NCBI GenBank assembly: GCA_039932315.1
Contig: JBDTQG010000006.1
Location: 10,160-74,159 of the forward strand
Length of the DNA: 64,000 nucleotides
From: Thermoanaerobaculia bacterium
GTDB taxonomy: Bacteria; Acidobacteriota; Thermoanaerobaculia; Multivoradales; JAGPDF01
Direction of reading: 5' to 3'
Shown: piece after piece, positions 1 to 64,000 of the stretch
How the letters are laid out: every line of letters begins with the position of its first letter
Position numbering within the stretch: the first letter of the stretch is position 1
Made by a program: the position numbers and the translations under genes
Notes under the pieces: model-generated
Told to the model about the DNA's origin: nothing
The model's input: only the letters and a program-made list of their open reading frames with translations
Database searches by the model: none

Positions 1-1897
1 CGCCGTCGCTCTGCGGATCGCAGAGTCCGTAGCCTTTGGCGACGAGCTGCCACCAGTCGATCCGTTCGACGAGCCCGCTGCCGGCGGCGAGCAGGTAGTA
101 CCGCACCAGATAGTCGGCCTGACTGGTTTCGTCGACCGCGACGCTGCGGCCGGCCGGCGAGTGCGGCCCTTCGCGCAGCGGCCAGTTGACCTCCGAGATC
201 CACTGCCGGGCGCTGGCCACGCGCCGGGCGGTGCCACCGATCGCCGTCAACAGGCGCACCTTTTCGACGGTGTCGAAGCCGAGCTGGCGGTTCTCCGGAG
301 CCCCGCGCCGATCGACGTAAAGCAGACTCGCCAGCCCGTCGAAGCGCAGCGCCGGATGCCCGAGATTCATCACCGCAGCGGTCACGTGCGCTTCGAAGTC
401 GATCACCGCCGGGCCGAAGAGCTCGATCCCGGGACCCCATCGGTCGTCGCGCAGGATCTCCGCAGCGCGCGCGGCGAGATCGAGATACTCGTCGTAGTTC
501 CAGATTCCCCACTTGCTGCGATTGATCGCCTGACCGATCTGAAAACGCCGGCCGAACGGCGTGAACAGTTCGGCGAGCCGCGCGATCGCCGCCGACCAGC
601 GCGCCGGATCGCGCACCAGCTCGCGGTTCTGCGGCAGCGTGAAGGCGATCTCGACGCCGCGCGCGCTGAGCTCGGCCGCGAGCGCCAGCTCATCGCCGTG
701 GTCCTCCTGCCAGGGATGAAGCCGCAGCGTCGCCCGTCGCGTGCCCAGGCGGTCGAATGCCGCAAGAAGCGCCGCCGGATTGTCCGGCCACGGACGAAGC
801 GCGATTCCAGGATCGGGCCAGGCGAACGGTGTGACCGGCGAAGCCGCCAGCTCGCGATAGCGCGAGCGAATGCGTGGCAACGCCGCCGTGAGAGCGGCGG
901 CGGCCCGAAGATGCTTCGGCAGATCGGCGATGCGGATGCGCGCCCTCGCCCACCGTCCTGCATGCTGATGGGGCTGATCCGAAAGCCGGTCCCAGACCGC
1001 GCGATCGCGCACCTCGGCTCCCGACGGCGGCGGCGGAATGTGCGCATGGACGCCGCGCGGGACGAGCCACGACTTCGCCGTCGTGAGTCCGCCGCGCAAA
1101 CGCGCCTTGAGGCGGTTCTTGCCGAGGAAGCTGCGGCGTGCGAGCTCGTAGCTCGCCCGCGCCGGTTCCGGAACCGGCGCCGGAGAGAAGTAGGCGGCGA
1201 GCAGCAGCTCGCGATCGGCGGCCAGCTCGAGCGGCAGCCGGCAGAGGTCGCGCATGCGCGCCGCTGAAGGCACCGTGGCGAGCACGCGGCAACGATTGAG
1301 GTCGAGCACCGCAACGTCGGCGATCTCTTCGGGGCGCGAGCCGGGCAGGAGCAGGAGATTCCCGATCGAGAAGTCGCGGTGGAAGAAACCGGCGTCGTGC
1401 ATCCGTCGGGCGTAGCGCGCCACCGCGGAAATCGCCGCCGCAGCATCGATGCGCGGAAAGCTCTCGCGGTCGGTGCCGGCGTTTCGCGCCCGCAGCAGAT
1501 AGCGCAGCTCCACGCGGTCGTCGAGGCTGGCGGTGACGAAGATCGCCGTCGGATCGCCCGCCAGGGCCTCCGCCCAGAGCAGCGGCTCGGGCGTCGAGAG
1601 CCCGGCGGCGGTGAACGCCGTCGCGATGCGGAAACTCTTCGCCGCTTTGCTCTCTCCGCGCCGACGCGCGACCCGCGCCCGCGCGCCTCGTCCGCGGAAC
1701 TGCTTCACGGCGACCGCAATCTCGCCGTCGACAGTCTCGAGAACGGCGCGATAGATGTAATTCCTCCCCCAGTGCAGCGTGGCAGTGGCCGCGCCCGGAT
1801 CGAGCAGCGCCCGGGAGGCGGCCGGAAGGTCGTCTGCAGCGAGGCGTGCCGCGGCCTCGCCGCGGAAGCCCGGCCACGCGAAGGAGATGACCGTCAC
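1..1897 (-). CDS. Partial (3' end off window) lipopolysaccharide-kinase (Kdo/WaaP/protein-kinase-like) domain protein fused to a long C-terminal domain of unknown function
   Basis: Hand-translated minus frame starts with a GTG overlapping the rng stop (GTGA). It reads VTVISFAWPGF...VDGEIAVAVKQFRGRG...RRMHDAGFFHRDFSIGNLLLLPG...ADVAVLDLNRCRV (K/HRD/N/D-x-D kinase-fold motifs). The frame was verified open from 1897 down to ~1200 and is presumed open to position 1, since no stop-delimited ORF is listed in this frame. It is absent from the ORF track because it runs off the window edge. Confidence 0.5.
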   Translation of the reverse strand, partial: MTVISFAWPGFRGEAAARLAADDLPAASRALLDPGAATATLHWGRNYIYRAVLETVDGEIAVAVKQFRGRGARARVARRRGESKAAKSFRIATAFTAAGLSTPEPLLWAEALAGDPTAIFVTASLDDRVELRYLLRARNAGTDRESFPRIDAAAAISAVARYARRMHDAGFFHRDFSIGNLLLLPGSRPEEIADVAVLDLNRCRVLATVPSAARMRDLCRLPLELAADRELLLAAYFSPAPVPEPARASYELARRSFLGKNRLKARLRGGLTTAKSWLVPRGVHAHIPPPPSGAEVRDRAVWDRLSDQPHQHAGRWARARIRIADLPKHLRAAAALTAALPRIRSRYRELAASPVTPFAWPDPGIALRPWPDNPAALLAAFDRLGTRRATLRLHPWQEDHGDELALAAELSARGVEIAFTLPQNRELVRDPARWSAAIARLAELFTPFGRRFQIGQAINRSKWGIWNYDEYLDLAARAAEILRDDRWGPGIELFGPAVIDFEAHVTAAVMNLGHPALRFDGLASLLYVDRRGAPENRQLGFDTVEKVRLLTAIGGTARRVASARQWISEVNWPLREGPHSPAGRSVAVDETSQADYLVRYYLLAAGSGLVERIDWWQLVAKGYGLCDPQSDG

Positions 1898-3525
1898 ACT
1901 TCGAGAATATCGAAGCTCGAATGGTGGAGCTTGGCGTCCCCCTGCAGAATGATCGCGACGCCGAGCGCGCGCTCGATCTCCTCGACCGTGCCGCGCTCCT
2001 CGCGCTGCAGCATGCGCGCGACATCGGGGTGAACGCGTACGAGCAGCTCCTTCGACGTCAGGGTCCCGCGCAGCGCGAGCGCCGAGCGCCGCATCGACAG
2101 GCAGACCGTGGCGATCGATTTGATTCGCCCGCTGCCTTCGCAGTAGGGGCAGGTCTGCGTCAACAGCCGCTCGAGGTTCGCCCGGCTGCGCTTGCGGGTG
2201 ATCTGGACCAGGCCGAATTCGGATATCGAAAGCACCTTGTGCTTGCCGCGATCCTTGCGCAGCTCGAGCTCGAGAGCCTGGAAGACCTGCTCGCGATGCG
2301 CGAGATCGGTCATGTCGATGAGGTCGAGGACGATGATTCCACCGAGATCGCGCAGCCGGATCTGGCGCACTGCCTCTTCGACCGCTTCGAGGTTCGTCGC
2401 GAGCGCAGTCTCCTCGAGATTGTGCCGGCCGACGAAACGCCCTGTATTGACGTCGATCGCAACCAGCGCCTCCGTCGGATTGATCACGAGATAGCCGCCC
2501 GACTTCAGCCAGACCTTCGGCTTCAGCGCCGCTTCGATCTCCTTCTCGAGGCCGAAACGCTCGAACAGTCCGCGCTCCTCGCGGTCGAGCTTCACGCGCG
2601 AGACGAGCTGCGGCTGCACCTGATCGAGAAATTCGACGATGCGCTCGTAGATCGATTCGCCGTCGACCCAGAGGAGGGAGAACTCGGCCGAAAACAGATC
2701 GCGCACCAGCCGCAGGGCGAGATCGAAGTCCTGATGCATGAGCGCCGGGGCCACGGCGGTCTCGGAGCGCCGGCGCACGGCTTCCCAGCGCGATCTCAGG
2801 AAGGCGAGATCGGCGGCGAAGTCCTCGCTGCTCCGGCCTTCGCCCGCAGTCCGCACGATCACTCCGCCTTCATGCGGAATCGACTCCAGAAGCTCCCGCA
2901 GGCGCAGGCGCTCCGCTTCGTCCTCGATCCGGCGCGACACACCCACGTGCGAAACGGTAGGAAGAAAGACGACGAATCGGCCGGGAAAGGTCACCTGCGT
3001 CGTGACCCGCGCGCCCTTGTTCGGCATCGGATCCTTCGTCACCTGAACGAGCAGTTCCTGCCCGACCTTGAGCAGCGCGTCGATCGTCGGCGACGTCGCG
3101 GGATCAAAGCGGTGCGGCTGACCGGCGAAGGTGTCGTCGTCCTGAACGTTCGGTCCGTGCTCGGGCTCGAGCTCGCCCCGCAGATCGTCGATGCCGCCCG
3201 AGTCCCGCGCCCCGGGGGCGTGCTCGTCGTGCGCGGCGCCGTTCCCGCCATTCGAGCCACTCGAGCCATCGACCGCTTCCGCTGCCTCGACGACGTCCGG
3301 AATGTAGACATCAGCGACGTAGAGGAAGGCGTCGCGGTCGAGGCCGATGTCCACGAACGCCGCCTGCATCCCCGGCAGCACGCGCGACACCCGCCCCTTG
3401 TAGACGTTGCCCACCACTCCGCGGTGATGGCGGCGCTCGAGGTAGATCTCCGTCAGCTGATCCTCTTCGAGCACCGCGACGCGGGTCTCGTGCGGATCGC
3501 TCTCGACCAGCATCTTGTGGGTCAA
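1894..3525 (-). CDS. rng: Ribonuclease G/E family (RNase G, CafA)
   Basis: N-terminal S1 domain, YKGRVSRVLPGMQAAFVDIGLDRDAFLYV...KGARVTTQVTFPGRFVVFLP...VAIDVNTGRFVG...GGIIVLDLIDM, matching the RNase E/G catalytic core. An acidic Gly/Ser-rich insertion follows the S1 region. Confidence 0.9.
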   Translation of the reverse strand: MTHKMLVESDPHETRVAVLEEDQLTEIYLERRHHRGVVGNVYKGRVSRVLPGMQAAFVDIGLDRDAFLYVADVYIPDVVEAAEAVDGSSGSNGGNGAAHDEHAPGARDSGGIDDLRGELEPEHGPNVQDDDTFAGQPHRFDPATSPTIDALLKVGQELLVQVTKDPMPNKGARVTTQVTFPGRFVVFLPTVSHVGVSRRIEDEAERLRLRELLESIPHEGGVIVRTAGEGRSSEDFAADLAFLRSRWEAVRRRSETAVAPALMHQDFDLALRLVRDLFSAEFSLLWVDGESIYERIVEFLDQVQPQLVSRVKLDREERGLFERFGLEKEIEAALKPKVWLKSGGYLVINPTEALVAIDVNTGRFVGRHNLEETALATNLEAVEEAVRQIRLRDLGGIIVLDLIDMTDLAHREQVFQALELELRKDRGKHKVLSISEFGLVQITRKRSRANLERLLTQTCPYCEGSGRIKSIATVCLSMRRSALALRGTLTSKELLVRVHPDVARMLQREERGTVEEIERALGVAIILQGDAKLHHSSFDILEV

Positions 3526-3586
3526 AAAGAGGGCCTCATGCGCCCGATCTTACCGGGAGCGGACCGCAGACGTCTGTCGCAATCTA

Positions 3587-3636
3587 CCTGCGCCAGCCTG
3601 CGTCAGCCTGCGCCAACCTGCGCCAGCCGGCGCCTA
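3587..3636. repeat. 10-nt tandem repeat (CCTGCGYCAR)x4-5 immediately downstream of the rodA stop
   Basis: cctgcgccag cctgcgtcag cctgcgccaa cctgcgccag ccggcgccta. Confidence 0.6.
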
Positions 3637-4776
3637 CCGATTGGCGAAGCGGCGGAAGTCGACGCCGAGGATGAGACCGAGGCCGATGAAGTTCAGCAGG
3701 GTGAAGGAGCCGCCGTAGGAGAGGAACGGCAGCGGGATCCCGGTCACCGGTACCAGCCCGATGACCATCGCCGAGTTGTAGAGAACGTGGAACGAAAACG
3801 TGCTCCCCAATCCGACGACGAGCAGAATCCCGGCGCGGTCCTGGGCCCGCATGGCGATCGCGGCGAGATTCGCGAGATAGGCGGCGTAGAGGAGCAGGAC
3901 CGCACCGACGCCGAGAAAGCCCCACTCTTCCGCCAGGACCGAGAGGATGAAGTCGGTGTGACGCGCCGGAAGAAAACGCAGCTGGCTCTGGGTTCCCTGA
4001 CCATAGCCCTTGCCCGAGAGCTCCCCCGAGCCCACCGCGATCTTCGATTGCCGCACCTGATATCCGGCCCCGAGCGGATCGGTATCGGGAGCGAGGAAGG
4101 TCAGCACGCGCTGGCGCTGGTAGGGCTTCATCCCCAGACTCCAGATGAGCGCAAGCGCGAGAAGTCCGGCGCAGAGCGTCGTCAGCAGAATACGTGGCCG
4201 CACTCCGGCGACCAGCAACATTCCGACTGCCATCGGCGCGAACATCGCCGCACCGCCGAGATCGGGCTCGAGAACGATCAGCATCATCGGCGCGCCAACC
4301 AGGGCGACCGCGATGAAGATCTGTTTCAGCGGCAGCTGCCTTGTCGTCGGCGCCGCGAGATACCGGGCGAGATAGAGCGCAGTGACGAGCTTCGCGAACT
4401 CGGACGGTTGCAGGCCGACGGAACCGAGACGAAACCAGCCCTGCGCACCGCCGGCTTCGTGTCCCAGCACCAGCACGAGCGCGAGCGCTACGAGGCTCAC
4501 GGCGTAGAGCGGCAGGGAGTAGCCGAGCAGCGTGTGGTAGTTGAAGCTGAAGGAGACGACCATCGCCACGAGGCCGACGCCGATCCAGACCAGCTGGCGC
4601 GAAAAGAAGTCCGTACCGAGCTCGGCCGACGCGCTGTGCACGGTGGCGAGGCCGATCGCCGCGAGAGCGAGCGCCGAAGCGAGCAGCCCCCAGCGGATCG
4701 TCGCCAGGTGCTCGAGCCGCGGGCGCTCGTCAGGAAACGGGAGCGGTGCCGAGATCTGGCCGGAAGAGCTTTTCAT
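3634..4776 (-). CDS. mrdB: Rod shape-determining protein RodA (SEDS family, FtsW/RodA)
   Basis: Polytopic membrane protein with ~10 TM helices, immediately downstream of PBP2 in the mre/mrd cluster. Carries an FtsW/RodA-like hydrophobic profile and the SYGGSS motif region. Confidence 0.85.
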   Translation of the reverse strand: MKSSSGQISAPLPFPDERPRLEHLATIRWGLLASALALAAIGLATVHSASAELGTDFFSRQLVWIGVGLVAMVVSFSFNYHTLLGYSLPLYAVSLVALALVLVLGHEAGGAQGWFRLGSVGLQPSEFAKLVTALYLARYLAAPTTRQLPLKQIFIAVALVGAPMMLIVLEPDLGGAAMFAPMAVGMLLVAGVRPRILLTTLCAGLLALALIWSLGMKPYQRQRVLTFLAPDTDPLGAGYQVRQSKIAVGSGELSGKGYGQGTQSQLRFLPARHTDFILSVLAEEWGFLGVGAVLLLYAAYLANLAAIAMRAQDRAGILLVVGLGSTFSFHVLYNSAMVIGLVPVTGIPLPFLSYGGSFTLLNFIGLGLILGVDFRRFANR

Positions 4777-6517
4777 AGAGAGCTTTCGCGATCGGTGCGG
4801 CGACGTGCGATCCCTGTCCGCCGTGCTCGACGAAGACGACGATGACGACCGTCGGGTTCACGAACGGAGCGAACGAAGCGAACCACGCGTGGTTGCGCTC
4901 CTCGTAGTCGCGCAGATTGGAGTTCTCGTAGGCGGTGTGCGCCACGACCTGGACGGTGCCGGTCTTGCCGGCGATCTCGACTCCCGCGACGCGTGCCGAG
5001 GCGCCGGTGCCCTGATCGTTGACCACGCGCCAGAGCCCGCGGCGGATGGGCTCGAAGACCTCCGGCGCGAGGGCGATCCGGCGTGGCGGATGCGAGTCGT
5101 CGCCGCGCACGAGATGCGGCGTGACGATGTAGCCGCCGTTGGCGAACGCGGCCGCCATGGTGGCCATCTGCATCGGCGTCGCGAGCAGCGCTCCCTGCCC
5201 GATCGCGACGGAGATCGTTTCTCCCGGATACCAGGGATGACGTCGTTCGCGCTGGCTCCAGGCGCCGTCGGGCACGAGCCCGCGCTTCTCGCCATCGAGA
5301 TCGATTCCGGTCGGCACACCGAAATCGAACAGGCGGGCGTAGCGCGCGATGCGCTCGATGCCGAGCTTCTGCCCGAGCTCATAAAAATAGACGTCGCAGG
5401 AGTTCTTGAGCGCCGTCTCGAGCGTCATGAAACCGTGGCCGCCCTGTTTCCAGCAGTGGAACGAACGCTTGTAGAAGGTCTTCGCGCCGTTGCAGAAGAC
5501 GCCGTCGGACGGAGTGATGACTCCCTCGGCGAGACCAGCCGCCGCCATCACCATCTTGAACACCGAACCGGGCGGGTAGGCGCTCGCGAGCGCGCGGTTC
5601 TGGAGCGGCAGCAGCGGATCCTGGATGAGCTGCTGCCACTCGGCGACTTCGAGACGCCGGGTGAAGAGGTTCGGATCGTAGCCTGGCGCCGAGACCAGCG
5701 CCAGGATCTCGCCGTTTCTCGGATCGAGGGCAACGATCGCGCCCGCCTTGCCGGCCAGCTGGCGTTCCGCCTCCTGTTGCAGGCCGGCATCGATCGTCAA
5801 CGTGAGCGCGCCGCCCGGGCGGCCGACTTCGCGGTCGAGCTCGGCAACCGACTGGCCGTGACTGTCGACCACGACGACGCGCTCGCCGTCCTCGCCGCGA
5901 AGCTTGGCGTCATATTCGAGCTCGACACCGCGGCGGCCGACCCAGTCGCCGCTTTTCAGGTCCTTGGCCGGGTCGGCCAGCTCCTCGGGGCGCGCCTCAC
6001 CGAGATAGCCGAGAACGTGCGCTGCCTGATTGCCGAGGCGATAGAGGCGGCGATGCGAGACATCGACGACGAACTCCGGATGAGAGAGCTGCTCGACTTC
6101 GAACCGCGCGACCTGATCGAGCGTGAGGCCCTCGGCCAGGAGAACGGGCTGAAACGACGGCAGCCCGCGATAGTGCTCCAGAAGCGCCACGAGGTCGGGC
6201 AGCGGGCGATCGAGAATCGGCGCGGCGAACTTCAGGCTGGCGTCGAAACTCGCGGCGCGACTACGGTCGAGAAGGAGGTTGTAGCTCGGAAGATTCTCCA
6301 CGATGACGCGTCCGTTGCGGTCGTAGATCGAACCGCGGGGCGCCTTGATCGCCACTTTGCGCAGGCGGTTGTTCTCCGCGAGATCCCGGTAGTAGGTGCC
6401 GCGCACCACCTGGACGAACCAGAATGCGCCCGCGATCGCAGCGAGAAAGATCCCCACTACACCGGAGAGGATCCGGACCCGGCCGACCAGCGCCTCCTTG
6501 TGTTCTCCCACCCGCAT
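4730..6517 (-). CDS. mrdA: Penicillin-binding protein 2 (peptidoglycan D,D-transpeptidase MrdA)
   Basis: N-terminal TM anchor plus PBP dimerisation domain, then a transpeptidase domain with SVFK (SxxK), SCD (SxN-like) and KTGT motifs. Synteny: mreBCD-mrdA-rodA. Confidence 0.9.
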   Translation of the reverse strand: MRVGEHKEALVGRVRILSGVVGIFLAAIAGAFWFVQVVRGTYYRDLAENNRLRKVAIKAPRGSIYDRNGRVIVENLPSYNLLLDRSRAASFDASLKFAAPILDRPLPDLVALLEHYRGLPSFQPVLLAEGLTLDQVARFEVEQLSHPEFVVDVSHRRLYRLGNQAAHVLGYLGEARPEELADPAKDLKSGDWVGRRGVELEYDAKLRGEDGERVVVVDSHGQSVAELDREVGRPGGALTLTIDAGLQQEAERQLAGKAGAIVALDPRNGEILALVSAPGYDPNLFTRRLEVAEWQQLIQDPLLPLQNRALASAYPPGSVFKMVMAAAGLAEGVITPSDGVFCNGAKTFYKRSFHCWKQGGHGFMTLETALKNSCDVYFYELGQKLGIERIARYARLFDFGVPTGIDLDGEKRGLVPDGAWSQRERRHPWYPGETISVAIGQGALLATPMQMATMAAAFANGGYIVTPHLVRGDDSHPPRRIALAPEVFEPIRRGLWRVVNDQGTGASARVAGVEIAGKTGTVQVVAHTAYENSNLRDYEERNHAWFASFAPFVNPTVVIVVFVEHGGQGSHVAAPIAKALYEKLFRPDLGTAPVS

Positions 6518-6589
6518 CGCGACGAACCTTTCTACTCCCGAAACCGGCGTTGCACAAGCGAAGTCACGAAGCGGCCCTCGGTTCCCGGC

Positions 6590-7108
6590 TCACCCGGGAA
6601 GCTGAATCTTCGTCGCACGGTTGGCGCGGCGGAAGCGCAGGCGGCTGGCGATGGCATTGGCTGAGCTCGTCCACGCGAGTCCGAGAGCGGCCGTCGTGCC
6701 GACTTTCACCAGCAACCAGAGAGGATCGGGGAGCTCGGCGTGATCGCGGAACGCGAGAGCCAGCGCCGCGAGAATCGCCTGCTGCGCCGCCGCCCCGGCG
6801 GCGAAGACCGCGGCAAGCCCGGTGGTCCGCTGCACCACGAGCTGCTGTGCCGCGCGCGCGATGCCGAATCCGACCGCCGTGTCGGCGAATCCCGCGAGAC
6901 CGTAAGGGCCTCCCGAAAGTCCATCTGCGAGAAGACCCGCGGCGAGTCCGGCGAACATTCCGGACACCGGGCTGCCGTGGCGCGCTTCGAGCGCCGCGAC
7001 GAGAAGAAACAGGTCGACTGCCTGCGAGAAGTGAGGAAAGAGTCTCTCGCCGGCGAAATGAAGGAGCGCCGCAAGTCCCAGTCCGAGGACGAATTTAAGG
7101 AGACGCAT
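6590..7108 (-). CDS. mreD: Rod shape-determining protein MreD
   Basis: Small, very hydrophobic membrane protein located between mreC and mrdA. The start was chosen at the internal MRLLKFVLG; the upstream extension in the track is Arg/Cys-rich noise overlapping mreC. Confidence 0.65.
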   Translation of the reverse strand: MRLLKFVLGLGLAALLHFAGERLFPHFSQAVDLFLLVAALEARHGSPVSGMFAGLAAGLLADGLSGGPYGLAGFADTAVGFGIARAAQQLVVQRTTGLAAVFAAGAAAQQAILAALALAFRDHAELPDPLWLLVKVGTTAALGLAWTSSANAIASRLRFRRANRATKIQLPG

Positions 7109-7940
7109 GTTCCTCCTCGGTCGCGAGCTCGCGCGGCACGGCTTCTCCTTCGAGCAGGTAGACGAAGGACAGACGCGAGAAATCGACCGCCGGCCGCACG
7201 ACGATGCGATGGAAAACCTCGTTGCCCGGTTCCACGGACACCACGGTGCCGACGCGAATGCCGCGCGGATACACACCGTCGATGCCGGCCGTCAGCACAC
7301 TCTCGCCGACCTCCACTTCGGCCTGACGGGGAATGAAGTCGAGCAGCAGCTCGCCGGGCGACGAACCCCGGACGACGCCTTGCCGGCGCGAGCGCTCGAG
7401 CTGCACGCCCGATGATGCCGCACGATCGGTCAACAGCTGCACTTTCGCGTAAGCGCCCGAAACCCGGATCACGCGGCCGACGAGCCCATCGTCCGAAAGC
7501 ACGGGCTGATTGACATGAGCCGCACCGGTGCCGACGTAGAGGATGAGCGAGCGCAGCCAGGAACTGAAGTCGGCATGAACGACCTCCGCGATGCGCAACT
7601 CGGTGGCCTGACGGCGTGAGAAATCGATCGTCTTCGACAGACCGTCGATCTCCTCTTCGAGTCCCGCCATGCGCAGTTCGCGGCGGCGGAGCTCGAGGAC
7701 TTCCCGTTTGAGATCCCGGTTTTCGCTCGCGAGATCGCCGCGCAACCGCAAGCCCTCGCGCGCCGACGCGAAACCTTCCGAACCGGCGTTCACCAGGCGC
7801 GCGAGCGGCCCGAGTGTGCGGAGTGTCAGGCCTTCGAGAAGGCTGCCGGCGCTGCCGCGATCGGGCTCCTGACCGGCGACGAGAAAGAGCTGGCCGACGA
7901 GAAGGGCGACGAACAGCAGACGGACGCGACGCGGGCTCAC
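7095..7940 (-). CDS. mreC: Rod shape-determining protein MreC
   Basis: N-terminal TM segment, a coiled-coil region (ENRDLKREVLELRRRELRMAGLEEEI), then β-rich MreC domains. Sits directly downstream of mreB. Confidence 0.85.
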   Translation of the reverse strand: MSPRRVRLLFVALLVGQLFLVAGQEPDRGSAGSLLEGLTLRTLGPLARLVNAGSEGFASAREGLRLRGDLASENRDLKREVLELRRRELRMAGLEEEIDGLSKTIDFSRRQATELRIAEVVHADFSSWLRSLILYVGTGAAHVNQPVLSDDGLVGRVIRVSGAYAKVQLLTDRAASSGVQLERSRRQGVVRGSSPGELLLDFIPRQAEVEVGESVLTAGIDGVYPRGIRVGTVVSVEPGNEVFHRIVVRPAVDFSRLSFVYLLEGEAVPRELATEEEHASP

Positions 7941-7982
7941 GGTCGCAAACGAGTCCCCGGCGGATCAGCCCTCGGGGTATCG

Positions 7983-9114
<1,132 letters not shown>

Positions 9115-9140
9115 TCAGCGAGTCCTGCAGTGAGAGAATT

Positions 9141-10577
9141 TCAGAGAGTTTCCACGAAAACACGATGGCGAACGGTGGTCTCGTTTCCGGACGAGTCGGT
9201 GGAGCGCAGTTCGAGGATGCTCCAGCCTTCCTTCGGGACCAGCACGGTCTTGGTGAACGTTCCGTTGGCCGCCACCGCGACCGTTTCGCCGTTGATCTTC
9301 AGACTCGCGCCGGCTTCCGTACGACCGGCGACGATGAAGATGTTGCCATAAGCCTGCACTTGATCGACGACCAGCTCCGGCGGCGTCTTGTCGCCCTTCT
9401 CCCCCGGGCTCTCGGCAGCAAGCACCCGGAACGTCCGCGGGGAGCTCCAGGGACCCTGCAGCCCGTCCCGTCCAACCGCCGCGACCCGCCATTCGAACGT
9501 TCCTTCGCCCTGCAGTCCGAGCGTCGCCGCGGTCTTCGTGCGCGAAGCGACATCGATGACGTTGTCGACGAACAGGCGGCTGCGCGAGACCTGCAAGGCG
9601 TAGCGAGCCGCCTGCGAGACCGGCTCCCACGACAGTCCCAGAGTTTTCACCGCCGTCAGCGAAACCTCGAAATTGTCGCTCGGCCGATCCTGTTCGGGCG
9701 CCTGCAGAAGGCGATGGGGATCGGAAAGCAGGTCGCCGGTCTGCACGACCTGCTCGAGCTCACCGACCGATTTCGAGAGGCCCGCGCCTGAGGCGACCTC
9801 GAGCGAACCGCGATAGGCAACGAAGCGACCGGTCGAGGAAGCCTTGTCGTAGGAAACCACCACCTCGGACTCGCGGCCGATCGTCGCTTCGGCGCGCGGT
9901 GTCGTGACGCGCCCGCCGCGCTGCGCCGTGTTCAGGTTCACCCAGCCGTATTCCATCGCGATGGTCTGTTCGGGAGGGGAACCGGCGGAAGCCGCCTGAC
10001 GGGTCACCAGGAAGAGCGTGTTCGGACGCACGGTATAGAGCGTGCCGTCGAGAAAGACGATCTCCGCCGAACCGTTGCCGGAGGTTTTCACGTAGTCGCC
10101 GGATTGCAGGACGACGCGCGTTCGCGCCTCTTCCCATTCGCCGCGCTCGCCGCGACGGAACTCGACGCCGCCCTGCGCGGCGATGAACTGGGCCTCGCCT
10201 GTCGACGCGCGCGCTGCCGCGGAATCGAGGACGGCGAGGAGCAGCGCGCGGCTCCGGCGCGCCGCGCCGACAGCGGCGGGAAAGTCCCCGGCGGCGTAGG
10301 CGGCGGCAGCCGTGATCCGGCCACGACGCGCCGATTCGATCTCTTCGACGAAGGACCCGGCGGGCTTTTCGGTATCGGCGCGCACCAGAAGCCCTTCGAT
10401 CTCTTCGAGAATCGACACCGCTTCGCGCTCGAGCGATTTGTGTTCCCACTGCCGGTAAAGGGCGTAGCCCGCGAGCGCAAGCGCAGCGAAGGAGGCGATG
10501 ATCACTGCGCCACGCAGCGTATCCACCGACACGGTGTACCAACCCCGGGTGCGTTTGTTCAGTGGATTGGACGGCAA
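9141..10577 (-). CDS. FecR-domain membrane protein (anti-sigma/FecR-like sensor) with C-terminal β-rich domains
   Basis: N-terminal TM helix (GAVIIASFAALALAGYALY). Central FecR signature region SGDYVKTSGNGSAEIVFLDGTLYTVRPNTLFLV. No cognate ECF sigma factor is adjacent in this window. Confidence 0.55.
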   Translation of the reverse strand: MPSNPLNKRTRGWYTVSVDTLRGAVIIASFAALALAGYALYRQWEHKSLEREAVSILEEIEGLLVRADTEKPAGSFVEEIESARRGRITAAAAYAAGDFPAAVGAARRSRALLLAVLDSAAARASTGEAQFIAAQGGVEFRRGERGEWEEARTRVVLQSGDYVKTSGNGSAEIVFLDGTLYTVRPNTLFLVTRQAASAGSPPEQTIAMEYGWVNLNTAQRGGRVTTPRAEATIGRESEVVVSYDKASSTGRFVAYRGSLEVASGAGLSKSVGELEQVVQTGDLLSDPHRLLQAPEQDRPSDNFEVSLTAVKTLGLSWEPVSQAARYALQVSRSRLFVDNVIDVASRTKTAATLGLQGEGTFEWRVAAVGRDGLQGPWSSPRTFRVLAAESPGEKGDKTPPELVVDQVQAYGNIFIVAGRTEAGASLKINGETVAVAANGTFTKTVLVPKEGWSILELRSTDSSGNETTVRHRVFVETL

Positions 10578-10797
10578 CGAACGCTCCTCTTTCGCTCTCC
10601 CCGGGCCCGGTCGAGATCACCCCTGTTCGCCCATCCGGGAGCCGAAGGGACTGATTCTACTTGAAGTTACGGGACATGGCGTGGCCCCGGAAAGGGCCTC
10701 CCCGGGCCCCGCCGCCGGGCCGGCCGGCGAGCTTCCGTTGGCGCTCTCGCGAGCGCCTTGATATCTTCGACCGTTCTCGCCCGGGCAGCTCGAGCCC

Positions 10798-12768
10798 GTG
10801 CCTCTGGAGTCTTCCATGCTCAAGGTTTTTCGCGACAACCTGAAGTACCTCTCCTGGATCCTCTGGGTCGTCATCATCATTTTCATCGCCTTCGTCTTCG
10901 TCGACTTCGGCGGCGGTCTTTCCCGCGGCAAAGGGGCGACCAACGGGGCGGCGACGATCGGCTCCGACCACATCTCGATGGCCGAGTTCGAACGCGAGTA
11001 CCGGCGCCTCGATGCGCAGTACCGCCAGGCCTTCGGCGAGAACTTCACGCCCGAGATCGCCAAACAGATGAAGCTCCCGCTGCAGGCGCTCGACCGGCTC
11101 GTCGATCAGCGGCTGCTGCTCAACGAAGCCGACGACCGCGGTCTCACCGCCTCCGACAGCGAGGTGCAGGACGCGATCTTCGAAATCCCCGGAATGAAGG
11201 GCCCGAGCGGCGATTTCGTCGGCGACGAGACCTACAAGCGTTTCGTGCGCTCGAACGGCTATTCCGTGCGCGAGTTCGAGGACGCGATCCGCCGCCAGAT
11301 CGTCCTCACCAAACTGAACGTCATCTTCTCTTCGACGGTCGCGATCTCCGACGCCGAAGTCGAGCGTGCCTACCGCGATCAGGCCGACACCGCCGCGATC
11401 CGCTTCGTCGTTCTGCCGGCGAACGGCTTCCAGACTCAGGCCACGGTATCCGATGCCGAAGTGGCGAGCTTCTTCCAGAGCCACGCGGACGACTTCCGTC
11501 TGCCGGTGCAGCGGGTCGTCAACTACCTGCTCATCGACTCGGTGCGGACGCGCGCCAAGATCAACCCCGAACCCGCCGAGCTGCAGAGCTACTACGGCGC
11601 GCACAGCGACGAATTCAAGCAGGAAGAACAGGTCCACGCGCGTCACATCCTGCTCAAGGTCGACGACAAGCGCACCGACGCCGCCGCGGAGAGCCAGCTC
11701 TCGGCGATTCGCAAGCGGATCGAAGGGGGCGAGGATTTCGCCAAAGTCGCGGGTGAGGTTTCCGACGATCCGGGTTCCAAGGCGCGCGGTGGCGATCTCG
11801 GCTTCTTCGGCCGCGGCCGGATGATCAAGGAGTTCGAGGACGCCGCATTCGGCGCCGCACTCGGAACGATGGTCGGTCCGATCAAGACCAGCTTCGGTTA
11901 CCACCTGATCCAGGTGATCGAGAAGCACGACGCGGGTCAGCGGCCGTTCGCCGAAGTCGAGGCGCAGGTGCGCACGCGCCTCGCCGCCGAGCGCGCGGAC
12001 GCAGCGGCAGAAGCGAAGGCGACGGAGCTCGCTACGCGAATCGCCAGCGAGAAGCTCACCACCGAGGCGCAGCTCAAGGCGCTCGCGGACAACGACACGG
12101 TTTCGTTCGTGACCACGCCGGCATTCGGTCGTGAAGAGGTGGTTCCGGGTGTCGGCCGTGGCACGCCGTTCTCCGCGGCGGCATTCGCGCTCGAGCCGGG
12201 GAAGGTCTCGACACCGGTGAAGATCGCGCGCGGCTTCGCGATCCTCTCGCTGGTGCAGGAGAACCCGGAGCGCTCGCCGACGCTCGCCGAAGTCGAACCC
12301 CGCGTCCGGCCGGCGGCAATGCGCGCCAAGGCCGGACAGCTCGCGCTCGCGCGCCTCACCCAGGCTCGCGGCGAGCTCGCCTCGGGACGCACCCTTGACG
12401 AGGTCGCGAAGGAGCTCGGTGTCGAAGCGAAGGACAGTGGCGACTTCGGCCGCGGCGGGAACGTGGCCGGGATCGCCGATTCGCGCGCCGTCATCGACGC
12501 TGCGCTCGCGGCGAAGAGCGGCGACATCGGAACGCCGGTGCTCACCGATCAGGGAGCCATCCTGTTCCAGGTCACGAAGCGCACTGGATTCGATGCCGCA
12601 GCGTTCGCAACGGCTCGCGTCGAAACCCGCGAGAACCTCGAAAAGAACGAGGTCAATCGCCTGCTGGGATCGATCATCGAGCAGAAGAAGCACGAGACCA
12701 AGGTCCAGTACGACAAGACCCTGCTCGAGCGCTTCGGGCTGGTCGGAGACGACGCGAAGGGAACCTAG
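10798..12768 (+). CDS. ppiD: Periplasmic chaperone PpiD-like (SurA-N plus parvulin PPIase domain)
   Basis: N-terminal TM anchor (YLSWILWVVIIIFIAFVFV). Single PpiC/parvulin domain HARHILLKV...GGDLGFFGRGRMIKEFEDAAF...GYHLIQV. Length 656 aa, comparable to PpiD. Confidence 0.75.
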   Translation: MPLESSMLKVFRDNLKYLSWILWVVIIIFIAFVFVDFGGGLSRGKGATNGAATIGSDHISMAEFEREYRRLDAQYRQAFGENFTPEIAKQMKLPLQALDRLVDQRLLLNEADDRGLTASDSEVQDAIFEIPGMKGPSGDFVGDETYKRFVRSNGYSVREFEDAIRRQIVLTKLNVIFSSTVAISDAEVERAYRDQADTAAIRFVVLPANGFQTQATVSDAEVASFFQSHADDFRLPVQRVVNYLLIDSVRTRAKINPEPAELQSYYGAHSDEFKQEEQVHARHILLKVDDKRTDAAAESQLSAIRKRIEGGEDFAKVAGEVSDDPGSKARGGDLGFFGRGRMIKEFEDAAFGAALGTMVGPIKTSFGYHLIQVIEKHDAGQRPFAEVEAQVRTRLAAERADAAAEAKATELATRIASEKLTTEAQLKALADNDTVSFVTTPAFGREEVVPGVGRGTPFSAAAFALEPGKVSTPVKIARGFAILSLVQENPERSPTLAEVEPRVRPAAMRAKAGQLALARLTQARGELASGRTLDEVAKELGVEAKDSGDFGRGGNVAGIADSRAVIDAALAAKSGDIGTPVLTDQGAILFQVTKRTGFDAAAFATARVETRENLEKNEVNRLLGSIIEQKKHETKVQYDKTLLERFGLVGDDAKGT

Positions 12769-12794
12769 GGTCTTTCGCTTCGCCAAGTTCCCGG

Positions 12795-12829
12795 GAGCCG
12801 GAAAGAACTCTTTCCGGCTCTTTTTGTTT
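12795..12829 (+). terminator. Rho-independent terminator of ppiD
   Basis: Perfect hairpin GAGCCGGAAAG-aactc-TTTCCGGCTC followed by TTTTTGTTT, 27 nt after the ppiD stop. Confidence 0.7.
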
Positions 12830-12865
12830 CATCCGCCCGCGCTGCCCCGGCGCTAGACTTCTCTC

Positions 12866-13987
12866 ATGCACTTCGAAACCCTCGCCGTCCACGCCGGCGG
12901 CGAGCCCGACCCCGACACCGGGGCGGTCTCGCCACCGATTCACCTCGCCACGACATTCGTTCACGGCCCGGAATGCGAGCCGCTTTTCACGCACGCCTAC
13001 CAGCGCGAGGGCAATCCGACGCAGGATCGCCTCGAGACCGCGCTCGCAGCCCTCGAAGGCGGGGAAGCAGCGCTCGCCTTCGCTTCCGGAATGGCCGCGA
13101 CGGCGACCTTTCTCGAGTCGCTGCCGGCAGGGACGACCGTCGCTTTCCATCGCGACGTCTATTCGGGTGTCCGCAGTCTCGCGACCGACTTCCTCCCGCG
13201 CTGGGGAATGCACGCGCTGTTCGTCGATCTCGGCGATCGCGCGGAGCTCGCGAAGGCTTTCGCCGCCGGAACGACCTGGCTCTGGGCGGAGAGCCCGACG
13301 AATCCCCAGCTGGAGATTCTCGATCTCGCCAGGCTCGCGGTCGACGCGCATGCCGCCGGCGCTCGTCTTCTCGTCGATGGCACTTTCGCGACGCCGGCGC
13401 TTCAGCGTCCCCTCGCGCTCGGTGCCGATGTCGTGTTGCACTCGACGACCAAGTACATCAGCGGGCACAGCGACGTCCTCGGCGGAGCGTTGGTGTTTGC
13501 GCGTCGCGACGGCGACTACGAAGCCGTCGCCTCGGCACGGCGCCGGCTGGGCGGAACCGCGAGTCCGTTCAGCTCGTGGCTGGTCCTCCGCGGTCTCCGT
13601 TCGCTCGCCTGCCGCATGGAGCGCCACTCGGCGAATGCTCTCGCGGTTTCGCGCGGGCTCGCCGGGCACCCGGCGCTCGCCGATGTCGTCTATCCCGGGC
13701 TCGAGGCGCATCCCGGCCACGAGATCGCGCGCCGCCAGATGAGGGCCTACGGCGGCATGATCGCCCTGCGGGTTGCGGGAGGCCGGAAAGGTGCGGTCGG
13801 AGTGGCGTCACGGCTCAAGCTGTTTCTCAATGCGACGAGTCTCGGCGGCCCGGAAAGTCTGGTCGAACATCGCGCTTCGAGCGATGGACCCGGAACGACC
13901 ACGCCCGAAGATCTCCTGCGACTCTCGATCGGTCTCGAGCATCCCGACGATCTGCTCGCCGACCTGCGACAGGCGCTCGATCGGTGA
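12866..13987 (+). CDS. Cys/Met-metabolism PLP-dependent enzyme (cystathionine gamma-synthase/beta-lyase family)
   Basis: FASGMAAT...DVVLHSTTKYISGHSDVLGG, the PLP-lysine motif of the MetB/MetC/MetZ family. The MetB/MetC/MetZ sub-class cannot be resolved from sequence alone. Confidence 0.85.
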   Translation: MHFETLAVHAGGEPDPDTGAVSPPIHLATTFVHGPECEPLFTHAYQREGNPTQDRLETALAALEGGEAALAFASGMAATATFLESLPAGTTVAFHRDVYSGVRSLATDFLPRWGMHALFVDLGDRAELAKAFAAGTTWLWAESPTNPQLEILDLARLAVDAHAAGARLLVDGTFATPALQRPLALGADVVLHSTTKYISGHSDVLGGALVFARRDGDYEAVASARRRLGGTASPFSSWLVLRGLRSLACRMERHSANALAVSRGLAGHPALADVVYPGLEAHPGHEIARRQMRAYGGMIALRVAGGRKGAVGVASRLKLFLNATSLGGPESLVEHRASSDGPGTTTPEDLLRLSIGLEHPDDLLADLRQALDR

Positions 13988-14000
13988 TGGGGGTCCGCCG

Positions 14001-14597
14001 ATGATCGGCTGGCTCTCCGGCAAGGTCGTCCAGGCGGCGCCCGACCGCCTGATCCTCGACGTCGGTGGCGTCGGGTATCTCGTCGCCGTGCCGCTTTCGA
14101 CCTATTACGAGGTGCAGAAGGCCGAGGCCGGGAGCGTCGTCCGGCTGTTCATTCACACCCACGTGCGCGAGGACGCGCTCGCGCTCTACGGATTCTGGAC
14201 GGAGCGCGAGAAGGAGCTTTTCGAACGCCTGATCGCGGTTTCAGGGATCGGTCCGCGGCTCGCTCAGGTTGTGCTCTCCGGAATGGCTCCCGACGAGCTC
14301 ATCGCCGCGCTCGCGGCCGGCGACGTCGCGAAGCTCGTGCGCATCCCCGGCGTCGGCAAGAAGACCGCGGAACGGATGGTCGTCGAGTTGCGCGACAAGC
14401 TGCAGGCGCTCGCGGCACAGCTCCCGGCGGCGCGCGCGACGGCGGCTTCCGACGACGATCTCGTCGCGGCGCTGGTCAATCTCGGCTACAAACCGGCTCT
14501 CGCCGAAGGCGCCGTCGGCGCGGCCCGAAAGGATTCTCCTGACGCCGCCTTTCACGAGCTGCTGCGGCTCGCGCTGCGCCGGCTGTCGCGCGTCTGA
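14001..14597 (+). CDS. ruvA: Holliday junction DNA helicase RuvA
   Basis: MIGWLSGKVVQAAPDRLILDVGGVGYLVAVP...LIAVSGIGPRLAQVVLS...LVRIPGVGKKTAERMVVEL (OB fold plus two HhH motifs). The start was set at the internal ATG at 14001, not the track start at 13773. Confidence 0.9.
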   Translation: MIGWLSGKVVQAAPDRLILDVGGVGYLVAVPLSTYYEVQKAEAGSVVRLFIHTHVREDALALYGFWTEREKELFERLIAVSGIGPRLAQVVLSGMAPDELIAALAAGDVAKLVRIPGVGKKTAERMVVELRDKLQALAAQLPAARATAASDDDLVAALVNLGYKPALAEGAVGAARKDSPDAAFHELLRLALRRLSRV

Positions 14598-14600
14598 GGG

Positions 14601-14713
14601 AGCGGAGCCGTCTCATCGTTCAGCTCCGCTCAGAGCGGAACCGTCTCATCGTTCAGCTCCGCTCAGAGCGGAACCGTCTCATCGTTCAGCTCCGCTCAGA
14701 GCGGAGCTACGGG
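14601..14713. repeat. Three tandem 33-nt units of dyad symmetry (REP-like hairpin array)
   Basis: GAGCGGA(A/G)CCGTCTCATCGTTCAGCTCCGCTCA x3 plus a partial fourth. Each unit carries GAGCGGA...TCCGCTC inverted repeats. The array lies between the convergent ruvA stop (14597) and the AraC-family gene stop (14696). Confidence 0.7.
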
Positions 14714-15658
14714 GATGCAGAGCTCGCATTCGAAGCGGCCGGTCGAAGGGTCGTAGCTTGCGGTTGTCGGATAGTGCTCGAACATCGGCCGTGCGTCGAG
14801 CTGCAGCCCGCTCGCTGGCAGCCAGTCGCGCAGCAATCCTTCCCAGGCTTCGACGATCTCTTCTCCGCGCCCATGAAACGCGAGCGCGGCATAGCGCCCT
14901 CCGGGCAGAATCGATCGCTGCGGGTGGCTCGAGAGAACCTGCTCCGGCGCGACCTCGGCCGCAGCGTCATAGCGGCATTTCTCATCTGCGGTCACTCCCG
15001 GGTCGTCGAGGCTGATGCCATAGCGCACGCGGTCGAGCAATCCGTTCTCGAGCGCCCACGGGTAGTAGGTGTTCTGCCAGAAATCCGAAACACCCTCTCC
15101 GTAGGGTCCGACGTAGCGCAGGTAGGCAATCGGGACAGGCTGACGATCGACGAGTTTGACGTTCATGGCGGTCTCCGGTCGGTGCTGCGTGGAGAGACCA
15201 TCCTTTTCGATCCGGCCGCTCGCTGCCGGACCGCCCTTGCTTCCAACCTGTCCGGAATTGCTCTTGTCCGTGCCTCCCTTGCTCTTTTCGTCTCGCACCG
15301 CAACTTCCGCGGCGCGCCAAGCCGAGGGTGAGGCGCCGTAGCGCTGCCGGAAGGCGCGGGTGAAGGCTTCCGCCGAACCGAAGCCGACGGCGAGCGCGAC
15401 ATCGAGCACCCGGGTGCGCGGTTGCGAGATCAGCCGCAGGGCTCCGCTCTCGATCCGCCGGCGACGCAGATAGTCACCCGGCGTTTCCCCGAACCAGGCG
15501 GTGAAGAGGCGATGAAAATGAAAGGGCGAGAAACAGGCGACGCCTGCGAGCGTCTCGAGATCGAGAGGCGCGTCGAGATGCCGGTCGATGTGCCCGATCA
15601 CCCGATGCATCCGGTCTTCGTACTCGGAACGGCTGTCGCGCGGACGACCGACTCTCAT
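14696..15658 (-). CDS. AraC-family transcriptional regulator with C-terminal GyrI-like effector-binding domain
   Basis: AraC HTH region HRVIGHIDRHLDAPLDLETLAGVACFSPFHFHRLF...AFRQRYGASPSAWR, followed by a GyrI-like domain. Start chosen at MRVGRP (AGGA ~13 nt upstream); the track ORF extends further upstream. Confidence 0.7.
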   Translation of the reverse strand: MRVGRPRDSRSEYEDRMHRVIGHIDRHLDAPLDLETLAGVACFSPFHFHRLFTAWFGETPGDYLRRRRIESGALRLISQPRTRVLDVALAVGFGSAEAFTRAFRQRYGASPSAWRAAEVAVRDEKSKGGTDKSNSGQVGSKGGPAASGRIEKDGLSTQHRPETAMNVKLVDRQPVPIAYLRYVGPYGEGVSDFWQNTYYPWALENGLLDRVRYGISLDDPGVTADEKCRYDAAAEVAPEQVLSSHPQRSILPGGRYAALAFHGRGEEIVEAWEGLLRDWLPASGLQLDARPMFEHYPTTASYDPSTGRFECELCIPVAPL

Positions 15659-15839
15659 CGACCCGCATCCTAAAACTTCGCAGGGCATCGCGGAACCGTC
15701 GCAGCGCTGCCCGCCTGGGCGTGACGAAGCGCGCCGGCCGCATGGACGCGAGGCAGGTCGCGTCGAGGTCCACTGCCGATCGGCGCCTGGCGCGAAACAT
15801 GCCGGTACAGGCGCGCGTATTCCTGGAGAGGGAGTCACC

Positions 15840-16331
15840 ATGTCCCAGCATTTTCGAGCGGCGACGCTCGTCGCCTGTTTCTTCTGCAGCGGAGGCGCGG
15901 CGCTCCTGGCCGCTGAGGCCGCTGCGCCGGCCCTGCCGGCCCTGCCGGCGACCGCGCTTCACGACGAGATCCTGCGGCTCGACAGCGAGATGTTCAAGGC
16001 CTTCAATGCCCATGACTCCCGCGCGCTCATGGCTTTCTTCGCGAGCGACCTCGAGTTCTACCATGACAAGGGCGGCTTGCAGACCTACGCCGAGGTCGAT
16101 GCCGGTTTCCAGCGCATGTTCGCGCAGGGTAATGGCATCCAGCGCGAGCTCGTCGCCGGCACCTTCGAGGTCTATCCCGTCCCCGGCTTCGGAGCGATGG
16201 AGACCGGTTCGCATCGTTTCTGCCACGTCGAGAACGGCCAGAATGAGTGTGGAACCTTTCAGTTCCTGCAGATCTGGAAGCAGGACGGCGCCAGCTGGAA
16301 AGTCACGCGCGTCATGAGCTACGGCCACTGA
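15840..16331 (+). CDS. Secreted NTF2-like (SnoaL/DUF4440-type) domain protein
   Basis: Signal peptide MSQHFRAATLVACFFCSGGAALLAAEAAA, then a ~130-aa cone-shaped α+β NTF2-like region. Strong SD (GGAGAGGGAG) upstream of the ATG at 15840. Confidence 0.55.
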   Translation: MSQHFRAATLVACFFCSGGAALLAAEAAAPALPALPATALHDEILRLDSEMFKAFNAHDSRALMAFFASDLEFYHDKGGLQTYAEVDAGFQRMFAQGNGIQRELVAGTFEVYPVPGFGAMETGSHRFCHVENGQNECGTFQFLQIWKQDGASWKVTRVMSYGH

Positions 16332-16346
16332 CATCGACCGGTCGGG

Positions 16347-16859
16347 CTACTCTTTCGGCGGCACCTTCGTCGCCTGCCACGTGACGGCCTGCCACTGACC
16401 GTGGCGGTAGAGAAACGTTCCGCTGTTGCGGTAGAACTGCACCGAACCGTCCGGGTTTTTCGCTACCAGACGGAAGGTGAGCGCCGCGGTGTCGCCGTAA
16501 GGACGAACGAGAATGTCCTCCGCGCTGTAGACCGCCTCCGGCTCGGGCGCTTTGCCGGTCTCTGCCTTGGGCGGCTCATCGAAGGACTTCAGAATGTCCG
16601 CCTTGCTCATCACGACGGCGCCCGAGCTCGTGTAGACGAGATCGTCGGCCCAGAAGCGCTCGTGCCCGGAGCGCTGGCCGTTCACCTGCGGCGTCAGGAA
16701 GTCATGGAGCAGCGCGGTGATCTCGGTCCGTGTCTTCTCGTCGGCGGCGGAGGATGGAGCCGCGGTGGCGCCCCGGAGAACCGTGGCGGATGAGACGAGC
16801 GCGACCAGAGCGACCAGAGCGAGCGCGAGGCGATGGGGGCGACGACGGGCGTTGAGCAT
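16347..16859 (-). CDS. Secreted NTF2-like (DUF4440/SnoaL-like) domain protein
   Basis: Signal peptide (LALALVALVALVSSATVLRGATA), then an NTF2-like domain. Convergent with the preceding NTF2-like gene. Confidence 0.55.
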   Translation of the reverse strand: MLNARRRPHRLALALVALVALVSSATVLRGATAAPSSAADEKTRTEITALLHDFLTPQVNGQRSGHERFWADDLVYTSSGAVVMSKADILKSFDEPPKAETGKAPEPEAVYSAEDILVRPYGDTAALTFRLVAKNPDGSVQFYRNSGTFLYRHGQWQAVTWQATKVPPKE

Positions 16860-16921
16860 GACGGTCTCCTCCCCGTCATGCTACTGGACGGACGGTCGCG
16901 GGGACTGCGATCGCACCGTCG

Positions 16922-17596
16922 TCAGAGACCGATCGCCGTCGACCAGTGGCAGGCACCGCCGCTCTCCGTCTCGAATCCGTCGACGTAGATCCGCGGCTGG
17001 ATGCCGAGATAAAGGCGGTCGATCTCGACGACGAACTGCGGTACGTCGACCGTCATCGGATTCGCATCAACCACGAACGCCACAGCCTGCGCCGAGGCGG
17101 CCAGCGTCACCGTTCCGCCGATCGAGTTCCAGGTTCCCGACGGATTGGCGAAGACGGGAGCCGAGAATCCAAGGTTTGTCGAGCAAGTCGGGTCGCTGAA
17201 CTGCTGGATCGCGAGCCGGGTCCAGACGTTGGCGATCGTGCGGTAGAGAGCGCCGATTTCGAGCGTCGGCGTCGCCACCGGATCGACCGGAATGCACTCG
17301 TGCGAGTACATGGCGAAGTACTGGCTCGAGGCCGACTGGGCGGACATCGCGAGCCCCGCGTTCGAGCCCGGACAGCCGCCCGAATCGAGAGTCAGCGACA
17401 AACTCCCGGGGCCCACCGACCAGTCACCCGGCACCGAGCCCGGATCGAACTCGCCGTTGGTGATCAGGTTCTGCGCGGAGGCGGCATTCAGACAACTGAG
17501 TACGGCGAGAACGCTCAGACCGACACTCTGGCAGCGGAACGGGCGAATCGAGCGGAACGAGCGGAACGAGCGGAACGAGCGGAACGACCGGAACAT
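16922..17596 (-). CDS. Secreted CBM4_9/galactose-binding-like domain protein ending in the GFExG-x4-W C-terminal tail
   Basis: Start at MFRSFRSFRSFRSFRSIRPFRCQSVGLSVLAVLSCLNAASAQ (signal peptide). The mature N-terminus NLITNGEFDPGSVPGDWS resembles a CBM4_9 first strand. The C-terminus is IYVDGFETESGGACHWSTAIGL*. Confidence 0.55.
   Translation of the reverse strand: MFRSFRSFRSFRSFRSIRPFRCQSVGLSVLAVLSCLNAASAQNLITNGEFDPGSVPGDWSVGPGSLSLTLDSGGCPGSNAGLAMSAQSASSQYFAMYSHECIPVDPVATPTLEIGALYRTIANVWTRLAIQQFSDPTCSTNLGFSAPVFANPSGTWNSIGGTVTLAASAQAVAFVVDANPMTVDVPQFVVEIDRLYLGIQPRIYVDGFETESGGACHWSTAIGL
17530..17596. repeat. 9-nt tandem repeat (GAGCGGAAC)x5 encoding (FRS)n at the N-terminus of a signal peptide
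   Basis: cgagcggaa cgagcggaa cgagcggaa cgagcggaa cgaccggaa immediately 3' of the ATG (minus strand). Confidence 0.8.
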
Positions 17597-17651
17597 TGGG
17601 AATCTCCTCTTCTCCGATCCGTGCAGAGAGCGGACGATTCGTATCAACCGG

Positions 17652-19274
17652 CTAGAGAACGGCAGCGCTCCAGGAGAAGGACGAACCGAGCTCGAAGCCA
17701 TCGGCGAAGAGCGCGCCGTAGAGAACGATCTCTCCTCCCGCCGCGATGCCGATGCCCTCGACCGTGCGGAAAGGTGTTCCCAGGACCAGATCCGCGCAAC
17801 CGTTGTCGTCGAAATCTCCGGCGGTGAGCGTCATCCCGACCTGCTGACCGACCTGGGCGGTGCCTGGAATTCCCGAGAAGCCGGGGGAGAGGAAGCGGAA
17901 ATAGTGCGCCAGGCCGCCGGGGCTGTCGCCGGTGAGAATCGTCACGCCGCCCCGTTCGCTCCCGGTCGCGCCGAGGTCCTCTCCCGGCTGGCCGATCGCG
18001 AGATCGTCCCGGCCGTCGCCATCGAAGTCCCCGGCGGCGAGCGCCGAACCGAAGCGGTCGCCCTCCTGCTGTGCCGCGGCGCCGAAAAGCATGCCCTGAT
18101 CGAAAGACTCCGCCGTGGAGAAATAGAGAACGGTGACCCGTCCGACCGAAAACCGCGGCTGGCCGGAAACGGTGAAGCCCACCATCGGCGCGCCGATCGC
18201 GAGATCGTCGGTGCCGTCGGCGTCGAAATCGCCGGCCGCGAGGGCCGCGCCGAAGTGGTCGCCGCTCGCCGCGCCGACGACGATCGGGCTGCGCGAGAAG
18301 TTGAGCCCGGAAGCCCCGCCGTAGATGCGCTGCACCGAGCCCGTGCTGCCGTTCTCGAACTGGACACCGATCGCGAGGTCATCCGCACCGTCGTTGTCGA
18401 AGTCACCGGCCGCGAGGACCTCACCGAAGTAGTTGGCGGAAGCGACGTTTCCCTCGACCCCCGGTTCCGCCCGCGACACGAGGTAGCCGCGAAAGGGCAG
18501 CAGTCCCGTCGCGGCGCCGTGGAAGACGGTGACCGTTCCGGCGTCGGTAAAGCCCTGGACCTCTTCGAACGGCGAACCCACCGCGAGGTCGTCGAACCCG
18601 TCGGCGTCGAAATCTCCGGCGGCGAGGCCGTTGCCGAACTGGTCGTTGTTCGCCGGCGTTCCCGGAATCCCGGCGACACCCTGTCGCAGGAACTCGGCGC
18701 CGACGAGCTCGATCTCTCCGGCGCGGCCGTAGAAGATCTCGACGCCGCCGGCCGTCGGAGCGCCGGTCTTGTTCTGCGGGATGCCGACCGCGAGGTCGTC
18801 GATCCCGTCGCCGTTGAAATCTCCCGCCGCGAGCGACCAGCCGAAGAGCTCGTTCGGCTCCGCGGGGTCGGGGCTGCCGGACGCGAGCTGCGTCAGGTAG
18901 GTGTCGGCAAGCCCGGGTTCGAGACGCCTTCCCGGCAGGCCGTAGCGGATGACGACGGCGCCCGTCCCCGGAATCGGATCGTTGACGAATCCGCTGTCGA
19001 GCGGCAGACCGGTCGCGAGGTCGTCGATGCCGTCGCCGTTGAAATCGCCGGCGACGACGGCGAGGCCGAACTGCTCGCCGGCCTCCGGCCCGTAGAAAAG
19101 AAGGTCCTCGCTCCCGAAGATCTGCGCCCCGACGCTCGACAGTCCGACGGAGGCGAGCTGCGCCGCCGCCGGACCGTTTCCCGCGGCGAAAACCAGCAGC
19201 AACGCGACGCCGTTGCAGATCGAAATCGGGATCGACGGAAACGAGCGCAGGCCGGGCAGATTTCGAGGTCGCAT
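17652..19274 (-). CDS. Secreted FG-GAP (integrin-alpha-like β-propeller) repeat protein
   Basis: Signal peptide, then at least 7 repeats of the AGDFNGDGxDDLAxG type (AGDFNGDGIDDLATG, AGDFDADGFDDLAVG, AGDFDNDGADDLAIG and others). The C-terminus is LYGALFADGFELGSSFSWSAAVL*. Confidence 0.75.
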   Translation of the reverse strand: MRPRNLPGLRSFPSIPISICNGVALLLVFAAGNGPAAAQLASVGLSSVGAQIFGSEDLLFYGPEAGEQFGLAVVAGDFNGDGIDDLATGLPLDSGFVNDPIPGTGAVVIRYGLPGRRLEPGLADTYLTQLASGSPDPAEPNELFGWSLAAGDFNGDGIDDLAVGIPQNKTGAPTAGGVEIFYGRAGEIELVGAEFLRQGVAGIPGTPANNDQFGNGLAAGDFDADGFDDLAVGSPFEEVQGFTDAGTVTVFHGAATGLLPFRGYLVSRAEPGVEGNVASANYFGEVLAAGDFDNDGADDLAIGVQFENGSTGSVQRIYGGASGLNFSRSPIVVGAASGDHFGAALAAGDFDADGTDDLAIGAPMVGFTVSGQPRFSVGRVTVLYFSTAESFDQGMLFGAAAQQEGDRFGSALAAGDFDGDGRDDLAIGQPGEDLGATGSERGGVTILTGDSPGGLAHYFRFLSPGFSGIPGTAQVGQQVGMTLTAGDFDDNGCADLVLGTPFRTVEGIGIAAGGEIVLYGALFADGFELGSSFSWSAAVL

Positions 19275-19345
19275 GCAGGACTACGCGGAAAGCGCAGCCG
19301 GCCGGGATCATCGGGCGGAGAAGCGGGCCGCTTGCGGGGAGAACT

Positions 19346-19945
19346 TCAGTCGCGGCGGCTGGCGACGAGATTCAGGTGGTGGGCGTTGTGATACTGGGTG
19401 AAAAAAAGCATCTCGCGCACGGTGAGCGGTCCGAGCAGGGGATGCGGCAGGCGGTAGCGATCGAGCGCGGGTTCCTGCCAGCGCGGGATGGCCGCCGTGA
19501 GCGCCGTCACCGCGGTGCGCCAGCGGCCGAGAACCTCGATCTGCCAGACGGCGGGATCGGCCGGAATCGGGCGTTTCGAGGGCGTGAAACGACCGGCCGA
19601 TGCCCCCTTCGCCAGTCGCGCGCGATAGAGCTCCCGGAGCTCCGGAAAGGCGCGCGACGGAGCGCTCGCACGACCGAACATCACGCGCAGCACGATCTTC
19701 GGCAGGCCGAGCGCCTTGACGACGGGAAAGGTCGACTTCGCGAGATGCCGCGTGTGATCGGCCGGCGACCACTTCTCGCCCTGGGCTCCCTGCGGTGCGA
19801 CGAACTCCGCACCGGGAATCGCCGCGAGGTAGCGCTCGGACTCCTCATGCAGCCGCACGAGCGCGGCCACGATCTCCGCACCGCTCGACGGCTCTCCGGT
19901 CGCGAACACCGGGGCTTCTCCGGCGACTTCGCCCCCTGGGGTCAT
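19346..19945 (-). CDS. DinB/YfiT-like (DinB_2) metal-dependent four-helix-bundle protein
   Basis: HTRHLAKST...FFTQYHNAHHLNLV, a His-triad pattern typical of the DinB_2 superfamily. Confidence 0.55.
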   Translation of the reverse strand: MTPGGEVAGEAPVFATGEPSSGAEIVAALVRLHEESERYLAAIPGAEFVAPQGAQGEKWSPADHTRHLAKSTFPVVKALGLPKIVLRVMFGRASAPSRAFPELRELYRARLAKGASAGRFTPSKRPIPADPAVWQIEVLGRWRTAVTALTAAIPRWQEPALDRYRLPHPLLGPLTVREMLFFTQYHNAHHLNLVASRRD

Positions 19946-20013
19946 GATCCTGTCCCCATCCGCGCTGAAACTCGGTTCGCGATGCTCACGAACTCATCCT
20001 ATCCGGGGGCCGG

Positions 20014-20454
20014 CTACGACTCCGCGGGACGCGCAGCCCTTGCCTCTTCGATCTGCTGGATCGCTTCGCGGACCCAGTCGATGAAGTCCGCGTCGCGGCT
20101 GCCGGAGAAGGCGGCTTCGGCGGCGAAACTCTGCAAAGAATCGAGCGCTGTCGGCGAGGCGACCGTGACGAAGCCGTCGAGGGCCGCCTTCCACACGTCG
20201 GGCCGGCGATCGCGCAGTCCGGCCTCGAGCATCGGCAGTGCGGTATCCAGACGATATTCGCGTGCAATCCGCATCAGCGTGCAGCGGCTATCTTCCGAGG
20301 TCTGCTGATCGAAGACCGCGCAGAGGAGCGGAACGACTCCGGGATCGAAACAGAGGAGCCCATGGGCCGCGGAGTCGAAGTCTCCGGCGCGCATCTCCGC
20401 GAGATAGAAGTCGACCGCCGCCTGCAGATCGGCAGGACTCTTTTCGCTCATCGC
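20014..20454 (-). CDS. Hypothetical protein (helical)
   Basis: Start set at MSEKSPADLQAAVDFYLAEM. The upstream part of the track ORF is Arg-rich noise. No recognisable family. Confidence 0.35.
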   Translation of the reverse strand, partial: AMSEKSPADLQAAVDFYLAEMRAGDFDSAAHGLLCFDPGVVPLLCAVFDQQTSEDSRCTLMRIAREYRLDTALPMLEAGLRDRRPDVWKAALDGFVTVASPTALDSLQSFAAEAAFSGSRDADFIDWVREAIQQIEEARAARPAES

Positions 20455-20476
20455 CGGTTCTGGATCGCCAGCGAGT

Positions 20477-20908
20477 TCATGGAAAGGTCTTCTTGACCAC
20501 TCTCTTCGCGCTCTTTTTCGCGGACTTCCTTCCCGAAGTGCGTTTCGCCGCGAGTGTCTTCTGCTCCGCCGCTCTCGCCTTCGCAAAACGCGCGATGAGC
20601 GCGTACGGCATCGGTTCGGAGAGCGGGAACTGGAGATTCCCCTTCGGCCCTCGGTACGGCGCGATCGCTTTCTGCAGCGCCGCATCGCCCTTCAGCGGCG
20701 GAAAGATCCCGATGTGCTTCTTGAACGCCGCAAAATAGATCACCGCCCCGTCGAGAAAGAGCGCCGGCATGCGATAGCTGATCCGCTCCTCGGCCTTCGG
20801 CAGCGCCTTCCGCAGCGTTGCGCGGAGCTTCCTCAAAACCGCCTGCGCCTCGGGAGCGGCGGCGGCGATGTAGGCATCGATGTCTTCCGGGATCAGACCG
20901 CTCCGCAT
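20477..20908 (-). CDS. DUF1801 (YdhG-like) domain protein with Lys-rich tail
   Basis: Domain-level resemblance to YdhG/DUF1801 (RISYRMPALFLDGAVIYFAAFKKHIGIFP), with a C-terminal KSAKKSAKRVVKKT basic tail. Confidence 0.45.
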   Translation of the reverse strand: MRSGLIPEDIDAYIAAAAPEAQAVLRKLRATLRKALPKAEERISYRMPALFLDGAVIYFAAFKKHIGIFPPLKGDAALQKAIAPYRGPKGNLQFPLSEPMPYALIARFAKARAAEQKTLAAKRTSGRKSAKKSAKRVVKKTFP

Positions 20909-21245
20909 GTTGCCTCCGTGGCGAGAATCGAACGCTGTTTACTGCACTAGCCCCATTGCTCGACGCTCCGACGATCGCTGCTGAGCCGTTCGCAAACCAC
21001 CGGAACGGCCATGCCTTCTTCGCCGGAAACATTTGGAGGCCGGACGAGAGATCCGCTGATGATATTCGGACTCTCCCGGAGCCAGAAACGGTCGCCGATG
21101 TCCTCGAGCGCTGGCGGGTCACCGGCCCCGGCTGGCAAACGCGGATGGCGGAGAGACTCAGCAAGGTTCGCTGAGGCACGCTCCTGACGTTGACCATTTC
21201 GGTGGCAGGAAAGGTCGCACCGCTCGAGTCTCCGTAGATGGGCTT

Positions 21246-21581
21246 CTAGTCGCCGACGAGAGTGGCGAGTTTGGCGAGCAGATCGGCGAGCACTTTGGCC
21301 GGGAGCTTACCGGCGAGCTCCGCCTTACGGGCGCGCCAGTCCAGGCTCTTGATCTGGTCGGCGAGCGCGACGCCTGCGACCGTCAAGCCGGCCGGCAGCG
21401 CGACTTCGAAAGGGTAGCCCTTGACCTGACTGGTGACCGGGCAAAGGAGCGCCAGGCCGACTCGGGCGTTGTAGGCACGCGGCGAGATGACGACCGCCGG
21501 GCGCCGCCCAGCCTGCTCATGGCCGGCCTGGGGGTCGAAGGAGATCCAGACGATGTCACCGCGATCCGGCGAGTAAGGCAC
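21246..21581 (-). CDS. mazF: Type II toxin MazF/PemK family endoribonuclease
   Basis: DRGDIVWISFDPQAGHEQAGRRPAVVISPRAYNARVGLALLCPVTSQVKGYPFEV...VALADQIKSLDWRARKA is collinear with E. coli MazF. Confidence 0.85.
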   Translation of the reverse strand: MPYSPDRGDIVWISFDPQAGHEQAGRRPAVVISPRAYNARVGLALLCPVTSQVKGYPFEVALPAGLTVAGVALADQIKSLDWRARKAELAGKLPAKVLADLLAKLATLVGD

Positions 21582-21587
21582 GTGCGG

Positions 21588-21830
21588 TTACCAGACCTCG
21601 CGGCCGACCGGCGCGCCGGACTCGACCTCATCGTGCCGATTGCGCTTCGTGACCCCGGAGAGCAGGCCCTCGAGCGTGAACGCCGGCGGCAGAATGGGCC
21701 GAATGACGAGGGTCCCCCGAACGAGGGTCAATTCCACCTCGCCCTGCTCCTCGAGCCCGACTTCGTCCGCGAACGGCTTCGGAATCCGCAATCCCAGACT
21801 GTTTCCCCACTTCTGGATCTTCGCATTCAT
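21588..21830 (-). CDS. mazE: Type II antitoxin MazE (SpoVT/AbrB swapped-hairpin)
   Basis: MNAKIQKWGNSLGLRIPKPFADEVGLEEQGEVELTLVRGTLVIRPI...EVW. There is a 6-nt gap to mazF. Confidence 0.75.
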   Translation of the reverse strand: MNAKIQKWGNSLGLRIPKPFADEVGLEEQGEVELTLVRGTLVIRPILPPAFTLEGLLSGVTKRNRHDEVESGAPVGREVW

Positions 21831-21939
21831 GCACGCCTCCGGTGTCTACATTGAATATACACCATTGGACCGAGAGACGACGGCCTCCTGCTTCGCCCGG
21901 GGTGGGCGCCGGAGAGAGACCGGCGGAACTGCGGAAAAG

Positions 21940-22488
21940 TCAGTCCAGATTCAATCCAGTGGCCTTCCCGAGAACCCGCAAGATGGCGTGGCGTGCAATG
22001 TTTTCTGGCGAGGAGGCGGTGTTCCAGGCTTTGCCCGATGACTCGCCTCGCATGAGGATCTTCCCGTCCGCGGCCACGACACGGAGGATCACGTGCACTT
22101 CGGCACCCTCTTTGCCGAACTGACTCTGTCCTGCGTGCGGAATGTCGATCAGCAGAACCGCCGAGACTCCGAGTGCCGTAAGTGCTTCGGCGCGGCGCGA
22201 GTCGTCGTATCGATCTAGACCCATGGCCATCAGCCGCTCCATTTTCACGGAGGAAACCACGGTGCGAAACGGCAATTTTCGCGTTGCTGCAAGCGTCGAC
22301 TCCACTTGCGACTCGACTTCAGAGGAGTTGATGACTTCGTTGCCTTGCGTCACGAAGACGGCGATGCGGTCTAGCCCATCGGCCCAGCCTTTCGGTGCTA
22401 CGACCGTGTCTTTGTAACCCGAAGCCAACACAGCGTTCGCAACGAAAGACAACAGAAACATGAATCGTGCCGCCCTAGTCCGGTTCAC
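21940..22488 (-). CDS. Hypothetical secreted/lipoprotein (lower-GC island gene)
   Basis: Signal peptide MNRTRAARFMFLLSFVANAVLASG, no recognisable domain, and local GC clearly below the flanking sequence. Confidence 0.4.
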   Translation of the reverse strand: MNRTRAARFMFLLSFVANAVLASGYKDTVVAPKGWADGLDRIAVFVTQGNEVINSSEVESQVESTLAATRKLPFRTVVSSVKMERLMAMGLDRYDDSRRAEALTALGVSAVLLIDIPHAGQSQFGKEGAEVHVILRVVAADGKILMRGESSGKAWNTASSPENIARHAILRVLGKATGLNLD

Positions 22489-22564
22489 TGTGTTCCATCT
22501 CCTTTCCCGCTCCGGTTGATCGGAAGGCAGACCCGCGCCACCGAGACGACGATCAACCTTGAAT

Positions 22565-23407
22565 CTACCTTCGTCGAGTCGCAGCTAGCACGAGCCGTCT
22601 CATGGTCGCGAGGGTGCGGCACGAGCCATCGCGATGCATCATGCGGTGACAGTTCGAACAGACAATGGCCAGATCGCCAAGCAAGGTGCGTCGAGAAGCG
22701 GAACTGGCCGCGAGTGGAGCGACGTGATGCACCTCACAGTAGCCTTCGCCGAGGGCACCGTAGGCGCTCTCAAAGTCAAACTCGCAAACTTCACATCGGA
22801 GCGGCTCTCCATCCTTCGTTACTTGCTCGATCTTTCGTCGACGAAGGATGCGATCGCGCTCGCGCGCATAGTGGATCATGAGGCGCCGACGTCCCTCGCT
22901 CGCGCCGTCTGGAAGGTCGTCGACATCACTAGCGACAACTTCCCGTTTCGGGCCTCTGCGAAGCGATGGCCACAACGATCCCGTCGTCGGATTCCTCCCG
23001 ACGACGAGCTGAAAGAGTGCCTCGGCTTCCTCGATCGAGAGACGGAACAACGTACCCGCAGCGCCGGACTTGAGGAATACGGAACCTTTGAGGGCGACGT
23101 GCTTTCTTGCTGCTCCGATGTGAACCGGATGTTCCAGATAGGAAGTCAGATAGATGACGTGGAAGCGCGCGACAACGCCTCGCCTCACTGGTCTGGTTGG
23201 AACCGAGACAATTTCGCCCAGTCCAACGACCTGGGTCTTGGGCGCTGCTTCCCAGAAAAAGACCCTATCGCCGGCTTTCCATCCACTGGGCGCAGCACGC
23301 GTCTGCCAGACATCCGCTGCCCCCGGAGCGAGCCAAGCCGCAAGGTCGTTCCTAGCCGGCCTGCCTTTCACCACCCAGTACCGACTTGTCACAGGTTCAC
23401 CGACCAT
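22565..23407 (-). CDS. EVE(PUA-like)-HNH fusion endonuclease (modification-dependent, type IV-like restriction enzyme architecture)
   Basis: The N-terminus SRYWVVKGRP...DRVFFWEAAPKTQVVGLGEIVS is an EVE/PUA-like modified-base reader fold. The C-terminal HNH motif is CEVCEFDF...YCEVHHVAPLA...CSNCHRMMH. Confidence 0.7.
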   Translation of the reverse strand: MVGEPVTSRYWVVKGRPARNDLAAWLAPGAADVWQTRAAPSGWKAGDRVFFWEAAPKTQVVGLGEIVSVPTRPVRRGVVARFHVIYLTSYLEHPVHIGAARKHVALKGSVFLKSGAAGTLFRLSIEEAEALFQLVVGRNPTTGSLWPSLRRGPKREVVASDVDDLPDGASEGRRRLMIHYARERDRILRRRKIEQVTKDGEPLRCEVCEFDFESAYGALGEGYCEVHHVAPLAASSASRRTLLGDLAIVCSNCHRMMHRDGSCRTLATMRRLVLAATRRR

Positions 23408-23905
23408 CTAGTCGCGAACAGCGTCTACGATGAGGTCCCATCTCGAACGAAACGGCTCCAGACTCCAGCCTGTACCCTCCCTTAGAGGGGGCAGGTGCAC
23501 CGCACGAAACTTGTTCTCCTTGCTCCTAGCCTGACCGTTCATGCCAGGAGTTGCTTCCCAGATCCTATGGTTCTCAGAAACTGCTTTCGAGAGTTCGAGC
23601 GAAGGAATCACGAAGAACTCGAAGGCCTTCGTGGATTCAGGCGCTGGAATTCCAGCAAGGACCCAGAAGAAGGACTTGCCGAAGTCCTTTTCCGCCTTCA
23701 GCCCGACGGCGCATGTCCCCCCACCTGGAATGAATGCTTTCACCTGGACGTGGACGAATCGAGTTGCAACAGAATTGCTTACGAGAATGTCCGTGTTCGG
23801 GCAGTTTCCCATCGTCACGACCGCGACCAACTCACGCCGACAGAGCTCTCCTGCAACAAAGAACTGGGCCGCGTCCGCTCGATACCCCTTGTCGCTACGC
23901 GTCAT
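23408..23905 (-). CDS. Hypothetical small protein with PD-(D/E)XK-like motif, co-operonic with the RM enzyme and EVE-HNH
   Basis: VVTMGNCPNTDILV...FVHVQVKA (hydrophobic strand-D ... hydrophobic-Q-x-K). Its start overlaps the RM gene stop by 11 nt and its stop abuts the EVE-HNH start. Confidence 0.4.
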   Translation of the reverse strand: MTRSDKGYRADAAQFFVAGELCRRELVAVVTMGNCPNTDILVSNSVATRFVHVQVKAFIPGGGTCAVGLKAEKDFGKSFFWVLAGIPAPESTKAFEFFVIPSLELSKAVSENHRIWEATPGMNGQARSKENKFRAVHLPPLREGTGWSLEPFRSRWDLIVDAVRD

Positions 23906-26819
23906 CTCTGATTTGTCCCGCCCTCTCGAGATTCAGGGCTAGCAACCGCTCGAGGATCTGCTCGTCGGTGAGATCGCTCGGCCAGCCATACGCCGTGAAC
24001 ACCGCCTCGTCGAGTTTCTTGTGCGCGAGGTCGAGCCAGGCGGGGCGTTCGTTGTAGAGGTTGGTGAGTGTCCGCTTGGCGAGCTTCTTCGCCGCCTCGG
24101 CATCGCGCGCCACGATCCGCGGCCAGCGCACCGTTCCCATTCCTCGCGCGTCGGCCTCGTGCACGAATCTCTTCCAGGGCCCGTCCACCGAACCCGGAAA
24201 CTCCAACACCTCCTCCTTCGTCCACTCCGGCGGATTCAGCCAGGCTCGCCGCAGGTCGTCCAGCTGTTTCGCCGCAGCGGTGATGGCGCCCGCTACGTGG
24301 TTTGCTGGTAAAGGAAAAGGAAAAGTCTCGAAGCATGTAGTGGGTGTATACCGAAATCCGCTTTCCTTCTCTCGTAACTGCGTCCCCTGCGCCAACGCCC
24401 AAACTTCATGGAGTCTCGAGTGTAGGACCCCGAATTCATAGTCCTCCGAGAATGCGAAAGCGACGATGGCATCGGTGGCCAGATTCTCCGGCGTGGACCA
24501 GACGAAAAGACGATGCTTAGAGACGCGCGGGGTTACGATGAAGCGATCACGACTTCGAAGAGCGGCCCTCATTGCCTTCTGCGGGTCACCTAGAATCCAC
24601 CATCTTGACGCCCTTGTCGCCCTTCGATTTTTCTCGCGAACTGGCTTCACAACTCGCTCCAGAAATGCGAAGGAAGCTCCATACAGGGCAGCTTCTGAAA
24701 CGCCCACCTCTGGCGGCATGTCGATTATCCAAAGCGTTCCTGGTCGCCGGGTGAGGGAGAGACCATTGAGCCACGGTCTCACGACATCCGAAGTTGGGCG
24801 CCCATGAGGGTTGGGCGTGTGCAGCTCCGCGACGGCCTCTTCCTCATTCAAATCAAAGGGCCCGTGAATCGCCGCTCCAATGAAGGAAAGGGTTGAACTC
24901 GGTACTAGCGTCAGCGCTGTCGAAGTAGCAGCTCCTGCGGAGAGATTCGCGTTGATCCGAACAACTGCCTTCCCATCAACAGTCTTGTCCTTATACGAAC
25001 CATCGTCGAAGCCCACCATGGCAACATGAACGTTAGCGCCATCAAGAATCCACTCTCGGTCGCTCCAGGCCCAGAAGATGTCGCCGGAAGCCATGATGCG
25101 CTCGAGAACGGCGCGATTGGCCCCTCCCCGAATTCCTTGGGTGGCGAGAAGGCCGGCACGCTGTGCCTGGTTTTCTTCTATTGAGCTTCGGGCTTTCTCG
25201 AACCAGTAGCAGCAAAGATCAGATTGACCAGGAATACGCCCGCCGTAGAGCTTCCGAACGGCTTCGACGTACTCATCTCCGAGCTCGCCGCGCATCATCT
25301 TGTCGCCGAGAAACGGCGGATTGCCGACGATGAAGTCGACTTTGGGCCAGGTGGGTTCTTGGGGGTTCTCGGGGTCGGTGAGGTCGAGGATGGCGTCTTT
25401 GTTTTCGATGTTGCTCATCGCCTGGAGGATCGGTTCTTTCCAGGTGGTGGTGCCGTGCTGGCGGAGCCACTGGAGGTAGCCGATCCAGACGGTCATCTGG
25501 GCGAGCTCGTGGGCGTACTGGTTGATCTCGATGCCGTAGAGCTGCCAAGGACCGACGCCGACGCGGAGAGGGGCCTGGAAACCGCGATCGAGCATGAAGT
25601 CGTAGACCTCGCTCTCGAGATCTTTCAACTTGCGCAGCGTCACGTAGAGGAAGTTCCCCGATCCGCAAGCTGGGTCGAGGACCTTGATCTTCTCCAGACG
25701 ATCCAGGAAACGCAGCGCGAAGAGTTCGGCCTCGGCCTTTGCCTTCCTGTGCTCGTTCGCCGAGAGCGGTTTCCCTGGTGCCGCAGCGTCATCCTTCCGT
25801 CCCGTTGCGAGCAATCGATCGACGAGCGCGCCAGTTTCCGCCCACTCCCGGCGGAGCGGCGCCATGACGACCGGCTCGACCAGCGTCTCGATGTCCTCCC
25901 GGCTGGTGTAGTGCGCCCCCAGCTGTGCGCGCTTCGCCGGATCCAGGCCGCGTTCGAAGAGCGTGCCGAAGATCGACGGATCGATCGCGCTCCAGTCGAG
26001 CCGTGCGGCCGAGGCGAGAAGTGCCAACTCCTCTTCCGAAAGCGCCAGCGCGGAGGCGTCGTCGAAGAGACTGCCGTTGATGTGCGGAATCCGGTCGACA
26101 CCGAAGAAACCGCCGTCGGCCATCTTGCGGAAGAGATCGCCGACCAGTGTTTCGAAGAGCTCCGGCTTACCGCGCGTCGCTTCGAACAGCTTGGAGGCGA
26201 CCTCATTCGGCAGCAGGCCGATATCTTCGGCAAAGAGCGCGAACAGAATCCGGTCGAGGAAGCGCGCGACGGCGCGCGGCTCGAAGCCGCGGTTGCGCAG
26301 GCGGAGGGCCAGCTCACCGAGCGCCTTGGCGGCATCGGCCGTGACGACCGGATTGATCTTCCCCGGCCGGAAGCGCTCGGGCTCGAAGAAGACCCAACGC
26401 AAAAGCTCGAGCTTCTCGGGCTGGACGAGCTCTTCGAGCGCGATCGGGTAGACGACGTGCTTGGCGTTCTGGAAGCTGGTGTGGATCTCGAGCCGGGCCG
26501 TGTCGCAGGTCACCAGCAGAGGCGGGTTCTCGAGGTCCGCCCGGTATTCGTCGAGCTGCTTCCAGGCCGCGTCGAGGTCCTTGTGCTTGCCCTTGTATTC
26601 GAGAGCGAAGAAGCCGCGCTTCCAGACATCGGCGAAACCGTCGCTGCCGCCGCGCTTCTCAGCGCCCTTCTCGAAGCAAAACGATTCGCCGGTCGGATCG
26701 AGCGCCGCGGGCTTGCCGTGCCCGACCAGCTCGCAGAGGTCGAGAAAATGCTCCTGCGCCGCCGAGCGCTCCTTGAGCGTCGCGGCCTTCCACTTGCGGA
26801 CGAAGTCGCGGGGGGTCAT
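23895..26819 (-). CDS. Single-chain type IIL/IIG restriction-modification enzyme (MmeI-family-like: N-terminal PD-(D/E)XK nuclease, N6-adenine methyltransferase, TRD)
   Basis: The N-terminal nuclease motif is FADVWKRGFFALEYKGKHKDL (D-x9-E-x-K). The SAM-MTase motifs are VLDPACGSGNFL (motif I) and IVGNPPFLG (motif IV, NPPF). A ~400-aa C-terminal region is a candidate target-recognition domain. Length 974 aa. Confidence 0.8.
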   Translation of the reverse strand: MTPRDFVRKWKAATLKERSAAQEHFLDLCELVGHGKPAALDPTGESFCFEKGAEKRGGSDGFADVWKRGFFALEYKGKHKDLDAAWKQLDEYRADLENPPLLVTCDTARLEIHTSFQNAKHVVYPIALEELVQPEKLELLRWVFFEPERFRPGKINPVVTADAAKALGELALRLRNRGFEPRAVARFLDRILFALFAEDIGLLPNEVASKLFEATRGKPELFETLVGDLFRKMADGGFFGVDRIPHINGSLFDDASALALSEEELALLASAARLDWSAIDPSIFGTLFERGLDPAKRAQLGAHYTSREDIETLVEPVVMAPLRREWAETGALVDRLLATGRKDDAAAPGKPLSANEHRKAKAEAELFALRFLDRLEKIKVLDPACGSGNFLYVTLRKLKDLESEVYDFMLDRGFQAPLRVGVGPWQLYGIEINQYAHELAQMTVWIGYLQWLRQHGTTTWKEPILQAMSNIENKDAILDLTDPENPQEPTWPKVDFIVGNPPFLGDKMMRGELGDEYVEAVRKLYGGRIPGQSDLCCYWFEKARSSIEENQAQRAGLLATQGIRGGANRAVLERIMASGDIFWAWSDREWILDGANVHVAMVGFDDGSYKDKTVDGKAVVRINANLSAGAATSTALTLVPSSTLSFIGAAIHGPFDLNEEEAVAELHTPNPHGRPTSDVVRPWLNGLSLTRRPGTLWIIDMPPEVGVSEAALYGASFAFLERVVKPVREKNRRATRASRWWILGDPQKAMRAALRSRDRFIVTPRVSKHRLFVWSTPENLATDAIVAFAFSEDYEFGVLHSRLHEVWALAQGTQLREKESGFRYTPTTCFETFPFPLPANHVAGAITAAAKQLDDLRRAWLNPPEWTKEEVLEFPGSVDGPWKRFVHEADARGMGTVRWPRIVARDAEAAKKLAKRTLTNLYNERPAWLDLAHKKLDEAVFTAYGWPSDLTDEQILERLLALNLERAGQIRDDA

Positions 26820-26840
26820 GTGGCGCGAGCGCTGCCGACG

Positions 26841-27107
26841 TCAGCCGGCGCGTTTCACAGGACGGGAATGACTTCGCGCACCCGCGAGCAATCCGGCGAC
26901 GCTCAAGTCTTCAACGATCGCGGGCCAGTGCATGCCGTCGTCGTCGCCGAGCAGCTCCCAGTTCTGTCGCTCGTTCGCATCCGCAGCCAGGAGGCGAGGA
27001 AACCAGACCAGGGGCGCCGAGATTCGGCGGCCGTCGGCAAGCTCGACGGATATCTCGTTGTCCGAGATCTCAACGCCACGCGCCAGTGGGCGCCCATGTA
27101 CACGCAT
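26841..27107 (-). CDS. DUF2442-domain protein (copy A)
   Basis: MRVHGRPLARGVEISDNEISVELADGRRISAPLVWFPRLLAADANERQNWELLGDDDGMHWPAIVEDLSVAGLL. 79% identical to copy B at 29703..29978. Confidence 0.6.
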   Translation of the reverse strand: MRVHGRPLARGVEISDNEISVELADGRRISAPLVWFPRLLAADANERQNWELLGDDDGMHWPAIVEDLSVAGLLAGARSHSRPVKRAG

Positions 27108-27113
27108 TCGTAC

Positions 27114-28427
27114 CTAAGGTTCGGTTGCCGACCATTCGAGGAAGTTGCCGGTTTCGAACGCTGACCAGAAGATGGTTGCACTTCGATCGTAGAATGTACC
27201 CGCGGGGTCAGCCCTGATCTCAACTCTAATTCGCGGAGAGCTGGATGGAGGCGCCATCGTATAGTGGAGTACAGCTCCTGGTTGCAAGAAGGACTCTACG
27301 ATCGCTGCCTTGCAAAAACCCACCGGCGGCGGTGCTGGACCGGACGGCACAAAGGCGAGCTCGACTTCCGCGTTGGCGCAGTCGAGCTCCAGGCTTAGGT
27401 GAACGCTGTAGTCGTCGGCGGTCGCGGCTATTCGATCCGCGCCGGTCATAGCAAATCGAATCATGTTGACATCTTCGGCCACAAGGCCCGAAAGTCGCGT
27501 TCCGGAACCAATCTTCGAGTACATAAGAGATTGCGTCCCGGGGTGCTGAAGCGAAGACGCGACGAATTCATTCGCGGAGGCCGCGTAGTTGCTGCCTGTC
27601 GGAAGTACAGTTAGAGATCGGGAAAAAGAAGCCTGTTGAATTGTGGTGCTATCGATCAGGACTGGATCGTTGTCAGAGCGTCGAAACCAAGAAACCGATT
27701 GCACCTGCATGGGTTGAATCGGGCAGTTTGGGCCAGGGCAAGGGGGGCAACATGGAGTGCACGCGGTAGAGCCCGAACCTTGAAGGGCTGCGAGTCGCGG
27801 CAATTCCAGTTCCTGGAATGCCGGAATGAACGGGCATGCGTTGTTGTGAATATCTGTGCGGTCGCCGGGTGCCGAGCCCTGCGAAACATTTGTAGCATTG
27901 ACAGATGCCGCAAGACTAGTCAGCTGACCGCAGCCGCTTGGCCCGTCAAGATCGCAGACGCCCGTTCTCCAGTACTTCGCGTCGTTGTAGAGACCTCCGT
28001 CCTCCGACACGTCAAGCTCAACAAGATTTGAATGCCCAAGGCCCATCGCGCAATGCCCGAGCTCGTGAAGTACCACCCATTGTAGGCTGGCTTTCCCGGA
28101 CGGAGCGGGTTCATTGGAGGTCCAACAATCGAAGCAGTTTCCGTACCTTGCCTTCAGTTCGTTCCAAGTTTCGACCGCCGACAAAAGTGGCAAGAGTAGC
28201 CCCTCGCTTCCAGCTTCGACACAAATGCCAATTTCAATCGCCCCACCAGCCTGGAGATAACCCACAGGATGCACGATTGCAAACGGCGGAACGTAGTTTG
28301 GATCGGTCGAGGGGAGTCGACGGGTGAAGCGGTCGATCTCGAAATAGGTGCCGGCAGAAAGATCCGAAGTCATGGCCGCAGCGAGCGCAACCCCTAGCAG
28401 CACCAGTCGAACTCGCGTCAGTTTCAC
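27114..28427 (-). CDS. Secreted metzincin-like zinc metalloprotease ending in the GFExG-x4-W tail
   Basis: Signal peptide MKLTRVRLVLLGVALAAAMT, then the zinc-binding motif VVLHELGHCAMGLGHS (HExxHxxGxxH) and a Cys/Pro-rich linker. The C-terminus is FWSAFETGNFLEWSATEP*. GC is lower than the genome background. Confidence 0.6.
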   Translation of the reverse strand: MKLTRVRLVLLGVALAAAMTSDLSAGTYFEIDRFTRRLPSTDPNYVPPFAIVHPVGYLQAGGAIEIGICVEAGSEGLLLPLLSAVETWNELKARYGNCFDCWTSNEPAPSGKASLQWVVLHELGHCAMGLGHSNLVELDVSEDGGLYNDAKYWRTGVCDLDGPSGCGQLTSLAASVNATNVSQGSAPGDRTDIHNNACPFIPAFQELELPRLAALQGSGSTACTPCCPPCPGPNCPIQPMQVQSVSWFRRSDNDPVLIDSTTIQQASFSRSLTVLPTGSNYAASANEFVASSLQHPGTQSLMYSKIGSGTRLSGLVAEDVNMIRFAMTGADRIAATADDYSVHLSLELDCANAEVELAFVPSGPAPPPVGFCKAAIVESFLQPGAVLHYTMAPPSSSPRIRVEIRADPAGTFYDRSATIFWSAFETGNFLEWSATEP

Positions 28428-29041
28428 GTACCCTCCTCAGCCGATCGGAGCCGCATCAACCAGCCCTTCAGCTTCTCTCCAAACCTGGCGATCCCTTCGA
28501 GGGCGCGTATATCGGGACGCTTCGTCCGGTAGCTGCTGAAGGGCTCGAGTGCGAAGGAAACGGTAGGCGACGCGACTCGCACTCCGCGTACCTCGACGGA
28601 CTTAAAGTTAACCGTCACGACGCACCCCGTCCCCGGCTCAGAAACGCCCGCATGAAATCTTCGACCGTCCGGAAGCACGCCATAGCTGGGCTCGAGCTCC
28701 TGATGTATAGCGGAAAGGTCTGCCCCTACGACTTCGTAGTCGACCAAGTCTGCCAGCGCCTCCCGCAGCTCCTTGCGATTTATCATAATTCCAGGGGATG
28801 ACGCGGCTCGCTGTCCCCCGGAACGAGTAGTGCGCCTCTGCAACCAGCCATCGCCAAAGAGCTCGAACTGCTCGAGGCCCGGGGCGAAAATGTCCTTAAT
28901 CTGAATCGTCACTACGACAACGTCAGGGTTCGTTGAAGCAGAGAAGTCTCTTGCAGGGGGTTCGGAAGCGCTCTGAGCCCCTAGAGTCAGGCCAAGAATC
29001 CCCACACAGCACATTGCAATTGCGAGTGGTGTCTGTTTCAT
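28424..29041 (-). CDS. Hypothetical secreted protein (island gene)
   Basis: Signal peptide MKQTPLAIAMCCVGILGLTLGAQSA, no recognisable domain, lower GC. Confidence 0.4.
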   Translation of the reverse strand: MKQTPLAIAMCCVGILGLTLGAQSASEPPARDFSASTNPDVVVVTIQIKDIFAPGLEQFELFGDGWLQRRTTRSGGQRAASSPGIMINRKELREALADLVDYEVVGADLSAIHQELEPSYGVLPDGRRFHAGVSEPGTGCVVTVNFKSVEVRGVRVASPTVSFALEPFSSYRTKRPDIRALEGIARFGEKLKGWLMRLRSAEEGT

Positions 29042-29065
29042 GGAGCGCTCCTTTTCGTGCGTCGT

Positions 29066-29662
29066 CTATTGTACGCCTGCGCTCACCGGACCCGGCAGAA
29101 GCAAACGAGCGACCTGACTTGGCTCGAGCGCGCGGTTTCGCAGGCGTTGCGCGAGGTCGCCGAGCGCTTTCGCGGCTTCCGCGGTGACGACCGGATTGAT
29201 TCTTCCGGGGCGGAACTTTTCCGGTTCGAAGAAGATCGCCCGCACGAGCTCGAGCTTGTCGGGCTGCGTGAGCTCCTCGAGGGCGATCGGGTAGACGACG
29301 TGTTTCGTGTTCTGAAAGCTGGTGTGAACCTCGAGCCTCGCGGTGTCACACGTGACGAGAAGCGGTGGGTTCTCGAGATCGGCGCGATACTCGTCGAGCT
29401 GTTTCCAGGCGCTATCGAGGTCTTTGTGCTTGCCCTTGTATTCCCAGGCGAAGAAGCCGCGCTTCCAGACGTCGGCGAAGCCGTCGCTGCCACCGCGCTT
29501 TTCAGCGCCTTTTTCGAAGCAGAACGACTCGCCCGTCGGATCAAGTGCCGCGGGCTTGCCGTGCCCGACGAGCTCACAGAGGTCGAGAAAGTGCTCCTGC
29601 GCCGCCGAGCGCTCCTTGAGCGTCGCGGCTTTCCACTTCTTCACGAAGTCGCGAGGAGTCAC
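29066..29662 (-). pseudogene. Truncated, diverged second copy of the RM-enzyme N-terminal nuclease domain (remnant of a related type IIL cassette)
   Basis: The first ~180 aa are ~90% identical to the 23895..26819 product, including an intact FADVWKRGFFAWEYKGKHKDL. The reading frame then diverges and stops, with no MTase or TRD following. Confidence 0.65.
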
Positions 29663-29702
29663 GATCGGAGCGCCACGGATCGGATGCGTCTGCGGGCGCC
29701 GG

Positions 29703-29978
29703 TCAGCCGGCGCGTTTCAAGGGTCGCGAGTGGCTTCGCGCACCCGCGAGCAGGCCGGCGACGCTCAGGTCCTCGTCAATGGAGGGCCAGTGGATCCCCT
29801 CACCGTCCCCCAGGAGCTCCCAGTTCTGACGTTCCGCCGCGTCTGCAGCGAGGAGGCGCGGAAACCAGACCAGCGGCGCCGAAATGCGTCGGCCATCCGC
29901 CAACTCCACGGCGAGCTCGTCGTCAGTGATTTCGACCCGCCGCGCCAAGGGCCGCAACTCAAGCACTGAAGAAATCAT
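29703..29978 (-). CDS. DUF2442-domain protein (copy B)
   Basis: Start set at MISSVLELRPLARRVEITDDELAVELADGRRISAPLVWFPRLLAADAAERQNWELLGDGEGIHW by alignment with copy A. Confidence 0.6.
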   Translation of the reverse strand: MISSVLELRPLARRVEITDDELAVELADGRRISAPLVWFPRLLAADAAERQNWELLGDGEGIHWPSIDEDLSVAGLLAGARSHSRPLKRAG

Positions 29979-30186
29979 TCCAAGCCTCCTTGAATCTCGC
30001 CCCATTCTCTTCGACCAGTCGCTGGATCTCGAACAGTTCGTGTGGGCGAAAGCCTGTGGATCCTGCCAGCCCGACCGGTTCGAGCCAAAACTTGGCCAGC
30101 ATTCGCTCTCGGCGCACATGAATATGGAGCGGCTCGAAACCCTCGTTCCCATAGAAAAAGAACCGATAGGGCCCTATCCGCGTCAC
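29959..30186 (-). CDS. DUF4160-domain protein (partner of DUF2442; putative TA-like pair)
   Basis: MTRIGPYRFFFYGNEGFEPLHIHVRRERMLAKFWLEPV. Overlaps the downstream DUF2442 gene start. Confidence 0.6.
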   Translation of the reverse strand: MTRIGPYRFFFYGNEGFEPLHIHVRRERMLAKFWLEPVGLAGSTGFRPHELFEIQRLVEENGARFKEAWNDFFSA

Positions 30187-30262
30187 CGTAGGAGACTCAG
30201 CTTCAGAATAGCAGGGAGAAGCCGGGCGTAAACCACGCTCCTGTCGGGTCTAGAATGCCCCC

Positions 30263-31312
30263 ATGCCCTCACCGCCCTCCGACCGTGTTCTCTCGGGTGA
30301 GCTCGAGATGGCGGAGGCTTCGGTCGAGCACTCGCTCCGACCGAAGCAGCTGACGGAGTACGTCGGGCAGGACCGGATCGTCGAGAATCTGAAGGTCTTC
30401 ATCCGCGCCGCGCGGGAGCGCGGGGAGCCGCTCGATCACGTGCTGCTCTTCGGCCCGCCGGGGCTGGGGAAGACGACTCTCGCGCACATCCTGGCGAAGG
30501 AGATGGACGCGCCGCTCCGCACGACCGCCGGGCCGGTGCTCGAGCGCGCGGGCGACCTCGCGGCGATCCTCACCAATCTGCAGGAGGGCGACGTTCTCTT
30601 CGTCGACGAGATCCATCGTCTCGGGCCGTCCGTCGAGGAGATCCTCTATCCCGCGCTCGAAGACTTCAAGCTCGACCTCGTCGTCGGGCAGGGGCCGGCG
30701 GCGCGCATCGTCAAGATCGATCTGCCGCGTTTCACGCTCGTCGGCGCGACGACGCGCGCCGGGCTCATCTCGTCGCCGCTCCGTGCGCGATTTGGCATCG
30801 TCCATCGGCTCGACTTCTATCCCCCGGCGCAGCTCGCGCGGATCGTGAAGCGTTCGGCCGAGCTTCTCGGCGTGGCGTCGGATGCGGCAGGTCTCGATGA
30901 GCTCGCGCGCCGGAGCCGCGGCACCCCGCGCATCGCGAACCGGCTGCTTCGCCGGGTGCGCGACTTCGCGCAGGTCGACGCCCATCTGCCGGGGATCGAT
31001 CTCGCGATGGCGAAAAAGGCGCTGGCGCTCCTCGAGGTCGACGACTTCGGCTTCGACGAGCTCGACCGGCGATTCCTCTCCGTGCTGATCGAAGTCTACG
31101 GCGGCGGCCCGGCCGGAATCCAGGCGATCGCCGCCGCGATCGGCGAAGACCGCGGCACGCTCGAGGATCTCTACGAGCCGTACCTCCTGCAGGAGGGCTT
31201 CCTGCAGCGCACGCCGCGCGGACGGGTCGCCACCCGGCGCGCCTACGACCATCTCGGCTACCCCCCACCCGCCTCGACGCCGGGCAGCGGCACGCTGTTC
31301 GATCCCTCCTAG
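30263..31312 (+). CDS. ruvB: Holliday junction branch-migration ATPase RuvB
   Basis: [23 protein letters not shown]...[18 protein letters not shown] (Walker A)...LFVDEIHRL (Walker B)...[16 protein letters not shown], then a winged-helix C-terminus. Confidence 0.95.
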
Positions 31313-31319
31313 CGGTCCA

Positions 31320-33677
31320 TCACGGGCAGGTGTCGAACCCTTCCGTGTCGAGGATGGGCGCGAACGGCTGGTTCAAGGGGCGATGGTAGGTCTTCGAGAT
31401 GTTCCGTAGCGTGTCGGTGACGCGCAGGTTGACCTCGACGTCGGTCGTGCCGCCGGCGAAGAGCCAGTAGTTGTCGAATCCGGATAGTCCGCAGGCGTCG
31501 ATCACCTTCACGACGAGCTCGATGTTCGCGGCCTCGAAGAACCAGAACGTGCCGGTGTCGCCGGTCAGGGGCGCCGCGATGGCGGCGCCGGCGGCGCCCG
31601 CTGCGGTGCGCCAATCGGCTTCGACGCGGAAGCGGCCGCCGCCGAGACAGAGGGTGTGCGCCCCGGGAACGCAGCTCCCCCCGCCGAGGAACGGCAGCGC
31701 AGGACCTTCCGGAGCGCTCTGCGTCGTGATCGGGGGCGAGAGTTCGGTGCCAGCCTCCTCCGCACCCTCCGTGCAATCCAGAAACTCACCATCGAGAATG
31801 GGTGCGAAGCTCTCGGCCTGCGGATTCTGGTAGGTCTTGCCGCGGCCGGTCGCGGTGTCGAAGACGAAGAGCTCGACTTCGAGATTGGTCAGGCCTGCGC
31901 TGTACGACCAGATGCGCTGGTTGAAGCCGCAGCCGTCGACGATCTTCGTCAAGACCTCGACGTTCGCGGGATCGAAAAACCAGAAGTAACCGCTGTCGCC
32001 GGTAAGCGCCACGCCGTGCGCGCGGCCCGCGGCCCCGGCCGGCGTCGCCCAGTCGCCCTCGACGCGGTAGCGGCCGCCGCCGAGACAGAGGCCGTAGTCG
32101 TCGGCGACGCACGGCTCGGGATCCCAGCGGCTGTTCACCCGCTGCCAGAACTGATTCATCGTCAGGCCCGCGATCGTGCCCAGACCGAGCCGGGCGCGCT
32201 CGCGGGCGAGCGTCCGGCGGAGCGCCGGCGAGCCCTCGGCTTCGAAGGCGTCGAGAATGCGGTTCAAGTCACCGGCCATGTCGGTGGTCACCCTCGCGCC
32301 ACCGCCCGCCAGCAGGGAACCGAGACCGTCGACCCAGGCGTCCTCCGAGAGGATGAGGTCGGCGAGCAGAGTGGGGCGGGAGACGAACGTGCGGAGGATG
32401 GCCGGCGAGAGCGTGTCGTAGAGCGCCGCGTAATACCGCCCGGCCGGTGTACTCGCCATCACCTCGTCGCGCACCGCCCGCAGCGTCGCGATCGCGTCGA
32501 CCGGCCCGCCCCAGGCATGCAAGCCCGGAGCGCCGTCCGGTGCGACGCCTCCGGAGGCGGACGACGCGTTGGGCAACAACCCGGCCAAACTTCCGGTCTC
32601 TGCCGGCGAGTAGCCCAGGAGCTCCAGATCCCGGCGCCACGCGGAGAGCGTCGTGAAGGAGCAGTCGTCGGTATAGGCCATGTACAGGAGCTTGAAAGGG
32701 TCGGCGAGCTGCGCCCCGACAGCCCCCGTGAGCTCGATGAGGGTCACGTAATCCCCGTGGAAGAAAGAGAGGCCCACCAGCCCGTTGACGGAGCCGGCCG
32801 CGACCGCCGCCGGGAAAGCGTACGGCGAGCCGTTGAGGCTGAAGGTGAAGGGAATGGCGACATTCGACGGCCGCGAGAGTCGCACCGTGAGCGGAGCAAC
32901 GCCGGAGTGGTCCATCGGCTGGGGGTGCATGGCGATCGGCCCCTGTACGGTCAGCAAGCGGCCGCTCTCGCCGAGAAGACGAATCCAGATCGGATCGGCG
33001 CCAGAGGCCCCGCGCGACTCGACCCGAAAGTCGTCGAAGTCGATCTCGAAGACATGCTCGAAGACCCCTCCCTGACTCGACTGGAAGCCGGAATCGACCC
33101 AGAGTCCGATAAGCAGAGGCGCGGCGGTGGCAGAAAAATCGGGCTGCACGGGGGCGTCCGTGGCGGTGAACTCACCAGCTACGAGGTCTCCGAGCGTCGC
33201 CTCCTGCCAGACCTGGGTGGGTTGATTTCCCTGCCAGCTGAAGATCTTTCGACTCGAAACGAATTTCCTGCCGCTCTGCACCAGCAGAACCTGGACCCCG
33301 ATGGCGCGGTTCGAGTAGAAGGATGGGCTCTCGCCTTCGAAGTGGGCGCGGAAGCGGCCCGAAACCGTGAAGGAGGTGAGGGCTCCGTCGCGAGACGGAT
33401 CGTAGATAGCGGCCGGCGAGGCCACACCCGCGACCTTGTGCGAGAGCAGCGGAGCCGTGTGGCGATGACGCACCGTCAGGTAGGAATTGTCGTAGGAAAA
33501 ATGGACGATCTCGATCAGGGGATCGGGTTGGGGAACGACGAAGTTCCACGCGCTGAGCTCGTGATCCTCGAACACGAGCTCGAGACTTTGTGCTTCGATC
33601 GCGCTCGGCCGCCCGAGGCGGACAGCAAGGAGCACGAGGAGCGCGAAGATGCGGAGCCGGATCTTGTGGGCGAGCAT
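31320..33677 (-). CDS. Large secreted protein of unknown function with two C-terminal ~105-aa tandem repeat domains
   Basis: Start at MLAHKIRLRIFALLVLLAVRLG (signal peptide). The two C-terminal repeats are CLGGGRYRVEGDWATPAGAAGRAHGVALTGDSGYFWFFDPANVEV...FAPILD and CLGGGRFRVEADWRTAAGAAGAAIAAPLTGDTGTFWFFEAANIEL...FAPILDTEGFDTCP*. Confidence 0.5.
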   Translation of the reverse strand: MLAHKIRLRIFALLVLLAVRLGRPSAIEAQSLELVFEDHELSAWNFVVPQPDPLIEIVHFSYDNSYLTVRHRHTAPLLSHKVAGVASPAAIYDPSRDGALTSFTVSGRFRAHFEGESPSFYSNRAIGVQVLLVQSGRKFVSSRKIFSWQGNQPTQVWQEATLGDLVAGEFTATDAPVQPDFSATAAPLLIGLWVDSGFQSSQGGVFEHVFEIDFDDFRVESRGASGADPIWIRLLGESGRLLTVQGPIAMHPQPMDHSGVAPLTVRLSRPSNVAIPFTFSLNGSPYAFPAAVAAGSVNGLVGLSFFHGDYVTLIELTGAVGAQLADPFKLLYMAYTDDCSFTTLSAWRRDLELLGYSPAETGSLAGLLPNASSASGGVAPDGAPGLHAWGGPVDAIATLRAVRDEVMASTPAGRYYAALYDTLSPAILRTFVSRPTLLADLILSEDAWVDGLGSLLAGGGARVTTDMAGDLNRILDAFEAEGSPALRRTLARERARLGLGTIAGLTMNQFWQRVNSRWDPEPCVADDYGLCLGGGRYRVEGDWATPAGAAGRAHGVALTGDSGYFWFFDPANVEVLTKIVDGCGFNQRIWSYSAGLTNLEVELFVFDTATGRGKTYQNPQAESFAPILDGEFLDCTEGAEEAGTELSPPITTQSAPEGPALPFLGGGSCVPGAHTLCLGGGRFRVEADWRTAAGAAGAAIAAPLTGDTGTFWFFEAANIELVVKVIDACGLSGFDNYWLFAGGTTDVEVNLRVTDTLRNISKTYHRPLNQPFAPILDTEGFDTCP

Positions 33678-33851
33678 GACGTCCTCCACCCGGAGTCGAA
33701 CGGGACTCCGGAAGGTCCGACTCTGGACCCAGTACGACGCGCTGTCCTGAGGTCCGGCTGAGGTCGAGCTCAGGGCGAGCTGAGGCTCCGACGTTCGGCG
33801 CGCCATAGAATGGCCGCGCGCTCCGCTCCTCCCCTTTCCGCCCTCTCTCCA

Positions 33852-35408
33852 ATGGCCACAACCCCTTCCGAGATTCCGAGCCCCCTGCGCATCGGTGAGT
33901 TCGTCGTCGATCCGGGTCTCAATTCCCTGACCGGGCCCGGGGGCGTCAGCGTGCTCGAGACCAAGATCATGGAGGTCCTCCTCTGTCTTGCCCGCCGGCA
34001 GGGAGAAACAGTCTCGCAGGAGGAGCTCCTCGCCGCGGTCTGGGAGGGAAAATTCGTCGTCGAAGCGGTGGTGACGAGGGCCATTTCGGAGCTTCGCAAA
34101 GCGTTCGGCGACGACTCGAAGGCGCCGCGCTACATCCAGACCGTCGCTCGCCGCGGCTATCGGTTGATCGCGGAAGTGGCGTCGGTCGAAGCTCCCGGTC
34201 GACTTCAGTCGGCCATTCCGCCGAAGGTCCCGCTGGCCGCTCCGGCAGTCGTTCAGGCAACAGCTGGGCCTGGCGGCCAGCTAGCCGGAATGCGAAGTGC
34301 CCGCGGCCGTTGGACCTTGCTCGCGGGCCTCCTCGTCGTCGCGGGGGCGGCGGCCGTGGCGGGCCTGTTCTGGACGGCGCGATCGCCCGTGCCTCCGGGG
34401 GTCGATACTCCGCCCGAAGCATTCCGGCTCTATGCCCAGGCACAGAAGGCCCTCGCCGGAGGGAGCTGTGTGGCGCATCAGGCGATCGTCGATCTCGAAC
34501 GCGCGCTGGCGCTGGCGCCCACTTTCGCTCCTGCCTGGGAGCAGTACGGCTGGGCGAAGTACAACCTGGTCTCGTCGTGCGGTGAATCGGGAGCGGCCTA
34601 CGGCGATGCTCTGCGCGCCGCCGAACGCGCCCTCGAACTTGCGCCGGCGAGCACCCAGGCGCTGGCGCTGAAGATCGCCGTCCTCGCTGAAACCGGCCGC
34701 GCCGAAGAGGCGTGGGAGCTCGGGGCACCGCGCGTCGGCGAATCGCCGCAGATCGCCTTTCTGGCTGCCTACGCGGCGACCTACGGTGGAGCTTTGGAAC
34801 GCGCGCGCGGGCTGATCGAAGAGGTCGCCCGGCGCGACGCCGGCTTCTTCGCCCGCGAGGGCTGGACGCCGAACGCCCTGCTCTACCTCGCGACGCCGGA
34901 CGACGTGGCGCGCTTCCTGACACTCCTGCCCGAGGGCGCGACGCCTCTGGTGCGGTTCTATCGCGGCTATGCGCTCTGGCGCAGCGGCCGGCCCGCAGAG
35001 GCCGCGCAGGAGCTCGGGCCGGCATTTCTCGAACGCCCGACCGATCCGTTCGCGCGTCTCGCCGAGGCGCTGGTCGCCGAGATCGAAGGGCGGAACGACG
35101 ACGCCCGGCTCCTGCTCGGCCAACTCGCGCTGCAACGCACCCGGCTCGCCGCGAGCGACGGTGAGCTCACGTTCCGCGTCGCAGAGCTCCTCGCGGGCGC
35201 GGGCGATTCCGAACGTTCCCTCGTCGAAGCCGAGCGGGCGCTTGGGCAAGGCTTCTTCTGCTCACGCTGCTTCGCGACGGCGCCGGCCTTCGCCGGGGTC
35301 TCCCACGAGCCTCGCTTCGCCGCGATTGTCGGTCGCGCGAAGAGGCGCGAGGCGGCGTTTGCAGCGACGATCGCCGGCCGGCCGCCGGCCGACGCGGCGC
35401 CGAGATGA
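33852..35408 (+). CDS. Membrane-anchored CadC/ToxR-like transcriptional regulator (winged-helix OmpR/PhoB-type DNA-binding domain, TM helix, periplasmic TPR-like domain)
   Basis: VSQEELLAAVWEGKFVVEAVVTRAISELRKAF...IQTVARRGYRL is a trans_reg_C domain. A TM helix (WTLLAGLLVVAGAAAVAGLFW) follows, then a helical repeat region. Start ambiguous between 33810 and 33852. Confidence 0.65.
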   Translation: MATTPSEIPSPLRIGEFVVDPGLNSLTGPGGVSVLETKIMEVLLCLARRQGETVSQEELLAAVWEGKFVVEAVVTRAISELRKAFGDDSKAPRYIQTVARRGYRLIAEVASVEAPGRLQSAIPPKVPLAAPAVVQATAGPGGQLAGMRSARGRWTLLAGLLVVAGAAAVAGLFWTARSPVPPGVDTPPEAFRLYAQAQKALAGGSCVAHQAIVDLERALALAPTFAPAWEQYGWAKYNLVSSCGESGAAYGDALRAAERALELAPASTQALALKIAVLAETGRAEEAWELGAPRVGESPQIAFLAAYAATYGGALERARGLIEEVARRDAGFFAREGWTPNALLYLATPDDVARFLTLLPEGATPLVRFYRGYALWRSGRPAEAAQELGPAFLERPTDPFARLAEALVAEIEGRNDDARLLLGQLALQRTRLAASDGELTFRVAELLAGAGDSERSLVEAERALGQGFFCSRCFATAPAFAGVSHEPRFAAIVGRAKRREAAFAATIAGRPPADAAPR

Positions 35409-36301
35409 GCGTTCCTGCGCCCCGTCGTCGACGCGCGCTTCTCATCTGGAATCCGCGCGCCGGGCAGCGCGTCGCGCGGCGCTCGATGCCGGAGATTCGT
35501 CGGGTACTATCGTCCGAATTCGATCTCACGGTGGAGGCGACGAGCGGACCGGAGCATTGCCGGGAGATCGCCCGCCGCGCCGTGGCGGAGCGTTTCGAGC
35601 TCTTCATCGTCGTCGGCGGGGACGGTACGCTGCGCGTCGCCGCGAGCGTGCTCGCGGGAACGGACGTCGTGCTCGGGGCGATTCCCGGCGGAACGACGAA
35701 CGTGGTCGCCGGCGCTCTCGGACTGCCGGTGCATCCCGTCGCTGCAGCCCGCGCGCTCGTCGTCGCGGAGACGCGAGAGATCGATCTCGGCGAATCGAAC
35801 GGCGAGCCGTTCCTCATGCAGCTTTCCGGCGGTCTCGACGCGCAGGTGATGGCGCACGTGAACCTGCGCACCAAGCGCCTTCTCGGCAAGGGCGCCGTGG
35901 CCCTCGCCGGACTCTCCGAGTGGTTCCGGTATCGCTTCCCGCAGTTCACTCTCGAGATCGACGGTGTCGAGGCGATGGCGACCGGATTCGTCGTCGCGAA
36001 TCTGCCGCAGTACGCCGGCCAGTTCGAGATCGTGCCGCAGGCGCGGCCCGACGACCGCCGTCTCGAGCTCCTGCTCTTCCACGGCCGGCGCCGGCGCGAT
36101 GCGGTGGGTTTCGCTCTCGCTCTTGCCCGCGGCCGGCATCTCGAGCGCAGCGACGTGGAGCTTCGCTCCTTCACCACCCTGCGGCTGACGTCGCCCGCAG
36201 CGCTCCAGCTGCAGGCCGACGGCGATGCCTTCGTCGCCGCGGCTCCGCTCGTCGTCGGCCTCGCCGCAAAGCGCCTCAAAGTCCTCGCCGCGCGGAGCTA
36301 G
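35405..36301 (+). CDS. Diacylglycerol-kinase catalytic-domain lipid kinase (YegS/DgkA-like)
   Basis: ELFIVVGGDGTLRVAA...GAIPGGTTN (DAGK_cat GGDGT motif). Its ATG overlaps the upstream regulator stop (ATGA). Confidence 0.75.
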   Translation: MSVPAPRRRRALLIWNPRAGQRVARRSMPEIRRVLSSEFDLTVEATSGPEHCREIARRAVAERFELFIVVGGDGTLRVAASVLAGTDVVLGAIPGGTTNVVAGALGLPVHPVAAARALVVAETREIDLGESNGEPFLMQLSGGLDAQVMAHVNLRTKRLLGKGAVALAGLSEWFRYRFPQFTLEIDGVEAMATGFVVANLPQYAGQFEIVPQARPDDRRLELLLFHGRRRRDAVGFALALARGRHLERSDVELRSFTTLRLTSPAALQLQADGDAFVAAAPLVVGLAAKRLKVLAARS

Positions 36302-36375
36302 AAGGAGCGATCTGATCTTCGCCCCGGCTTCGAGTGGGTTCGACGAACTACTGGTGAACCGCCCCGGACAGCGGG

Positions 36376-37128
36376 TCAGCTTCCGGGGTGACGTCGCGCG
36401 ACGATGCGCCGCATCGCGAGTCCCGCGAGCGCCAGGGCGAGCGCCACAGCTCCCAGGGGTCCTATCGCGGGAATCTCCACGATGGAGGGCAACGCCGGGG
36501 ACCGGAGGCAGAAAAGCTTGTCGCGGGTCTGTGGAACGGCGCCGAGGTAGGAGAGGTTGTCGTACAACGCGTCGTCGGTCTCGCCCGTCCACCAGAAGCG
36601 ACAGCCGGGCGTTCCTGTCTGACGCACGATGCTGATCCAGCTCGCCCCGGTCACATCGAGGGGAGCGAAGCTGAGATCGAAGCGGAAGAGGGATGGAGCT
36701 GGGGCGGCCGTGACCGTCGCGACCGCCGCCGGGAGCTGGGCGATGAGCGTTCCCGGCGCGCCGGCGGCATCGGCGTAGAAGTTGATCGTGAACGGCGTGG
36801 CTTCCGGCTCGTCGCACGTGGCGAGCTGCGGTTCCAGTTGCTCGCCCCAGAAACGGAGTCCGTCGATCGAACCGGAGAGCGGGGTGATCGCGAGGGCCGG
36901 ATCGATGAAGTCCTCGAACGTCGTGTCCGACTCCTCATCCGAGATCGAGGCCTGGAGAGGCTCGCCCTCCTGCCGATAGAAGTCGAACTCGTCGCAGGCG
37001 AGGATCACGCCTTCCGGGCTTCGCAAGGCGGTTCTCGCCGTTGGATCCGCGGCCAAGGCGGCGGATCCGCAAAGGCACAGCATCCAGCTGCCAATTCCCA
37101 ATGCGACGCGACCCCGAATGGCAGACAT
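36376..37128 (-). CDS. Small secreted protein with PEP-CTERM/IPTL-CTERM-like C-terminal sorting signal
   Basis: Signal peptide MSAIRGRVALGIGSWMLCLCGSAALAA. The C-terminus VEIPAIGPLGAVALALALAGLAMRRIVARRHPGS has a sorting motif, TM helix and basic cluster. Confidence 0.5.
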   Translation of the reverse strand: MSAIRGRVALGIGSWMLCLCGSAALAADPTARTALRSPEGVILACDEFDFYRQEGEPLQASISDEESDTTFEDFIDPALAITPLSGSIDGLRFWGEQLEPQLATCDEPEATPFTINFYADAAGAPGTLIAQLPAAVATVTAAPAPSLFRFDLSFAPLDVTGASWISIVRQTGTPGCRFWWTGETDDALYDNLSYLGAVPQTRDKLFCLRSPALPSIVEIPAIGPLGAVALALALAGLAMRRIVARRHPGS

Positions 37129-37513
37129 GGACTCTCCTCTTGATTGAACAAAGGCTAACACGTCCGTCCACCTGACAAATCTCATCGGCTCGCGGCGAAA
37201 CTCGAGCGTCGCTTCGCTGGCGCTCGGATCTTCGTGGAGAAATTCGCTTGAAGCTCGATGCGTTTCTGAAGCCGAGGCTCAGCCGATGTTCAACGCCAGC
37301 AGCGCCGCTTGCACCCTCTCCGCACGGACAGGCGGGCCCAGCGCGGCGCGATGCAGTGGAACTTATTCTTGCCCCTCGCTCGCGGCCGACATCTCGAAGG
37401 GCGCGGCGCCGGACTCTCCGAGCGCCGGCCTAGGGTCGTAGCCCTCCGACGCTGATTCACTCCGCTGTCCCCTCTTGCCGCCCGTCGTCGGAAGGAAGGG
37501 TGAGGGAGATTTC

Positions 37514-38872
37514 ATGCCTGTTCATCCGCTCCGATTGTCGATCCTCCTGTTCGTCCTCTGTTCGACCCTTTCGCTGCGCTCGGCCCGCGCCGGCAGCGGC
37601 GGCGATGGCACACTCGACCCCGCCTGGGGCGGCGACGGCATCTCGGGCGGTTTCACGAACACCGTTCCGCGCAGTGCTTTCGTATCCCACGACCAGCAGC
37701 TCTACTTCACGGGTCGGACGACGCTTCCCGACGAAACCGAGATGGAGTGGTGGCGCACACAGAACTCCGGCGACGACTCCTGGTACGGGTGCACTTACGG
37801 CCTTCCGTTCCTCGACCATTTCGACATTCGCGCCACGCTGGTCGACGTCTCTGGACATCTTTTGTTCGCCGGCACCGTGACGGTCTTCGGTTCCGAATCC
37901 GTCGAACGGGCGTTCGTCGCGCGCTTCACCCAGACCGAGGTCTGCTCGCTCGACTCCGCCTTCTCGGGCGATGGCTGGGAGATCTTCGACGACACGACAT
38001 TCTGCGACGACGAAGATTGCCGACTGATCGACATCGAGGCCTCGAACGACTCTTCGACCCGATACGTCGCGCTTCTCGAATCGGTACAGAACGCGCTGAT
38101 CTCGAAGTACTACCTCGTCGGACTCACTCAGAGCGGCGCTCTCGATCCGAATTTCGGCAGCGGTGGTTTCGCACCGGTCACCGCCGCGAACCTCGGTCTT
38201 CTGGGCGGGGGTAGTGGAGAGCTCGGCATCGATCGCTCCAACCGGCCCTACGTCCTGCTCTCCTTCTACGATCCGCTGGCAGATTTCGACCTCGACACTG
38301 CGCTGACCCGCTTCCAATCGGACGGCGATCTCGACACCACTTTCGGGGTCTCCGGGTCCTACTTCGTCCACAACGGAGATACGGTCGACACCGTTCCGTT
38401 GGCGCTCACGGTCGGCAGCGACGGACGGCTCGCGCTCACCTACCGCCTGCTCGACACGACCTTTTCGGGCCTCGTGGTCTTCGATGCGTCGATGAACCTG
38501 CTCCGGTCGACCACGTCGACACCGATCGAGTCCCGGGCACTCGCCTTCGACGGACTTGGCCGGCTGCTGGTGGCGAACGACCGGCTGGGGCAGGACGGGT
38601 TTCTCGTCACCCGCTATGCAAAAGACAGCTCCGGAGCGTTCGCGCTCGACGCGACTTTCGGCAGCGGCGGGAACGTCCAGGTGGACATCGACGGCGGCGG
38701 CGCCAACAACGAGGTGCCGATCGACCTGCAGCTCGTCGCCGGCCGGCCGATGGTTCTGGTCGACGCCAACCAGGACGGCGGCGGATCCCAGGCCTTCCTG
38801 GTCCGGCTCGAGACCCATCTCATCTTCGCCGACAGCTTCGACTGGGGGACGACGAGGTACTGGACGAACTAG
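37514..38872 (+). CDS. Secreted β-rich protein of unknown function ending in the tail motif
   Basis: Strong RBS plus ATG at 37514 and signal peptide MPVHPLRLSILLFVLCSTLSLRSARA. Repeated DxDxTFGxxG segments. The C-terminus is LETHLIFADSFDWGTTRYWTN*. Confidence 0.55.
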   Translation: MPVHPLRLSILLFVLCSTLSLRSARAGSGGDGTLDPAWGGDGISGGFTNTVPRSAFVSHDQQLYFTGRTTLPDETEMEWWRTQNSGDDSWYGCTYGLPFLDHFDIRATLVDVSGHLLFAGTVTVFGSESVERAFVARFTQTEVCSLDSAFSGDGWEIFDDTTFCDDEDCRLIDIEASNDSSTRYVALLESVQNALISKYYLVGLTQSGALDPNFGSGGFAPVTAANLGLLGGGSGELGIDRSNRPYVLLSFYDPLADFDLDTALTRFQSDGDLDTTFGVSGSYFVHNGDTVDTVPLALTVGSDGRLALTYRLLDTTFSGLVVFDASMNLLRSTTSTPIESRALAFDGLGRLLVANDRLGQDGFLVTRYAKDSSGAFALDATFGSGGNVQVDIDGGGANNEVPIDLQLVAGRPMVLVDANQDGGGSQAFLVRLETHLIFADSFDWGTTRYWTN

Positions 38873-38906
38873 AGCGGCGGCGAACCGTCGAACGTCCCCC
38901 TGCGCC

Positions 38907-40013
38907 TCAGGTCATGGTCTTGCGGAACGCCCGGCTGCTCGCGAGCACCAGCACCAGCGCGATCGCGAGGAGGGCCACGACGTGCCCCCACAGATCGTCG
39001 AACGTCGCGCCGCGCAGGATGATCCCGCGCGAGATGGCGATGAAGTGCGTTGCCGGCAGAATCTGCGAGATCGGCCGGATGAAGTCGGGCAGGCTCGAGA
39101 GCGGAAAGATGTAGCCCGACAGCATGATCGACGGCAGCAGGAACATCTGCGCCATCTGCACCGCCTCCATCTGCGAGGTCGCCCGCGACGAAATGAGCAG
39201 TCCGAGCGAGAGGAGCGCCGCGAGGTAGATGATCGACAGAGAGAGGAGGAGGAGGAGCGAGCCGTGAATCGGCACGCGGAACACCCAGACCATCAGCGTC
39301 AGGATCAGCAGCAACTGCAGAAAAGCGAGGACGAGGTACGGAACGAGCTTGCCGATGACGACGCCGACCGGCGACACGGGGGTCACCATGAGCTGCTCGA
39401 GCGTTCCGCGCTCGCGTTCCCGCACGATCGAAAAAGCCGCGAGGAGCGTTCCCGAGAAGGTCAGGAGAATCGCCACCAGACCCGGAATGAGCAGATTCGC
39501 GCTGCGCGAATCTGGATTGAAGAGCATCACCGGATGCGGCGCGATGGGCGGTGCACGCCGCCCCGCTGCCGCCATGAGCTCGTCGACCGAGCGCGACAGG
39601 ACAAGCCCCGTCGCCGCCGCCATCGCCTGCGATGCGACCGAAGAATCCGAGCCGTCGATCAGGATCGAAACGTCGGCGGTTTCGCCGGCGAGACGGCGGC
39701 GCGCGTAGTCGGGTGGAATCTCGATTCCCACCTGCGCGTGTCCGGCGACGATCTCCTCGCGCAGCGCATCGCGCGACGGAACGTAGTCGATGACATTGAA
39801 CAGGCTCGTGTTGACGAAGTCGTCGATCAGCGCCCGGGAGACCTGCGTGCGGCTCTGATCGAACACCACCGTCGGCACGTGCTTGACGTTGCTGTCGATG
39901 AGTCCGAAGAGCGCGAGCTGAAATGCGGGGATCATCAGCGCGAAGCGCAGCGTCGCACCGTCGCGCAGCATCTGCTTCGTCTCCTTGGCGAGGACCGGAA
40001 GCAGGCCTCTCAT
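38907..40013 (-). CDS. ABC-2 family transporter permease (YhiI/YbhS-type exporter membrane subunit)
   Basis: Large N-terminal extracytoplasmic loop, then 5-6 TM helices with an ABC-2 profile ([41 protein letters not shown]). Confidence 0.8.
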
Positions 40014-41011
40014 GCGGAGGCCGCACTCTTGGCAGCGGCGCCGGCTTCGGCCTGCAGGCGGGTGAGACGGACGAAGACATCCTCGAGGGTCGGCGCAATC
40101 GGGCGAATGTCGACCTTCGTCCCGGCGGCCGCTTCGAGATCTTTCGCCACTCGCGCGTCCGGCACGGACCCTTCGATCAGGAGATGCAGAGCGTTGCCGA
40201 AAATGGTGACTTCGCGCACGTAGTCGAGACCGCGCGCACGCTCCATGACGGATGCCGCACCGCGCGCGCAGGCCGCTTCCACCCGGCGCGTTCCCTCCGG
40301 CGTCACTTCGGGAAGATTCACCAGCTCATCGGGCCGCCCCTGGGCGAGCATCTTCGAGAGATAGAGATACGCGACGCGCCCGCATCGTTCGGCTTCGTCC
40401 ATGTAGTGCGTGGTGACGAGAAGCGTCACGCCGCGGCCGGCGAGCGTGAAGAGAAGGTTCCACAACTCCCGTCGCGCCACCGGGTCGATGCCGGCGGTGG
40501 GTTCGTCGAGAAAGAGAACACGCGGCTCGTGCATGAGCGCCGCGGCGAGCGACAGCCGCTGTTTCCAGCCGCCCGAGAGCTTGCCCGCGAGGCGCTCGCG
40601 ATAGGGATCGAGACCGGTGAGCCCGATCACCCATTCGCGGCGTTCGACGTGGCGCGCCCCGGTCAGACCGTAGACGGACGCGAAGAAGTCCAGATTCTCG
40701 AGCACCGTGAGGTCCTCGTAGAGCGAGAACTTCTGCGGCACGTAGCCGATGCGGCGACGGATCTCCTCGCCGGCGGTGGTGACGTCGAGACCGTCGACCT
40801 TCGCCCGCCCTTCCGTCGGGGCGAGCAGGCCGCAGAGAATCCGGATGAGAGTCGATTTGCCCGAGCCGTTCGGCCCCAGAAGCCCGAAGATCTCGCCGCG
40901 CGGCACCGCGAAAGACACCTTGTCGAGCGCCCGAAACGTGCCGAAATCGCGCGACACCCCTTCGACCTCGATCCCCAGCGGCGACTCCGCCGCGCCCGTC
41001 ACTTCACTCAA
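40010..41011 (-). CDS. ABC transporter ATP-binding protein
   Basis: [14 protein letters not shown] (Walker A), [15 protein letters not shown] (signature), [13 protein letters not shown] (Walker B), TTHYMDEAE (H-loop). TTG (41011) or GTG (41002) start overlaps the HlyD stop. The track ORF's extra 330 N-terminal residues are Arg-rich out-of-frame overlap with the HlyD gene and are rejected. Confidence 0.8.
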
Positions 41012-41967
41012 GGTGTGGCCTTCCCCGCCGCGGTAGCCGTCTGCAGCTCGACGAACGCCGCCATGCCCGCCTTGAGCTCCGGCGCGTCGTCGATCGCGAC
41101 CTTCACGCCGAACACCTGATCGGCGCGCTGGTCGAGCGTCTGCACGTTGCGCGGCAGGTACTCGGCGCGCTGCCGGATCTCCACCACGCGGCCGCCGAAC
41201 TTCCGGCCGGGAAAGCTGTCGACGAGGATCGCCACGCGCTGCTGGATCGAAACCTGCCCCAGACGCGTTTCGGGAACGTAGACCCGCACCCAGAGCTCTT
41301 TCGGTTCGAGGATGGTCGCGACGGGCTGATTCGGCGCGACGAGATCGCCGGGTCGCAGGTCGAACGCCTCCACCCGTCCCGCGGCGGGGGCTCGCACCGT
41401 GAGCTCTTCCCGCTGGCGCTCGAGATAGGCGAGATCGGACTGCTGCCGCGCGAGCGCGGCCGCCGCCGCGGCGCGGTCTTCGATCCGCGAGCCGCCGTTC
41501 GCCTCTTCCCAGTTCTTCCGCGAGGTGGCTTCCTGCACGAGCGCGCGATCGTAGTCCGCGCGGCCGACAACTCCATCCTTGTAGAGCGCTTCGAGACGTC
41601 CGAGATCGGTCTTCGACGCCTCCCAGGCGATCTTCGCCCGCGCCCGCACCTCCGTCCGAGGACCGGCGTTCGCGAGGTCGGACTGCGCCTTGGCCTGAGC
41701 GATCGCCGCGCGCTGGCCGTCGATCTGGCGATCCAGAAGGTCCGCCTCGAGGACGACGAGCACGTCGCCGCTCGCGACCTCCGCACCCTCTTCGATCCGG
41801 ATCTCCTCGACCCGCCCTCCCACCAGGGAGCCCACTTCGACGAGCCGCGCCTCGATCGAGCCGGAGAGGACGAGATGCTCCTTCTCCGCCGAGCGCTTGT
41901 GCCAGTAGTAGAAGGCGACTGCCGCTACCGCCGCGAGAAGAACCAGCCGCACGAGAATGCGTTTCAT
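41008..41967 (-). CDS. HlyD-family membrane fusion (periplasmic adaptor) protein
   Basis: Start at [22 protein letters not shown] (TM anchor). Coiled-coil plus lipoyl/β-barrel HlyD regions ([41 protein letters not shown]...[12 protein letters not shown]). Confidence 0.8.
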
Positions 41968-42072
41968 GGCACGAAGCGTATCGAGAAACCCGGGCCATTT
42001 GGCAGGCAGCCGGCCGCGAAGCGCGCCGCAGCGCAAGCGGTTACAATTCACTAGTATCCGATCGGAGGCACC

Positions 42073-42774
42073 TTGACGGCCCTCAATGACGCGACCTCTC
42101 TCGGCGACATCCCGCTTTTCCGGGGGATTCCCGTCGATCGCCTGAAGCGCCTGAACGACGTGATGCACAAGAAGTCCGTTCCGGCCGGTACCAACATGAT
42201 CACCGCCGAGCAGCCCGGCGAAGTGGTCTACGTTCTCCTCGAGGGAACGGTCAAGATCCTCATCGAGCAGATGGACGGGCGGGAGGTCATTCTCGCCTTC
42301 CTCGGCGCCGGGGACACCGTCGGCGAGATGAGTCTCGTCGACTCCTCGGGTCGCTCCGCGAACGTCATGACGATGGAGAAGTGCACCTTTCTCTGGATGG
42401 ACCGGGCGACCTTCCAGGATTGCCTGAAGAATGTCTCGGAGTTCACCCAGAATCTGGTCCGGCTCCTAGCCGGCCGCCTGCGGATGGCGAACGAGCAGAT
42501 CCAGTCGCTGTCGTCGCTCGACGTCGCCGGGCGCCTCGCGCGACAGCTCCTCGCCTTCACCGAACGTTACGGCTCGCCGGAAGAGGCGAACGGCGGCGGC
42601 GTGCGGATCAATCTCCGCCTCACCCAGACCGATCTCGCGGAGCTCGTCGGCGCCTCCCGCGAGCGCGTCAACCAGGTGATGGTCGAGTTCCGCCAGAAGG
42701 GCTACCTGTCGGTCGACAGCTCGCACCACATCCAGGTCCATCAAGCGTCCGCCCTGACGCGCCTCTGCCGCTGA
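42073..42774 (+). CDS. Crp/Fnr-family transcriptional regulator (cNMP-binding domain plus HTH)
   Basis: cNMP-binding β-roll (GEVVYVLLEGTVKI...GAGDTVGEMSLVD) and C-terminal HTH (RLTQTDLAELVGASRERVNQVMVEF). TTG start; divergent from the HlyD operon. Confidence 0.8.
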   Translation: MTALNDATSLGDIPLFRGIPVDRLKRLNDVMHKKSVPAGTNMITAEQPGEVVYVLLEGTVKILIEQMDGREVILAFLGAGDTVGEMSLVDSSGRSANVMTMEKCTFLWMDRATFQDCLKNVSEFTQNLVRLLAGRLRMANEQIQSLSSLDVAGRLARQLLAFTERYGSPEEANGGGVRINLRLTQTDLAELVGASRERVNQVMVEFRQKGYLSVDSSHHIQVHQASALTRLCR

Positions 42775-42960
42775 CGCGCCTCCGGCGCTGAGAAGCCAGC
42801 CGGGCGGAAATGCAGGCCGAGCCTCGCTTCGGCCTCCGCTGATCTTGCATCGGGCCTCTTCCGAGGCTCTCTCCTGCCGCTGAAACGCGCTCCCAAATGA
42901 AAACGGCCCGGAGCGCAACGAGCGCTCCGAGCCGCAGACGGAACTTCCGATTCCCAGTGC

Positions 42961-45900
42961 TTAGGGAACCGTCACCGACCAGAGAGAGGTATTTCCCGTC
43001 TCGAAGTCGCCGTGGAAGATCGTCACCGGGACAGCCACGCAGTTCTGAACCTTGACGTCGTCGATGAACCAGGCGCCGTTCGGACGATTCACCGAGCTGT
43101 CCGAAGCGAAACGGAAGCCGAACTGCACCGTCTGGCCGGCGAAGGCGCTGATGTTCACCACCGACCGCGTGAGCGGCTGCGGATCACCGCACCAAGCCTG
43201 CAGACCGCCGATCGGACTCGTGAACTGCGTGCTCACCGGACCGTCGTAGGGGTCGGTCAGAAGGTTCGCTCCGACGATCTGGGTGAACGTCGCCCCACCG
43301 TCCGTCGAGGCTTCGAGGATGGCACCGTCGAAACAGCCGGTGGTGCCGTTGTGCTCCATCTCCTGGGCGCTCCAGTACTGCAGCGTCAGACCCGAGCCGC
43401 TCGCCGGCAGGATGATCGCCGGGGAGACGAGACGCTGGTCGGAAACGATGCTCGGGCTCGAGGCTCTCCAGGAAGCCGTGCCGGAGTGCGGATTGAGCGC
43501 CGACTGGGCCCAGCTGTTGCCCGTCCCCGAGGAGGTCCAGCCGTTGGCACCGGTCTCGAAGCCGTAATCGTAAAGGCTGGCCGCGGACGTCCCGAGCCCG
43601 CAGTCGCCGGGCAGGGCGACCGTCGAGAACGACCGCGCCGCCGAGTAGCCGCCGTTACCGCAGGTGTTGATGCCACGGACACGCCAGAAGAGCTCTACGT
43701 TCGACGGCAGGTCGGGCGAGACCGTCGTCGACGTCGTTGCCGTCGTGGCGGTCCGGATGACATTGGCGAAAGCGTTGTCCGTTGCCACCTGAAGCTCGTA
43801 CGACGCGACGCCGGTCTGCGCCGCCCAGGTGAAGCTGGTCGCGAGCGGAACGTTCGTCGCACCGGCGCCCGGCGCCGTGAGCGACGGCGCTCCCGGTGAA
43901 GCCGCATAGGCCGTCAGCTGAAGCACGAGATTGAAGCTGGTCGAGCCATCGTTGCCGTTGACGGTGATCGGGTAGTCGCCGGCGGCGACGGCTGCCGTGT
44001 TGCCGATCGTCAGCGTCGACACCGCAGGAAGAGTTCCGACCACCGGATTCGGCGACAGGTTCGTCGTCGAACCCGCCGGGTTGCCACTGACACCGAGAGT
44101 GACCGGAGAGACGAACGGCGGGGTGACCGTAAGCGAATAGACCGCATCGGTGCCGGTGCAGATCGAGACCGCGCTGTTCGCGGCGCCGAGTCCCGCGGAA
44201 GGCGTGACATTCAAACAGCTGCTCGCGGCGCCCATGCAGGCGTCGCTCGCCCCGAACGGCGCGACGACATAGGAGTAAAGCCGGCCGTTCTTCAGCCCGG
44301 CATCGTGGAAGAAGAGCGAGCTCGTCGTGCCGACCATCGCCTTGCCGAAGTTGCAGCCGAACTCGCCTTCCGTGCGATAGATCTTGTAGCGCGTCGCGTT
44401 CGGCACGGCCGGCCACGAGATATCCGCAGCGGTGTCGTTCGGGCTGATGGTCGCCGTGACCGCTGCCGTCGGACCGCCGGCACAACCGCTGACCGTCACG
44501 GCGGGTGTCGCGCACCCGATCTCATGGCGATTGAACGCGTTGGCGATCGACGTCATGTGCGGCGTTCCGTCGGCGAGGCTGCCGTTGTCATCGTCGGCGC
44601 CGAGCAACTGCTGATAGCCGGAGGTGGCGGCGCAGCCGGCGGTGCCTACGGTCGTCCCGAACCAGGTCGTGACGTTGTCGGCACCCATGAAGGCGATCCG
44701 CGTCGCGACCTCGATCGCGGTGTTGGCGTCCATGCCCAGAAGCGGCAGGTCGCGCTTCGCCAGATCCCAGATCGCTTCGGCGTAGAGGGCGCCGCGGCAG
44801 TGGACGTTGCTGCTGGGGCACTGGGCGTTCCCGTTCGCCCAAGTCAGGGTATGCGGAATGGCCGACGTGCGGTGCGCCCAGTCGATGTCGCGGATGCCGG
44901 TGCAACCCGACGCGACTGTGCAGGGATCGCCGTAGCCGCCGCAGAGATCTGTGGTGAAGCCACGCCCGACGCACGAGTTGTCGAGGCGGAGCGCCGCATA
45001 GACGTCGGCGATGCCTTCACCGGGAGTCGAGACGCCGTTCGCGGTGCCGTTGAAGTCGAGTCCATGGCCCCATTCGTGATCGAACACGCCGGCGAGCTCG
45101 CCGGTGTTGAAGCAGCCGCCGCCCGAACGGTAGAAGTTCACCGTGAAGTTGGTGTTGCTCCAGAAAGCATTGCAGGTCAGGTTGATGTTCATGTTGGAGG
45201 TGAGCTGGGCGTTGAGCCAGGTGCTGGCCGGGCCGGCGCTCCACTGACCCCGAGCCATCTCCTTGATCCGGTTGAGCTCGTAGTAGCCGGTGCGGGAGGC
45301 ATGCGTGTCGCCCGCCGAAGCGCCGCTCGGAATGGCGCAGTCGGTGCCGGCACTGACGCCGAGCTCGAGATCGCCGCTGGCGCTGCTCTGGTTGACGGCG
45401 CCGCAGTTGTCGACGATCTTGATGTAAGGCCCGACGAGCTGGGTGGTCATGTTGCCGGTGACGCCGAAGATGTTGCCACCGGAGTCGGCGTTGGCCGTGC
45501 CGCTCGTGTGCGTCACGGTTGCGAAAGGCATCGGATATCCCGGCTGTTCGACGCCGTCCGGAACCTGTCCGTCGTTCGAGGCCGGGAGAACACCGCCATT
45601 GATGTTGCGCGTGGCGTAGCTATTCATGTCCTGGAAGAAAAGGACCTCGCCGCTGTGCGCATCGATCGCGGCCTCGTAGCTCTCGTTGCGACCCGCGAAC
45701 TGCGGCTCGACGATCCATGCCAGCCGGTGCGTGTAGCCGTGGCCGGGCGCGCCGTCGACGCCGACCGGCAGCAGCTCGAGGTGCGGCTTCGCGCTATAGC
45801 CGGACGGCGTGAACGCTTCGAGGTGCGCCACCAGGAGATTCATCGCCTCACTCGCTGAGATCGACGGCTCCGTCGAGACGTCGATCTTGCCCCACTGCTC

Positions 45901-46473
45901 GGCGCCGAGAAGAATGAGATTGCCGTGGCTGACCGTCGCCACGAGGCTCGAACCGCGCACCGGCACGCCGTTCACCTGACGCAGGCCGCGAATCTGGATG
46001 AAGTCGCCGCTTTCGTCGACGCTGGTCCTCGGCGTCAGCTCTTCGGCCGGGATGCGGAGCTCCGCCCGGTGCGCGTCGAGGTAGCGGACGAGCCCGTTCC
46101 AGGCGGAAAGACCCAGCTCGGATTTCGCCGGAGCTTGGCTCTCTCCGAGAGCGGCCCAGGTGAGGTCGTTGCCGACGCCGTCACCCGGAATGAGGGGCGC
46201 GCTCAGCCAGAGCGTGGCCCACTGGCCTCCTCTCGCGTCGATGAAGGCGTAGCGGGAGTCCAGCCCGAGGCGCGCGAGATCGTCGGAAAGTCGGCCGGCG
46301 ACCGCGGACTCGAGCTCCGAAACGGACTTGAGCGAGGGCTCGGTTGCGAGGCCGGCCAGGCGGACTTCCTTGTCCGCGAGGGGCGAAGCCTGCGGCACGG
46401 TCAACGCCGAGGTGATGCCTGCGACCGAGAGGAGAAGGGCGGATGCGGCGAGACAGCGATACCTCTGGTTCAT
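42961..46473 (-). CDS. Large secreted HExxH zinc metalloprotease with fibronectin-III-like and MAM/CBM-like domains, ending in the tail motif
   Basis: Start at MNQRYRCLAASALLLSVAGITSA (signal peptide). Zinc site VFDHEWGHGLDF. FN3-like segments (PNATRYKIYRTEGE, ASYELQVATDNAF). An internal jelly-roll domain begins YDYGFETGANGWTSSG. The C-terminus is PVTIFHGDFETGNTSLWSVTVP*. Confidence 0.7.
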   Translation of the reverse strand: MNQRYRCLAASALLLSVAGITSALTVPQASPLADKEVRLAGLATEPSLKSVSELESAVAGRLSDDLARLGLDSRYAFIDARGGQWATLWLSAPLIPGDGVGNDLTWAALGESQAPAKSELGLSAWNGLVRYLDAHRAELRIPAEELTPRTSVDESGDFIQIRGLRQVNGVPVRGSSLVATVSHGNLILLGAEQWGKIDVSTEPSISASEAMNLLVAHLEAFTPSGYSAKPHLELLPVGVDGAPGHGYTHRLAWIVEPQFAGRNESYEAAIDAHSGEVLFFQDMNSYATRNINGGVLPASNDGQVPDGVEQPGYPMPFATVTHTSGTANADSGGNIFGVTGNMTTQLVGPYIKIVDNCGAVNQSSASGDLELGVSAGTDCAIPSGASAGDTHASRTGYYELNRIKEMARGQWSAGPASTWLNAQLTSNMNINLTCNAFWSNTNFTVNFYRSGGGCFNTGELAGVFDHEWGHGLDFNGTANGVSTPGEGIADVYAALRLDNSCVGRGFTTDLCGGYGDPCTVASGCTGIRDIDWAHRTSAIPHTLTWANGNAQCPSSNVHCRGALYAEAIWDLAKRDLPLLGMDANTAIEVATRIAFMGADNVTTWFGTTVGTAGCAATSGYQQLLGADDDNGSLADGTPHMTSIANAFNRHEIGCATPAVTVSGCAGGPTAAVTATISPNDTAADISWPAVPNATRYKIYRTEGEFGCNFGKAMVGTTSSLFFHDAGLKNGRLYSYVVAPFGASDACMGAASSCLNVTPSAGLGAANSAVSICTGTDAVYSLTVTPPFVSPVTLGVSGNPAGSTTNLSPNPVVGTLPAVSTLTIGNTAAVAAGDYPITVNGNDGSTSFNLVLQLTAYAASPGAPSLTAPGAGATNVPLATSFTWAAQTGVASYELQVATDNAFANVIRTATTATTSTTVSPDLPSNVELFWRVRGINTCGNGGYSAARSFSTVALPGDCGLGTSAASLYDYGFETGANGWTSSGTGNSWAQSALNPHSGTASWRASSPSIVSDQRLVSPAIILPASGSGLTLQYWSAQEMEHNGTTGCFDGAILEASTDGGATFTQIVGANLLTDPYDGPVSTQFTSPIGGLQAWCGDPQPLTRSVVNISAFAGQTVQFGFRFASDSSVNRPNGAWFIDDVKVQNCVAVPVTIFHGDFETGNTSLWSVTVP

Positions 46474-46654
46474 TTCTGCTCCTTGCAAAGAGAGACGGGT
46501 GGAACTACTGCACGGAACCGTCGTCACAGAGCTACTGGCCTAAGGTAGCCGACACTTTACCGCAGCCGAAAGCGCGGGCCAATGCCGGTTTCCCCAGGGC
46601 CCCTGGAACCTCGGCCGGTGCTACGCTCCGCGAGAGATCCTGCGAGGATATTCC

Positions 46655-48289
46655 ATGCCGCTGTCTCGTCGCTTCCTTCGTCTCCGGACGATCCGTCCCG
46701 TCGCTCCCTTCTTGTCGCTGCTGTTTTCTTTTCCGGCGTTCTCCCCTGCACAGGCAGTCGCACCCGCAAACGTGGACCCCTGGGTGCTCGACGCAATGCA
46801 GCGATCGACGCGATCGACGCGGTCGACACGATCTGCGCCATCTGCGCCGGGCAGCGCGGGGACGAGCGAATTCCTCATCGTCATGAAGGAGCAGGCCGAC
46901 CTCTCGGGTGCGGCACGGTTGTCGACGAAAGCCGAGAAAGGCCGCTTCGTCGTCGAGCGTCTGCGGGAGACAGCGGCGCGATCGCAGTCGCCGGTTCTCG
47001 CGACTCTCGCCGCTGCGGGCGTCGAGCACCGCTCGTACTGGGTCGCCAATCTCATCTGGGCGAAGGGCGACGCGAATCTCGTCGCCACTCTCGCCGCGCG
47101 CTCCGATGTGCGCGGAATCGCAGCCAATCCCGTCGTCGCCGGGGAGCGCTCGCGGAGCGGCCAGCTGCCGGACTCTCTCCTCCCCGAAACCTTCGATGCG
47201 ATCGATGCCGTCGAGTGGAACATCTCTCTCGTGAACGCTCCCGCCGTCTGGGCCCTGGGCTATTCCGGTCAGGGCGCGGTCGTCGCGGGCGAAGACACGG
47301 GCTACGACTGGACTCACCTCGCGCTCAAGAGTCACTATCGCGGCTGGAACGGCGCGACGGCGGACCACAACTTCAACTGGCACGACGCGATTCACTCGAG
47401 CACGGGCGACTGTTCAGGCAATCACACCGAACCGTGCGACGACGTCGATCACGGTTCGCACACGATGGGCACGATGGTCGGCGACGACAACAGCGGAAAT
47501 CAGATCGGCATGGCGCCGCAGGCGAAATGGATCGGCTGCCGCAACATGGATCAGGGAAACGGCACTCCCGCGACGTACACCGAATGCTGGCAGTGGATGA
47601 TCGCCCCGACAGATCTCGCGAATGCCAACCCCGATCCAGCGAAGGCGCCGGATGCGATCAACAACTCCTGGGGCTGCCCCGCGGCGGAGGGTTGTGACGC
47701 CAACGCGACGGAAGCGATGCGCCTCGTCGTCGAGAGCGTCCGCGCCGCCGGGATCGTTCCGGTCTCGTCGGCAGGCAACAGCGGCTCCGGCTGTTCGAGC
47801 GTCAGCACACCGGCGGCGATCTACGACGCCATCTTCACCGTCGGCTCGACGACAATCAGCGACTCCATTTCGTCCTTCTCGAGTCGCGGGCCGGTCACCG
47901 TCGACGGCAGCAATCGCCGCAAGCCCGACATCGCGGCTCCCGGAAGCAACGTCCGCTCTTCGGTTCCCGGCGGTGGTTTTGCTTCCTTCAGCGGCACCAG
48001 CATGGCGAGTCCGCACGTCGTCGGGCTCGTCGCGCTGCTGATCTCCGCTGAACCGGCTCTTGCCGGCAACGTCGAGCGGATCGAAGAGCTCATCCGGGAG
48101 GGCGCTGTGCATCTCACCTCGAGCGCCCAGGTCTGCGGTGGACTCTCCGCGACGGTCTATCCGAACAATACATTCGGCTTCGGCCGCATCGACGCGATGG
48201 CGTCGATCGACCTGCTTCTCGCCGGTCTGCTCTTCCGCGACGGTTTCGAGAGCGGCCTCACCGACGACTGGACGCCGACCCTCCCCTGA
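46655..48289 (+). CDS. Secreted subtilisin-like serine protease (peptidase S8) ending in the tail motif
   Basis: Catalytic triad contexts VAGEDTGYD (Asp), DHGSHTMGT (His), GTSMASPHV (Ser). Signal peptide and propeptide present. The C-terminus is LLFRDGFESGLTDDWTPTLP*. Confidence 0.85.
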   Translation: MPLSRRFLRLRTIRPVAPFLSLLFSFPAFSPAQAVAPANVDPWVLDAMQRSTRSTRSTRSAPSAPGSAGTSEFLIVMKEQADLSGAARLSTKAEKGRFVVERLRETAARSQSPVLATLAAAGVEHRSYWVANLIWAKGDANLVATLAARSDVRGIAANPVVAGERSRSGQLPDSLLPETFDAIDAVEWNISLVNAPAVWALGYSGQGAVVAGEDTGYDWTHLALKSHYRGWNGATADHNFNWHDAIHSSTGDCSGNHTEPCDDVDHGSHTMGTMVGDDNSGNQIGMAPQAKWIGCRNMDQGNGTPATYTECWQWMIAPTDLANANPDPAKAPDAINNSWGCPAAEGCDANATEAMRLVVESVRAAGIVPVSSAGNSGSGCSSVSTPAAIYDAIFTVGSTTISDSISSFSSRGPVTVDGSNRRKPDIAAPGSNVRSSVPGGGFASFSGTSMASPHVVGLVALLISAEPALAGNVERIEELIREGAVHLTSSAQVCGGLSATVYPNNTFGFGRIDAMASIDLLLAGLLFRDGFESGLTDDWTPTLP

Positions 48290-48299
48290 CGGGCGCTCG

Positions 48300-48330
48300 G
48301 CCGCGCAGCGCGGCTAGCGCGCTGCGCGGC
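48300..48330. terminator. 13-bp-stem palindrome between the convergent S8 protease and cytochrome genes (candidate bidirectional terminator)
   Basis: GCCGCGCAGCGCG-gcta-GCGCGCTGCGCGGC. It begins 11 nt after the S8 stop and overlaps the last codons of the cytochrome gene. Confidence 0.5.
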
Positions 48331-50071
48331 GACGCCGCAGAACGAACCAGCCGGCAGCCGCGAGAAGCGCTGCGGCGGTCGCGAGCCCGGTCGGAGAAAG
48401 CGCCGGGATCTCGATGACACCGCCGGTACCTTCGACCACGATCGTCGCTTCGTTGCGCGCCACCTCGACCTCGATCGGGTCGCCGTGCGTGGTCACTGTC
48501 CACCCCTTGGTGACCGCGAGGGCGCGCCAGGCGCGACGATAGAGAAGCACCGCGGTGACCTCGACGTTCGATCCCGCGGGCGTCCCCGGCGGCACGGCGA
48601 ACTCGACCTCGGTCGTGTCAATCGTTCCGGAGGGGATCGTGGTGAGCGAGAAAACGCTCTCGGCATCGATGAACAGGACCGGCATCACCACCGGCCCCTG
48701 CCCGTTGATCCGCCCCTGCAGCACCTTCGCGAAGCCCTTGCCGGGCTGACCGGCGAGATCGCCCGGCTGATCGCCCGGGACGTCGTCCGAGCCCCAGAAC
48801 GGAATCTTCGGACCGGAGACCTGCGCGAGCGGCTGCCCGTTGAGGGTCGCCGTGATCCACAGCATCGCGTTGCGGATCGAGATCCCGGTGGGGAAGTCGT
48901 GCCCGGCGCCGAAGTTGTCGATCGAACTCGTGACCTTGACGTTTCCGGACGGCAGCTGCGCGGCGCTGCTCGTGAGCGCGATGTTCGCCGACAGCGTTTG
49001 CGGCGTCGAGCCGATGAACGTGTGCGCGTGGCGCTGCGCGCTCTGTCGTGTCGGCGCTCCGAATTCGCAGTTCTCGCCTTCGCCCGCGAGGTTCGGCATG
49101 TGGCAGTCCTGACAGACCTTGTAGTTCGGGCCGGGCGTGCCGTACGGCGAGCTCTGCCATTCGAGGAAGGTGTTCTGCCCCGGGGCGTCGGTCGTCGGGT
49201 TGTGGTACTGATGGCAGGAGGCGCAGATCTGGGATTTCGTGTGCAGCAGCGAGTAGGACGGTCTCATCAACGAGAACGTGACGTCGTTCATCGGTCCCCA
49301 GACGTACGAGGCCGTCGAGGCGCCCTTCGATGGAACCGGAAAGCGGTAGGTCGCCTTGCCGCGGTGATGGAGCGCATTGATGTGCGACTCGTCGATCGAA
49401 TCCATCTGATGGCAGGTGACACAGATCACGCCCTGGGCGCCGTTCGGTTCCGTGGCCTCGTCGAGCGGCACGCCCTCGGGCCGCGGATCCTGCAGGTCCT
49501 GCATCGGCGCGTGGCAGGTGGCGCAGAAGCCGGTTTCGCCCGGATCGTGACTGTTCTTGAAGACATAGCCCGCGCTCCCGCCGGGCGTCCCCGTTCCCGA
49601 GAACAGATCGAGCACCCACTTGTTCTGCGCCGTGTAGGCGTGGTGCGAGGTCGTCCACTGCTTGTAACGCTCGAAATGGCAGGCACCGCACTCGGAAACA
49701 TCGGGCGGCACGTAGCTCGGATCGTTCGTCGTCGACATCTCTTCCATGCGGATGTCGATGCCGGTATCTCCGTCGGCGGCCGTCGCGCCACCGATGATGA
49801 AGTTCTGCGGCGCGCTGCGCAGATAGGGAATCGACGCCGCGAGAAAGACCAGGCCCGGCGGGATGCCGGTGAGAGTGAAGCTGCCGTCGGCGGCGGAGAA
49901 AGTGCCGGGAGTCGTCAAGTCGGCCTGGATGTGAACGTAGGCCCCGGCGATCGGCGTTCCCGGCTCTCCGCTGCCTTCGACCCGGACGAGACCGGAGACG
50001 TCCGCTGACGCCGACGTGGCGATCGTCCAGAAGGCGGCAAAAGCGAACGTGCAGATCCGGCTGCGGGCCAT
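48314..50071 (-). CDS. Pentaheme c-type cytochrome with N-terminal carboxypeptidase-regulatory-like domain and PEP-CTERM/IPTL-CTERM-like anchor
   Basis: Start at MARSRICTFAFAAFWTIATSASA. N-terminal CarboxypepD_reg-like β-sandwich (GLVRVEGSGEPGTPIAGAYVHIQ...ADGSFTLTGIPPG). Five CxxCH sites (CGACH, CATCH, CVTCH, CASCH, CQDCH). The C-terminus is IEIPALSPTGLATAAALLAAAGWFVLRRRRAAR*. Confidence 0.7.
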   Translation of the reverse strand: MARSRICTFAFAAFWTIATSASADVSGLVRVEGSGEPGTPIAGAYVHIQADLTTPGTFSAADGSFTLTGIPPGLVFLAASIPYLRSAPQNFIIGGATAADGDTGIDIRMEEMSTTNDPSYVPPDVSECGACHFERYKQWTTSHHAYTAQNKWVLDLFSGTGTPGGSAGYVFKNSHDPGETGFCATCHAPMQDLQDPRPEGVPLDEATEPNGAQGVICVTCHQMDSIDESHINALHHRGKATYRFPVPSKGASTASYVWGPMNDVTFSLMRPSYSLLHTKSQICASCHQYHNPTTDAPGQNTFLEWQSSPYGTPGPNYKVCQDCHMPNLAGEGENCEFGAPTRQSAQRHAHTFIGSTPQTLSANIALTSSAAQLPSGNVKVTSSIDNFGAGHDFPTGISIRNAMLWITATLNGQPLAQVSGPKIPFWGSDDVPGDQPGDLAGQPGKGFAKVLQGRINGQGPVVMPVLFIDAESVFSLTTIPSGTIDTTEVEFAVPPGTPAGSNVEVTAVLLYRRAWRALAVTKGWTVTTHGDPIEVEVARNEATIVVEGTGGVIEIPALSPTGLATAAALLAAAGWFVLRRRRAAR

Positions 50072-50228
50072 CGGGTCAGGTCCTCCGAAGAGTGGGAACC
50101 GGCTCATTCTCCGTCATCGTCCGGGCGCTGGCTAGCCTGCTGCGGCGTTTTCTGCGGCGAGGCCTCCGCCCCTGTTGCCTCCTGCACAGCCCGCGTCCCT
50201 CGAGCGCCACAAAATCCGCCTTACTGTC

Positions 50229-51965
50229 ATGAGAAAACACTGGCTGGTGGCCGTCTTCGTCGCGGCAGCGCCGCTCCTCGCCGAACCGGTCCGGGCCGAC
50301 ATCGGTCTCTCGCTGGCGTATGTCGACCTCGGATCGCCGGCCTACGCGCGTTTCAAGAGCTTCGTCGATCAGGCGGTCGGGGGAAACCCGGGCTATGCCT
50401 TCTCCGCCACGGACGCGGTCTACATGTACAAGCTGACCGGCCAGCCGCAGTATGCGACGCTCGCCATCTCCTGGGTGGAGGATCAGGTGACCGCCGCCGA
50501 GGCGGCGATCGCCAGCAGCCAGAGCCCCGAGATCGCCGGCGACTCCTATCTCGCGGTCGGCGGAATGCTGCGCGACGTGGCGCTGGTCTACGACTGGTGC
50601 TATCCGCTGCTCACCCCGACGCAGCGCACCCGCTGGGCGGCCTACGCCGATCAGGCGGTCTTCAATGTCTGGAACCACGCCACGGCGAGCTGGGGCGGGC
50701 ACCCTTTTCCCTGGTCGGGCTGGTCGGTCGACAACCCCGGCAACAACTATCACTACAGCTTTCTCGAAGCGACGATGTACTGGGGCTTCGCCGGCGACCG
50801 GCAGAACTGGATCGACTACCTCGCGAACACCAAGCTGCCCGCTCTGGTCTCCTACTTCCAGGCGCTGCCCGGCGGCGGGAGCCGCGAAGGCACCGGCTAT
50901 GGCGTCGCTCTCGGCCGGCTCTTCGAGATCTACCGCCTGTGGAAGGACTCGACGCCGACGCACGCCGATCTCGGCGCCCAATCGACGCATCTCGCCGACA
51001 CTCTGGACTACTGGATTCACGGAACGGTACCGACGCTCGATCGCTACGCGCCGATCGGCGATCTCTCGCGCGAGTCCTATCCCTCGCTCTACGACTATCA
51101 CCGCAACCTGGTGCTCGAAGCCCGCGCCATGACCGCCGCGCCCGGCGGCACCGCCGTCGCCGCACGCGCGAGCTGGTGGCTGCACCACATCGCGGTCGAC
51201 GAGATGACGTCGGGCTTCAACTTCCGCGACGACCTCCTGCCGGCCGGCTCGACACAGACGCAACCCACGGCGCTCTTTCATCATGCGACCGGCGCGGGGC
51301 ACCTCTTCGCGCGCCGCAGCTGGGCGACGGACTCGCCATGGATCTCCTTCGTCGCGGGGCCGTACGTCGAATCGCACGCCCATCAGGACCAGGGCGCATT
51401 CAACTACTTCCACAACGACTGGCTGGCGGTGACGGAAAACATCTGGAGCCACAGCGGCATCGAACAGGGAACCGAGATCCACAACACTCTCCGCTTCCTG
51501 AACGGCAGCGCGACGATTCCGCAGACCGAGAGCACTTCGTCGATGACCGTCAGCGACAGCGCCGGCGTGCTGCACGTCGCCGCCAATCTGACTCCGGCGT
51601 ATGCATCTTCCGGGGTCATCAGCAACTGGCAGCGCGCTCTGGACTTCGATTCGACCAGCCTGACGGTGACGGACAACTGGAGCGCGGCCGGCGGCGTGAC
51701 CGCGGTCTTTCAGGTCAACGTTCCGGCGACGCCGAGCGTCACCGCGGGAGTGATCACCGCGGGCGCACTGCGGATCCGCCCGATCACTCCGGCGAACCCG
51801 GCGATTTCGATCGTCAACTGGCACAACGTCGACACCGAGGAGTTCAACTCCGGCTACAAGGTCGAGCTCCGTGGCGGCACGGGAACCTACGTCGTTCGAC
51901 TCGAGTACCTCGGTGGACTGTTCTCGAACGGCTTCGAGAGCGGCAACTTCAACGCCTGGGACTGA
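50229..51965 (+). CDS. Secreted heparinase II/III-like / alginate-lyase-like polysaccharide lyase family protein ending in the tail motif
   Basis: Signal peptide MRKHWLVAVFVAAAPLLAEPVRA. N-terminal α/α-toroid-like region and Hepar_II_III-like β-sandwich (VESHAHQDQGAFNYFHNDWLAV). The C-terminus is LEYLGGLFSNGFESGNFNAWD*. Confidence 0.55.
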   Translation: MRKHWLVAVFVAAAPLLAEPVRADIGLSLAYVDLGSPAYARFKSFVDQAVGGNPGYAFSATDAVYMYKLTGQPQYATLAISWVEDQVTAAEAAIASSQSPEIAGDSYLAVGGMLRDVALVYDWCYPLLTPTQRTRWAAYADQAVFNVWNHATASWGGHPFPWSGWSVDNPGNNYHYSFLEATMYWGFAGDRQNWIDYLANTKLPALVSYFQALPGGGSREGTGYGVALGRLFEIYRLWKDSTPTHADLGAQSTHLADTLDYWIHGTVPTLDRYAPIGDLSRESYPSLYDYHRNLVLEARAMTAAPGGTAVAARASWWLHHIAVDEMTSGFNFRDDLLPAGSTQTQPTALFHHATGAGHLFARRSWATDSPWISFVAGPYVESHAHQDQGAFNYFHNDWLAVTENIWSHSGIEQGTEIHNTLRFLNGSATIPQTESTSSMTVSDSAGVLHVAANLTPAYASSGVISNWQRALDFDSTSLTVTDNWSAAGGVTAVFQVNVPATPSVTAGVITAGALRIRPITPANPAISIVNWHNVDTEEFNSGYKVELRGGTGTYVVRLEYLGGLFSNGFESGNFNAWD

Positions 51966-54216
51966 CCGGGAGCTCCGCGGTCTCCGTCGGCCGGTCCTGG
52001 CCGAAGAGCGCCGGGACGAGCGTGAAGTCGGCGATGACGGCGATCACGATCGCGACGCCGGAGAGAACCCCGAAGCGCGCAGTCGGCGCGAAGTTGGAGA
52101 GCGCGCAGACGCCGAATCCGCACGACAGGATGATGCCCGTCAGCAGATAGGCCGGGGCGGTCTTTTCCATCCGGTCGGCGACCGCGGCGCGCTCTCCCAT
52201 TTCGACACGGAGCTCGCGATAGTGCGCCAGCGTATGGATGGTGTCGTCGACCACGAGCCCGAGCGTGATCGAGGCGACCATCACCGTCGCGATGTCGAGC
52301 GGCACCCCGAACCAGCCCATGCCACCGAGGATGAGCAGCACCGGCCAGAGGTTCGGCGCCAACGCGTAAAACGTGCCGCGCGCGTCGCGGAGCAGGATGT
52401 AGAACGTGAGCGCCAGCACCGGTAACGTGAGGATCAGCGACATCGCGAGCGTGGAGATGAGGTAGCGCTGCATGGCAAGGAGGAGCGGGAACTGGCCCGT
52501 GACGACGACCGCCGCGCCCGGAAGCGTCGTCGCGGCCACTCGTCGCACTTCGGCGATCAGCGGGTCGACGGCTTCGTAGCCCACCGTCGGAACGAAGAGG
52601 GTCAGGCGTGCGCGCGTGCCGTCCGGTGAGAGAAAGCGCTCGAGCGCACGGCGCCCGGCGGCGTCGCTCTCGACCAGCGGCAGCAGACGGGACCGGAGCT
52701 CCGCGGGAGTGAAGGCGCGCGCCATCGGGCTGGCGCGCCCAATGTCGTCCAGCAGATCCGTCGCCGTAACTGCCGAGAAGAGGCCCGGCAGCCGGCGAAG
52801 TTCCGCGGCGAACCGGGCGAGCTGATCGAGCCGTTCGGGGTCGCGGAAACCCGCGCCCTCCCCCGCCGCAGAACTGCCGGAAACGGACAGGACGAGCTCG
52901 ATCGACGACAGCCCGATCCCCTCGGCCTCGACCGCTTCGATGCTGGCGCGTGCGGGATGATCCGGCGCGAGATAGTGCAGCGCGTTGCTCGCCACCACGA
53001 GCCGCGGCAAACCGGTCACCGCGAGCAGCGCGAGACCGCCGTAGATGAGGAGCACCGTACGGCGATGATCCGCGGCGAGATCGGTCAAGCGCCGGCCGAG
53101 CTGCTGCAACCTCCGCTCGAGAACGCGTTCGGGCAGATTCGTTCGCCGCCCCATCGTCATCGCGAGCAGGCAGGGAAGGAGGGTAAACGCCGCTATGCCC
53201 GTGAAGGCGAGGCCGACGCCGGACCAGAGGCCGAGCGTGCGGATCGGCGCAACGGGAGTCGCCGCGAGCGAAAGAAAGCCGGCGAGCGTCGAGACCGTCG
53301 TCCAGAGGAGCGCCCGACTCTTGTCCTTGTAGGTCGCGAGCGTGGCTTCGACCGCGTCGAGTCCTTCGGCCTCGATGTCGCGACACCGCATCATGATGTG
53401 AACGGCCGAGGCCAGAGCGATGACGAAGAGGATCGGCGGCAGGATGGCGAGGACGAGGTTGAACTTCACTCCGCCGTAGCCCATGGCGCCGAGAACAGGG
53501 AGCTCCACCGCGGCGACGAAAACGAGCGGCACGGCGACCGCTGCGAGCTCGCGGAACATCGCCGCCAGAAGCAGTGCGGAGAGGATGAGCAGTAACGGGA
53601 AGTAGAACTGACCGACTTCGCGCGCCGACTCATCGAGCGCGCGCTCGAGCGTTGCCGCGCCGACGACGGACGCCTTCACACCCGCCGGTGGCGACGCCGT
53701 CCGGCGCTCGAGCTCGGCGAGGAGCGCCTCCTGCTCTCTACCCTGACCCGGCGCGAGCTCGACGACGAGAGAGAGCTCACTTCCACTCGCGGTGACGAAT
53801 CCCAGCGCGCGATCGAGATCGTTGGCGCGGAGGAGGGCACGAAAACCCGCCGGATCCGTCGGCGGAAACGTGACGAGCTCCCGGCGATGGTGACCGACCG
53901 GCCCGTTGACGCTCTGCACTCCCGGAATGCCGGCGATCTCGCGCTCGAGGCGGTCGAGGAAAGCGAGCCCATCGGCGCTCCACAGCTGCGTTCCGCCGAG
54001 GACGATCCGCACTCCGTGCCCCGTGCCGAAGCGGGCGACGAAGTCGCGATAGCTCGCGAGATCGCTCGATCCGGCGAGAAAGAAGACCTCGGGAGAGTTG
54101 TCGCTCTGGAGGCGTGCGACACCGGGCAGCAAGGCTGCGACGGCGAGCGCGAAAAACGCCAGAACGAACCGCCGTCGGCGGAGGACGGCTGCGACCAGTG
54201 CGTCGAGAAACTTCAA
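51949..54216 (-). CDS. MMPL/RND-superfamily lipid exporter (HpnN/MmpL-like)
   Basis: Two 6-TM bundles separated by large periplasmic loops, with an RND/MMPL hydrophobicity pattern. Proposed TTG start at 54216 (reading MKFLDALVAAVLRRRRFVLAFF) overlaps the upstream gene stop (TTGA). The track N-terminus is Arg/Pro-rich noise. Confidence 0.7.
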   Translation of the reverse strand: MKFLDALVAAVLRRRRFVLAFFALAVAALLPGVARLQSDNSPEVFFLAGSSDLASYRDFVARFGTGHGVRIVLGGTQLWSADGLAFLDRLEREIAGIPGVQSVNGPVGHHRRELVTFPPTDPAGFRALLRANDLDRALGFVTASGSELSLVVELAPGQGREQEALLAELERRTASPPAGVKASVVGAATLERALDESAREVGQFYFPLLLILSALLLAAMFRELAAVAVPLVFVAAVELPVLGAMGYGGVKFNLVLAILPPILFVIALASAVHIMMRCRDIEAEGLDAVEATLATYKDKSRALLWTTVSTLAGFLSLAATPVAPIRTLGLWSGVGLAFTGIAAFTLLPCLLAMTMGRRTNLPERVLERRLQQLGRRLTDLAADHRRTVLLIYGGLALLAVTGLPRLVVASNALHYLAPDHPARASIEAVEAEGIGLSSIELVLSVSGSSAAGEGAGFRDPERLDQLARFAAELRRLPGLFSAVTATDLLDDIGRASPMARAFTPAELRSRLLPLVESDAAGRRALERFLSPDGTRARLTLFVPTVGYEAVDPLIAEVRRVAATTLPGAAVVVTGQFPLLLAMQRYLISTLAMSLILTLPVLALTFYILLRDARGTFYALAPNLWPVLLILGGMGWFGVPLDIATVMVASITLGLVVDDTIHTLAHYRELRVEMGERAAVADRMEKTAPAYLLTGIILSCGFGVCALSNFAPTARFGVLSGVAIVIAVIADFTLVPALFGQDRPTETAELPVSPRR

Positions 54217-55454
54217 GCGCAGGTCGCCGGACGGGCCGCCATTGCGGCCGGGAGCGGCCAGGCAAGCCGGCTGCAGAGGCGCAGAGATCGGGCGAGCGGC
54301 AGTCCGGCGAAGGGGCGCCGTGCGCCGAGGAGGCCGAGGAAGCCCGAGAACAGAACCGGATCCGCCGAAAGCGCCGCGACCAGGCGCCGTCGCAGCGCCG
54401 GGCGGCGCGCGAGCGCGAGCAGAAGGTACGTCCATCGTTGCGGTAGCGCCGCGAGGTTCGCGGCGCGCCGGGCGTACACCCCGAGGTCTCCCAGTGCGAG
54501 AGCTTCACCGAGTTCGAGCGCGCTCTCGAACCCGAGCGAAAGCCCTTCGCCGGTGAGGGCGTCGACATAACCCGCCGCGTCGCCGACGAGCGCCAGCCGC
54601 CTGCCGGCGGAGACCGTCCCGCGCGTGCGTTGCAGAAAAGGCCCGGCGCCACGATCGCGACCGAGCGCCTCCGCTCCGGCAATGCGCTGCGCGAAGCTCG
54701 CCGGAATCCGCGACGCGAGGAGCTCGTCGAATCCGCCCTTTCCGCCACTCCACAGAATCGCGACGCCGATCTCGTCGGCGGCGAGCGGCGTCACATAGAC
54801 CTCGGCGCGATCGCCGAACGTCACCTCGACATGATCGGACCAGGGCGCGAGACGCAGATGCCGGGTCACGCCGAAGCGGGCGTTGCGCCCGGGCGTTGGG
54901 CTGCGCTCGCCCGGACCGCTGCGACGGGCGCGACCCGCGCGCTCCAGTCCGCTGTCGCGCCGGAGATGCGAGTGCAGGCCATCGGCACCGACGACGAAGC
55001 GGCAGGGCCAGACACGGTCCGCGGAACGCACCTCGCCGCTGCCGGCGGCGAGAACGCGAACGCCCCATTCGAAGGTGACTCCCACCGCGATCGCACGCTC
55101 GTGGAGCGCCGCGGCGAGCTCGGTGCGGCGGACGCCACGGCCGCAGAGACCGTCCGGGAAGGCGGCTTCGGCGACGCACCCGTCGGAGACGTAGCGAATT
55201 CCACGAAACGGCATCGAGCGCGCAGGAAGTGCGACGCCGAGCGCCCGGAGGGCCGCGAGACCGGACGGCATCAGGCCCTCGCCGCAGGCTTTGTCGATCG
55301 GCGGACGCTGGCGATCGACGACCAGGACCGTCAATCCGCGGAGCCGCGCGGCGATGGCGCTCGCGAGACCGACCGGGCCGCCACCGACGACAACGACATC
55401 CTGTGCCGGACCGGTCGACGGCGGCGACGCTTCCGGTGGCTCGTGAATATTCAT
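54213..55454 (-). CDS. FAD-dependent oxidoreductase of the geranylgeranyl-reductase family
   Basis: Start at MNIHEPP. Rossmann motif VVVVGGGPVGLASA. KACGEGL and LALVGDAAGYVDALTGEGL (GDAAG) are GGR-family signatures. Its ATGA overlaps the GT2 stop. Confidence 0.75.
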   Translation of the reverse strand: MNIHEPPEASPPSTGPAQDVVVVGGGPVGLASAIAARLRGLTVLVVDRQRPPIDKACGEGLMPSGLAALRALGVALPARSMPFRGIRYVSDGCVAEAAFPDGLCGRGVRRTELAAALHERAIAVGVTFEWGVRVLAAGSGEVRSADRVWPCRFVVGADGLHSHLRRDSGLERAGRARRSGPGERSPTPGRNARFGVTRHLRLAPWSDHVEVTFGDRAEVYVTPLAADEIGVAILWSGGKGGFDELLASRIPASFAQRIAGAEALGRDRGAGPFLQRTRGTVSAGRRLALVGDAAGYVDALTGEGLSLGFESALELGEALALGDLGVYARRAANLAALPQRWTYLLLALARRPALRRRLVAALSADPVLFSGFLGLLGARRPFAGLPLARSLRLCSRLAWPLPAAMAARPATCA

Positions 55455-56218
55455 CGCCGGAGCTCCGGCGGCTCGCCGGCAAAGCGCAGGAAACGCGGCC
55501 GCGCGAGCCCGGTGCGGGCGAGGAAACCCGCCAGAGCCACGTGCAGCACGCCGAAGCCGTAGCGCAGCGAAGGCAGCAGGGAGATCGACGAGGCCTCGGG
55601 GAAATACTTTGCCGGACAGGAGATCTCGCCGATGCGGAAGCCTGCGGCGAAGCACTGCACGAGGAGCTCGTTGTCGAAAATGAAATTGTCCGAGTTTTCC
55701 GTCAGTGGAAGGCGCTCGAGAACCTCTCGCCGGTAGGCGCGAAAGCCGGTGTGGTACTCCGAGAGCTTCTGCCCGAGGAGCAGATTCTCGACCAGCGTCA
55801 GAACGCGATTCGAGATGTACTTGTAGAGCGGCATGCCGCCGGCGAGCGCACCGCCGCCCAGAATCCTCGAGCCCAGGGTCACGTCGTATTCACCGTAGGC
55901 AATCATCGCCGCCATGGCCGGCACCAGACGCGGGGTGTACTGGTAGTCCGGATGGAGCATCACGATGATCTCCTCCGGACCGGCGAGGGCCGCCGCATAA
56001 CAGCTCTTCTGGTTGGCGCCGTAGCCGCGGTTCGCCGGGTGGAGGTAGGTCTCGATGCCGAGCTTCCGCGCGATCGCCACCGTATCGTCGCCGGAGGCAT
56101 CGTCGACCAGCAGGATGCGATCGACGATCTCACGGTCGATCTCGCGGAATGTCCGCTCGAGCGTCGACTCCGCGTTGTAGGCCGGCATCACGACGCAGAC
56201 GCGCTTTCCCAGGATCAT
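55451..56218 (-). CDS. Family 2 glycosyltransferase (DPM1/polyprenyl-phosphate sugar transferase-like)
   Basis: VCVVMPAYNAESTL...LLVDDASGDDT (DxD-containing GT-A fold N-terminus). Confidence 0.8.
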   Translation of the reverse strand: MILGKRVCVVMPAYNAESTLERTFREIDREIVDRILLVDDASGDDTVAIARKLGIETYLHPANRGYGANQKSCYAAALAGPEEIIVMLHPDYQYTPRLVPAMAAMIAYGEYDVTLGSRILGGGALAGGMPLYKYISNRVLTLVENLLLGQKLSEYHTGFRAYRREVLERLPLTENSDNFIFDNELLVQCFAAGFRIGEISCPAKYFPEASSISLLPSLRYGFGVLHVALAGFLARTGLARPRFLRFAGEPPELRR

Positions 56219-56295
56219 CGCCCGGCCATTCTATTCCCCCGTGTTACGCTCGATTCGATCGCTGCAGAACTGCGCGAACTGGGGGCGATGCCGTC

Positions 56296-59200
56296 GTGAC
56301 CGAGAGAGATCCACGCTTGCAGACGCTGCTCGATCGGCGCTATCGGATTCTCGAACGCGTCGGCGAGGGCGGTGCGGGGGTGGTCTATCGCGCGCGTCAC
56401 GAGGAGATGGACCGGACGGTTGCGATCAAGGTCCTGCACCCGGAGCTCTTCCCCTCGCCGGTCGCGCTGGCGCGCTTTCGCCGCGAAGCACGCGCCGCCG
56501 GTGTCCTCGTTCATCCGCACGCCGTCACGGTGTTCGACTTCGGACGCACCGACGAGGGCGAGCCGTACCTCGCGATGGAATACTGCGACGGCGGCGCCCT
56601 CTCCGACCGGATCGCCGCCGCCGCGGACACCGGCAATACCGCGGACGCTCTCTCCCCGACGGCGACGGTCGCTCTCCTTTCCGGAATCGTCGCGGCCGTC
56701 GACAGCGCGCATCGACAGGGGATCGTGCATCGCGACCTCAAGCCGGGCAACATCCTTTTCGCCGGCACGGTCGCGAAAGTCGCCGATTTCGGCCTCGCGC
56801 GGATGCTCGACAGCGATGATCCCGGTCTTACGGCGGGCCACGCCATCGGTTCGCCCTTCTACATGAGCCCGGAGCAGTGCCAAGGCCGCCCCGCCGGAAC
56901 CGCGAGCGACATCTACAGTCTGGGCGTCATCGCCTACACACTGCTCACCGGTCAGGTTCCGTTCCGCCGCGGCACGGCGCAGGAGGTCCTGCTCGCTCAC
57001 CTCACCGAGGAACCGCTGCCGCCGCAGGCGCTCGCACCGCGGCTCGGGAGAGCGCTCTCGGGCGCGGTGCTCCGCGCGCTGGCGAAGAATCCGGATGCCC
57101 GTCCGGCGACGGCGGGCGAATTCCACGCCGCCCTCGCCGCGGCGCTCGCCGAGACGACGCTCGAGAGCGCAATGCCGCTTGCGATCTCCGGACAGGGCAG
57201 CGCCGGAACGTCCAGGTCCGGCATGCCGGGCCACGGACTCGCTGCAGCCGGCTCATCGTCGAGCGCCTTGCGCGTGCGCCGAGCCCTGCGCGACCGGTCG
57301 ACCGGAGCTCCCAGCGAGCCGATCGGACGCGGCGAAGAGCTCGCTCTGCTCCAGGAACTGCTGCAGGCGGCGAGCTCGGGAAGCGGTCAACTGGTGACCA
57401 TCGCCGGCGAACCGGGCGCCGGCAAGTCGACCCTCGCCCACGCCTTCCTGCGGCGGGCGCGAATGACTGTCCCGGTCGCGCGGATCGCGCTCGGACGATC
57501 GCCGGAGCACTTCGGCTCCGCCGAAGCGTATTCGCCGTTTCTCGATGCGCTCGGCAATCTCCTCGCCGGCGGCGAGCGCACGCTGCTCCTGCCCCGCCTC
57601 CTCGATCTCGCGCCGACCTGGGCGCTCCATCTGCCGGGGGTCGCGAGTGAAGTCGAGGCCGGCGCCGGAGAGACGCTTGCCGGCATGCGCTCGCGCGACC
57701 GCATGCCGCGCGAGTTCGCGGCGTTCGTCGAAGCGACGACCGCCGACCGTCCGCTCGTCCTCCTGCTCGAGGATCTGCAGTGGGCCGATCCGGCGAGCGT
57801 CGATCTGCTGGTGCATCTCACCCTGCGGCTCGAGGGGTTGAGGCTTCTGCTCCTCGGCACCTATCGCCCGGCCGAAGTCGAAGCCCAACGCCATCCGCTG
57901 CGCGCGGCGCTCGCGCACCTCGGGCGCGGGAGTCTGCCGTGGAGCGAGATCTCGCCCGCGCCGTTTGCTGCCGGCGAGGTCGAGGCTTTCCTGCGGCGTG
58001 AGCTCGGCGCGCCGCCGCCGCCCGAGCTCGTGGCCTTCGCCCTGCGCCGGACCGAGGGCAATCCGCTTTTCCTTCTGAACGTTCTCAATCACCTTCTGCA
58101 GTCCGGCGCGGTCACGCGCGACGGAGATCAGGTGATTCTTGCGCGCTCGCTCGATTCGATGGAGCGCATCGTTCCGGAAGGAATCGTGGCGCTCATCCGC
58201 CAGAAAGTGGACCGGCTCGACGACTCCGATCAGCGGCTGCTCTCGGCGGCAAGCGTCGAAGGCCTCGAATTCACCGCCGCCGTCGCCGCTCGACTCTCCG
58301 GTCGCGACGAAATGGAAATCGAGGAGCGTCTGCGCGCGCTGCAGGCGACACACCACCTGGTCGAGCCGATCGACGAAGTCGAGCTCGCGGGAGGGCATTC
58401 CATCCAGCGCTATCGCTTCGTGCACTCGCTCTACCAGCACGCTTTCTACGACGCGCTCGCGCCCAAGCGTCGTGCCGCAGCGCACCTCGCGGCGGCCGAG
58501 GCGCTCATGGCGTTCCACGCCAGCCACCTCGAATCGATGCGCGTCGCCCTCGCGCTGCACTTCGAACGGGGACGGGATTTCCCGCGCGCGATCGAGCAGT
58601 GCCTCGCTGCGGCGGAGCTCGCCGGCTCGCGCAACCCACGCGACGCGCGGCCGCTGCTCGCGAAGGCGCTCGAGCTCGCCGGCAAGCTCTCGCCCGAGGA
58701 GGCGACGACCCGCCGCGCCGAGCTGCTGATCCGGCTCGGGCGCCACGACGCCGAGAGCGCGGAGTTTGCCGGCGATGTCGAGCTCTACGCGCGCGCCGAA
58801 GAGGCGGTCTCGGAGGCTCTCGAGCTCGAGCCGGGATCGGTCGAAGCCCGCACGGTGCTCGGCCTCATCCATCTAGAGCGGGGCGAGAACGAACGCGCTT
58901 TCCTCGACTTCGCCCGCACCCTCGAACGAGCGCCCGCGCACGCCGGGGCCTGGGACGGCCTGTCGTATCTGTTCAAGAACACCGGACTGTGGACGGCGTC
59001 GCTCGCCGCGCAGGAGCGCGCCGCCGAGCTCGACGACCGCTTCGCCTTCTCGATCCGGCGACTGTCCGTACTGATCTACCAGGATCGTCTCGAGGAGGCG
59101 CGCGCGGAAGCGACGGCGCTCGTCGAGCGGCGGCCGAAGTTCGCCCACTACAACTACTGGCGCGGAATCGCCTCCTGGTACGCCGGCGAGCGCGCCGAAG

Positions 59201-59610
59201 CCCGGCGCTGGATCGAGCAGGCCTATGCGCTCGATCCCGCCGATCCGATCGCCCAGTGCTGTCTGGCTTTCGTTCTTGCGGCGGAAGGGCTGACCTCGGA
59301 GGGAGCGCGCTGCCGTGAGCTTTTAGCGACGGCCGAGCCGGGCGCCGCTGCCGACGGCACCTTCACGTTCTGGATCGCCAAGGTGCACGCCCTGCTCGGC
59401 AATTCCACGATCGCCCTCGACTGGATCCGGAAGGCCGCGGCGCTCGGCTTCTGGGATGCGCCGTGGATGCGCAAGGACGCCGCGATCGCCAGCCTGCATC
59501 CGCTGCCGGAGTTCATCGCGCTCGCCGCCGAAATCGAAGCGCGGCAGAGCTCCTTCCGCGCCTTCGTCGCGAAAGAGGCGCCGACGGCGCTCGGTCGGCT
59601 CCAGCTCTGA
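56296..59610 (+). CDS. Ser/Thr protein kinase fused to AAA/NTPase (STAND-like) and TPR-repeat domains
   Basis: Kinase subdomains VGEGGAGVVYRA, AIKVL, HRDLKPGNIL, DFGLA, SPFYMSPE. P-loop GEPGAGKST. Long TPR-like C-terminus. GTG start proposed at 56296, after the divergent GT2 start. Confidence 0.8.
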   Translation: MTERDPRLQTLLDRRYRILERVGEGGAGVVYRARHEEMDRTVAIKVLHPELFPSPVALARFRREARAAGVLVHPHAVTVFDFGRTDEGEPYLAMEYCDGGALSDRIAAAADTGNTADALSPTATVALLSGIVAAVDSAHRQGIVHRDLKPGNILFAGTVAKVADFGLARMLDSDDPGLTAGHAIGSPFYMSPEQCQGRPAGTASDIYSLGVIAYTLLTGQVPFRRGTAQEVLLAHLTEEPLPPQALAPRLGRALSGAVLRALAKNPDARPATAGEFHAALAAALAETTLESAMPLAISGQGSAGTSRSGMPGHGLAAAGSSSSALRVRRALRDRSTGAPSEPIGRGEELALLQELLQAASSGSGQLVTIAGEPGAGKSTLAHAFLRRARMTVPVARIALGRSPEHFGSAEAYSPFLDALGNLLAGGERTLLLPRLLDLAPTWALHLPGVASEVEAGAGETLAGMRSRDRMPREFAAFVEATTADRPLVLLLEDLQWADPASVDLLVHLTLRLEGLRLLLLGTYRPAEVEAQRHPLRAALAHLGRGSLPWSEISPAPFAAGEVEAFLRRELGAPPPPELVAFALRRTEGNPLFLLNVLNHLLQSGAVTRDGDQVILARSLDSMERIVPEGIVALIRQKVDRLDDSDQRLLSAASVEGLEFTAAVAARLSGRDEMEIEERLRALQATHHLVEPIDEVELAGGHSIQRYRFVHSLYQHAFYDALAPKRRAAAHLAAAEALMAFHASHLESMRVALALHFERGRDFPRAIEQCLAAAELAGSRNPRDARPLLAKALELAGKLSPEEATTRRAELLIRLGRHDAESAEFAGDVELYARAEEAVSEALELEPGSVEARTVLGLIHLERGENERAFLDFARTLERAPAHAGAWDGLSYLFKNTGLWTASLAAQERAAELDDRFAFSIRRLSVLIYQDRLEEARAEATALVERRPKFAHYNYWRGIASWYAGERAEARRWIEQAYALDPADPIAQCCLAFVLAAEGLTSEGARCRELLATAEPGAAADGTFTFWIAKVHALLGNSTIALDWIRKAAALGFWDAPWMRKDAAIASLHPLPEFIALAAEIEARQSSFRAFVAKEAPTALGRLQL

Positions 59611-59666
59611 TCCAGACTCCGCGCTAGCCTCGTCGTTGTTGCGCTGGTAGGGGCCCGATCCGGCGC

Positions 59667-60206
59667 CTAGCGCAGCTCCCGCCGCATGATGACGCGCAGG
59701 TGCATGGGGAAACCGCCCATCGCTTCGCGCTGCTGCAGGCGGACGAGGCCGGGGGTGAGCTCCTCCGGTCGCAGGATGCGAAAGCCGCGCTTGGCGTAGA
59801 ACGGAGCGTTCCAGGAAACATCGGTGAGCGTCGCCAGCGTGATCGCGCGATAGCCACTCACGCGCGCGATCGCGGCGACCGCCTCGAGCAGCTGGCTGCC
59901 GACGCCTCGTCCGGAAACCTTCGGATGCACGTCGATCTCCTCGAGATGAGCGATGCCGTCGATCTCGCTGGTGTAGGCCATGCCCACCGGCGGCGAGTGG
60001 TCGATCGTCGCGACCCAGAGCGTGCGCGCGCGGACCTGCCGCGCGAAGAGATCGGGCGAAAAGTTCTGTCGCCAGAAGGCATCGAATGCCGGATGCCCCT
60101 CGAAGCGCAGGGTCGCCGCGCGTTCGATCGGCGCGAGCCACGGGATGTCCTCCATCTCGCCACGCCGGATCATCACTTCCCCGCCATTCATCGCCGCTTC
60201 CTCCAC
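59667..60206 (-). CDS. GNAT-family N-acetyltransferase
   Basis: Acetyl-CoA-binding motif region VSGRGVGSQLLEAVAAIARVSGYRAITL. Confidence 0.6.
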   Translation of the reverse strand: MEEAAMNGGEVMIRRGEMEDIPWLAPIERAATLRFEGHPAFDAFWRQNFSPDLFARQVRARTLWVATIDHSPPVGMAYTSEIDGIAHLEEIDVHPKVSGRGVGSQLLEAVAAIARVSGYRAITLATLTDVSWNAPFYAKRGFRILRPEELTPGLVRLQQREAMGGFPMHLRVIMRRELR

Positions 60207-62020
60207 ATTGCGAGCCGCGAGCGCACGAGTGCCGCGGCCAGGCGCAAAGCTCCGGTCGGTTCCGGAGGCGCCAGGGTTCCGGAAAGATATCGCTGCATCG
60301 CTTCGCCACGGCGGATTTTTCCCGATGACGTGCGCGGCAGCGTCCCGGGAGCGAGAATCTCGACCTGCTGGACGGCCAGCCCGACGCGCGTCAGCACAGC
60401 TTCGCGCGCGCGCGTGCGGAGGAGCTCGAAGCGCTCGGCCGGAACATCCTTCGCGTGCTCGACGAAGAGCACAACGGCTTCGGTGTCCCCGCCGGGCGGG
60501 AGATGGCTCGCCGCAGCCACACAGCCGTGACGGACGTCCGGCAACTCGGATACCGCAAGCTCGAGATCGGCCGGAGCGTAGTTGCGACCGCGCACCAGAA
60601 GAATCTCCTTGGCACGTCCGGTGAGGAAGAGCTCGCCGTCGTGAAGAAATCCGAGATCTCCCGTATCGAGCCAGCCGGCCACGAGCGACCGCGCGGTCGC
60701 CTCGGGCTGATCGAGATATCCCCGCATCAGCGAGGGTCCTGAGACGAAGAGCCGGCCGACGCGATCCGGCGCGAGGGCCCGGCCGTGACGGTCGCGGAGC
60801 TCGATGCGGAAACCCGCGAGAGGCTTGCCCACCGAAGCGATCTCGAGCGCCGCCGCGGGGTCCTCCTCACGTCTCGCCTCGCCGCGCTCGATGAGCGCCG
60901 AGCGGTCGAAGCTCAACGCCGTGAACGGGCGCTCGAGGTCGGAGAACGTCACCGCGAGCGCCGCTTCAGACAGTCCGTAGACCGGCTTCAGTGCCTCGGC
61001 GCGAAAGCCCCAGCGGGCGAAACGCTCCGCAAATGCGCGCAGCACGGCGGGAACGACCGTCTCCGCGCCGCACAAGGCGAGGCGCCAGGACGACAGATCG
61101 AGTCCCTCGAGCTCCTCGTCGCGAATCCGCTCGGTGGCGAGCGCGTACGCGAAGTTGGGCGCCGGAGAGATCGTCGCGCGATGCCGCGCCAGTGCGCGCA
61201 ACCAGAGCGCCGGGCGCGCGACGAAGGCCTCCGGAGGCAACAACGTCAACACCGCCGGCCGCTCGAGCGCCGGAAACACGCATCCGATGAGCCCCATGTC
61301 GTGGTACAGCGGCAGCCAGCAAACGCCGCTGAGCGGCGTCGAGTCAATTACCCCGCTCAGCGGCGTCGAGTCAATTACCCCGCTCAGCGGCGTCGAGTCA
61401 GTGACCCCGCCCGGCGGCGGCGATTCCTCTCTCTTCTCCGGCCAGAGCGCGTTCAGCGCCGCGACCTGCGCGAGGACCGCGCGCTGCGTGAGCGCCACCG
61501 GTTTCGGCTCGACCGTCGTCCCGGAGGAAAACTGAACCAGGGCGAGATCCTCCGGATCGCCGTTACTCGCCATCGGGGTGGCGTCGGGCAGCTCGTCGAG
61601 CGTCCGTCCGCCGAGAGCGAGATCCGCCGCGGCCAGCGTTTCGCCGAGGAGAGCGCCGATGCGCTTTTCCGAAAGCAGCAGTCGCGCCCCCGCCGCCCGG
61701 AGCATGGCGGCGGTTCGACCGTGGTACTCCGCCAGCCGTCCGAGACGGACGGGCGGATAGAGCGGCACCGGCACGGCACGCGCGAGGAGCGTCCCGAAGA
61801 AAGCGAAGAAAAAATCGGCCGACGTCGGATAGATCAGTGCAACGCGCTCGCCCGGCCGGACGCCGACCGCCGCCAGCCCGCCGGCGACGCGCGAGCTTCT
61901 CTCCGCAATGGCCGCCCAGGAGAGAAAGGTTTCGCGCTCGGCGCGATCGATGAGGCGCAGCCCGCTGTGCGGAAAGCCGCGAGCGCGCTCAAGGAGGCCC
62001 TGCAGCGTATCGGGTCGCAT
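60188..62020 (-). CDS. Fatty acyl-AMP ligase (FAAL) / AMP-dependent synthetase
   Basis: AMP-binding motifs LVQFSSGTTVEPKPVAL, YGLSEA, WLDTGDLGF, PRTSSGKIRR. The context (ACP and type III PKS downstream) favours a FAAL. Contains an in-frame (TDSTPLSGV)x3 insertion. Confidence 0.8.
   Translation of the reverse strand: MRPDTLQGLLERARGFPHSGLRLIDRAERETFLSWAAIAERSSRVAGGLAAVGVRPGERVALIYPTSADFFFAFFGTLLARAVPVPLYPPVRLGRLAEYHGRTAAMLRAAGARLLLSEKRIGALLGETLAAADLALGGRTLDELPDATPMASNGDPEDLALVQFSSGTTVEPKPVALTQRAVLAQVAALNALWPEKREESPPPGGVTDSTPLSGVIDSTPLSGVIDSTPLSGVCWLPLYHDMGLIGCVFPALERPAVLTLLPPEAFVARPALWLRALARHRATISPAPNFAYALATERIRDEELEGLDLSSWRLALCGAETVVPAVLRAFAERFARWGFRAEALKPVYGLSEAALAVTFSDLERPFTALSFDRSALIERGEARREEDPAAALEIASVGKPLAGFRIELRDRHGRALAPDRVGRLFVSGPSLMRGYLDQPEATARSLVAGWLDTGDLGFLHDGELFLTGRAKEILLVRGRNYAPADLELAVSELPDVRHGCVAAASHLPPGGDTEAVVLFVEHAKDVPAERFELLRTRAREAVLTRVGLAVQQVEILAPGTLPRTSSGKIRRGEAMQRYLSGTLAPPEPTGALRLAAALVRSRLAMWRKRR
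61326..61406. repeat. 27-nt x3 in-frame tandem repeat inside the FAAL gene
   Basis: CCGCT(G/C)AGCGGCGTCGAGTCAATTACC x3 (third copy GTGACC), encoding TDSTPLSGV x3. Confidence 0.85.
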
Positions 62021-62052
62021 TCCCTCGAAAGTGCGCGGAGACGGGCGGAAGA

Positions 62053-62295
62053 CTAGACGGCGAGTTTCTGCGCGAGAATCGTCGCGAGATCGCCGAGGGT
62101 CGCGATGGCGGATTCTTCATCGGGCTCGAGCGTGATCCGGAAGCGATTCTCGACTTCGGCGGCGAGCGTCACGAGCTTCAGCGAGTCGAAACCCAGATCC
62201 TCGACCAGCCGCAGTTGCGGTTCGAAGTCACCCTCGTAACCCAGATGTTCGCGCGCCACCGCGAGGATGCCGGCTTCGATCTCGGCGCGCGTCAT
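62053..62295 (-). CDS. Acyl carrier protein
   Basis: MTRAEIEAGILAVAREHLGYEG...LVEDLGFDSLKLVTLAAEVE (phosphopantetheine-attachment DSL motif). The track ORF's long Arg-rich N-terminal extension is rejected. Confidence 0.75.
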   Translation of the reverse strand: MTRAEIEAGILAVAREHLGYEGDFEPQLRLVEDLGFDSLKLVTLAAEVENRFRITLEPDEESAIATLGDLATILAQKLAV

Positions 62296-62894
62296 GCCTC
62301 TCCCCAGGGCAGCAGGCGGGCTCGCCCGGCGAGACGTTCCCGGTAGTTCCCGGTCGCCTCGAGCGCCCGCTCTTCGTGGCGGATTCGCGCCACGAGAAGA
62401 AGCGCGTTCGCGACCGTGGCAAGAAGCGCGGTGAGCCAGGCGCAGTGCACGAGCGGCAGCGCAGCGACCTCGAGAACCACCGCGACGTAGTTCGGATGGC
62501 GCACGAAGCGATATGGACCCGAGGCGACCGCCGCGGCTCCGGGCACGACCAGTACGCGCGTATTCCAGCGGTCGCCCAGCGTGACGATGGCCCAGTAGCG
62601 CAGCGCCATCGTCAGTACGACGATCCATGTCGCGACGATCGCGATCGGCGGAATGAACGGGCGCTCGAAAAGCAGCACTTCGATCGGTCCCGCGGCGAGA
62701 AAGACCACATGCGCGACCACCATCAGAAGGTAAAAGCCGCGCGACTCCCCTTCGACCGCGCCCAGCGCGCGAGCGCGTCTCGCGTTGCGCAGCGAGAGCG
62801 CCATTTCGAAGACGCGCTCGATCGTCACCAGGGCGACGAGAAGGAGGAAGAAGCGGGTGCCGGGCGCGAGAGTCACAGGCGCGAAAGCTACCAT
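62292..62894 (-). CDS. Isoprenylcysteine carboxyl methyltransferase (ICMT/PEMT)-family membrane methyltransferase (SrsB/FtpB-like)
   Basis: Start at MVAFAPVTLAPGTRFFLLLVALVTIERVFEM. Signature GPYRFVRHPNYVAVVLEVAALPL. Overlaps the ACP start (ATGA). Confidence 0.7.
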   Translation of the reverse strand: MVAFAPVTLAPGTRFFLLLVALVTIERVFEMALSLRNARRARALGAVEGESRGFYLLMVVAHVVFLAAGPIEVLLFERPFIPPIAIVATWIVVLTMALRYWAIVTLGDRWNTRVLVVPGAAAVASGPYRFVRHPNYVAVVLEVAALPLVHCAWLTALLATVANALLLVARIRHEERALEATGNYRERLAGRARLLPWGEA

Positions 62895-62910
62895 CGGCCG
62901 ACTCGCGTTC

Positions 62911-63990
62911 CTACCACCTGAGCAACACGAGCTCGCTGCAGAAGCCCGGTCCGAGCGCAAGCAGCATGCCCAGTGCCCCCGCCGGGGGCCGGCGCTCGGC
63001 CAGAGTGGCTTCGAGGACCAGGAGCACCGAAGTGGACGAGAGATTCCCCACTTCGCGCAGGCTCTTCCAGGTGAGCTCGAGAGCGCCGGGCGGCGTTTCC
63101 AGAGCGTTCTCCATCGCCTCGAGGACTTTCGGTCCGCCGGGATGACAGACCCACGAGGAGATGTCGCCACGCGTCAGGTTCCGCTCCGCGAGAAATGCGT
63201 CGACGTCGCCGCGCAAATGCTCTTCGACGACTTTCGGCACGTCGGCCGAAAGCACGATCTGAAACCCGGTCTCGGTGATGTCCCAGCCCATGACGCGCTC
63301 GGAATGGGGATAGAAAATCGAACGCGTCGCGACGATCTCGGGTCCGGTCGGCGCGGCGTTCGCCCGCTGCGCGAGAGAGCGCGCACGCTCGTCCCCGACA
63401 ACGACCGCGGCCGCGGCGCCATCGCCGAAGAGACCGGAAGCGACGAGGTTGGGAATCGAAATGTCCTGGCGCTGCAGCGTGAGGGAGCAGAGCTCGACGG
63501 AGAGGAGCACTGCGACGCCGTTCGGAAACGCGCGCACATAGTCGGCCGCGCGCGCGAGCCCGGCGGCGCCGGCGACGCAGCCCAGTCCGAAAATCGGATT
63601 CCGTTTGAGGTCGCTGCGCAGCCCCAGCCGGTTGATCAGGCGCGCGTCGATCGACGGCGTCGCGATGCCGGTGACGCTGACGAAATAGAGCGCGTCGATG
63701 TCCGTGAGCTCGAGCCCGCACTTGGCGACGGCCGATGTGATGGCTCGTCCGCCGACCTCTTCGGCAACGCGGATCCAGGCGTCGTTCGACTGACCGAACG
63801 TCGTGAGCGCCGGATACTCCTCGATCGGCAAGGCGAGGTGGCGACCGCCGACCAGGACATTCCGATGCAGCTGTTCGATCCGTTCAACGTTGAAATAGCG
63901 CCCTTCCCAGTACTGCCGGAAAGCGGCGATGAGGGTCGACTGATCGTAGAAGTTCGCCGGAAACGCCGACCCGACGGCGGCGATCTTCAT
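62911..63990 (-). CDS. Type III polyketide synthase (chalcone/stilbene synthase family; alkylresorcinol/alkylpyrone synthase-like)
   Basis: Catalytic Cys in FGLGCVAGAAGL, His in SWVCHPGGPKVL, Asn in EVGNLSSTSVLLVL. Length 359 aa. Confidence 0.85.
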   Translation of the reverse strand: MKIAAVGSAFPANFYDQSTLIAAFRQYWEGRYFNVERIEQLHRNVLVGGRHLALPIEEYPALTTFGQSNDAWIRVAEEVGGRAITSAVAKCGLELTDIDALYFVSVTGIATPSIDARLINRLGLRSDLKRNPIFGLGCVAGAAGLARAADYVRAFPNGVAVLLSVELCSLTLQRQDISIPNLVASGLFGDGAAAAVVVGDERARSLAQRANAAPTGPEIVATRSIFYPHSERVMGWDITETGFQIVLSADVPKVVEEHLRGDVDAFLAERNLTRGDISSWVCHPGGPKVLEAMENALETPPGALELTWKSLREVGNLSSTSVLLVLEATLAERRPPAGALGMLLALGPGFCSELVLLRW

Positions 63991-64000
63991 CGCGGGTCGC

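Follow-up and report, generated by a model that had tools for sequence, protein, structure and literature searches.

A recurrent C-terminal hairpin-like tail on unrelated exported proteins of Thermoanaerobaculia-type Acidobacteriota: a candidate sorting tag

C-terminal sorting tags predict cell-surface and secreted proteins more reliably than any other feature, and each of LPXTG, PEP-CTERM and the T9SS CTD has pointed the way to a machine dedicated to secretion or anchoring. Dockerins, which are non-catalytic C-terminal tags on many exoenzymes, dock to the β-sandwich receptor cohesin. Exosortase, sortase and rhombosortase signals were recognised because one tail recurred on different proteins, and the same logic brought out the element described here, which resembles PEP-CTERM, IPTL-CTERM, MYXO-CTERM, GlyGly-CTERM and LPXTG in being a short, lineage-specific C-terminal tag on many unrelated exported proteins. 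Its carriers belong to an acidobacterial class that is globally distributed, abundant in sediments, soils and engineered systems, and almost uncultured.

A common tail on seven exported proteins

The window (the whole stretch of DNA analysed, 64 kb from a Thermoanaerobaculia MAG, Acidobacteriota) encodes seven unrelated exported proteins that carry a common C-terminal tail before a genuine stop codon (Table 1). All ORFs translated as originally predicted, with the quoted tails, and all seven products start with a signal-peptide-like sequence. The metzincin-like protein showed a weak Peptidase_M10 match (Pfam), and the S8 subtilase is identical to the NCBI entry 'S8 family serine peptidase [Thermoanaerobaculia bacterium]'. 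The layout of the tail is Φ-F-x-D-G-F-E-x-G-x4-W-(S-x-x-Φ-P)-COOH; the motif proposed earlier stands, while its length of about 15 residues has to be extended to a conserved unit of about 20, usually ending in W-S-x-x-Φ-P-COOH. Outside the window the consensus is sharper ([LI]FxDGFE[ST]G[DN]TSxWSxTVP), the window copies being rather degenerate examples, and it can be divided into a hydrophobic strand (Φ-F-x-D-G-F-E), a tight turn ([ST]-G-[DN]-T-S) and a second strand (x-W-S-x-T-V-P-COOH). The tails are net acidic and rich in D/E and F/W, and they contain neither a hydrophobic stretch of 13 or more residues nor an R/K cluster, in agreement with the predicted lack of a TM helix and of basic residues. 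As a glycosylation sequon, G-[DN]-T-S would presumably have the wrong spacing for the bacterial D/E-x-N-x-S/T and Bacteroidetes D-[ST]-[AILVMT] motifs.

Table 1. Tails and related features of the window; each tail is followed by its stop codon.
Feature	Position	Strand	Protein or context	Evidence
Tail RIYVDGFETESGGACHWSTAIGL	16922..16993	-	224-aa exported jelly-roll-like protein, gene 16922-17596	translation, DNA, stop codon
Hairpin-like motif NLITNGEFDPGSVPGDWS	17417..17470	-	mature N-terminus of the 16922-17596 protein; 'domain-start' context of the tail motif	
Tail ALFADGFELGSSFSWSAAVL	17652..17714	-	FG-GAP repeat protein, gene 17652-19274	Pfam FG-GAP E=1e-57
Tail TIFWSAFETGNFLEWSATEP	27114..27176	-	metzincin-like protein, gene 27114-28427, lower-GC segment	
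Tail LIFADSFDWGTTRYWTN	38819..38872	+	delta-60/DUF5122-like β-propeller protein, gene about 37514-38872	
Tail TIFHGDFETGNTSLWSVTVP	42961..43023	-	1170-aa HExxH metalloprotease, gene 42961-46473	
Complete MAM / cleaved-adhesin / choice-of-anchor-J-like jelly roll	43024..43590	-	directly precedes the tail of the HExxH metalloprotease	
Tail LLFRDGFESGLTDDWTPTLP	48227..48289	+	S8 subtilase, gene 46655-48289	
Tail GLFSNGFESGNFNAWD	51915..51965	+	heparinase-like protein, gene about 50229-51965	

Some tails deviate from this layout. In that of the jelly-roll-like protein, the turn is longer by an insertion of 2 residues, and shortened tails are found in some carriers, including two in the window: a degenerate variant on the β-propeller protein, which stops 2 residues past the W, and that of the heparinase-like protein, which stops 1 residue past it. 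Vicinamibacteria S8 orthologues terminate in '...WIFADGFDPDI'. Given these truncated tails, the recognised element, if any, may be the first strand only.

A regular expression for the core (F[ED]x[GSN]x3-5W), applied to the six-frame translation of all 64 kb, gave eight matches, six of them 1-5 residues ahead of a stop codon and two at the internal and N-terminal 'first-strand' copies named in the original prediction; the seventh tail, at 16922, escaped the pattern because of its insertion. TGA, TAG and TAA are all used as stop codons, and the tails are followed by a convergent gene, the start of the next gene or a terminator-like hairpin. No frame-shifted domain continuation was present downstream of the tails in any frame of the window DNA, which agrees with an earlier check of the FG-GAP and S8 genes for ordinary CBM domains running on in another frame; read-through or frameshift continuation was rejected on these grounds. 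The tails have no DNA repeat in common beyond what their conserved residues force, and an origin from a DNA repeat or MITE was likewise rejected, since synonymous and variable positions differ and flanks are not shared.

The enrichment at C-termini over internal positions that had been proposed as a test was found in an independent sample of 460 genes from 120 related loci, from which the genes used to find the loci were excluded: the stricter core F[ED]xGx4W occurred 11 times terminally and twice internally (binomial P=1.3e-12, the terminal window being 5.7% of residues). Single-copy matches in the profile search lay at the extreme C-terminus, with the W exactly five residues from the end in 50 of 72 terminal matches. 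Terminal Pro was present in 96% of the tails ending five residues after the W (pooled alignment), a set made up mostly of loci that had been found through a DNA pattern with Pro fixed at that position, and in 11 of the 26 carriers ascertained otherwise.

Conservation, cargo and distribution

The tail is under purifying conservation, being kept in 65 of the best 120 S8 homologues (55-70% identity) with F/D/G/F/E/G/W/P constant and the flanks variable; it is a real, selectively maintained C-terminal module common to unrelated exported proteins. Among 1.84 billion proteins, the tail profile retrieved 2,648 cluster representatives at E<=1e-3, and two homology searches, with the tail alignment and a synthetic double tail, added 16 and 47 short candidates as extra examples. 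Genome loci of 8 kb each, at least 120 in number, were found by a DNA pattern for the tail plus stop, and among the neighbouring genes of the loci sampled, the tail occurs on about 6%. As many as 109 of the 120 loci listed are labelled Acidobacteriota (51 Thermoanaerobaculia-group, 22 Holophagae and 36 unspecified), so the predicted lineage-wide occurrence is upheld; the tail is restricted to this lineage among the loci listed, a sample of unspecified order that may not be representative. No cultured organism was seen among the tail matches. The further claim that the tail is read on acquired cargo found no support: a homologue of the lower-GC metzincin, likewise with the tail, is encoded by another Thermoanaerobaculia MAG (L013), so that the metzincin is a lineage family rather than foreign cargo.

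The cargo is diverse. By BLAST, 138 carriers fell into 70 similarity clusters, and the 89 carriers scanned match 64 Pfam families, which include FG-GAP, S8, BNR, β-helix, MAM, cytochrome c7, C1, M14, M4 and cadherin-like families; many carriers are proteases. Outside the window, 91 of 107 complete carriers begin with a signal-peptide-like sequence, with lipoboxes in few. The carriers have soluble enzyme, propeller or β-helix folds, and an outer-membrane β-signal (the last strand of a barrel, with an aromatic end, usually F) was rejected for these non-barrel proteins, many of whose tails end in Pro. Neighbourhood clustering of 503 non-carrier ORFs from 120 loci yielded no receptor, peptidase or translocon candidate. 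Beside ordinary transporters, the sole recurrent neighbour was a Ser/Thr kinase family (10 of 120 loci), and both kinase and transporters were set aside as uninformative with regard to cognate genes.

Relatives carry other anchors where the tail would stand. Carriers match NCBIfam families defined by other sorting signals, namely LPXTG S8, rhombotarget A, choice-of-anchor B/J/Q and the myxosortase-, rhombosortase- and T9SS-dependent M36 families. S8 homologues that lack the tail have, at their C-terminus, an SLH-like region, a T9SS CTD or a TM-plus-basic tail, and one SLH-ended relative is itself from Thermoanaerobaculia. The tail thus substitutes for other anchors, with which a sorting or anchoring role fits; the tag as originally predicted is upheld in respect of this position, not of function as such. 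The neighbouring cytochrome (window gene 48314-50071) scored above the cut-off for IPTL-CTERM, TIGR04174 (NCBIfam), and hairpin tails and IPTL-like tails stand at about 30 to 2 among neighbour genes; a tail system separate from the TM-type signals of the same genome is supported. No Pfam or NCBIfam model matches the tail in the seven window proteins and 89 other carriers, a PDB sequence search with the tail profile returned chance matches only (including a WD40 blade of SWD1), and no description of it was present in the literature searched (motif strings, sorting signals, Thermoanaerobaculia), so that the label 'undescribed' was justified.

The jelly-roll hairpin and possible roles of the tail

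In sequence, the tail equals the first β-hairpin of ConA-like/MAM/CBM jelly rolls with the rest of the domain absent. The β1-β2 signature ΦFxDxFExGxxxxW, which lies N-terminally in these domains (ConA-like, MAM, CBM4_9, PF14099, choice-of-anchor J), is present in both; the jelly rolls continue for ~175 further residues, whereas the tail adds a conserved T-V-P-COOH end. For internal motif copies, the alignment begins at position 1-2 of PF14099, position 4 of CBM_4_9 and position 3 of choice_anch_J, and the tail profile also retrieves the starts of jelly-roll domains; the resemblance to a first strand that had been noted earlier is thus confirmed by domain alignments. The jelly roll of the window metalloprotease opens with the same hairpin motif (YDYGFETGANGWTSSG), scored 28.7 bits with NCBIfam choice_anch_J (cut-off 30) besides matching rhom_dep_M36, and was modelled by AF2 as a confident β-sandwich with Foldseek matches to gingipain K1/K3, MAM and CBM27. 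A full-domain HMM of 196 positions, searched against 940 kb from about 90 genomes of the lineage, gave about 100 matches, all to positions 1-18, after which the tails stop. Because the genomes are matched only via these 18 positions, the tail is not a by-product of local jelly rolls.

In AlphaFold2 models, the tail was undocked both on the S8 subtilase (pLDDT 38-50) and on the metalloprotease fragment (residues 195-215, pLDDT<50), and the subtilase and the jelly roll ahead were themselves modelled well. With low confidence, these models suggest that the tail may stand outside the cargo fold; since isolated hairpins often score low, the low AF2 confidence is weak evidence.

We infer, with the balance tipping slightly in its favour, that the tail serves the Sec-exported proteins of Thermoanaerobaculia-type Acidobacteriota as a C-terminal address or docking tag, specific to this lineage and read in trans. 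More tentatively, and with a little less than even confidence, it may be the cargo signal of an unrecognised envelope sorting system of Thermoanaerobaculia/Holophagae-type Acidobacteriota, in the form of a 20-residue TM-less hairpin descended from the first hairpin of a lectin-like jelly roll, with β-augmentation as the means of its capture. After Sec export, the tail would protrude from the folded cargo as a flexible peptide, acidic and aromatic in character; its F/F/W face would then be captured in trans, through β-strand augmentation, by an envelope component that the lineage dedicates to this task, and which would take the cargo through the outer membrane, retain it there or at the cell surface, or do both. 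Counting against a tag, the linker is nearly absent and the tail directly follows the last secondary-structure element of the cargo; a missing flexible linker is unusual for a docking tag.

Alternatively, the tail might insert as the missing β1-β2 hairpin of a partner jelly roll and so tether cargo to a scaffold, much as in donor-strand exchange in pili, which we consider unlikely. Besides the free, undocked tail of the models, this reading draws on the match in sequence between the tail and the hairpin that opens ConA-like/PF14099, CBM_4_9 and MAM/choice-of-anchor-J domains: the residues conserved in the tail are also conserved in the domains' own first hairpin, where they are taken as core-facing and where the prominent F, F and W would be buried. 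However, no significant match to the 196-position HMM started after the hairpin in the 940 kb from about 90 genomes, a sample too thin to exclude a single-copy acceptor, which would probably have been missed, and no recurrent partner gene adjoins the carriers. The original proposal of strand complementation with a β-sandwich lacking strand 1 was therefore not supported in this sample, from which a single-copy acceptor could escape.

Slightly less likely again is a self-sufficient mini-module, comparable to a single choline-binding or cell-wall-binding repeat, whose hairpin would bind LPS/exopolysaccharide, Ca2+ or a mineral surface with no protein receptor. The motif originates from lectin-like domains, D/E and F/W are abundant in it, and tandem arrays with a period of 21-22 residues, which are typical of avidity-based binding repeats, do occur: P0186 has four internal copies, and P0142, P0147, P0150, P0162 and P0191 have 2-3 terminal copies each. 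Yet tandem copies are absent from all 150 carriers of the genome loci, binding by a lone hairpin of 20 residues would be weak, and a binding repeat needs neither the strong preference for the extreme C-terminus nor the fixed end. The near absence of a linker and the many proteases among the carriers would suit an element acting in cis, which packs on, caps or transiently chaperones its own preceding domain, for instance as a C-terminal pro-peptide or inhibitor of proteases. This is improbable, given that the tail stands behind domains of at least 64 Pfam families with no relation to one another, β-propellers, β-helices, cytochromes and lyases among them, and that AF2 docked it on neither the subtilase nor the jelly roll. 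A functionless stub of a lost jelly-roll domain, or an assembly or sequencing truncation, could be imagined from the complete jelly rolls that the motif opens in many multidomain proteins (35 of the best 150 profile matches have their last copy 169-198 residues ahead of the C-terminus), and from the jelly roll carried by S8 homologues of about 900 aa, but is largely refuted and very improbable, as those homologues have the jelly roll and then the tail, the stop position (W+5, after P) is the same in hundreds of independent genes and MAGs, orthologues of 55-70% identity conserve the tail, and other genes or terminator-like hairpins follow all three stop codons.

Proteases, lyases, sialidase-like BNR proteins, adhesin-like propellers and cytochromes all bear the tail, and an HMM for it would immediately improve exoproteome annotation in MAGs of the class and offer a handle for phylogenetic profiling toward the cognate machinery. 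If an unrecognised sorting system is indeed involved, the tail defines much of the exoproteome of an almost uncultured class; hairpin capture, if true, would amount to a novel and minimal principle of docking, and the tail might find use as a small tag for surface display.

Comparison with known C-terminal signals

Exosortase, sortase and rhombosortase signals stand in the same place as the tail, after choice-of-anchor domains. Exosortase/sortase-type signals are tripartite (motif, TM helix and basic cluster), whereas the tail has no TM helix or basic residues. It is not a PEP-CTERM, IPTL-CTERM, MYXO-CTERM or GlyGly-CTERM signal, given the lack of TM helix, basic cluster and NCBIfam match, nor a sortase signal, given the lack of an LPXTG motif, TM helix and basic tail. 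SLH domains, the alternative C-terminus of close S8 homologues, provide non-covalent retention at the cell envelope; they consist of helical modules of about 55 residues, three together as a rule, have pyruvylated cell-wall polymers as their ligands and are unrelated to the tail in sequence. Dockerins resemble it in having acidic units of ~22 residues that can be duplicated. They differ in being ~60-70-residue Ca2+-binding helical F-hand pairs, to which the tail has no sequence or predicted structural likeness; Dockerin (PF00404) matched none of the window proteins and did not figure in the top families found for the 89 carriers, and no cohesin-like partner was found.

The T9SS CTD (type A, TIGR04183/PF18962, and type B) of Bacteroidota differs from the tail of Acidobacteriota in being a folded Ig-like β-sandwich of about 70-100 residues, compared with about 20 residues and a single hairpin at most; the tail has no sequence likeness to it, no HMM match (seven window proteins and 89 carriers) and no AF2 fold. 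T9SS also has PorU/PorV, whereas no such partner was identified in the 8-kb loci of the tail. The two are alike in being TM-less C-terminal signals on many Sec-exported proteins, confined to one lineage, with dispersed cargo genes and similar cargo (proteases, glycosidases, adhesins and β-propeller/β-helix proteins, dozens to hundreds per genome), and homologues of the tail cargo include T9SS-dependent M36 and M6-like families and an S8 protein that carries PF18962. The tail would do the job that falls elsewhere to T9SS CTDs, sortase/exosortase-type signals, SLH domains or dockerins, and we infer for it recognition in trans, possibly by β-augmentation, with a role at the surface or in export.

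Tails of the window proteins and their consensus

Translation of the seven tail-bearing open reading frames (ORFs) exactly reproduced the sequences of the original prediction. All seven proteins start with a signal-peptide-like sequence, and their C-termini are variants of the pattern Φ-F-x-[DN/G]-[GD/S]-F-[ED]-x-G-x4-W with 1–6 residues after the W. When the six-frame translation of the entire 64-kb window was searched with a regular expression for the tail core, eight matches were obtained, six of them 1–5 residues from a stop codon and two being the internal or N-terminal 'first-strand' copies named originally; the seventh tail contains a two-residue insertion and is not among these matches. 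All three types of stop codon are used. As for the possibility that the tails are truncated domains, the DNA 3' of the tails continued the domain in no frame, as had been claimed for two of the genes: the S8 tail has a convergent gene 25 nt downstream, the FG-GAP tail the start of the next gene, the metalloprotease tail a terminator-like hairpin and the remaining tails unrelated sequence. A DNA-repeat origin was ruled out by comparing the DNA of the tails. Within the window (G+C content of 59–70%), seven of about 50 genes encode a tail, and the S8 protease is 100% identical to the NCBI entry 'MAG: S8 family serine peptidase [Thermoanaerobaculia bacterium]'. The initial observation was therefore confirmed, and its extent is much larger than the window alone could reveal.

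The tail was common to 65 of the 120 best S8 homologues (55–70% identity), with the W nearly always 5–8 residues from the C-terminus. In homologues of about 900 residues, a MAM-like jelly roll precedes the tail, which is the order also found in the 1170-residue metalloprotease of the window. Pooling of 272 distinct tails gave the consensus [LI]-F-x-D-G-F-E-[ST]-G-[DN]-T-S-x-W-S-x-T-V-P-COOH (20-residue consensus peptide: LIFADGFESGDTSAWSATVP), with per-position frequencies of F 97%, D 93%, G 92%, F 100%, E 99%, G 100% and W 100% in a set that was partly ascertained with a pattern fixing some of the scored positions. The same consensus emerged from the S8 set and from profile hits, both free of pattern ascertainment, and the pooled tails had no conserved linker upstream. 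At the sequence level, the tail is conserved and not accidental.

Features of the window (nucleotide positions; strand where reported)
Position	Strand	Feature	Remarks
7980-8090		Tandem repeat, 30-nt period	Apparently intergenic
14600-14705		Tandem repeat, 33-nt period	Apparently intergenic
16922-17596		Jelly-roll-like carrier
17533-17594		In-frame 9-nt tandem repeat, (FRS)x~6	Signal-peptide n-region of the 16922-17596 carrier
17652-19274		FG-GAP carrier
22565-23407		EVE-HNH protein	Adjoins lower-GC segment
23895-26819		MmeI-type restriction-modification gene	Full
26257-27093 and 29100-29955		Direct repeat of ~840 bp	MmeI 5' part plus upstream region, 77-78% identity
27114-28427		Metzincin carrier
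29066-29644		Truncated MmeI_N ORF
31320-33689	-	789-aa exported protein	No Pfam match; weak CFI-box-CTERM match mid-protein; mature N-terminus '...SLELVFEDHELSAWNFVVP' resembles shortened hairpin motif
36376-37008	-	210-aa protein	End '...IVEIPAIGPLGAVALALALAGLAMRRIVARRHPGS', similar to that of the cytochrome; no HMM match
37514-38872		Propeller carrier
42961-46473		Metalloprotease carrier
46655-48289		S8 protease carrier
46801-46833		In-frame 9-nt tandem repeat, (STR)x3	Just past the S8 protease signal peptide
48314-50071	-	Multihaem cytochrome, MtrC/ExtKL-like, 5 CxxCH	Ends '...VIEIPALSPTGLATAAALLAAAGWFVLRRRRAAR'; IPTL-CTERM TIGR04174, 23.1 bits (cut-off 20.5)
50229-51965		Heparinase-like carrier
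60188-63990		Fatty acyl-AMP ligase, small acyl-carrier-like ORF, type III PKS (DpgA/chalcone-synthase-like)	Right end; resembles a lipid or polyketide cluster with no relation to the tail
61326-61423		Tandem repeat, 27-nt period	Inside acyl-AMP ligase gene

The three tandem repeats with periods of 27–33 nt have 3.2–3.7 copies at 88–98% match.

Lineage and position of the motif

A degenerate DNA pattern for D-G-F-E-x-G-x4-W-x4-P-stop, scanned over one genome per species (185,579 species), identified at least 120 loci of 8 kb. Among the matches listed, 51 belonged to Thermoanaerobaculia or orders and families within this class (including Ca. Multivoradales and Ca. Sulfomarinibacteraceae), 22 to Holophagae and 36 to unspecified Acidobacteriota, while six were unclassified, four were labelled 'Deltaproteobacteria' (L009, L031, L052 and L060) and one Crocinitomicaceae (L063, CBDDLF010000007.1). 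Loci of one and the same genome were scattered through these matches, which argues against taxonomic ordering of the scan. L063 encodes a typical tail, and since its G+C content of 60% is atypical for Crocinitomicaceae, its taxonomic label or its binning is probably at fault; the four loci labelled 'Deltaproteobacteria bacterium' may be mislabelled as well. S8 orthologues from Vicinamibacteria (P0067, P0069, P0075 and P0091/P0281) end in the first strand of the tail only ('...AADWIFADGFDPDI', '...WIFADGFDPDI' and '...WIFADGFD'), and these half tails suggest that the tag has a shortened form in this sister class.

A 21-position profile of the tail had 2,648 matches (E ≤ 1e-3) in 1.84 billion representative proteins. 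Among the best 150 of the 2,648, 72 had a terminal copy, with the W exactly five residues from the end in 50 of them; 53 of the 72 were 3' gene fragments (<150 aa). The other 78 proteins had internal copies only, and in 35 of these the last copy lay 169–198 residues before the C-terminus, where the motif begins a C-terminal jelly roll. Such internal copies match the start of the PF14099 (ConA-like polysaccharide lyase), CBM_4_9 and DUF1080-like models. The C-terminal enrichment implied by the original prediction was borne out in 460 genes of related loci, from which the genes used to ascertain the loci had been excluded (strict core, 11 terminal vs 2 internal copies; P=1.3e-12).

Cargo and known sorting signals

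The listed loci (at least 120) and the window together contained 165 candidate tail ORFs, and a stricter tail test combined with a 150-residue minimum left 138 carriers in 70 BLAST clusters. Complete carriers (89) matched 64 Pfam families, among them FG-GAP, Peptidase_S8, BNR, β-helix, InhA-like MAM, sortilin-type propellers, cytochrome c7, C1, M14, M4 and cadherin-like families. A signal-peptide-like N-terminus was present in 91 of 107 complete carriers, and a lipobox-like motif in only four of the 107. Beyond the first carrier per locus, the listed loci encoded 30 further carriers vs about 500 other gene calls, a share (~6%) that is probably inflated by paralogue clustering.

Carriers fall in NCBIfam families whose definition rests on the sorting system, namely myxosortase-, rhombosortase- and T9SS-dependent M36 peptidases, LPXTG S8 peptidases, rhombotarget A and the choice-of-anchor B, J and Q domains. 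In S8 homologues that lack the tail, the C-terminus consists of SLH domains, a T9SS CTD (PF18962), a TM-plus-basic tail or another kind of short tail; one of the relatives with an SLH end comes from Thermoanaerobaculia as well. Judged from these ends, the tail occupies the position of the sorting signal in other lineages. Many tail-less S8 homologues of other lineages share another end, Φ-[YF]-[LF]-P-Φ-Φ-x(2-6)-COOH, often after DUF11 (for example ...YYVPIVHND, ...VYLPLLRKP, ...IYLPFISRAD and ...IFLPILVKAGIQ; proteins P0048, P0060, P0068, P0072, P0079, P0088, P0104, P0113, P0114, P0119-P0124, P0127, P0128 and P0130), which may be another undescribed C-terminal tag.

The tail had no model in NCBIfam (7 + 10 + 89 proteins scanned) or in Pfam (window proteins and 89 carriers) and lies outside the coverage of current family models. 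The NCBIfam library does pick up sorting signals of short length, as it detected the IPTL-CTERM of the window cytochrome; this bona fide signal also indicates that the organism has an exosortase-type system in addition. IPTL-like tails were found twice among 503 non-carrier ORFs of the listed loci. The tail was found in no PDB chain, neither its motif strings nor a description of such a tag were found in the literature searched, and the marine and soil Thermoanaerobaculia genomic studies, as searched, do not mention it.

The presumed 'HGT island' around the metzincin corresponds to a lower-GC segment (59–62% G+C, 23895-29955), in which the copies of the direct repeat bracket the metzincin gene and a gene for a 205-aa exported protein. 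This arrangement suggests a duplication or an insertion. As another Thermoanaerobaculia MAG encodes a homologue of the metzincin that also ends in the tail, this protein does not demonstrate the proposed reading of the tag on cargo acquired from elsewhere.

Structural context and interpretation

In an AlphaFold2 model of the window subtilase (70-sequence alignment; pTM 0.81), the catalytic domain was well modelled and the tail (residues 524–544) had no secondary structure (pLDDT 38–50). The C-terminal jelly roll of the metalloprotease was predicted as a confident β-sandwich (pTM 0.79) related by Foldseek to gingipain cleaved-adhesin, MAM and CBM27 folds, with the tail (fragment residues 195–215) undocked and below pLDDT 50. 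Being unstructured or undocked in both models, the tail seems to lie outside the cargo fold, which is weak evidence given that short hairpins often score low. A full-domain HMM built from 34 complete 196-residue jelly rolls starting with the motif matched about 100 ORFs among all ORFs of the listed loci and the window, always with positions 1–18 at the extreme C-terminus and never significantly through the jelly-roll body, so the hairpin is used alone in this lineage.

Our results show that Sec-exported proteins carry the tail as a modular C-terminal tag that is maintained by selection, is restricted to the lineage among the loci listed and replaces known anchors. The original interpretation was partly supported: the tag and its lineage-wide occurrence were borne out, and acquired cargo and the acceptor model have so far found no support. 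On balance, we favour a tag by which a lineage-specific envelope component would sort or dock the proteins, either for export or to retain them at the surface. Such a tag would be recognised in trans: the F/F/W face, which is conserved and taken to be buried where the hairpin starts a jelly roll, would be exposed in the free hairpin, as expected of a peptide captured through β-augmentation.

That the tail specifically complements a jelly roll, whose first hairpin it resembles, is unlikely; the full-domain HMM matched no 'hairpin-less' copy in 0.94 Mb, a search that a single-copy acceptor would escape, and the simple acceptor model is unsupported so far. We consider a direct ligand-binding mini-repeat rather improbable: tandem hairpins with a 21–22-residue period occur in a few proteins and in none of the 150 carriers from the genome loci. 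A role in cis, as an element for folding or capping, appears quite improbable beside the undocked tails of both models, and a relic or artefact is hardly credible for so conserved a sequence.

The proposed sorting or docking tag is of high interest for envelope biology and for the annotation of Acidobacteriota MAGs. C-terminal sorting tags as such are already known; the tail is architecturally unlike every described class.

Follow-up and report, generated by a model that had tools for sequence, protein, structure and literature searches.

The 64-kb window (the whole stretch of 64,000 nucleotides that was analyzed), from an uncultured member of the Thermoanaerobaculia (Acidobacteriota), contains ruvA (14001-14597, plus strand; Pfam RuvA_N/HHH_5/RuvA_C) and ruvB (30263-31312, plus strand; Pfam RuvB_N/AAA_lid_4/RuvB_C), core DNA-repair genes that form the left and right flanks of a gap of 15,665 bp, with ruvB the probable recombination anchor. 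The original prediction that the gap separates genes adjacent elsewhere was confirmed: ruvA was directly upstream of ruvB, with gaps of less than ∼620 bp, in 58 of 68 related loci, and adjacency is supported as the likely ancestral state, interrupted here. The left part of the gap (14598-21096) is an accessory segment of native base composition (GC content of 0.662 over 14598-21245) that, according to Pfam matches, encodes an AraC/GyrI-like regulator, two DUF4440 proteins, a 259-residue protein of unknown type, an FG-GAP protein, and DinB_2, HEAT-like, and DUF1801 proteins.

The right part is a patch of defense and addiction genes. At its left edge lies the 3′ stub of a BrnA antitoxin gene (21097-21174, plus strand), which consists of only the last ∼24 codons, matches only positions 43-66 of the 68 in the Pfam BrnA_antitoxin profile, is 82% identical in nucleotides to the 3′ end of the intact brnA of relative L087, and extends the patch ∼150 bp further left. 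The genes for the MazF toxin (PemK/MazF family; 21246-21581; PF02452, E = 1.1e-28; native-like GC3 of 0.84) and the MazE antitoxin (21588-21830; PF04014, E = 5.4e-11) follow on the minus strand. An imperfect palindrome (21841-21863), recognized by comparison with its own reverse complement, precedes the mazE start by 11 bp and is probably the MazE operator. These are also the coordinates of the first of two AT-rich strings that had been quoted for the region; the second, found at 23763-23785, had been quoted with one letter wrong. At the right edge, the gene for a DhiT-like DUF4160 toxin (29959-30186, minus strand; PF13711, E = 3.1e-15) is separated by 76 bp from the start of the divergent ruvB and adjoins that of its cognate DhiA-like DUF2442 antitoxin (29703-29978, minus strand, with a likely start at 29978; PF10387, E = 1.3e-19); such genes form the dhiTA toxin-antitoxin pair of Dickeya dadantii (PMC8198452; PMC12065111). 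An orphan DUF2442 gene (26841-27107, minus strand; PF10387, E = 1.2e-15), which has no cognate DUF4160 gene and whose product is 85.5% identical to the other DUF2442 protein, is located 21 bp upstream of an MmeI-family gene. The addiction modules (mazEF, the DhiTA-type pair, the orphan DUF2442 gene, and the BrnA stub) probably contribute to the stability of the patch or to abortive infection.

The base composition of this region is lower in GC, as had been proposed. Using 500-bp windows, the mean GC content was 0.606 within 21.5-30.25 kb (20 of 34 windows below 0.61), compared to 0.673 (SD 0.026; 1 of 217 windows below 0.61) outside 21246-30186 (Mann-Whitney p ∼1e-8). The lowest tetranucleotide correlation in the window (r = 0.756, versus ∼0.81-0.92 for most others) was obtained at 27-30 kb. 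The decrease is uneven, with GC contents of 0.672 (native-like) for mazEF (21246-21830), 0.591 for 21831-25500, 0.653 for 25501-27110, 0.575 for 27111-29060, and 0.629 for 29061-30262. Low GC is found in three separate patches, namely the block encoding a 182-residue protein, the EVE-HNH protein, and a PD-(D/E)xK protein; the target-recognition domain (TRD) of the MmeI gene; and a 2-kb secreted-protein cassette. The MmeI backbone and the DUF2442 and DUF4160 genes retain a near-native GC3 (0.74-0.9).

The largest defense gene (23895-26819, minus strand) encodes an intact, 974-residue, MmeI-family type IIL/IIG restriction-modification enzyme with a nuclease, helical spacer, N6A methyltransferase, TRD, and C-terminal domain (Pfam MmeI_N/hel/Mtase/TRD/C; PADLOC REase_MTase_IIG, 8.6e-273). 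The MmeI structure (5HR4) matches residues 5-951 with an E value of 1.3e-47, and the motifs D64-x9-E74-x-K76, DPACGSGNF (at 382), and NPPF (at 500) are present. On the basis of the properties of its family (PMC2731913, PMC4833311), the enzyme would recognize an asymmetric site, methylate one adenine in it, and, where the site is unmethylated, cut the DNA ∼20 bp away. The gene exhibits TRD mosaicism. Residues 1-475 are 94-100% identical to the L088 and L087 proteins and residues 826-950 are 90-96% and 78-94% identical, respectively, whereas the hypervariable, low-GC segment encoding residues ∼576-800 (24420-25094, minus strand) is only 26-60% identical at the protein level, drops in GC3 from 0.88 to 0.58, and has a dN of 0.51 with saturated dS. 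Judged from its sequence, this segment is an allele swap that presumably altered the specificity of the enzyme.

Downstream of the MmeI gene, with an 11-nt overlap, is the gene for a 165-residue stand-alone protein with a PD-(D/E)xK nuclease fold (23408-23905, minus strand), whose stop codon abuts the start of the gene for an EVE-HNH nuclease (22565-23407, minus strand; Pfam EVE and HNH; PADLOC mREase_IV). The latter is a putative type IV (modification-dependent) restriction enzyme; its AF2 model (pLDDT 84.6) matches the EVE domains 2gbs and 2eve with E values of ∼1e-7 and aligns over its full length with VcaM4I (6yex; PMC7897488), and its HNH residues are C205xxC208, H227-H228, N252, H254, and H258. 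The enzyme would cut DNA with modified bases, catching phages that evade the type IIL enzyme. Next to it is the gene for the 182-residue protein (21940-22488, minus strand), which has an N-terminal signal-like hydrophobic segment and no match in Pfam, NCBIfam, or PADLOC; a homolog that is 84% identical adjoins the EVE-HNH gene in L087, and a fragment is present in L088. The defense and addiction genes named in the original prediction are present according to Pfam and PADLOC, with the order corrected to mazF, mazE, the 182-residue secreted ORF, EVE-HNH, and the PD-(D/E)xK ORF. The 165-residue protein, whose nuclease fold is I-Ssp6803I/Hjc-like, belongs to a large family that lacks annotation, and we regard it as the most interesting by-product of the analysis.

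The compact arrangement on one strand suggests an operon, and the MmeI, 165-residue, and EVE-HNH proteins might constitute one cooperating three-gene defense system in which the small nuclease or the EVE-HNH protein assists the type IIL enzyme as an accessory effector. The same gene order and 11-nt overlap occur on an independent 1.7-kb contig (71-76% identity), and MmeI is linked to EVE-HNH on four contigs. We nevertheless consider such a system unlikely. The 165-residue gene is absent from L087 and L088, where MmeI and EVE-HNH have toxin-antitoxin modules or other ORFs between them; its family members elsewhere are solitary genes in unrelated contexts; and MmeI and VcaM4I-type enzymes each act alone (PMC2731913, PMC7897488). 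Furthermore, 80 more distantly related MmeI loci (49-69% identity) all lack every partner gene, which argues that the modules are independent. The downstream neighbors in those 80 loci are varied (Mrr in three, SIR2 in two, TIR, HNH, and others). The tight packing seen also on the second contig could mean functional coupling.

A direct repeat comprising DUF2442 and the first ∼180 MmeI codons (copy A, 26278-27093; copy B, 29121-29955; ∼80% identical over 835 aligned bp) brackets the 2-kb cassette. The cassette encodes two secreted proteins, both of which had been described as proteases. Secretion is predicted for each, and a protease signature was found in one only: the 437-residue putative metalloprotease (27114-28427, minus strand; the lowest-GC cargo, block GC 0.575) has a zinc-binding-like HELGHxxxGxGH motif, with HE..H at residue 121, and a weak Matrixin match below the cut-off (E = 0.0024), with no homolog among 170 related loci. 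The 205-residue protein (28424-29041, minus strand) has a signal-like N-terminus and no family match in Pfam, NCBIfam, or PADLOC. Beyond the cassette is a second MmeI allele, stub B (29066-29662, minus strand; PF20464 MmeI_N, E = 1.2e-15), which encodes only the nuclease domain (MmeI residues 1 to ∼188, followed by 10 unrelated codons and a stop). It had been called a decayed copy; instead, it is truncated and not degraded, being an intact 198-residue ORF that is 88.8% identical in amino acids to copy A, retains the D-x9-ExK motif, and has a dN/dS of 0.08.

The repeat and the stub might derive from an ancient in situ tandem duplication of dhiT-dhiA-MmeI, followed by divergence and decay, with no repeated import. 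Such an origin fits the topology of the structure and is consistent with the purifying selection on stub B, which could have functioned for a long time as a second paralogue. An old duplication that later decayed would leave a similar repeat structure. This origin is, however, improbable. The dS values of stub B to copy A, L001, and L088 are 0.94-1.07, twice those among the latter three (0.34-0.51), making stub B the outgroup, yet L001 and L040 lack a B-type copy. In addition, the MmeI stub in L001 was copied recently from the MmeI gene of L001 itself (95% identical), which shows that events of this type recur independently, and no other DNA in the window is as foreign in composition as that between the repeats.

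Comparison to relatives, all of them metagenome-assembled genomes or metagenome contigs and some of them short, placed MmeI-DUF2442-DUF4160 adjoining ruvB in L001 and an internal MmeI fragment abutting ruvB in L040; MmeI is found together with EVE-HNH in L087 and L088, whose contigs stop before ruvB and whose locus identity is assumed. The dS between the window and L001 was 0.51 for the MmeI backbone and 0.46 for ruvB. The original prediction of a single foreign island did not survive these results, although the gene content, the atypical composition, the interruption of ruvA-ruvB, and the lack of mobility genes all stood. Because the backbone is as diverged from the sister species as ruvB, and because MmeI, whole or in fragments, is also present at this junction in relatives, the patch does not represent a single recent acquisition. 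The same genes are found in relatives, and codon usage is native-like, for part of the patch. We therefore regard it as quite improbable that a discrete mobile island (an integrative element or ICE remnant) inserted between ruvA and ruvB in recent times and was subsequently stripped of its mobility genes. The lower GC, the deviant tetranucleotide usage, the typical island cargo of restriction-modification, type IV, and toxin-antitoxin genes, and the absence of the defense patch from less closely related loci, L002 and L003 among them, would suit an island, but the near-native GC3 of the backbone and addiction genes, the separation of the low-GC patches, and the differently rearranged versions in close relatives speak against it. 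No tRNA was found in the window, no integrase or transposase among the ORFs scanned in the gap (both as predicted), and no direct repeats flanking the patch. An Rfam search gave no match, phage sequences gave none, and plasmids gave only weak matches to the MmeI gene, with no similar block in the plasmids and phages searched. A chimeric contig across the repeated MmeI/DUF2442 sequence is extremely unlikely: the source is a metagenome-assembled genome with a ∼830-bp repeat inside the region, but the copies are too dissimilar to mislead an assembler, and independent assemblies also contain the dhiT-ruvB junction (in L001, as a stub), MmeI sequence close to ruvB (L040), and the MmeI/165-residue/EVE-HNH order.

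We conclude that the right-hand 9 kb of the gap is probably a mosaic of independent modules assembled by homology-anchored and illegitimate recombination, with no mobile element, at a junction that is a clade-specific gene-turnover hotspot in one Thermoanaerobaculia clade. The modules are the type IIL enzyme, the EVE-HNH protein, the small PD-(D/E)xK nuclease, the addiction genes, and unrelated secreted cargo. The dhiTA-MmeI backbone would have resided at the junction since before the split of the nearest sampled species and been remodeled through repeated import of homologous DNA. One end of the imported DNA may cross over within a conserved gene (the MmeI core or ruvB) while the other is joined illegitimately, so that the old genes persist as truncated copies. 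In one such event, the secreted-protein cassette and a new dhiA-MmeI allele may have entered an older MmeI allele at codon ∼190; the TRD exchange would be a further event. The ∼830-bp repeat around the cassette and the divergent stub B are read as scars of such events; others are an 81-nt MmeI 5′ stub fused to a diverged ruvB 5′ pseudo-stub within the island of L001 and MmeI 3′ stubs in L087 and L088, all of which end at residue 955. The stubs (MmeI 5′ and 3′ ends, ruvB 5′ end, and BrnA), together with the lack of an integrase, tRNA, or flanking repeats, point to recombination at the hotspot, and homology-facilitated illegitimate recombination thus offers a reasonable answer to the question of mobilization, which had been left as unknown. 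No donor was found for the cassette or the TRD, so the events are reconstructed from scars only.

The patch is a well-documented example of an already known kind of locus: hotspots without mobile elements evolve via recombination at flanking core genes and often border recombination and repair genes (PMC5635113). Insertions between ruvA and ruvB clustered in loci at 70% RuvB identity or above. At the same junction, other relatives carry different cargo (Phd/YoeB with Xre regulators, FG-GAP/TPR, a GDSL lipase, and a patatin), and because some of it is not defensive, the junction is a general variable-region hotspot and not a dedicated defense site. The 6.6 kb of native GC within the gap (14.6-21.2 kb) is likewise variable among relatives; the closest, L040, lacks most of 14598-21096 and shares with it just the DinB gene and, weakly matched, the HEAT-like one.

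Among the 80 related loci recovered by a RuvB search, ruvA lies upstream of ruvB on the same strand in 68, with the conserved order PPIase-(Cys/Met enzyme)-ruvA-ruvB. Because the gap between the two genes is shorter than about 620 bp in 58 of these 68 loci, comparative synteny indicates that adjacency of ruvA and ruvB is ancestral and that the 15,665-bp gap of the window is derived, in agreement with the original prediction that an island splits a gene pair that is usually adjacent. Inserts of 0.75-7.1 kb with varied cargo were found at 10 loci and about 8 more were rearranged (about 18 in total), nearly all of them in a subclade delimited by RuvB identity of 70% or more. The cargo is mostly unrelated to defence and includes Xre regulators, TPR proteins, and Phd/YoeB (L006); FG-GAP/ASPIC and TPR proteins (L032); a GDSL lipase (L020); and a patatin (L033). 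The idea that the junction is a dedicated defence hotspot was rejected, since relatives carry lipase, patatin, FG-GAP/TPR, and regulatory genes there. Because the insertions are confined largely to this subclade and the cargo is mostly of other kinds, the comparison identifies the ruvA-ruvB junction as a general, clade-specific hotspot of variable regions. Small toxin-antitoxin (TA) modules tend to adjoin ruvB, namely dhiTA in the window, a DUF5615/PIN-like gene in L001, and YefM/YoeB in L006. [quoted passage not shown] The present locus resembles them in having variable genes between two core genes, no mobile-element genes, cargo that differs among relatives, and recombination/repair genes as flanks; it differs in that the ruvA-ruvB pair itself is split, in one uncultured Acidobacteriota clade only, and in that gene stubs, as scars of recombination, are unusually well preserved (PMC5635113, PMC10250203). 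We conclude that the patch is an ordinary defence/TA patch of known kinds in an integrase-free, core-gene-flanked hotspot.

The genes of the patch are all on the minus strand, apart from one stub. From ruvB outward, the first are DUF4160 (29959-30186; PF13711, 3.1e-15), the DUF2442 next to it (about 29703-29978; PF10387, 1.3e-19), a 198-aa ORF with only MmeI_N (29066-29662), and two secreted proteins of 205 aa (28424-29041) and 437 aa (27114-28427; HELGH...GH motif and a Matrixin match below threshold), which would be passengers. There follow a second DUF2442, an orphan antitoxin (26841-27107), the 974-aa MmeI-family enzyme (23895-26819), a 165-aa ORF (23408-23905), an EVE-HNH protein (22565-23407), a secreted 182-aa ORF (21940-22488), MazE (21588-21830; PF04014, 5.4e-11), and MazF (21246-21581; PF02452, 1.1e-28), and the left edge is formed by the 3' stub of a BrnA antitoxin gene on the plus strand (21097-21174). 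Matches to Pfam, PADLOC, and known structures confirmed the defence/addiction content that had been proposed, and the lower GC content claimed for the region was also upheld when computed in 500-bp windows: the mean was 0.673 (SD 0.026) outside 21246-30186, where 1 of 217 windows was below 0.61, and 0.606 at 21.5-30.25 kb, where 20 of 34 were (Mann-Whitney p ~1e-8). One of the two AT-rich strings quoted in the original prediction (21841-21863) is exact and the other (23763-23785) has one letter wrong. Computed by segment, the dip is not uniform; GC was 0.591 at 21831-25500, 0.653 at 25501-27110, 0.575 at 27111-29060, 0.629 at 29061-30262, and 0.672 for mazEF (21246-21830), and the tetranucleotide correlation with the remaining window was lowest at 27-30 kb.

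An integrase-mobilised genomic island, ICE, or prophage was rejected, there being no Pfam match to an integrase, recombinase, or transposase in the ORFs scanned in the ruvA-ruvB gap, no tRNA or tmRNA in the 64 kb, no flanking att-like direct repeats (the sole long direct repeat is internal to the patch), and no second occurrence of the whole block in plasmids, phages, or unrelated genomes, the partner genes being absent from 80 other MmeI loci. Searches of phage DNA gave no match and those of plasmid DNA gave weak matches to the MmeI gene only. The absence of integrase, transposase, and tRNA that had been noted by eye thus held in the Pfam scan of the gap and the tRNA search of the 64 kb. The two closest species (RuvB 92% identical) already have MmeI sequence at the ruvB junction: in L001 an MmeI gene (92% identical in amino acids) with DUF2442 and DUF4160 adjoins ruvB, and in L040 an internal MmeI fragment (aa ~106-453) abuts it. 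Relatives with the same genes at the locus, which had been named beforehand as evidence against an island, were therefore found in part. The dS between the window and L001 was 0.51 for the MmeI backbone and 0.46 for ruvB, and because the two values match, the MmeI backbone has descended with the chromosome from before the divergence of these species. The island reading is partly supported, by composition and gene content, whereas the long residence of the MmeI backbone argues against a single acquired island. On metagenome contigs L087 and L088, found through EVE-HNH homologs, MmeI and EVE-HNH occur together with the 182-aa gene, but with other TA modules (ParE/Unstab_antitox and BrnTA), another gene order, and no gene for the 165-aa protein. 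A 1.7-kb contig repeats the order of upstream gene, 165-aa gene, and EVE-HNH with the same 11-nt overlap.

The 974-aa protein was assigned to REase_MTase_IIG by PADLOC (8.6e-273), a check suggested with the original prediction, and phmmer aligned its aa 5-951 to MmeI (PDB 5HR4; E 1.3e-47), a similarity over the whole length. Its N-terminal nuclease motif, D64-x9-E74-x-K76, corresponds to D70/E80/K82 of MmeI; in the HMMER alignment to 5HR4, GFADVWKRGFFALEYK falls on GFVDLFWPGILLIEMK. The same polypeptide contains N6-adenine methyltransferase motifs I (DPACGSGNF at 382) and IV (NPPF at 500), the PD-ExK nuclease and methyltransferase motifs being the residues that define the family (PMC2731913), and no methyltransferase domain was detected in the other ORFs scanned at 14.6-35.4 kb. 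Pfam matches were to MmeI_Mtase (1.3e-31), Eco57I, N6_Mtase, and MmeI_TRD (1.8e-8), with a weak match to MmeI_C (19.9 bits, under the 27-bit cut-off). Like type IIL/IIG MmeI (5HR4; PMC2731913, PMC4833311), the enzyme combines in one polypeptide a PD-ExK nuclease, a helical spacer, a gamma-class N6-adenine methyltransferase, a target-recognition domain (TRD), and a C-terminal domain; its TRD, by contrast, shares no more than about 50-64% identity with any sequence retrieved. MmeI methylates adenine on one strand of an asymmetric site and, given two sites, cuts ~20 bp away (PMC2731913), the cleavage typical of the family being about 20/18 nt from the site. By analogy, the predicted enzyme would methylate one strand of an asymmetric site and cut unmodified incoming DNA ~20 bp off where two sites are present.

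Comparison of alleles shows a mosaic MmeI gene in which a conserved core carries a swapped TRD. Over residues 1-475 the identity to L088, L087, and L001 is 94-100%, and over residues 826-950 it is 90-96% for L088 and 78-94% for L087, whereas the TRD (aa ~576-800) is just 26-60% identical to the sister alleles, with a dN of 0.51 and saturated dS. Over exactly this segment GC3 falls from 0.88 to 0.58, and the other alleles have a low-GC3 TRD too, so that all three share it. Because the GC3 drop coincides with the divergent segment, the GC dip at 24.3-25.3 kb is the swapped recognition domain within a resident MmeI gene, and we caution that what looks like a "low-GC island" may combine long-resident genes with small patches of recent origin. 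Since the TRD is 50-64% identical at best to database proteins and 26-60% to the sister-genome alleles, its recognition sequence is probably new, the swapped domain probably conferring a new specificity; the allele is a candidate of interest in a family used in enzyme engineering. A protein search with the TRD alone gave no donor, the best matches being 50-64% identical and most of the hits partial proteins, and exact-protein look-ups returned no record of the window MmeI or of the NCBI copy of the 165-aa protein. As in domain movement or TRD exchange in DNA methyltransferases of Helicobacter pylori (PMC3983042), a constant core carries a target-recognition segment swapped between close relatives; the present case differs in concerning a single-chain MmeI-family enzyme in Acidobacteriota and a segment with distinctly lower GC3.

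Probable remnants of further exchanges are found within the patch and at the loci of relatives. A direct repeat of ~830 bp (26278-27093 and 29121-29955, about 80% identical) comprises DUF2442 and the first ~180 MmeI codons, and its two copies enclose the genes of the two secreted proteins, the cargo with the lowest GC. The upstream copy, stub B, breaks off at codon ~188 and, by dS, is an outgroup to the corresponding part of the intact gene, L001, and L088 (0.94-1.07 versus 0.34-0.51). With a dN/dS of still 0.08, it is not a decayed pseudogene but what is left, after truncation, of an allele that was once functional and more divergent, so the description of this second copy as decayed was not sustained. 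At 1956-2104 of L001, an 81-nt copy of that locus's own MmeI 5' end is joined head-to-head to a pseudo-copy in which the leader and first ~25 codons of ruvB have diverged and contain an in-frame stop, and a DUF5615/PIN-like ORF (2101-2445) lies between the pseudo-copy and the true ruvB. This pseudo-copy, located inside the L001 island, may bear on recombination in the flanking core genes, for which three sequences were available. In L040, the MmeI 5' end and dhiTA have been lost in a deletion that reaches to 12 bp from the ruvB leader. Additional MmeI 3' fragments occur in L088 (4315-4539) and L087 (3846-3924 and 4575-4782), at the borders of TA modules, and because they all end at the equivalent of aa 955 and at such borders, they suggest a preferred breakpoint near the MmeI 3' end. 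The overlap of the 165-aa and MmeI genes in the window is also near this end. In the simplest reading, homologous DNA from relatives would have been imported repeatedly, each time with a crossover in conserved sequence, either ruvB or the MmeI core, at one end and illegitimate joining at the opposite end. Such import would be homology-facilitated illegitimate recombination. No donor sequence for these imports was recovered. The stubs provide a clean natural record of the evolution of an integrase-free hotspot in an uncultured phylum, with repeated replacement of type IIL alleles, a swapped recognition domain, and cargo hitch-hiking with homologous flanks.

A general partnership of MmeI enzymes with DUF2442/DUF4160 or EVE-HNH was rejected: at 80 loci of MmeI homologs (49-69% identity), tblastn searches with DUF2442, DUF4160, EVE-HNH, MazEF, and the 165-aa protein gave no homologs. 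DUF2442 and DUF4160 were absent from the 49 ORFs immediately upstream, which gave one weak EVE match, and the 56 downstream ORFs were varied (Mrr three times, SIR2 twice, TIR, one HNH, an AbiEii-like ATPase, Fic, and others). Because the MmeI loci are without these partners and the 165-aa family is solitary elsewhere, the genomic evidence argues that the patch consists of juxtaposed independent modules. Restriction-modification (RM) enzymes are commonly paired with type IV enzymes, but not as an obligate system.

The model of the EVE-HNH protein (pLDDT 84.6) aligned over its full length to VcaM4I (PDB 6YEX). Foldseek matched the EVE part to 2gbs, 2eve, and 1zce (E 1e-7 to 1e-5; target-normalised TM-score 0.63-0.67), the Pfam EVE match was marginal (E 7.2e-5; 23.2 bits against a cut-off of 23.0), and the C-terminus matched Pfam HNH (4.1e-6) and aligned with the HNH of McrA (6GHC). 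In 28 homologs, the HNH and zinc-ligand residues C205, C208, H227, H228, C250, N252, C253, H254, and H258 are invariant, as are W11, W34, and W52 of the EVE part; the hydrophobic pocket for the flipped base in VcaM4I consists of P24, W82, and Y130 (PMC7897488). Both proteins (280 versus 303 aa) have an N-terminal EVE/PUA-fold sensor, a linker, and a C-terminal zinc-finger HNH nuclease (6YEX; PMC7897488, PMC6765204), yet phmmer found no sequence similarity between them. By analogy with VcaM4I, the predicted enzyme would attack DNA that escapes the MmeI enzyme through modified cytosines or comparable bases (PMC7897488).

The 165-aa protein has a PD-(D/E)xK core fold with the catalytic acidic residues and lysine, and its model makes it the predicted third nuclease of the patch. 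Its family shows an E-D-QxK signature and an I-Ssp6803I/Hjc-like fold, and comprises 866 close homologs and 1788 clusters at 50% identity, mostly single-domain proteins of 150-180 aa; close homologs, 54-76% identical, are from MAGs of Chloroflexi, Elusimicrobiota, and Desulfobacteraceae. No Pfam, NCBIfam, or PADLOC model covers it. In MAGs of several phyla the gene is solitary (L081-L086, L089, L090, L171), with neighbourhoods that include a type III RM system and resolvase, a conjugative region, a nearby C5 methylase, and housekeeping genes on both sides. A phage-borne family was rejected, with a single match in 2.9 million viral contigs. The structural alignment with I-Ssp6803I had 17% identity, and a PDB profile search found no significant sequence homology to that enzyme. 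Compared with the I-Ssp6803I homing endonuclease (PDB 2OST) and archaeal Hjc resolvases (2WCW; PMC3384342), the protein is found outside introns, free-standing in chromosomal, RM, and conjugative contexts; an Rfam search of 13-36 kb gave no family, hence no intron or riboswitch around the gene, and with regard to an intron or intein it is free-standing in 9 of 9 contexts. A speculative and on balance unlikely proposal is that the 165-aa protein represents a large group of free-standing, I-Ssp6803I/Hjc-like nucleases so far without annotation, and acts either as a new anti-phage or type IV-like nuclease encoded by one gene or as the product of a selfish, homing-type gene, spreading through insertion beside genes such as MmeI, here into the MmeI 3' end; secondarily, dhiTA-MmeI would be a clade-specific composite in which the RM enzyme is expressed under the control of the TA promoter and the antitoxin. 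Whatever its function, this widespread, unannotated nuclease-fold family, a by-product of the analysis, is cheap to test.

In mazEF, the antitoxin gene precedes the toxin gene on one strand with a 6-bp spacer. An imperfect 23-bp palindrome, GGTGTCTACATTGAATATACACC (21841-21863), precedes the mazE start codon by 11 bp and is likely the autoregulatory operator of MazE/MazEF. DUF4160 and then DUF2442 are encoded on the same strand as overlapping or adjacent genes, a pair listed as the dhiTA toxin-antitoxin of Dickeya (PMC8198452; PMC12065111). The likeness to DhiTA of Dickeya dadantii (PMC8198452) extends to the same Pfam pair, DUF4160 first, and small, closely spaced or overlapping genes; in contrast to Dickeya, the antitoxin gene in the clade of the window precedes MmeI by 18-40 bp in each of three diverged cassettes, and one of the antitoxin copies is an orphan. 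This tight dhiA-MmeI spacing marks a clade-specific association and may reflect co-transcription. A scan for sigma-70 promoters and terminators gave results no better than shuffles. By analogy, the predicted MazEF and DhiTA would keep the region stable or have a role in abortive infection.

Several minor features were observed near the two ruv genes. A hairpin-forming 33-bp unit, GAGCGGAACCGTCTCATCGTTCAGCTCCGCTCA, unique in the window, is present in 3.2 tandem copies at 14600-14705, beginning 3 bp past the ruvA stop codon and overlapping the 3' end of an AraC-like gene; considered as a possible recombination site, it was not present in any of the relatives compared. A 9-bp tandem repeat, AGCGGAACG (x6.9; 17533-17594), encodes a short peptide repeat in a 259-aa ORF upstream of an FG-GAP gene. 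In an unrelated metagenome contig (L128, 8980-14492; RuvB 54% identical), an MmeI homolog is convergent to ruvB-ruvA about 1 kb off, which may be coincidence or may reflect a wider attraction of such genes to the ruv locus. Directly 3' of ruvB is a second clade-specific insertion (31320-35428) of native GC content (0.685), which encodes an 828-aa ORF with only a weak CFI-box-CTERM match and a 532-aa Trans_reg_C and TPR regulator; in L001, L002, L003, and L015, ruvB is followed directly by the homolog of the window sequence from 35429 onward.

Follow-up and report, generated by a model that had tools for sequence, protein, structure and literature searches.

Three adjacent genes for predicted nucleases, one from an unnamed PD-(D/E)XK-fold family, in a probable variable defence islet next to ruvB of a Thermoanaerobaculia bacterium

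Do three nuclease genes packed end to end on one strand form a single system? The question is raised by a locus in a 64,000-nt stretch of DNA (here called the window) from the genome of an uncultured soil bacterium of the Thermoanaerobaculia, with a GC content of 66%. A preliminary description regarded the three genes as a coupled unit, in which a restriction–modification (RM) enzyme and a nuclease of modified DNA are accompanied by a small protein. We consider it likely that the locus instead encodes three autonomous nucleases, intact and almost certainly co-transcribed, in a hypervariable defence/toxin–antitoxin islet next to ruvB. The genes and their junctions are as follows.

23895..26819, minus strand: MmeI-family type IIL (IIG) RM enzyme, 974 aa (Pfam, PADLOC, motifs)
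23895..23905, minus strand: 11-nt overlap of the RM stop and the start of the 165-aa gene (sequence)
23408..23905, minus strand: stand-alone nuclease of predicted PD-(D/E)XK fold, 165 aa, unnamed family (AF2, Foldseek, conservation)
23405..23410, minus strand: TAGATG stop/start abutment of the 165-aa and EVE-HNH genes (sequence)
22565..23407, minus strand: predicted EVE-HNH modification-dependent (type IV-like) endonuclease, 280 aa (Pfam, PADLOC, fold)

The ORF scan, the translations and the raw sequence agree on three intact minus-strand ORFs. The string ATGACGCGTAG is common to the stop of the RM gene (TAG, 23897-23895) and the ATG of the 165-aa gene (23905), and the raw sequence thus bears out the 11-nt overlap reported earlier. 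At the second junction, one intervening nucleotide had been reported; the actual number is zero, the stop of the 165-aa gene (TAG, 23410-23408) abutting the ATG at 23407. Translation of EVE-HNH may in truth begin with the GTG at 23392, which would leave 15 nt between the genes: the homologues start 2-4 residues ahead of a conserved YWVVKG, and the closest relative has a GTG start that lies 15 nt beyond its middle gene. The spacing is tight with either start. All three ORFs are real genes and not chance ORFs of a GC-rich genome, with 866 homologues for the middle protein (E<=0.01), 174 for EVE-HNH (E<=0.001) and at least 7999 for the RM enzyme (E<=1e-50), and their N- and C-termini agree with those of the homologues. 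No terminator-like sites were found between the three genes; a promoter scan, which returned no promoter anywhere in the whole 10 kb, is no guide to transcription here. Co-transcription, judged very probable in the preliminary description, is made likely by the tight packing, and the three genes are probably transcribed together.

The first gene had been assigned to the type IIL RM enzymes, and Pfam, PADLOC and motifs concur in an MmeI-like type IIL/IIG assignment. It shares the five-domain Pfam architecture of the MmeI family (Morgan et al. 2009, PMC2731913; structure, PMC4833311), with matches to MmeI_N (5e-14), MmeI_hel (5e-10), MmeI_Mtase (1e-31) and MmeI_TRD (2e-8) and one to MmeI_C that lies below the Pfam cut-off (9e-4); PADLOC returned REase_MTase_IIG (8.6e-273). 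As in that family, there is a D-X9-E-X-K nuclease motif (D64-X9-E74-X-K76), a motif I (DPACGSGNF at 382) and a motif IV (NPPF at 500), and no second methyltransferase adjoins. The homologues are mostly 950-1000 aa long, and the protein is conserved to ...LNLERA, after which the relatives carry a variable tail of 3-15 aa; the gene is apparently complete and active. The PD-ExK nuclease at the N terminus, the gamma-class N6-adenine methyltransferase and the target-recognition domain are all parts of one polypeptide. MmeI-family enzymes methylate a single strand of their recognition sequence and cleave unmethylated DNA some way off. Gene 1 would do the same, with no partner needed; family members with an N-terminal PD-ExK motif are described as complete in themselves, and no gene flanks them consistently (PMC2731913). 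Gene 1 is only distantly related in sequence to MmeI itself, and, unlike the family, its locus also holds a truncated copy of the 5′ part of the RM gene.

The third gene was also rightly identified as EVE-HNH. Pfam detects HNH (4e-6) and, just at the threshold (23.2 vs 23 bits), EVE (7e-5); PADLOC returned mREase_IV (1e-5). In a Foldseek search with the AF2 model (pLDDT 84.6), VcaM4I (6yex) ranked first, with a match that spans the whole protein (E 1e-7); the EVE structures 2eve, 2gbs and 2ar1 came next. The HNH motif, for which inactivating mutation in homologues had been contemplated, is intact, and its HNH/zinc residues (C205, C208, H227, H228, C250, N252, C253, H254 and H258) are invariant across homologues, as are W11, W34 and W52 of the EVE domain. 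Like the TspA15I/VcaM4I/CmeDI group (PMC6765204, PMC7897488), gene 3 has the EVE fold at its N terminus, then a helical linker, then an HNH domain that carries a CxxC...CxxC zinc site at the C-terminal end. With phmmer, no sequence similarity to VcaM4I was found, the sole match being the HNH domain of E. coli McrA (6ghc, 4e-4), with which the HNH region of gene 3 aligns. Characterised relatives prefer 5hmC/5mC DNA (PMC6765204, PMC7897488), and some nick as well as cut (PMC6765204). In gene 3, the EVE domain would bind a flipped modified base (in characterised relatives, one of the 5mC/5hmC type) while the HNH domain would cut, an activity that should be compatible with the host's m6A-type methylation. 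According to Lutz et al., EVE-HNH genes mostly lie away from genes for methyltransferases; unlike that pattern, only 0.5 kb separates gene 3 from an RM gene of m6A type.

What, then, is the 165-aa protein between them? It had no match in Pfam, PADLOC or NCBIfam. It had been called PD-(D/E)XK-like, and its DILV...VHVQVK string is indeed present; structure prediction, a conserved motif and distant relatives, 10 of 40 of which match PF11645 (PDDEXK_5), all uphold the assignment. The AF2 model (pLDDT 91.6) has an alpha-beta-beta-beta-alpha-beta core, and its best Foldseek match is the homing endonuclease I-Ssp6803I (2ost; E 2.9e-3, prob 1.0, TM 0.53/0.61), with weaker matches to EcoRV, SPARDA, HinP1I and PaqCI; at this E value and a TM of about 0.55, Foldseek support is moderate. 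The ORF has a nuclease-like fold in this model and conserved homologues, 866 of them at 55-76% identity; the lack of either would have counted against the earlier reading. Across the superfamily (1781 clusters), E20, D39, Q54, V55 and K56 are nearly invariant, and E20, D39 and Q54-x-K56 are putative metal-binding and catalytic residues. The I-Ssp6803I/PDDEXK_5 clade is a distant relative of the protein, which has in common with it the small single-domain fold, the helix-1 Glu, the strand-2 Asp and the strand-3 x-K. Unlike that clade, it has Q at the (D/E)xK position and a conserved C-terminal extension of ~50 aa (W116, TPGxxGQ, R134, W147, W156); it does not itself match PF11645 at E<=1, and its gene is neither intron-encoded nor confined to cyanobacteria. 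We propose that it is a single-domain endonuclease, probably a homo-oligomer acting on DNA.

The surroundings of the three genes comprise the following features.

21246..21830, minus strand: MazE (21588-21830; Pfam MazE_antitoxin, 5e-11) and MazF/PemK (21246-21581; Pfam PemK_toxin, 1e-28) toxin–antitoxin pair, distal end of the islet
21940..22488, minus strand: 182-aa gene of the variable islet; no Pfam, PADLOC or PHROG match
26841..27107, minus strand: DUF2442 gene (copy 1), 21 nt upstream of the RM gene (Pfam DUF2442, 1e-15)
27114..29041, minus strand: 437-aa and 205-aa genes with a 4-nt overlap, between the 835-bp repeat copies (ORFs)
29066..29662, minus strand: truncated MmeI-like RM remnant, first 188 codons (tblastn; PADLOC REase_MTase_IIG, 5e-41)
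29121..29955, unstranded: 835-bp direct repeat, copy 2 (self-blastn)
30263..31312, plus strand: ruvB, conserved core gene and islet anchor in relatives (Pfam RuvB_N, 1e-78)

As in defence islands, RM, type IV and toxin–antitoxin genes are packed here on one strand with a low GC3, and the composition of the locus genes is foreign (0.63-0.65 vs 0.88 for ruvB). As in defence hotspots, the islet lies between conserved genes, ruvB and DinB_2-like, and its content differs among close relatives; unlike typical defence islands, it has no integrase or tRNA at its borders. The 437-aa and 205-aa genes (GC3 0.59 and 0.64 vs the 0.88 of ruvB) gave no PADLOC or PHROG match and a weak Matrixin match (2e-3) alone. 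The RM remnant is 89% identical in amino acids to the full gene, and copy 1 of the repeat (26278-27093), spanning DUF2442 and the RM 5′ end, is 79.6% identical to copy 2.

Close relatives with the same ruvB site keep the RM gene and carry other genes after it, mostly toxin–antitoxin pairs. In locus L091, whose ruvB is 93% identical in amino acids, the same ruvB-DUF4160-DUF2442-RM order is followed by a Gp49/HTH toxin–antitoxin pair. After the RM gene, L088 carries antitoxin/ParE, the 182-aa gene (an 84%-identical copy, upstream of EVE-HNH there vs downstream here) and EVE-HNH, and L089 carries 210-aa and 100-aa genes, an RM 3′ fragment, an antitoxin and EVE-HNH; L092 and L093 lack both the middle gene and EVE-HNH. 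Some relatives have EVE-HNH, whereas the middle gene occurs elsewhere in just two short contigs. At its 3′ end, the RM gene matches L088 and L089 in DNA sequence as far as window position 23918, just upstream of the overlap, and the middle gene is an occupant of a variable slot beginning exactly at the RM 3′ end. The islet seems to turn over by recombination anchored in the resident RM gene, with RM remnants, both 5′ and 3′, left behind.

Could the three proteins nevertheless be parts of one dedicated system? The 165-aa protein would then act physically with the RM enzyme, EVE-HNH or both, either as an accessory nuclease or as a subunit for regulation or specificity, for example by supplying second-strand cleavage to an EVE-HNH nickase, an idea to which the nicking by some characterised relatives (PMC6765204) lends support. 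The overlap and the abutment suggest translational coupling; the 11-nt overlap recurs in contig P0002, and the middle gene/EVE-HNH junction is also tight in P0002/P0123 (15 nt) and L100 (a 2-nt TTGA overlap). These two genes could form a module, although the three tight-junction contigs, the window included, count as one evolutionary event because they belong to one closely related clade. We regard such a system as very unlikely. RM relatives at 73-80% identity and the closest EVE-HNH relatives (77% identity; L088, L089) lack the middle gene, which is also found in 0 of 12 more distant full-length EVE-HNH loci, on contigs that are short. Conversely, neither partner accompanies the middle family in 78 of the 80 genome loci or in the other contexts examined; one of the 80 has an MmeI-like gene close by and one an HNH gene, an essentially negative outcome for the suggested co-occurrence. 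No RM/middle-gene fusion occurs in 1781 clusters (the longest among the matches listed has 371 aa), and the MmeI family is self-sufficient (PMC2731913). The coupled unit and the subunit role proposed earlier are not supported, there being no conserved partner in 80 loci, and the layered defence ascribed to the operon holds generically, as in any defence island, and not beyond that sense.

The distribution of the middle gene also bears on whether it serves the host. The family is large and spans nearly all bacterial phyla, yet is sporadic, with 159 pattern-confirmed relatives across the 185,579 species genomes of one collection. In the 80 genome loci, no recurrent neighbour cluster was found; the 130 immediate neighbours belong to 136 different Pfam families. 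Homologues of 71% and 62% identity are lone copies between housekeeping genes, with ilvD and a protease gene on either side in one case and accD and folC in the other. A selfish, homing-endonuclease-like gene, a free-standing mobile parasite of the slot behind the RM gene without benefit to the host, would account for such single-gene insertions in housekeeping operons (accD|gene|folC, ilvD|gene), for the match to I-Ssp6803I as the best solved structure and of distant relatives to its Pfam family, for the 50-65% identity between phyla, for the gene GC below that of the locus in 66 of 80 loci and for a serine recombinase adjoining a family member in one context. We consider this reading unlikely, in that the gene has neither an intron or intein context nor an Rfam match, and the flanks of the 80 loci hold no conserved k-mers, though the target beside the insertion should be conserved if the protein is. 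The family is, moreover, almost missing from collections of phages, in which free-standing homing endonucleases are plentiful, is rare on plasmids, and recurrently adjoins RM and type IV genes. A role unrelated to defence, as an Hjc-like junction resolvase or other structure-specific nuclease of DNA repair or recombination, appears highly improbable: I-Ssp6803I is structurally close to archaeal Hjc (PMC3384342), Holliday junction resolvases are among the weak viral-library matches and some copies lie among housekeeping genes, but the sporadic distribution, the foreign composition, the same-site relatives without the gene and the lack of linkage to recombination genes all speak against it; ruvB is 6 kb from the middle gene because the islet is anchored there.

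We therefore return to the middle protein as an independent defence nuclease, most likely the role of its family, a selfish nuclease being less likely. Members adjoin type III RM (L024, L095), type I RM with HNH (L013) and type IIL RM (L030) genes; Mrr, type IV, PDC and toxin–antitoxin genes are among the neighbours, an enrichment gauged by partial counts rather than a formal defence score. Several validated PD-T4, PD-T7 and PD-lambda systems are listed as having the PF11645 domain (PMC10952713). The finding is otherwise mostly ordinary, and its sole mildly new element is this orphan nuclease family, a horizontally spread, stand-alone gene family.

Do these three genes form a coupled defense operon, as the preliminary description proposed? 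The arrangement itself is present, and most of the annotations were borne out by the reading frames, their homologues and their domains. The three genes are as follows.

23895-26819, minus strand: gene 1, the MmeI-like type IIL restriction-modification (RM) gene, 974 aa
23408-23905, minus strand: gene 2, the middle gene, 165 aa
22565-23407, minus strand: gene 3, the EVE-HNH gene, 280 aa

Because many full-length homologues have ends that agree with these coordinates, the ORFs are real genes and not chance ORFs of a genome with 66% GC. Proteins identical to these have also been deposited from a Thermoanaerobaculia MAG, on a contig of 91 kb. Genes 1 and 2 overlap by 11 nt, as previously described, and share the string ATGACGCGTAG; the 1-nt spacing described before gene 3 needs correction, in that the stop codon of gene 2 directly abuts the ATG of gene 3 (TAGATG, 0 nt between). 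The true start of gene 3 may be the GTG at 23392, as in its closest homologue, which would leave a 15-nt gap to gene 2. No terminator-like site was predicted between the three genes, the terminator predictions being at chance level overall, and a sigma-70 promoter scan was uninformative, as it returned no promoter anywhere in 10 kb.

Enzymes of the MmeI family recognize an asymmetric site, cleave some 20 nt away from it and methylate only one strand. Gene 1 matches all five MmeI Pfam domains, namely MmeI_N (5e-14), MmeI_hel (5e-10), MmeI_Mtase (1e-31), MmeI_TRD (2e-8) and, under its cut-off, MmeI_C (9e-4, 19.9 bits against 27), as well as N6_Mtase (1e-6), and it thus contains the helical spacer, the fused target-recognition domain (TRD) and the C-terminal domain of the family. 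It is also matched by the PADLOC model REase_MTase_IIG (8.6e-273). The gamma-class N6-adenine methyltransferase motifs I (DPACGSGNF at 382) and IV (NPPF at 500) are intact, as is the N-terminal PD-ExK nuclease motif, D64-X9-E74-Y-K76, which in MmeI itself reads D70...E80-x-K82 (PMC2731913). This N-terminal motif defines the active group of the family, whose members are accompanied by neither an additional methyltransferase nor particular genes (Morgan et al., PMC2731913); likewise, no methyltransferase domain is found in the ORFs flanking gene 1, and there is no separate methyltransferase or specificity subunit. Because both sets of motifs are intact and MmeI is autonomous, gene 1 encodes a self-contained type IIL enzyme, in agreement with its original assignment, and is a fresh member of a kind already known. 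In the public NCBI record (protein P0244), the gene is entered as a 742-aa 'DNA methyltransferase' covering 76% of the ORF; the 974-aa ORF with its nuclease domain is uninterrupted and agrees with the full-length homologues.

The EVE-HNH identity of gene 3 was likewise upheld. Pfam detects an HNH domain and, at threshold, an EVE domain (7e-5; 23.2 bits, with the cut-off at 23), and the HNH region aligns to Escherichia coli McrA (6ghc). Nine residues that are invariant in 25 homologues (C205, C208, H227, H228, C250, N252, C253, H254 and H258) are all present, so that the Cys4 zinc site and the His/Asn/His catalytic residues of the HNH beta-beta-alpha-metal motif are intact; the mutated HNH motif that had been considered as an objection was found neither in gene 3 nor in these homologues. 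The EVE tryptophans W11, W34 and W52, also invariant in the 25 homologues, are all retained, giving the aromatic pocket typical of EVE domains. In a Foldseek search with the AF2 model (pLDDT 84.6), VcaM4I ranked first among full-length PDB matches, ahead of the well-known EVE structures 2eve, 2gbs, 2ar1 and 1zce (TM(target) 0.64-0.67). As in the VcaM4I group, an N-terminal EVE (PUA-superfamily) fold precedes a C-terminal HNH domain, and gene 3 therefore adds a fresh member to a known kind of enzyme. Among EVE-HNH relatives, a preference for 5hmC/5mC DNA is known only for the characterized TspA15I, VcaM4I and CmeDI (PMC6765204, PMC7897488).

A comparison with close relatives of the islet, the variable defense and toxin-antitoxin region beside ruvB, shows a variable slot, not a module. 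The relative locus L091 carries ruvB (93% amino acid identity), DUF4160, DUF2442 and RM (79%). Behind RM come a Gp49/HTH toxin-antitoxin pair and further genes up to a shared DinB_2-like flank; neither the 165-aa gene nor EVE-HNH is present. Both are also absent from L092 and L093 (RM identity 73-74%). In L088 the RM gene is followed by an antitoxin/ParE pair, a 182-aa gene and EVE-HNH, and in L089 by genes for proteins of 210 aa and 100 aa, a 3′ fragment of RM, an antitoxin and EVE-HNH. At the DNA level, the RM gene ceases to resemble that of these relatives at position 23918 of the window, 13 nt short of the ATG of the middle gene, and the RM proteins are alike through ...LNLERA, with variable tails thereafter. 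The 3′ end of the RM gene is thus precisely where the variable region starts, and the gene content of the relatives makes the 165-aa gene one of several alternative occupants of the slot. Elsewhere, the trio or the pair of middle gene and EVE-HNH was found only on two short contigs: in one (P0002/P0123) the identical 11-nt overlap is followed by a 15-nt gap, and in the other (L100) stop and start overlap by 2 nt. As both belong to the same narrow clade, these pairings represent one evolutionary event, and the EVE-HNH genes nearest to that of the window (77% identity) lack the middle gene. A two-gene module of middle gene and EVE-HNH is a minority possibility. Among more distant EVE-HNH genes, no linkage to an RM gene was seen in metagenome contigs, which are mostly too short for judging.

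How might such a slot have been filled? The three genes sit inside a longer co-directional, low-GC3 run on the minus strand, which reads, from high to low coordinates, DUF4160, DUF2442, a 188-codon RM remnant, a 205-aa gene, a 437-aa gene, DUF2442, RM, the 165-aa gene, EVE-HNH, the 182-aa gene, MazE and MazF. Its further features are listed here.

26278-27093 and 29121-29955: the two copies of an 835-bp direct repeat (79.6% identity), which duplicates DUF2442 and the first 188 codons of RM
29066-29662: truncated RM remnant ORF from repeat copy 2 (89% amino acid identity)
27114-29041: the 205-aa and 437-aa low-GC3 genes between the repeat copies
21246-21830: MazE/MazF (PemK) toxin-antitoxin pair closing the islet

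The RM gene is compositionally mosaic: its first 188 codons have a GC3 of 0.90, which falls to 0.72 over the remainder. Identity to its relatives is 93-97% at the N-terminus and only 49-68% in the TRD region (approximately 24348-24890), which suggests a swap of the TRD or of the allele. RM 3′-terminal fragments lie among the cargo genes of L088 (3846-3924 and 4575-4782) and L089 (4338-4569), all ending at the natural RM 3′ end. The repeat, the drop in GC3 and these 3′ remnants together point to repeated replacement of alleles and cargo by recombination anchored in the RM gene. The 182-aa gene lies downstream of EVE-HNH in the window and upstream of it in L088, and the cargo has therefore been shuffled. 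Short repeats at the cassette junctions of the window were chance-level matches only, and no tRNA or ncRNA was found at the island borders. A palindromic AT-rich stretch lies upstream of mazE (approximately 21840-21870). The 89 bp at 21097-21185, which match the BrnA antitoxin region of L088, seem to be a remnant.

The 165-aa protein has no match in Pfam, NCBIfam or PADLOC (no PADLOC v2 model at E≤1), no useful match in PHROG, and no relative in the PDB by sequence with either profile; a viral library gave weak PD-(D/E)XK and resolvase matches only. It nevertheless belongs to a large family, with 866 homologues at 55-76% identity in a 90%-identity collection; for the wider superfamily, HMMER run across all 1.84 billion representatives gave 1781 clusters. 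The AF2 model, built on an alignment of 36 homologues (pLDDT 91.6), has the alpha-beta-beta-beta-alpha-beta core of restriction-type nucleases (H7-23, E27-30, E39-43, E50-58, E79-85, E96-101, H102-118). Foldseek ranks I-Ssp6803I, a homing endonuclease of the PD-(D/E)XK type, first (E 2.9e-3, prob 1.0, TM 0.53/0.61), with weaker matches to EcoRV, the SPARDA nuclease, HinP1I and PaqCI. Of the candidate catalytic positions, E20 lies in helix 1, D39 opens strand 2, and Q54-V55-K56 lie in strand 3; within the core family D39 is nearly invariant and the others are invariant, and in a wider superfamily of proteins of approximately 150 aa all five are nearly invariant. The acidic residues and the lysine thus occupy the canonical places of the PD-(D/E)XK superfamily, but Q replaces the usual D/E. 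PF11645 (PDDEXK_5), the Pfam family of I-Ssp6803I (PMC3424549), is matched by 10 of 40 distant relatives (best 5e-7), whereas the window protein itself has no match to it at E≤1. Fold, structural matches, the conserved E/D/QxK residues and the distant PF11645 matches all support the 'PD-(D/E)XK-like' label given earlier to this ORF. The middle gene belongs to an unnamed branch of this known superfamily; its product is related to the PDDEXK_5 clade but falls outside it by the Pfam criterion. From the E/D/QxK residues and the predicted fold, a metal-dependent DNA endonuclease is its most likely activity. Some distant relatives in alignment A3 (P0490, P0498 and P0508) carry a C-terminal extension of approximately 130 aa, and two A3 members match DUF6508 (best 1e-14), a hint at fusion variants of the nuclease.

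Does this family keep constant company? A scan of one genome per species yielded 159 relatives, and the best 80 loci, which we analyzed, span nearly every bacterial phylum and one archaeon. The co-occurrence with MmeI-like or EVE-HNH genes expected of an operon partner did not materialize: tblastn with the window proteins found an MmeI-like gene at one of these 80 loci (L030) and an HNH gene at one other (L013). All-against-all clustering of neighbors in the same loci revealed no recurrent partner, and 130 immediate neighbors fell into 136 different Pfam families, as diverse as Mrr, toxin-antitoxin genes, aldehyde dehydrogenase and GatB. Weak recurrence was limited to three Pelagibacter-specific genes and an FRG-domain gene (approximately 255 aa), which lies upstream of the family gene at L030 (7180-7938) and L002 (6590-7369), in two distant genomes, Akkermansia and Nitrospira MAGs; at L030 it stands between the type IIL RM gene and the middle gene. 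These 80 loci, the close relatives of the islet and the autonomy of MmeI leave a functional coupling of the three proteins unsupported. On the neighborhood data and MmeI autonomy (PMC2731913), we also rejected the idea that the middle protein serves the RM enzyme as an accessory or specificity subunit, and a fusion or frameshift product of the two genes was rejected for lack of long fusions among the deep-search matches. A type II restriction endonuclease with a cognate methyltransferase was rejected as well, there being no regular linkage: with a small RM probe panel, a DNA methyltransferase lay within ±8 kb at only 6 of the 80 loci, and none was conserved among immediate neighbors.

The gene behaves instead as a solitary traveler. 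One homologue, with 71% identity, is a lone gene that has ilvD on one side and a protease gene on the other, and at L098 (5001-5501) and L099 a lone homologue is inserted between accD and folC of the otherwise conserved cluster trpF-trpB-trpA-accD-folC-dedD-cvpA-purF, in which trpB/trpA is also interrupted, by a HicB-like antitoxin gene. A homologue with 63% identity (L084-L086) sits in a series of short ORFs, most of them unannotated, that share one orientation and include ParE and BrnT/CopG modules; the arrangement resembles a chromosomal integron cassette array. One copy adjoins parAB on a Burkholderia conjugative plasmid. The GC content of the gene is below that of its locus in 66 of the 80 loci.

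What, then, might the 165-aa protein do? The structural match to I-Ssp6803I and the single-gene insertions would fit a homing endonuclease, but the insertion sites are unrelated and share no common flank: among the best 80 of 159 loci, the flanking DNA has no k-mers in common that would mark a conserved flank or an attC-like or homing site, except between closely related Pelagibacter loci. Moreover, there is no intron context and no Rfam intron, and the gene is neither intron- or intein-encoded nor beside a conserved target site. The homing alternative is thereby weakened, and the evidence leans towards an autonomous defense nuclease. Family members stand beside three RM types. In two unrelated lineages they directly follow a type III Mod-Res pair that is complete (L024, 2713-8483, and L095, 414-5513); in L095 the next genes are a serine recombinase gene and one of the HTH_17 excisionase-like kind. 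Others lie beside type I HsdM and HNH (L013) or with type IIL genes (L030 and the window). Mrr, type IV, PDC-candidate and toxin-antitoxin genes are among their neighbors, and the family is nearly absent from phages (0 of 50,697 phage records and 1 of 2.9 million IMG/VR contigs) and rare on plasmids (2 of 72,556). Furthermore, PF11645-type domains occur in several PD-T4, PD-T7 and PD-lambda systems that were discovered by experiment (PMC10952713). Against the defense reading, PADLOC is silent on the 165-aa protein, and distant relatives give at best weak PDC-S01 matches (best 4.5e-4); the enrichment of defense genes around the family is, moreover, an informal estimate. A bolder version is that the protein is the founding member of an undescribed family of PD-(D/E)XK nucleases that act in immunity as single genes, distantly related to the PDDEXK_5 domain of PD-T4/PD-T7/PD-lambda and moving between phyla into RM and type IV neighborhoods, and that in the window lineage its translation has perhaps become coupled to that of EVE-HNH, the two nucleases forming one module; we consider this conceivable but rather unlikely as a whole.

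The main value of this analysis is corrective, in that tight packing within a defense island does not amount to a multi-subunit system unless comparison supports it. The locus illustrates how defense and toxin-antitoxin cargo can be exchanged by recombination anchored in a resident MmeI-like gene together with its 5′ and 3′ remnants. The orphan family, of approximately 165 aa, highly conserved, moving across phyla and represented by no model in Pfam, NCBIfam or PADLOC, would be an inexpensive candidate in screens for single-gene defense.
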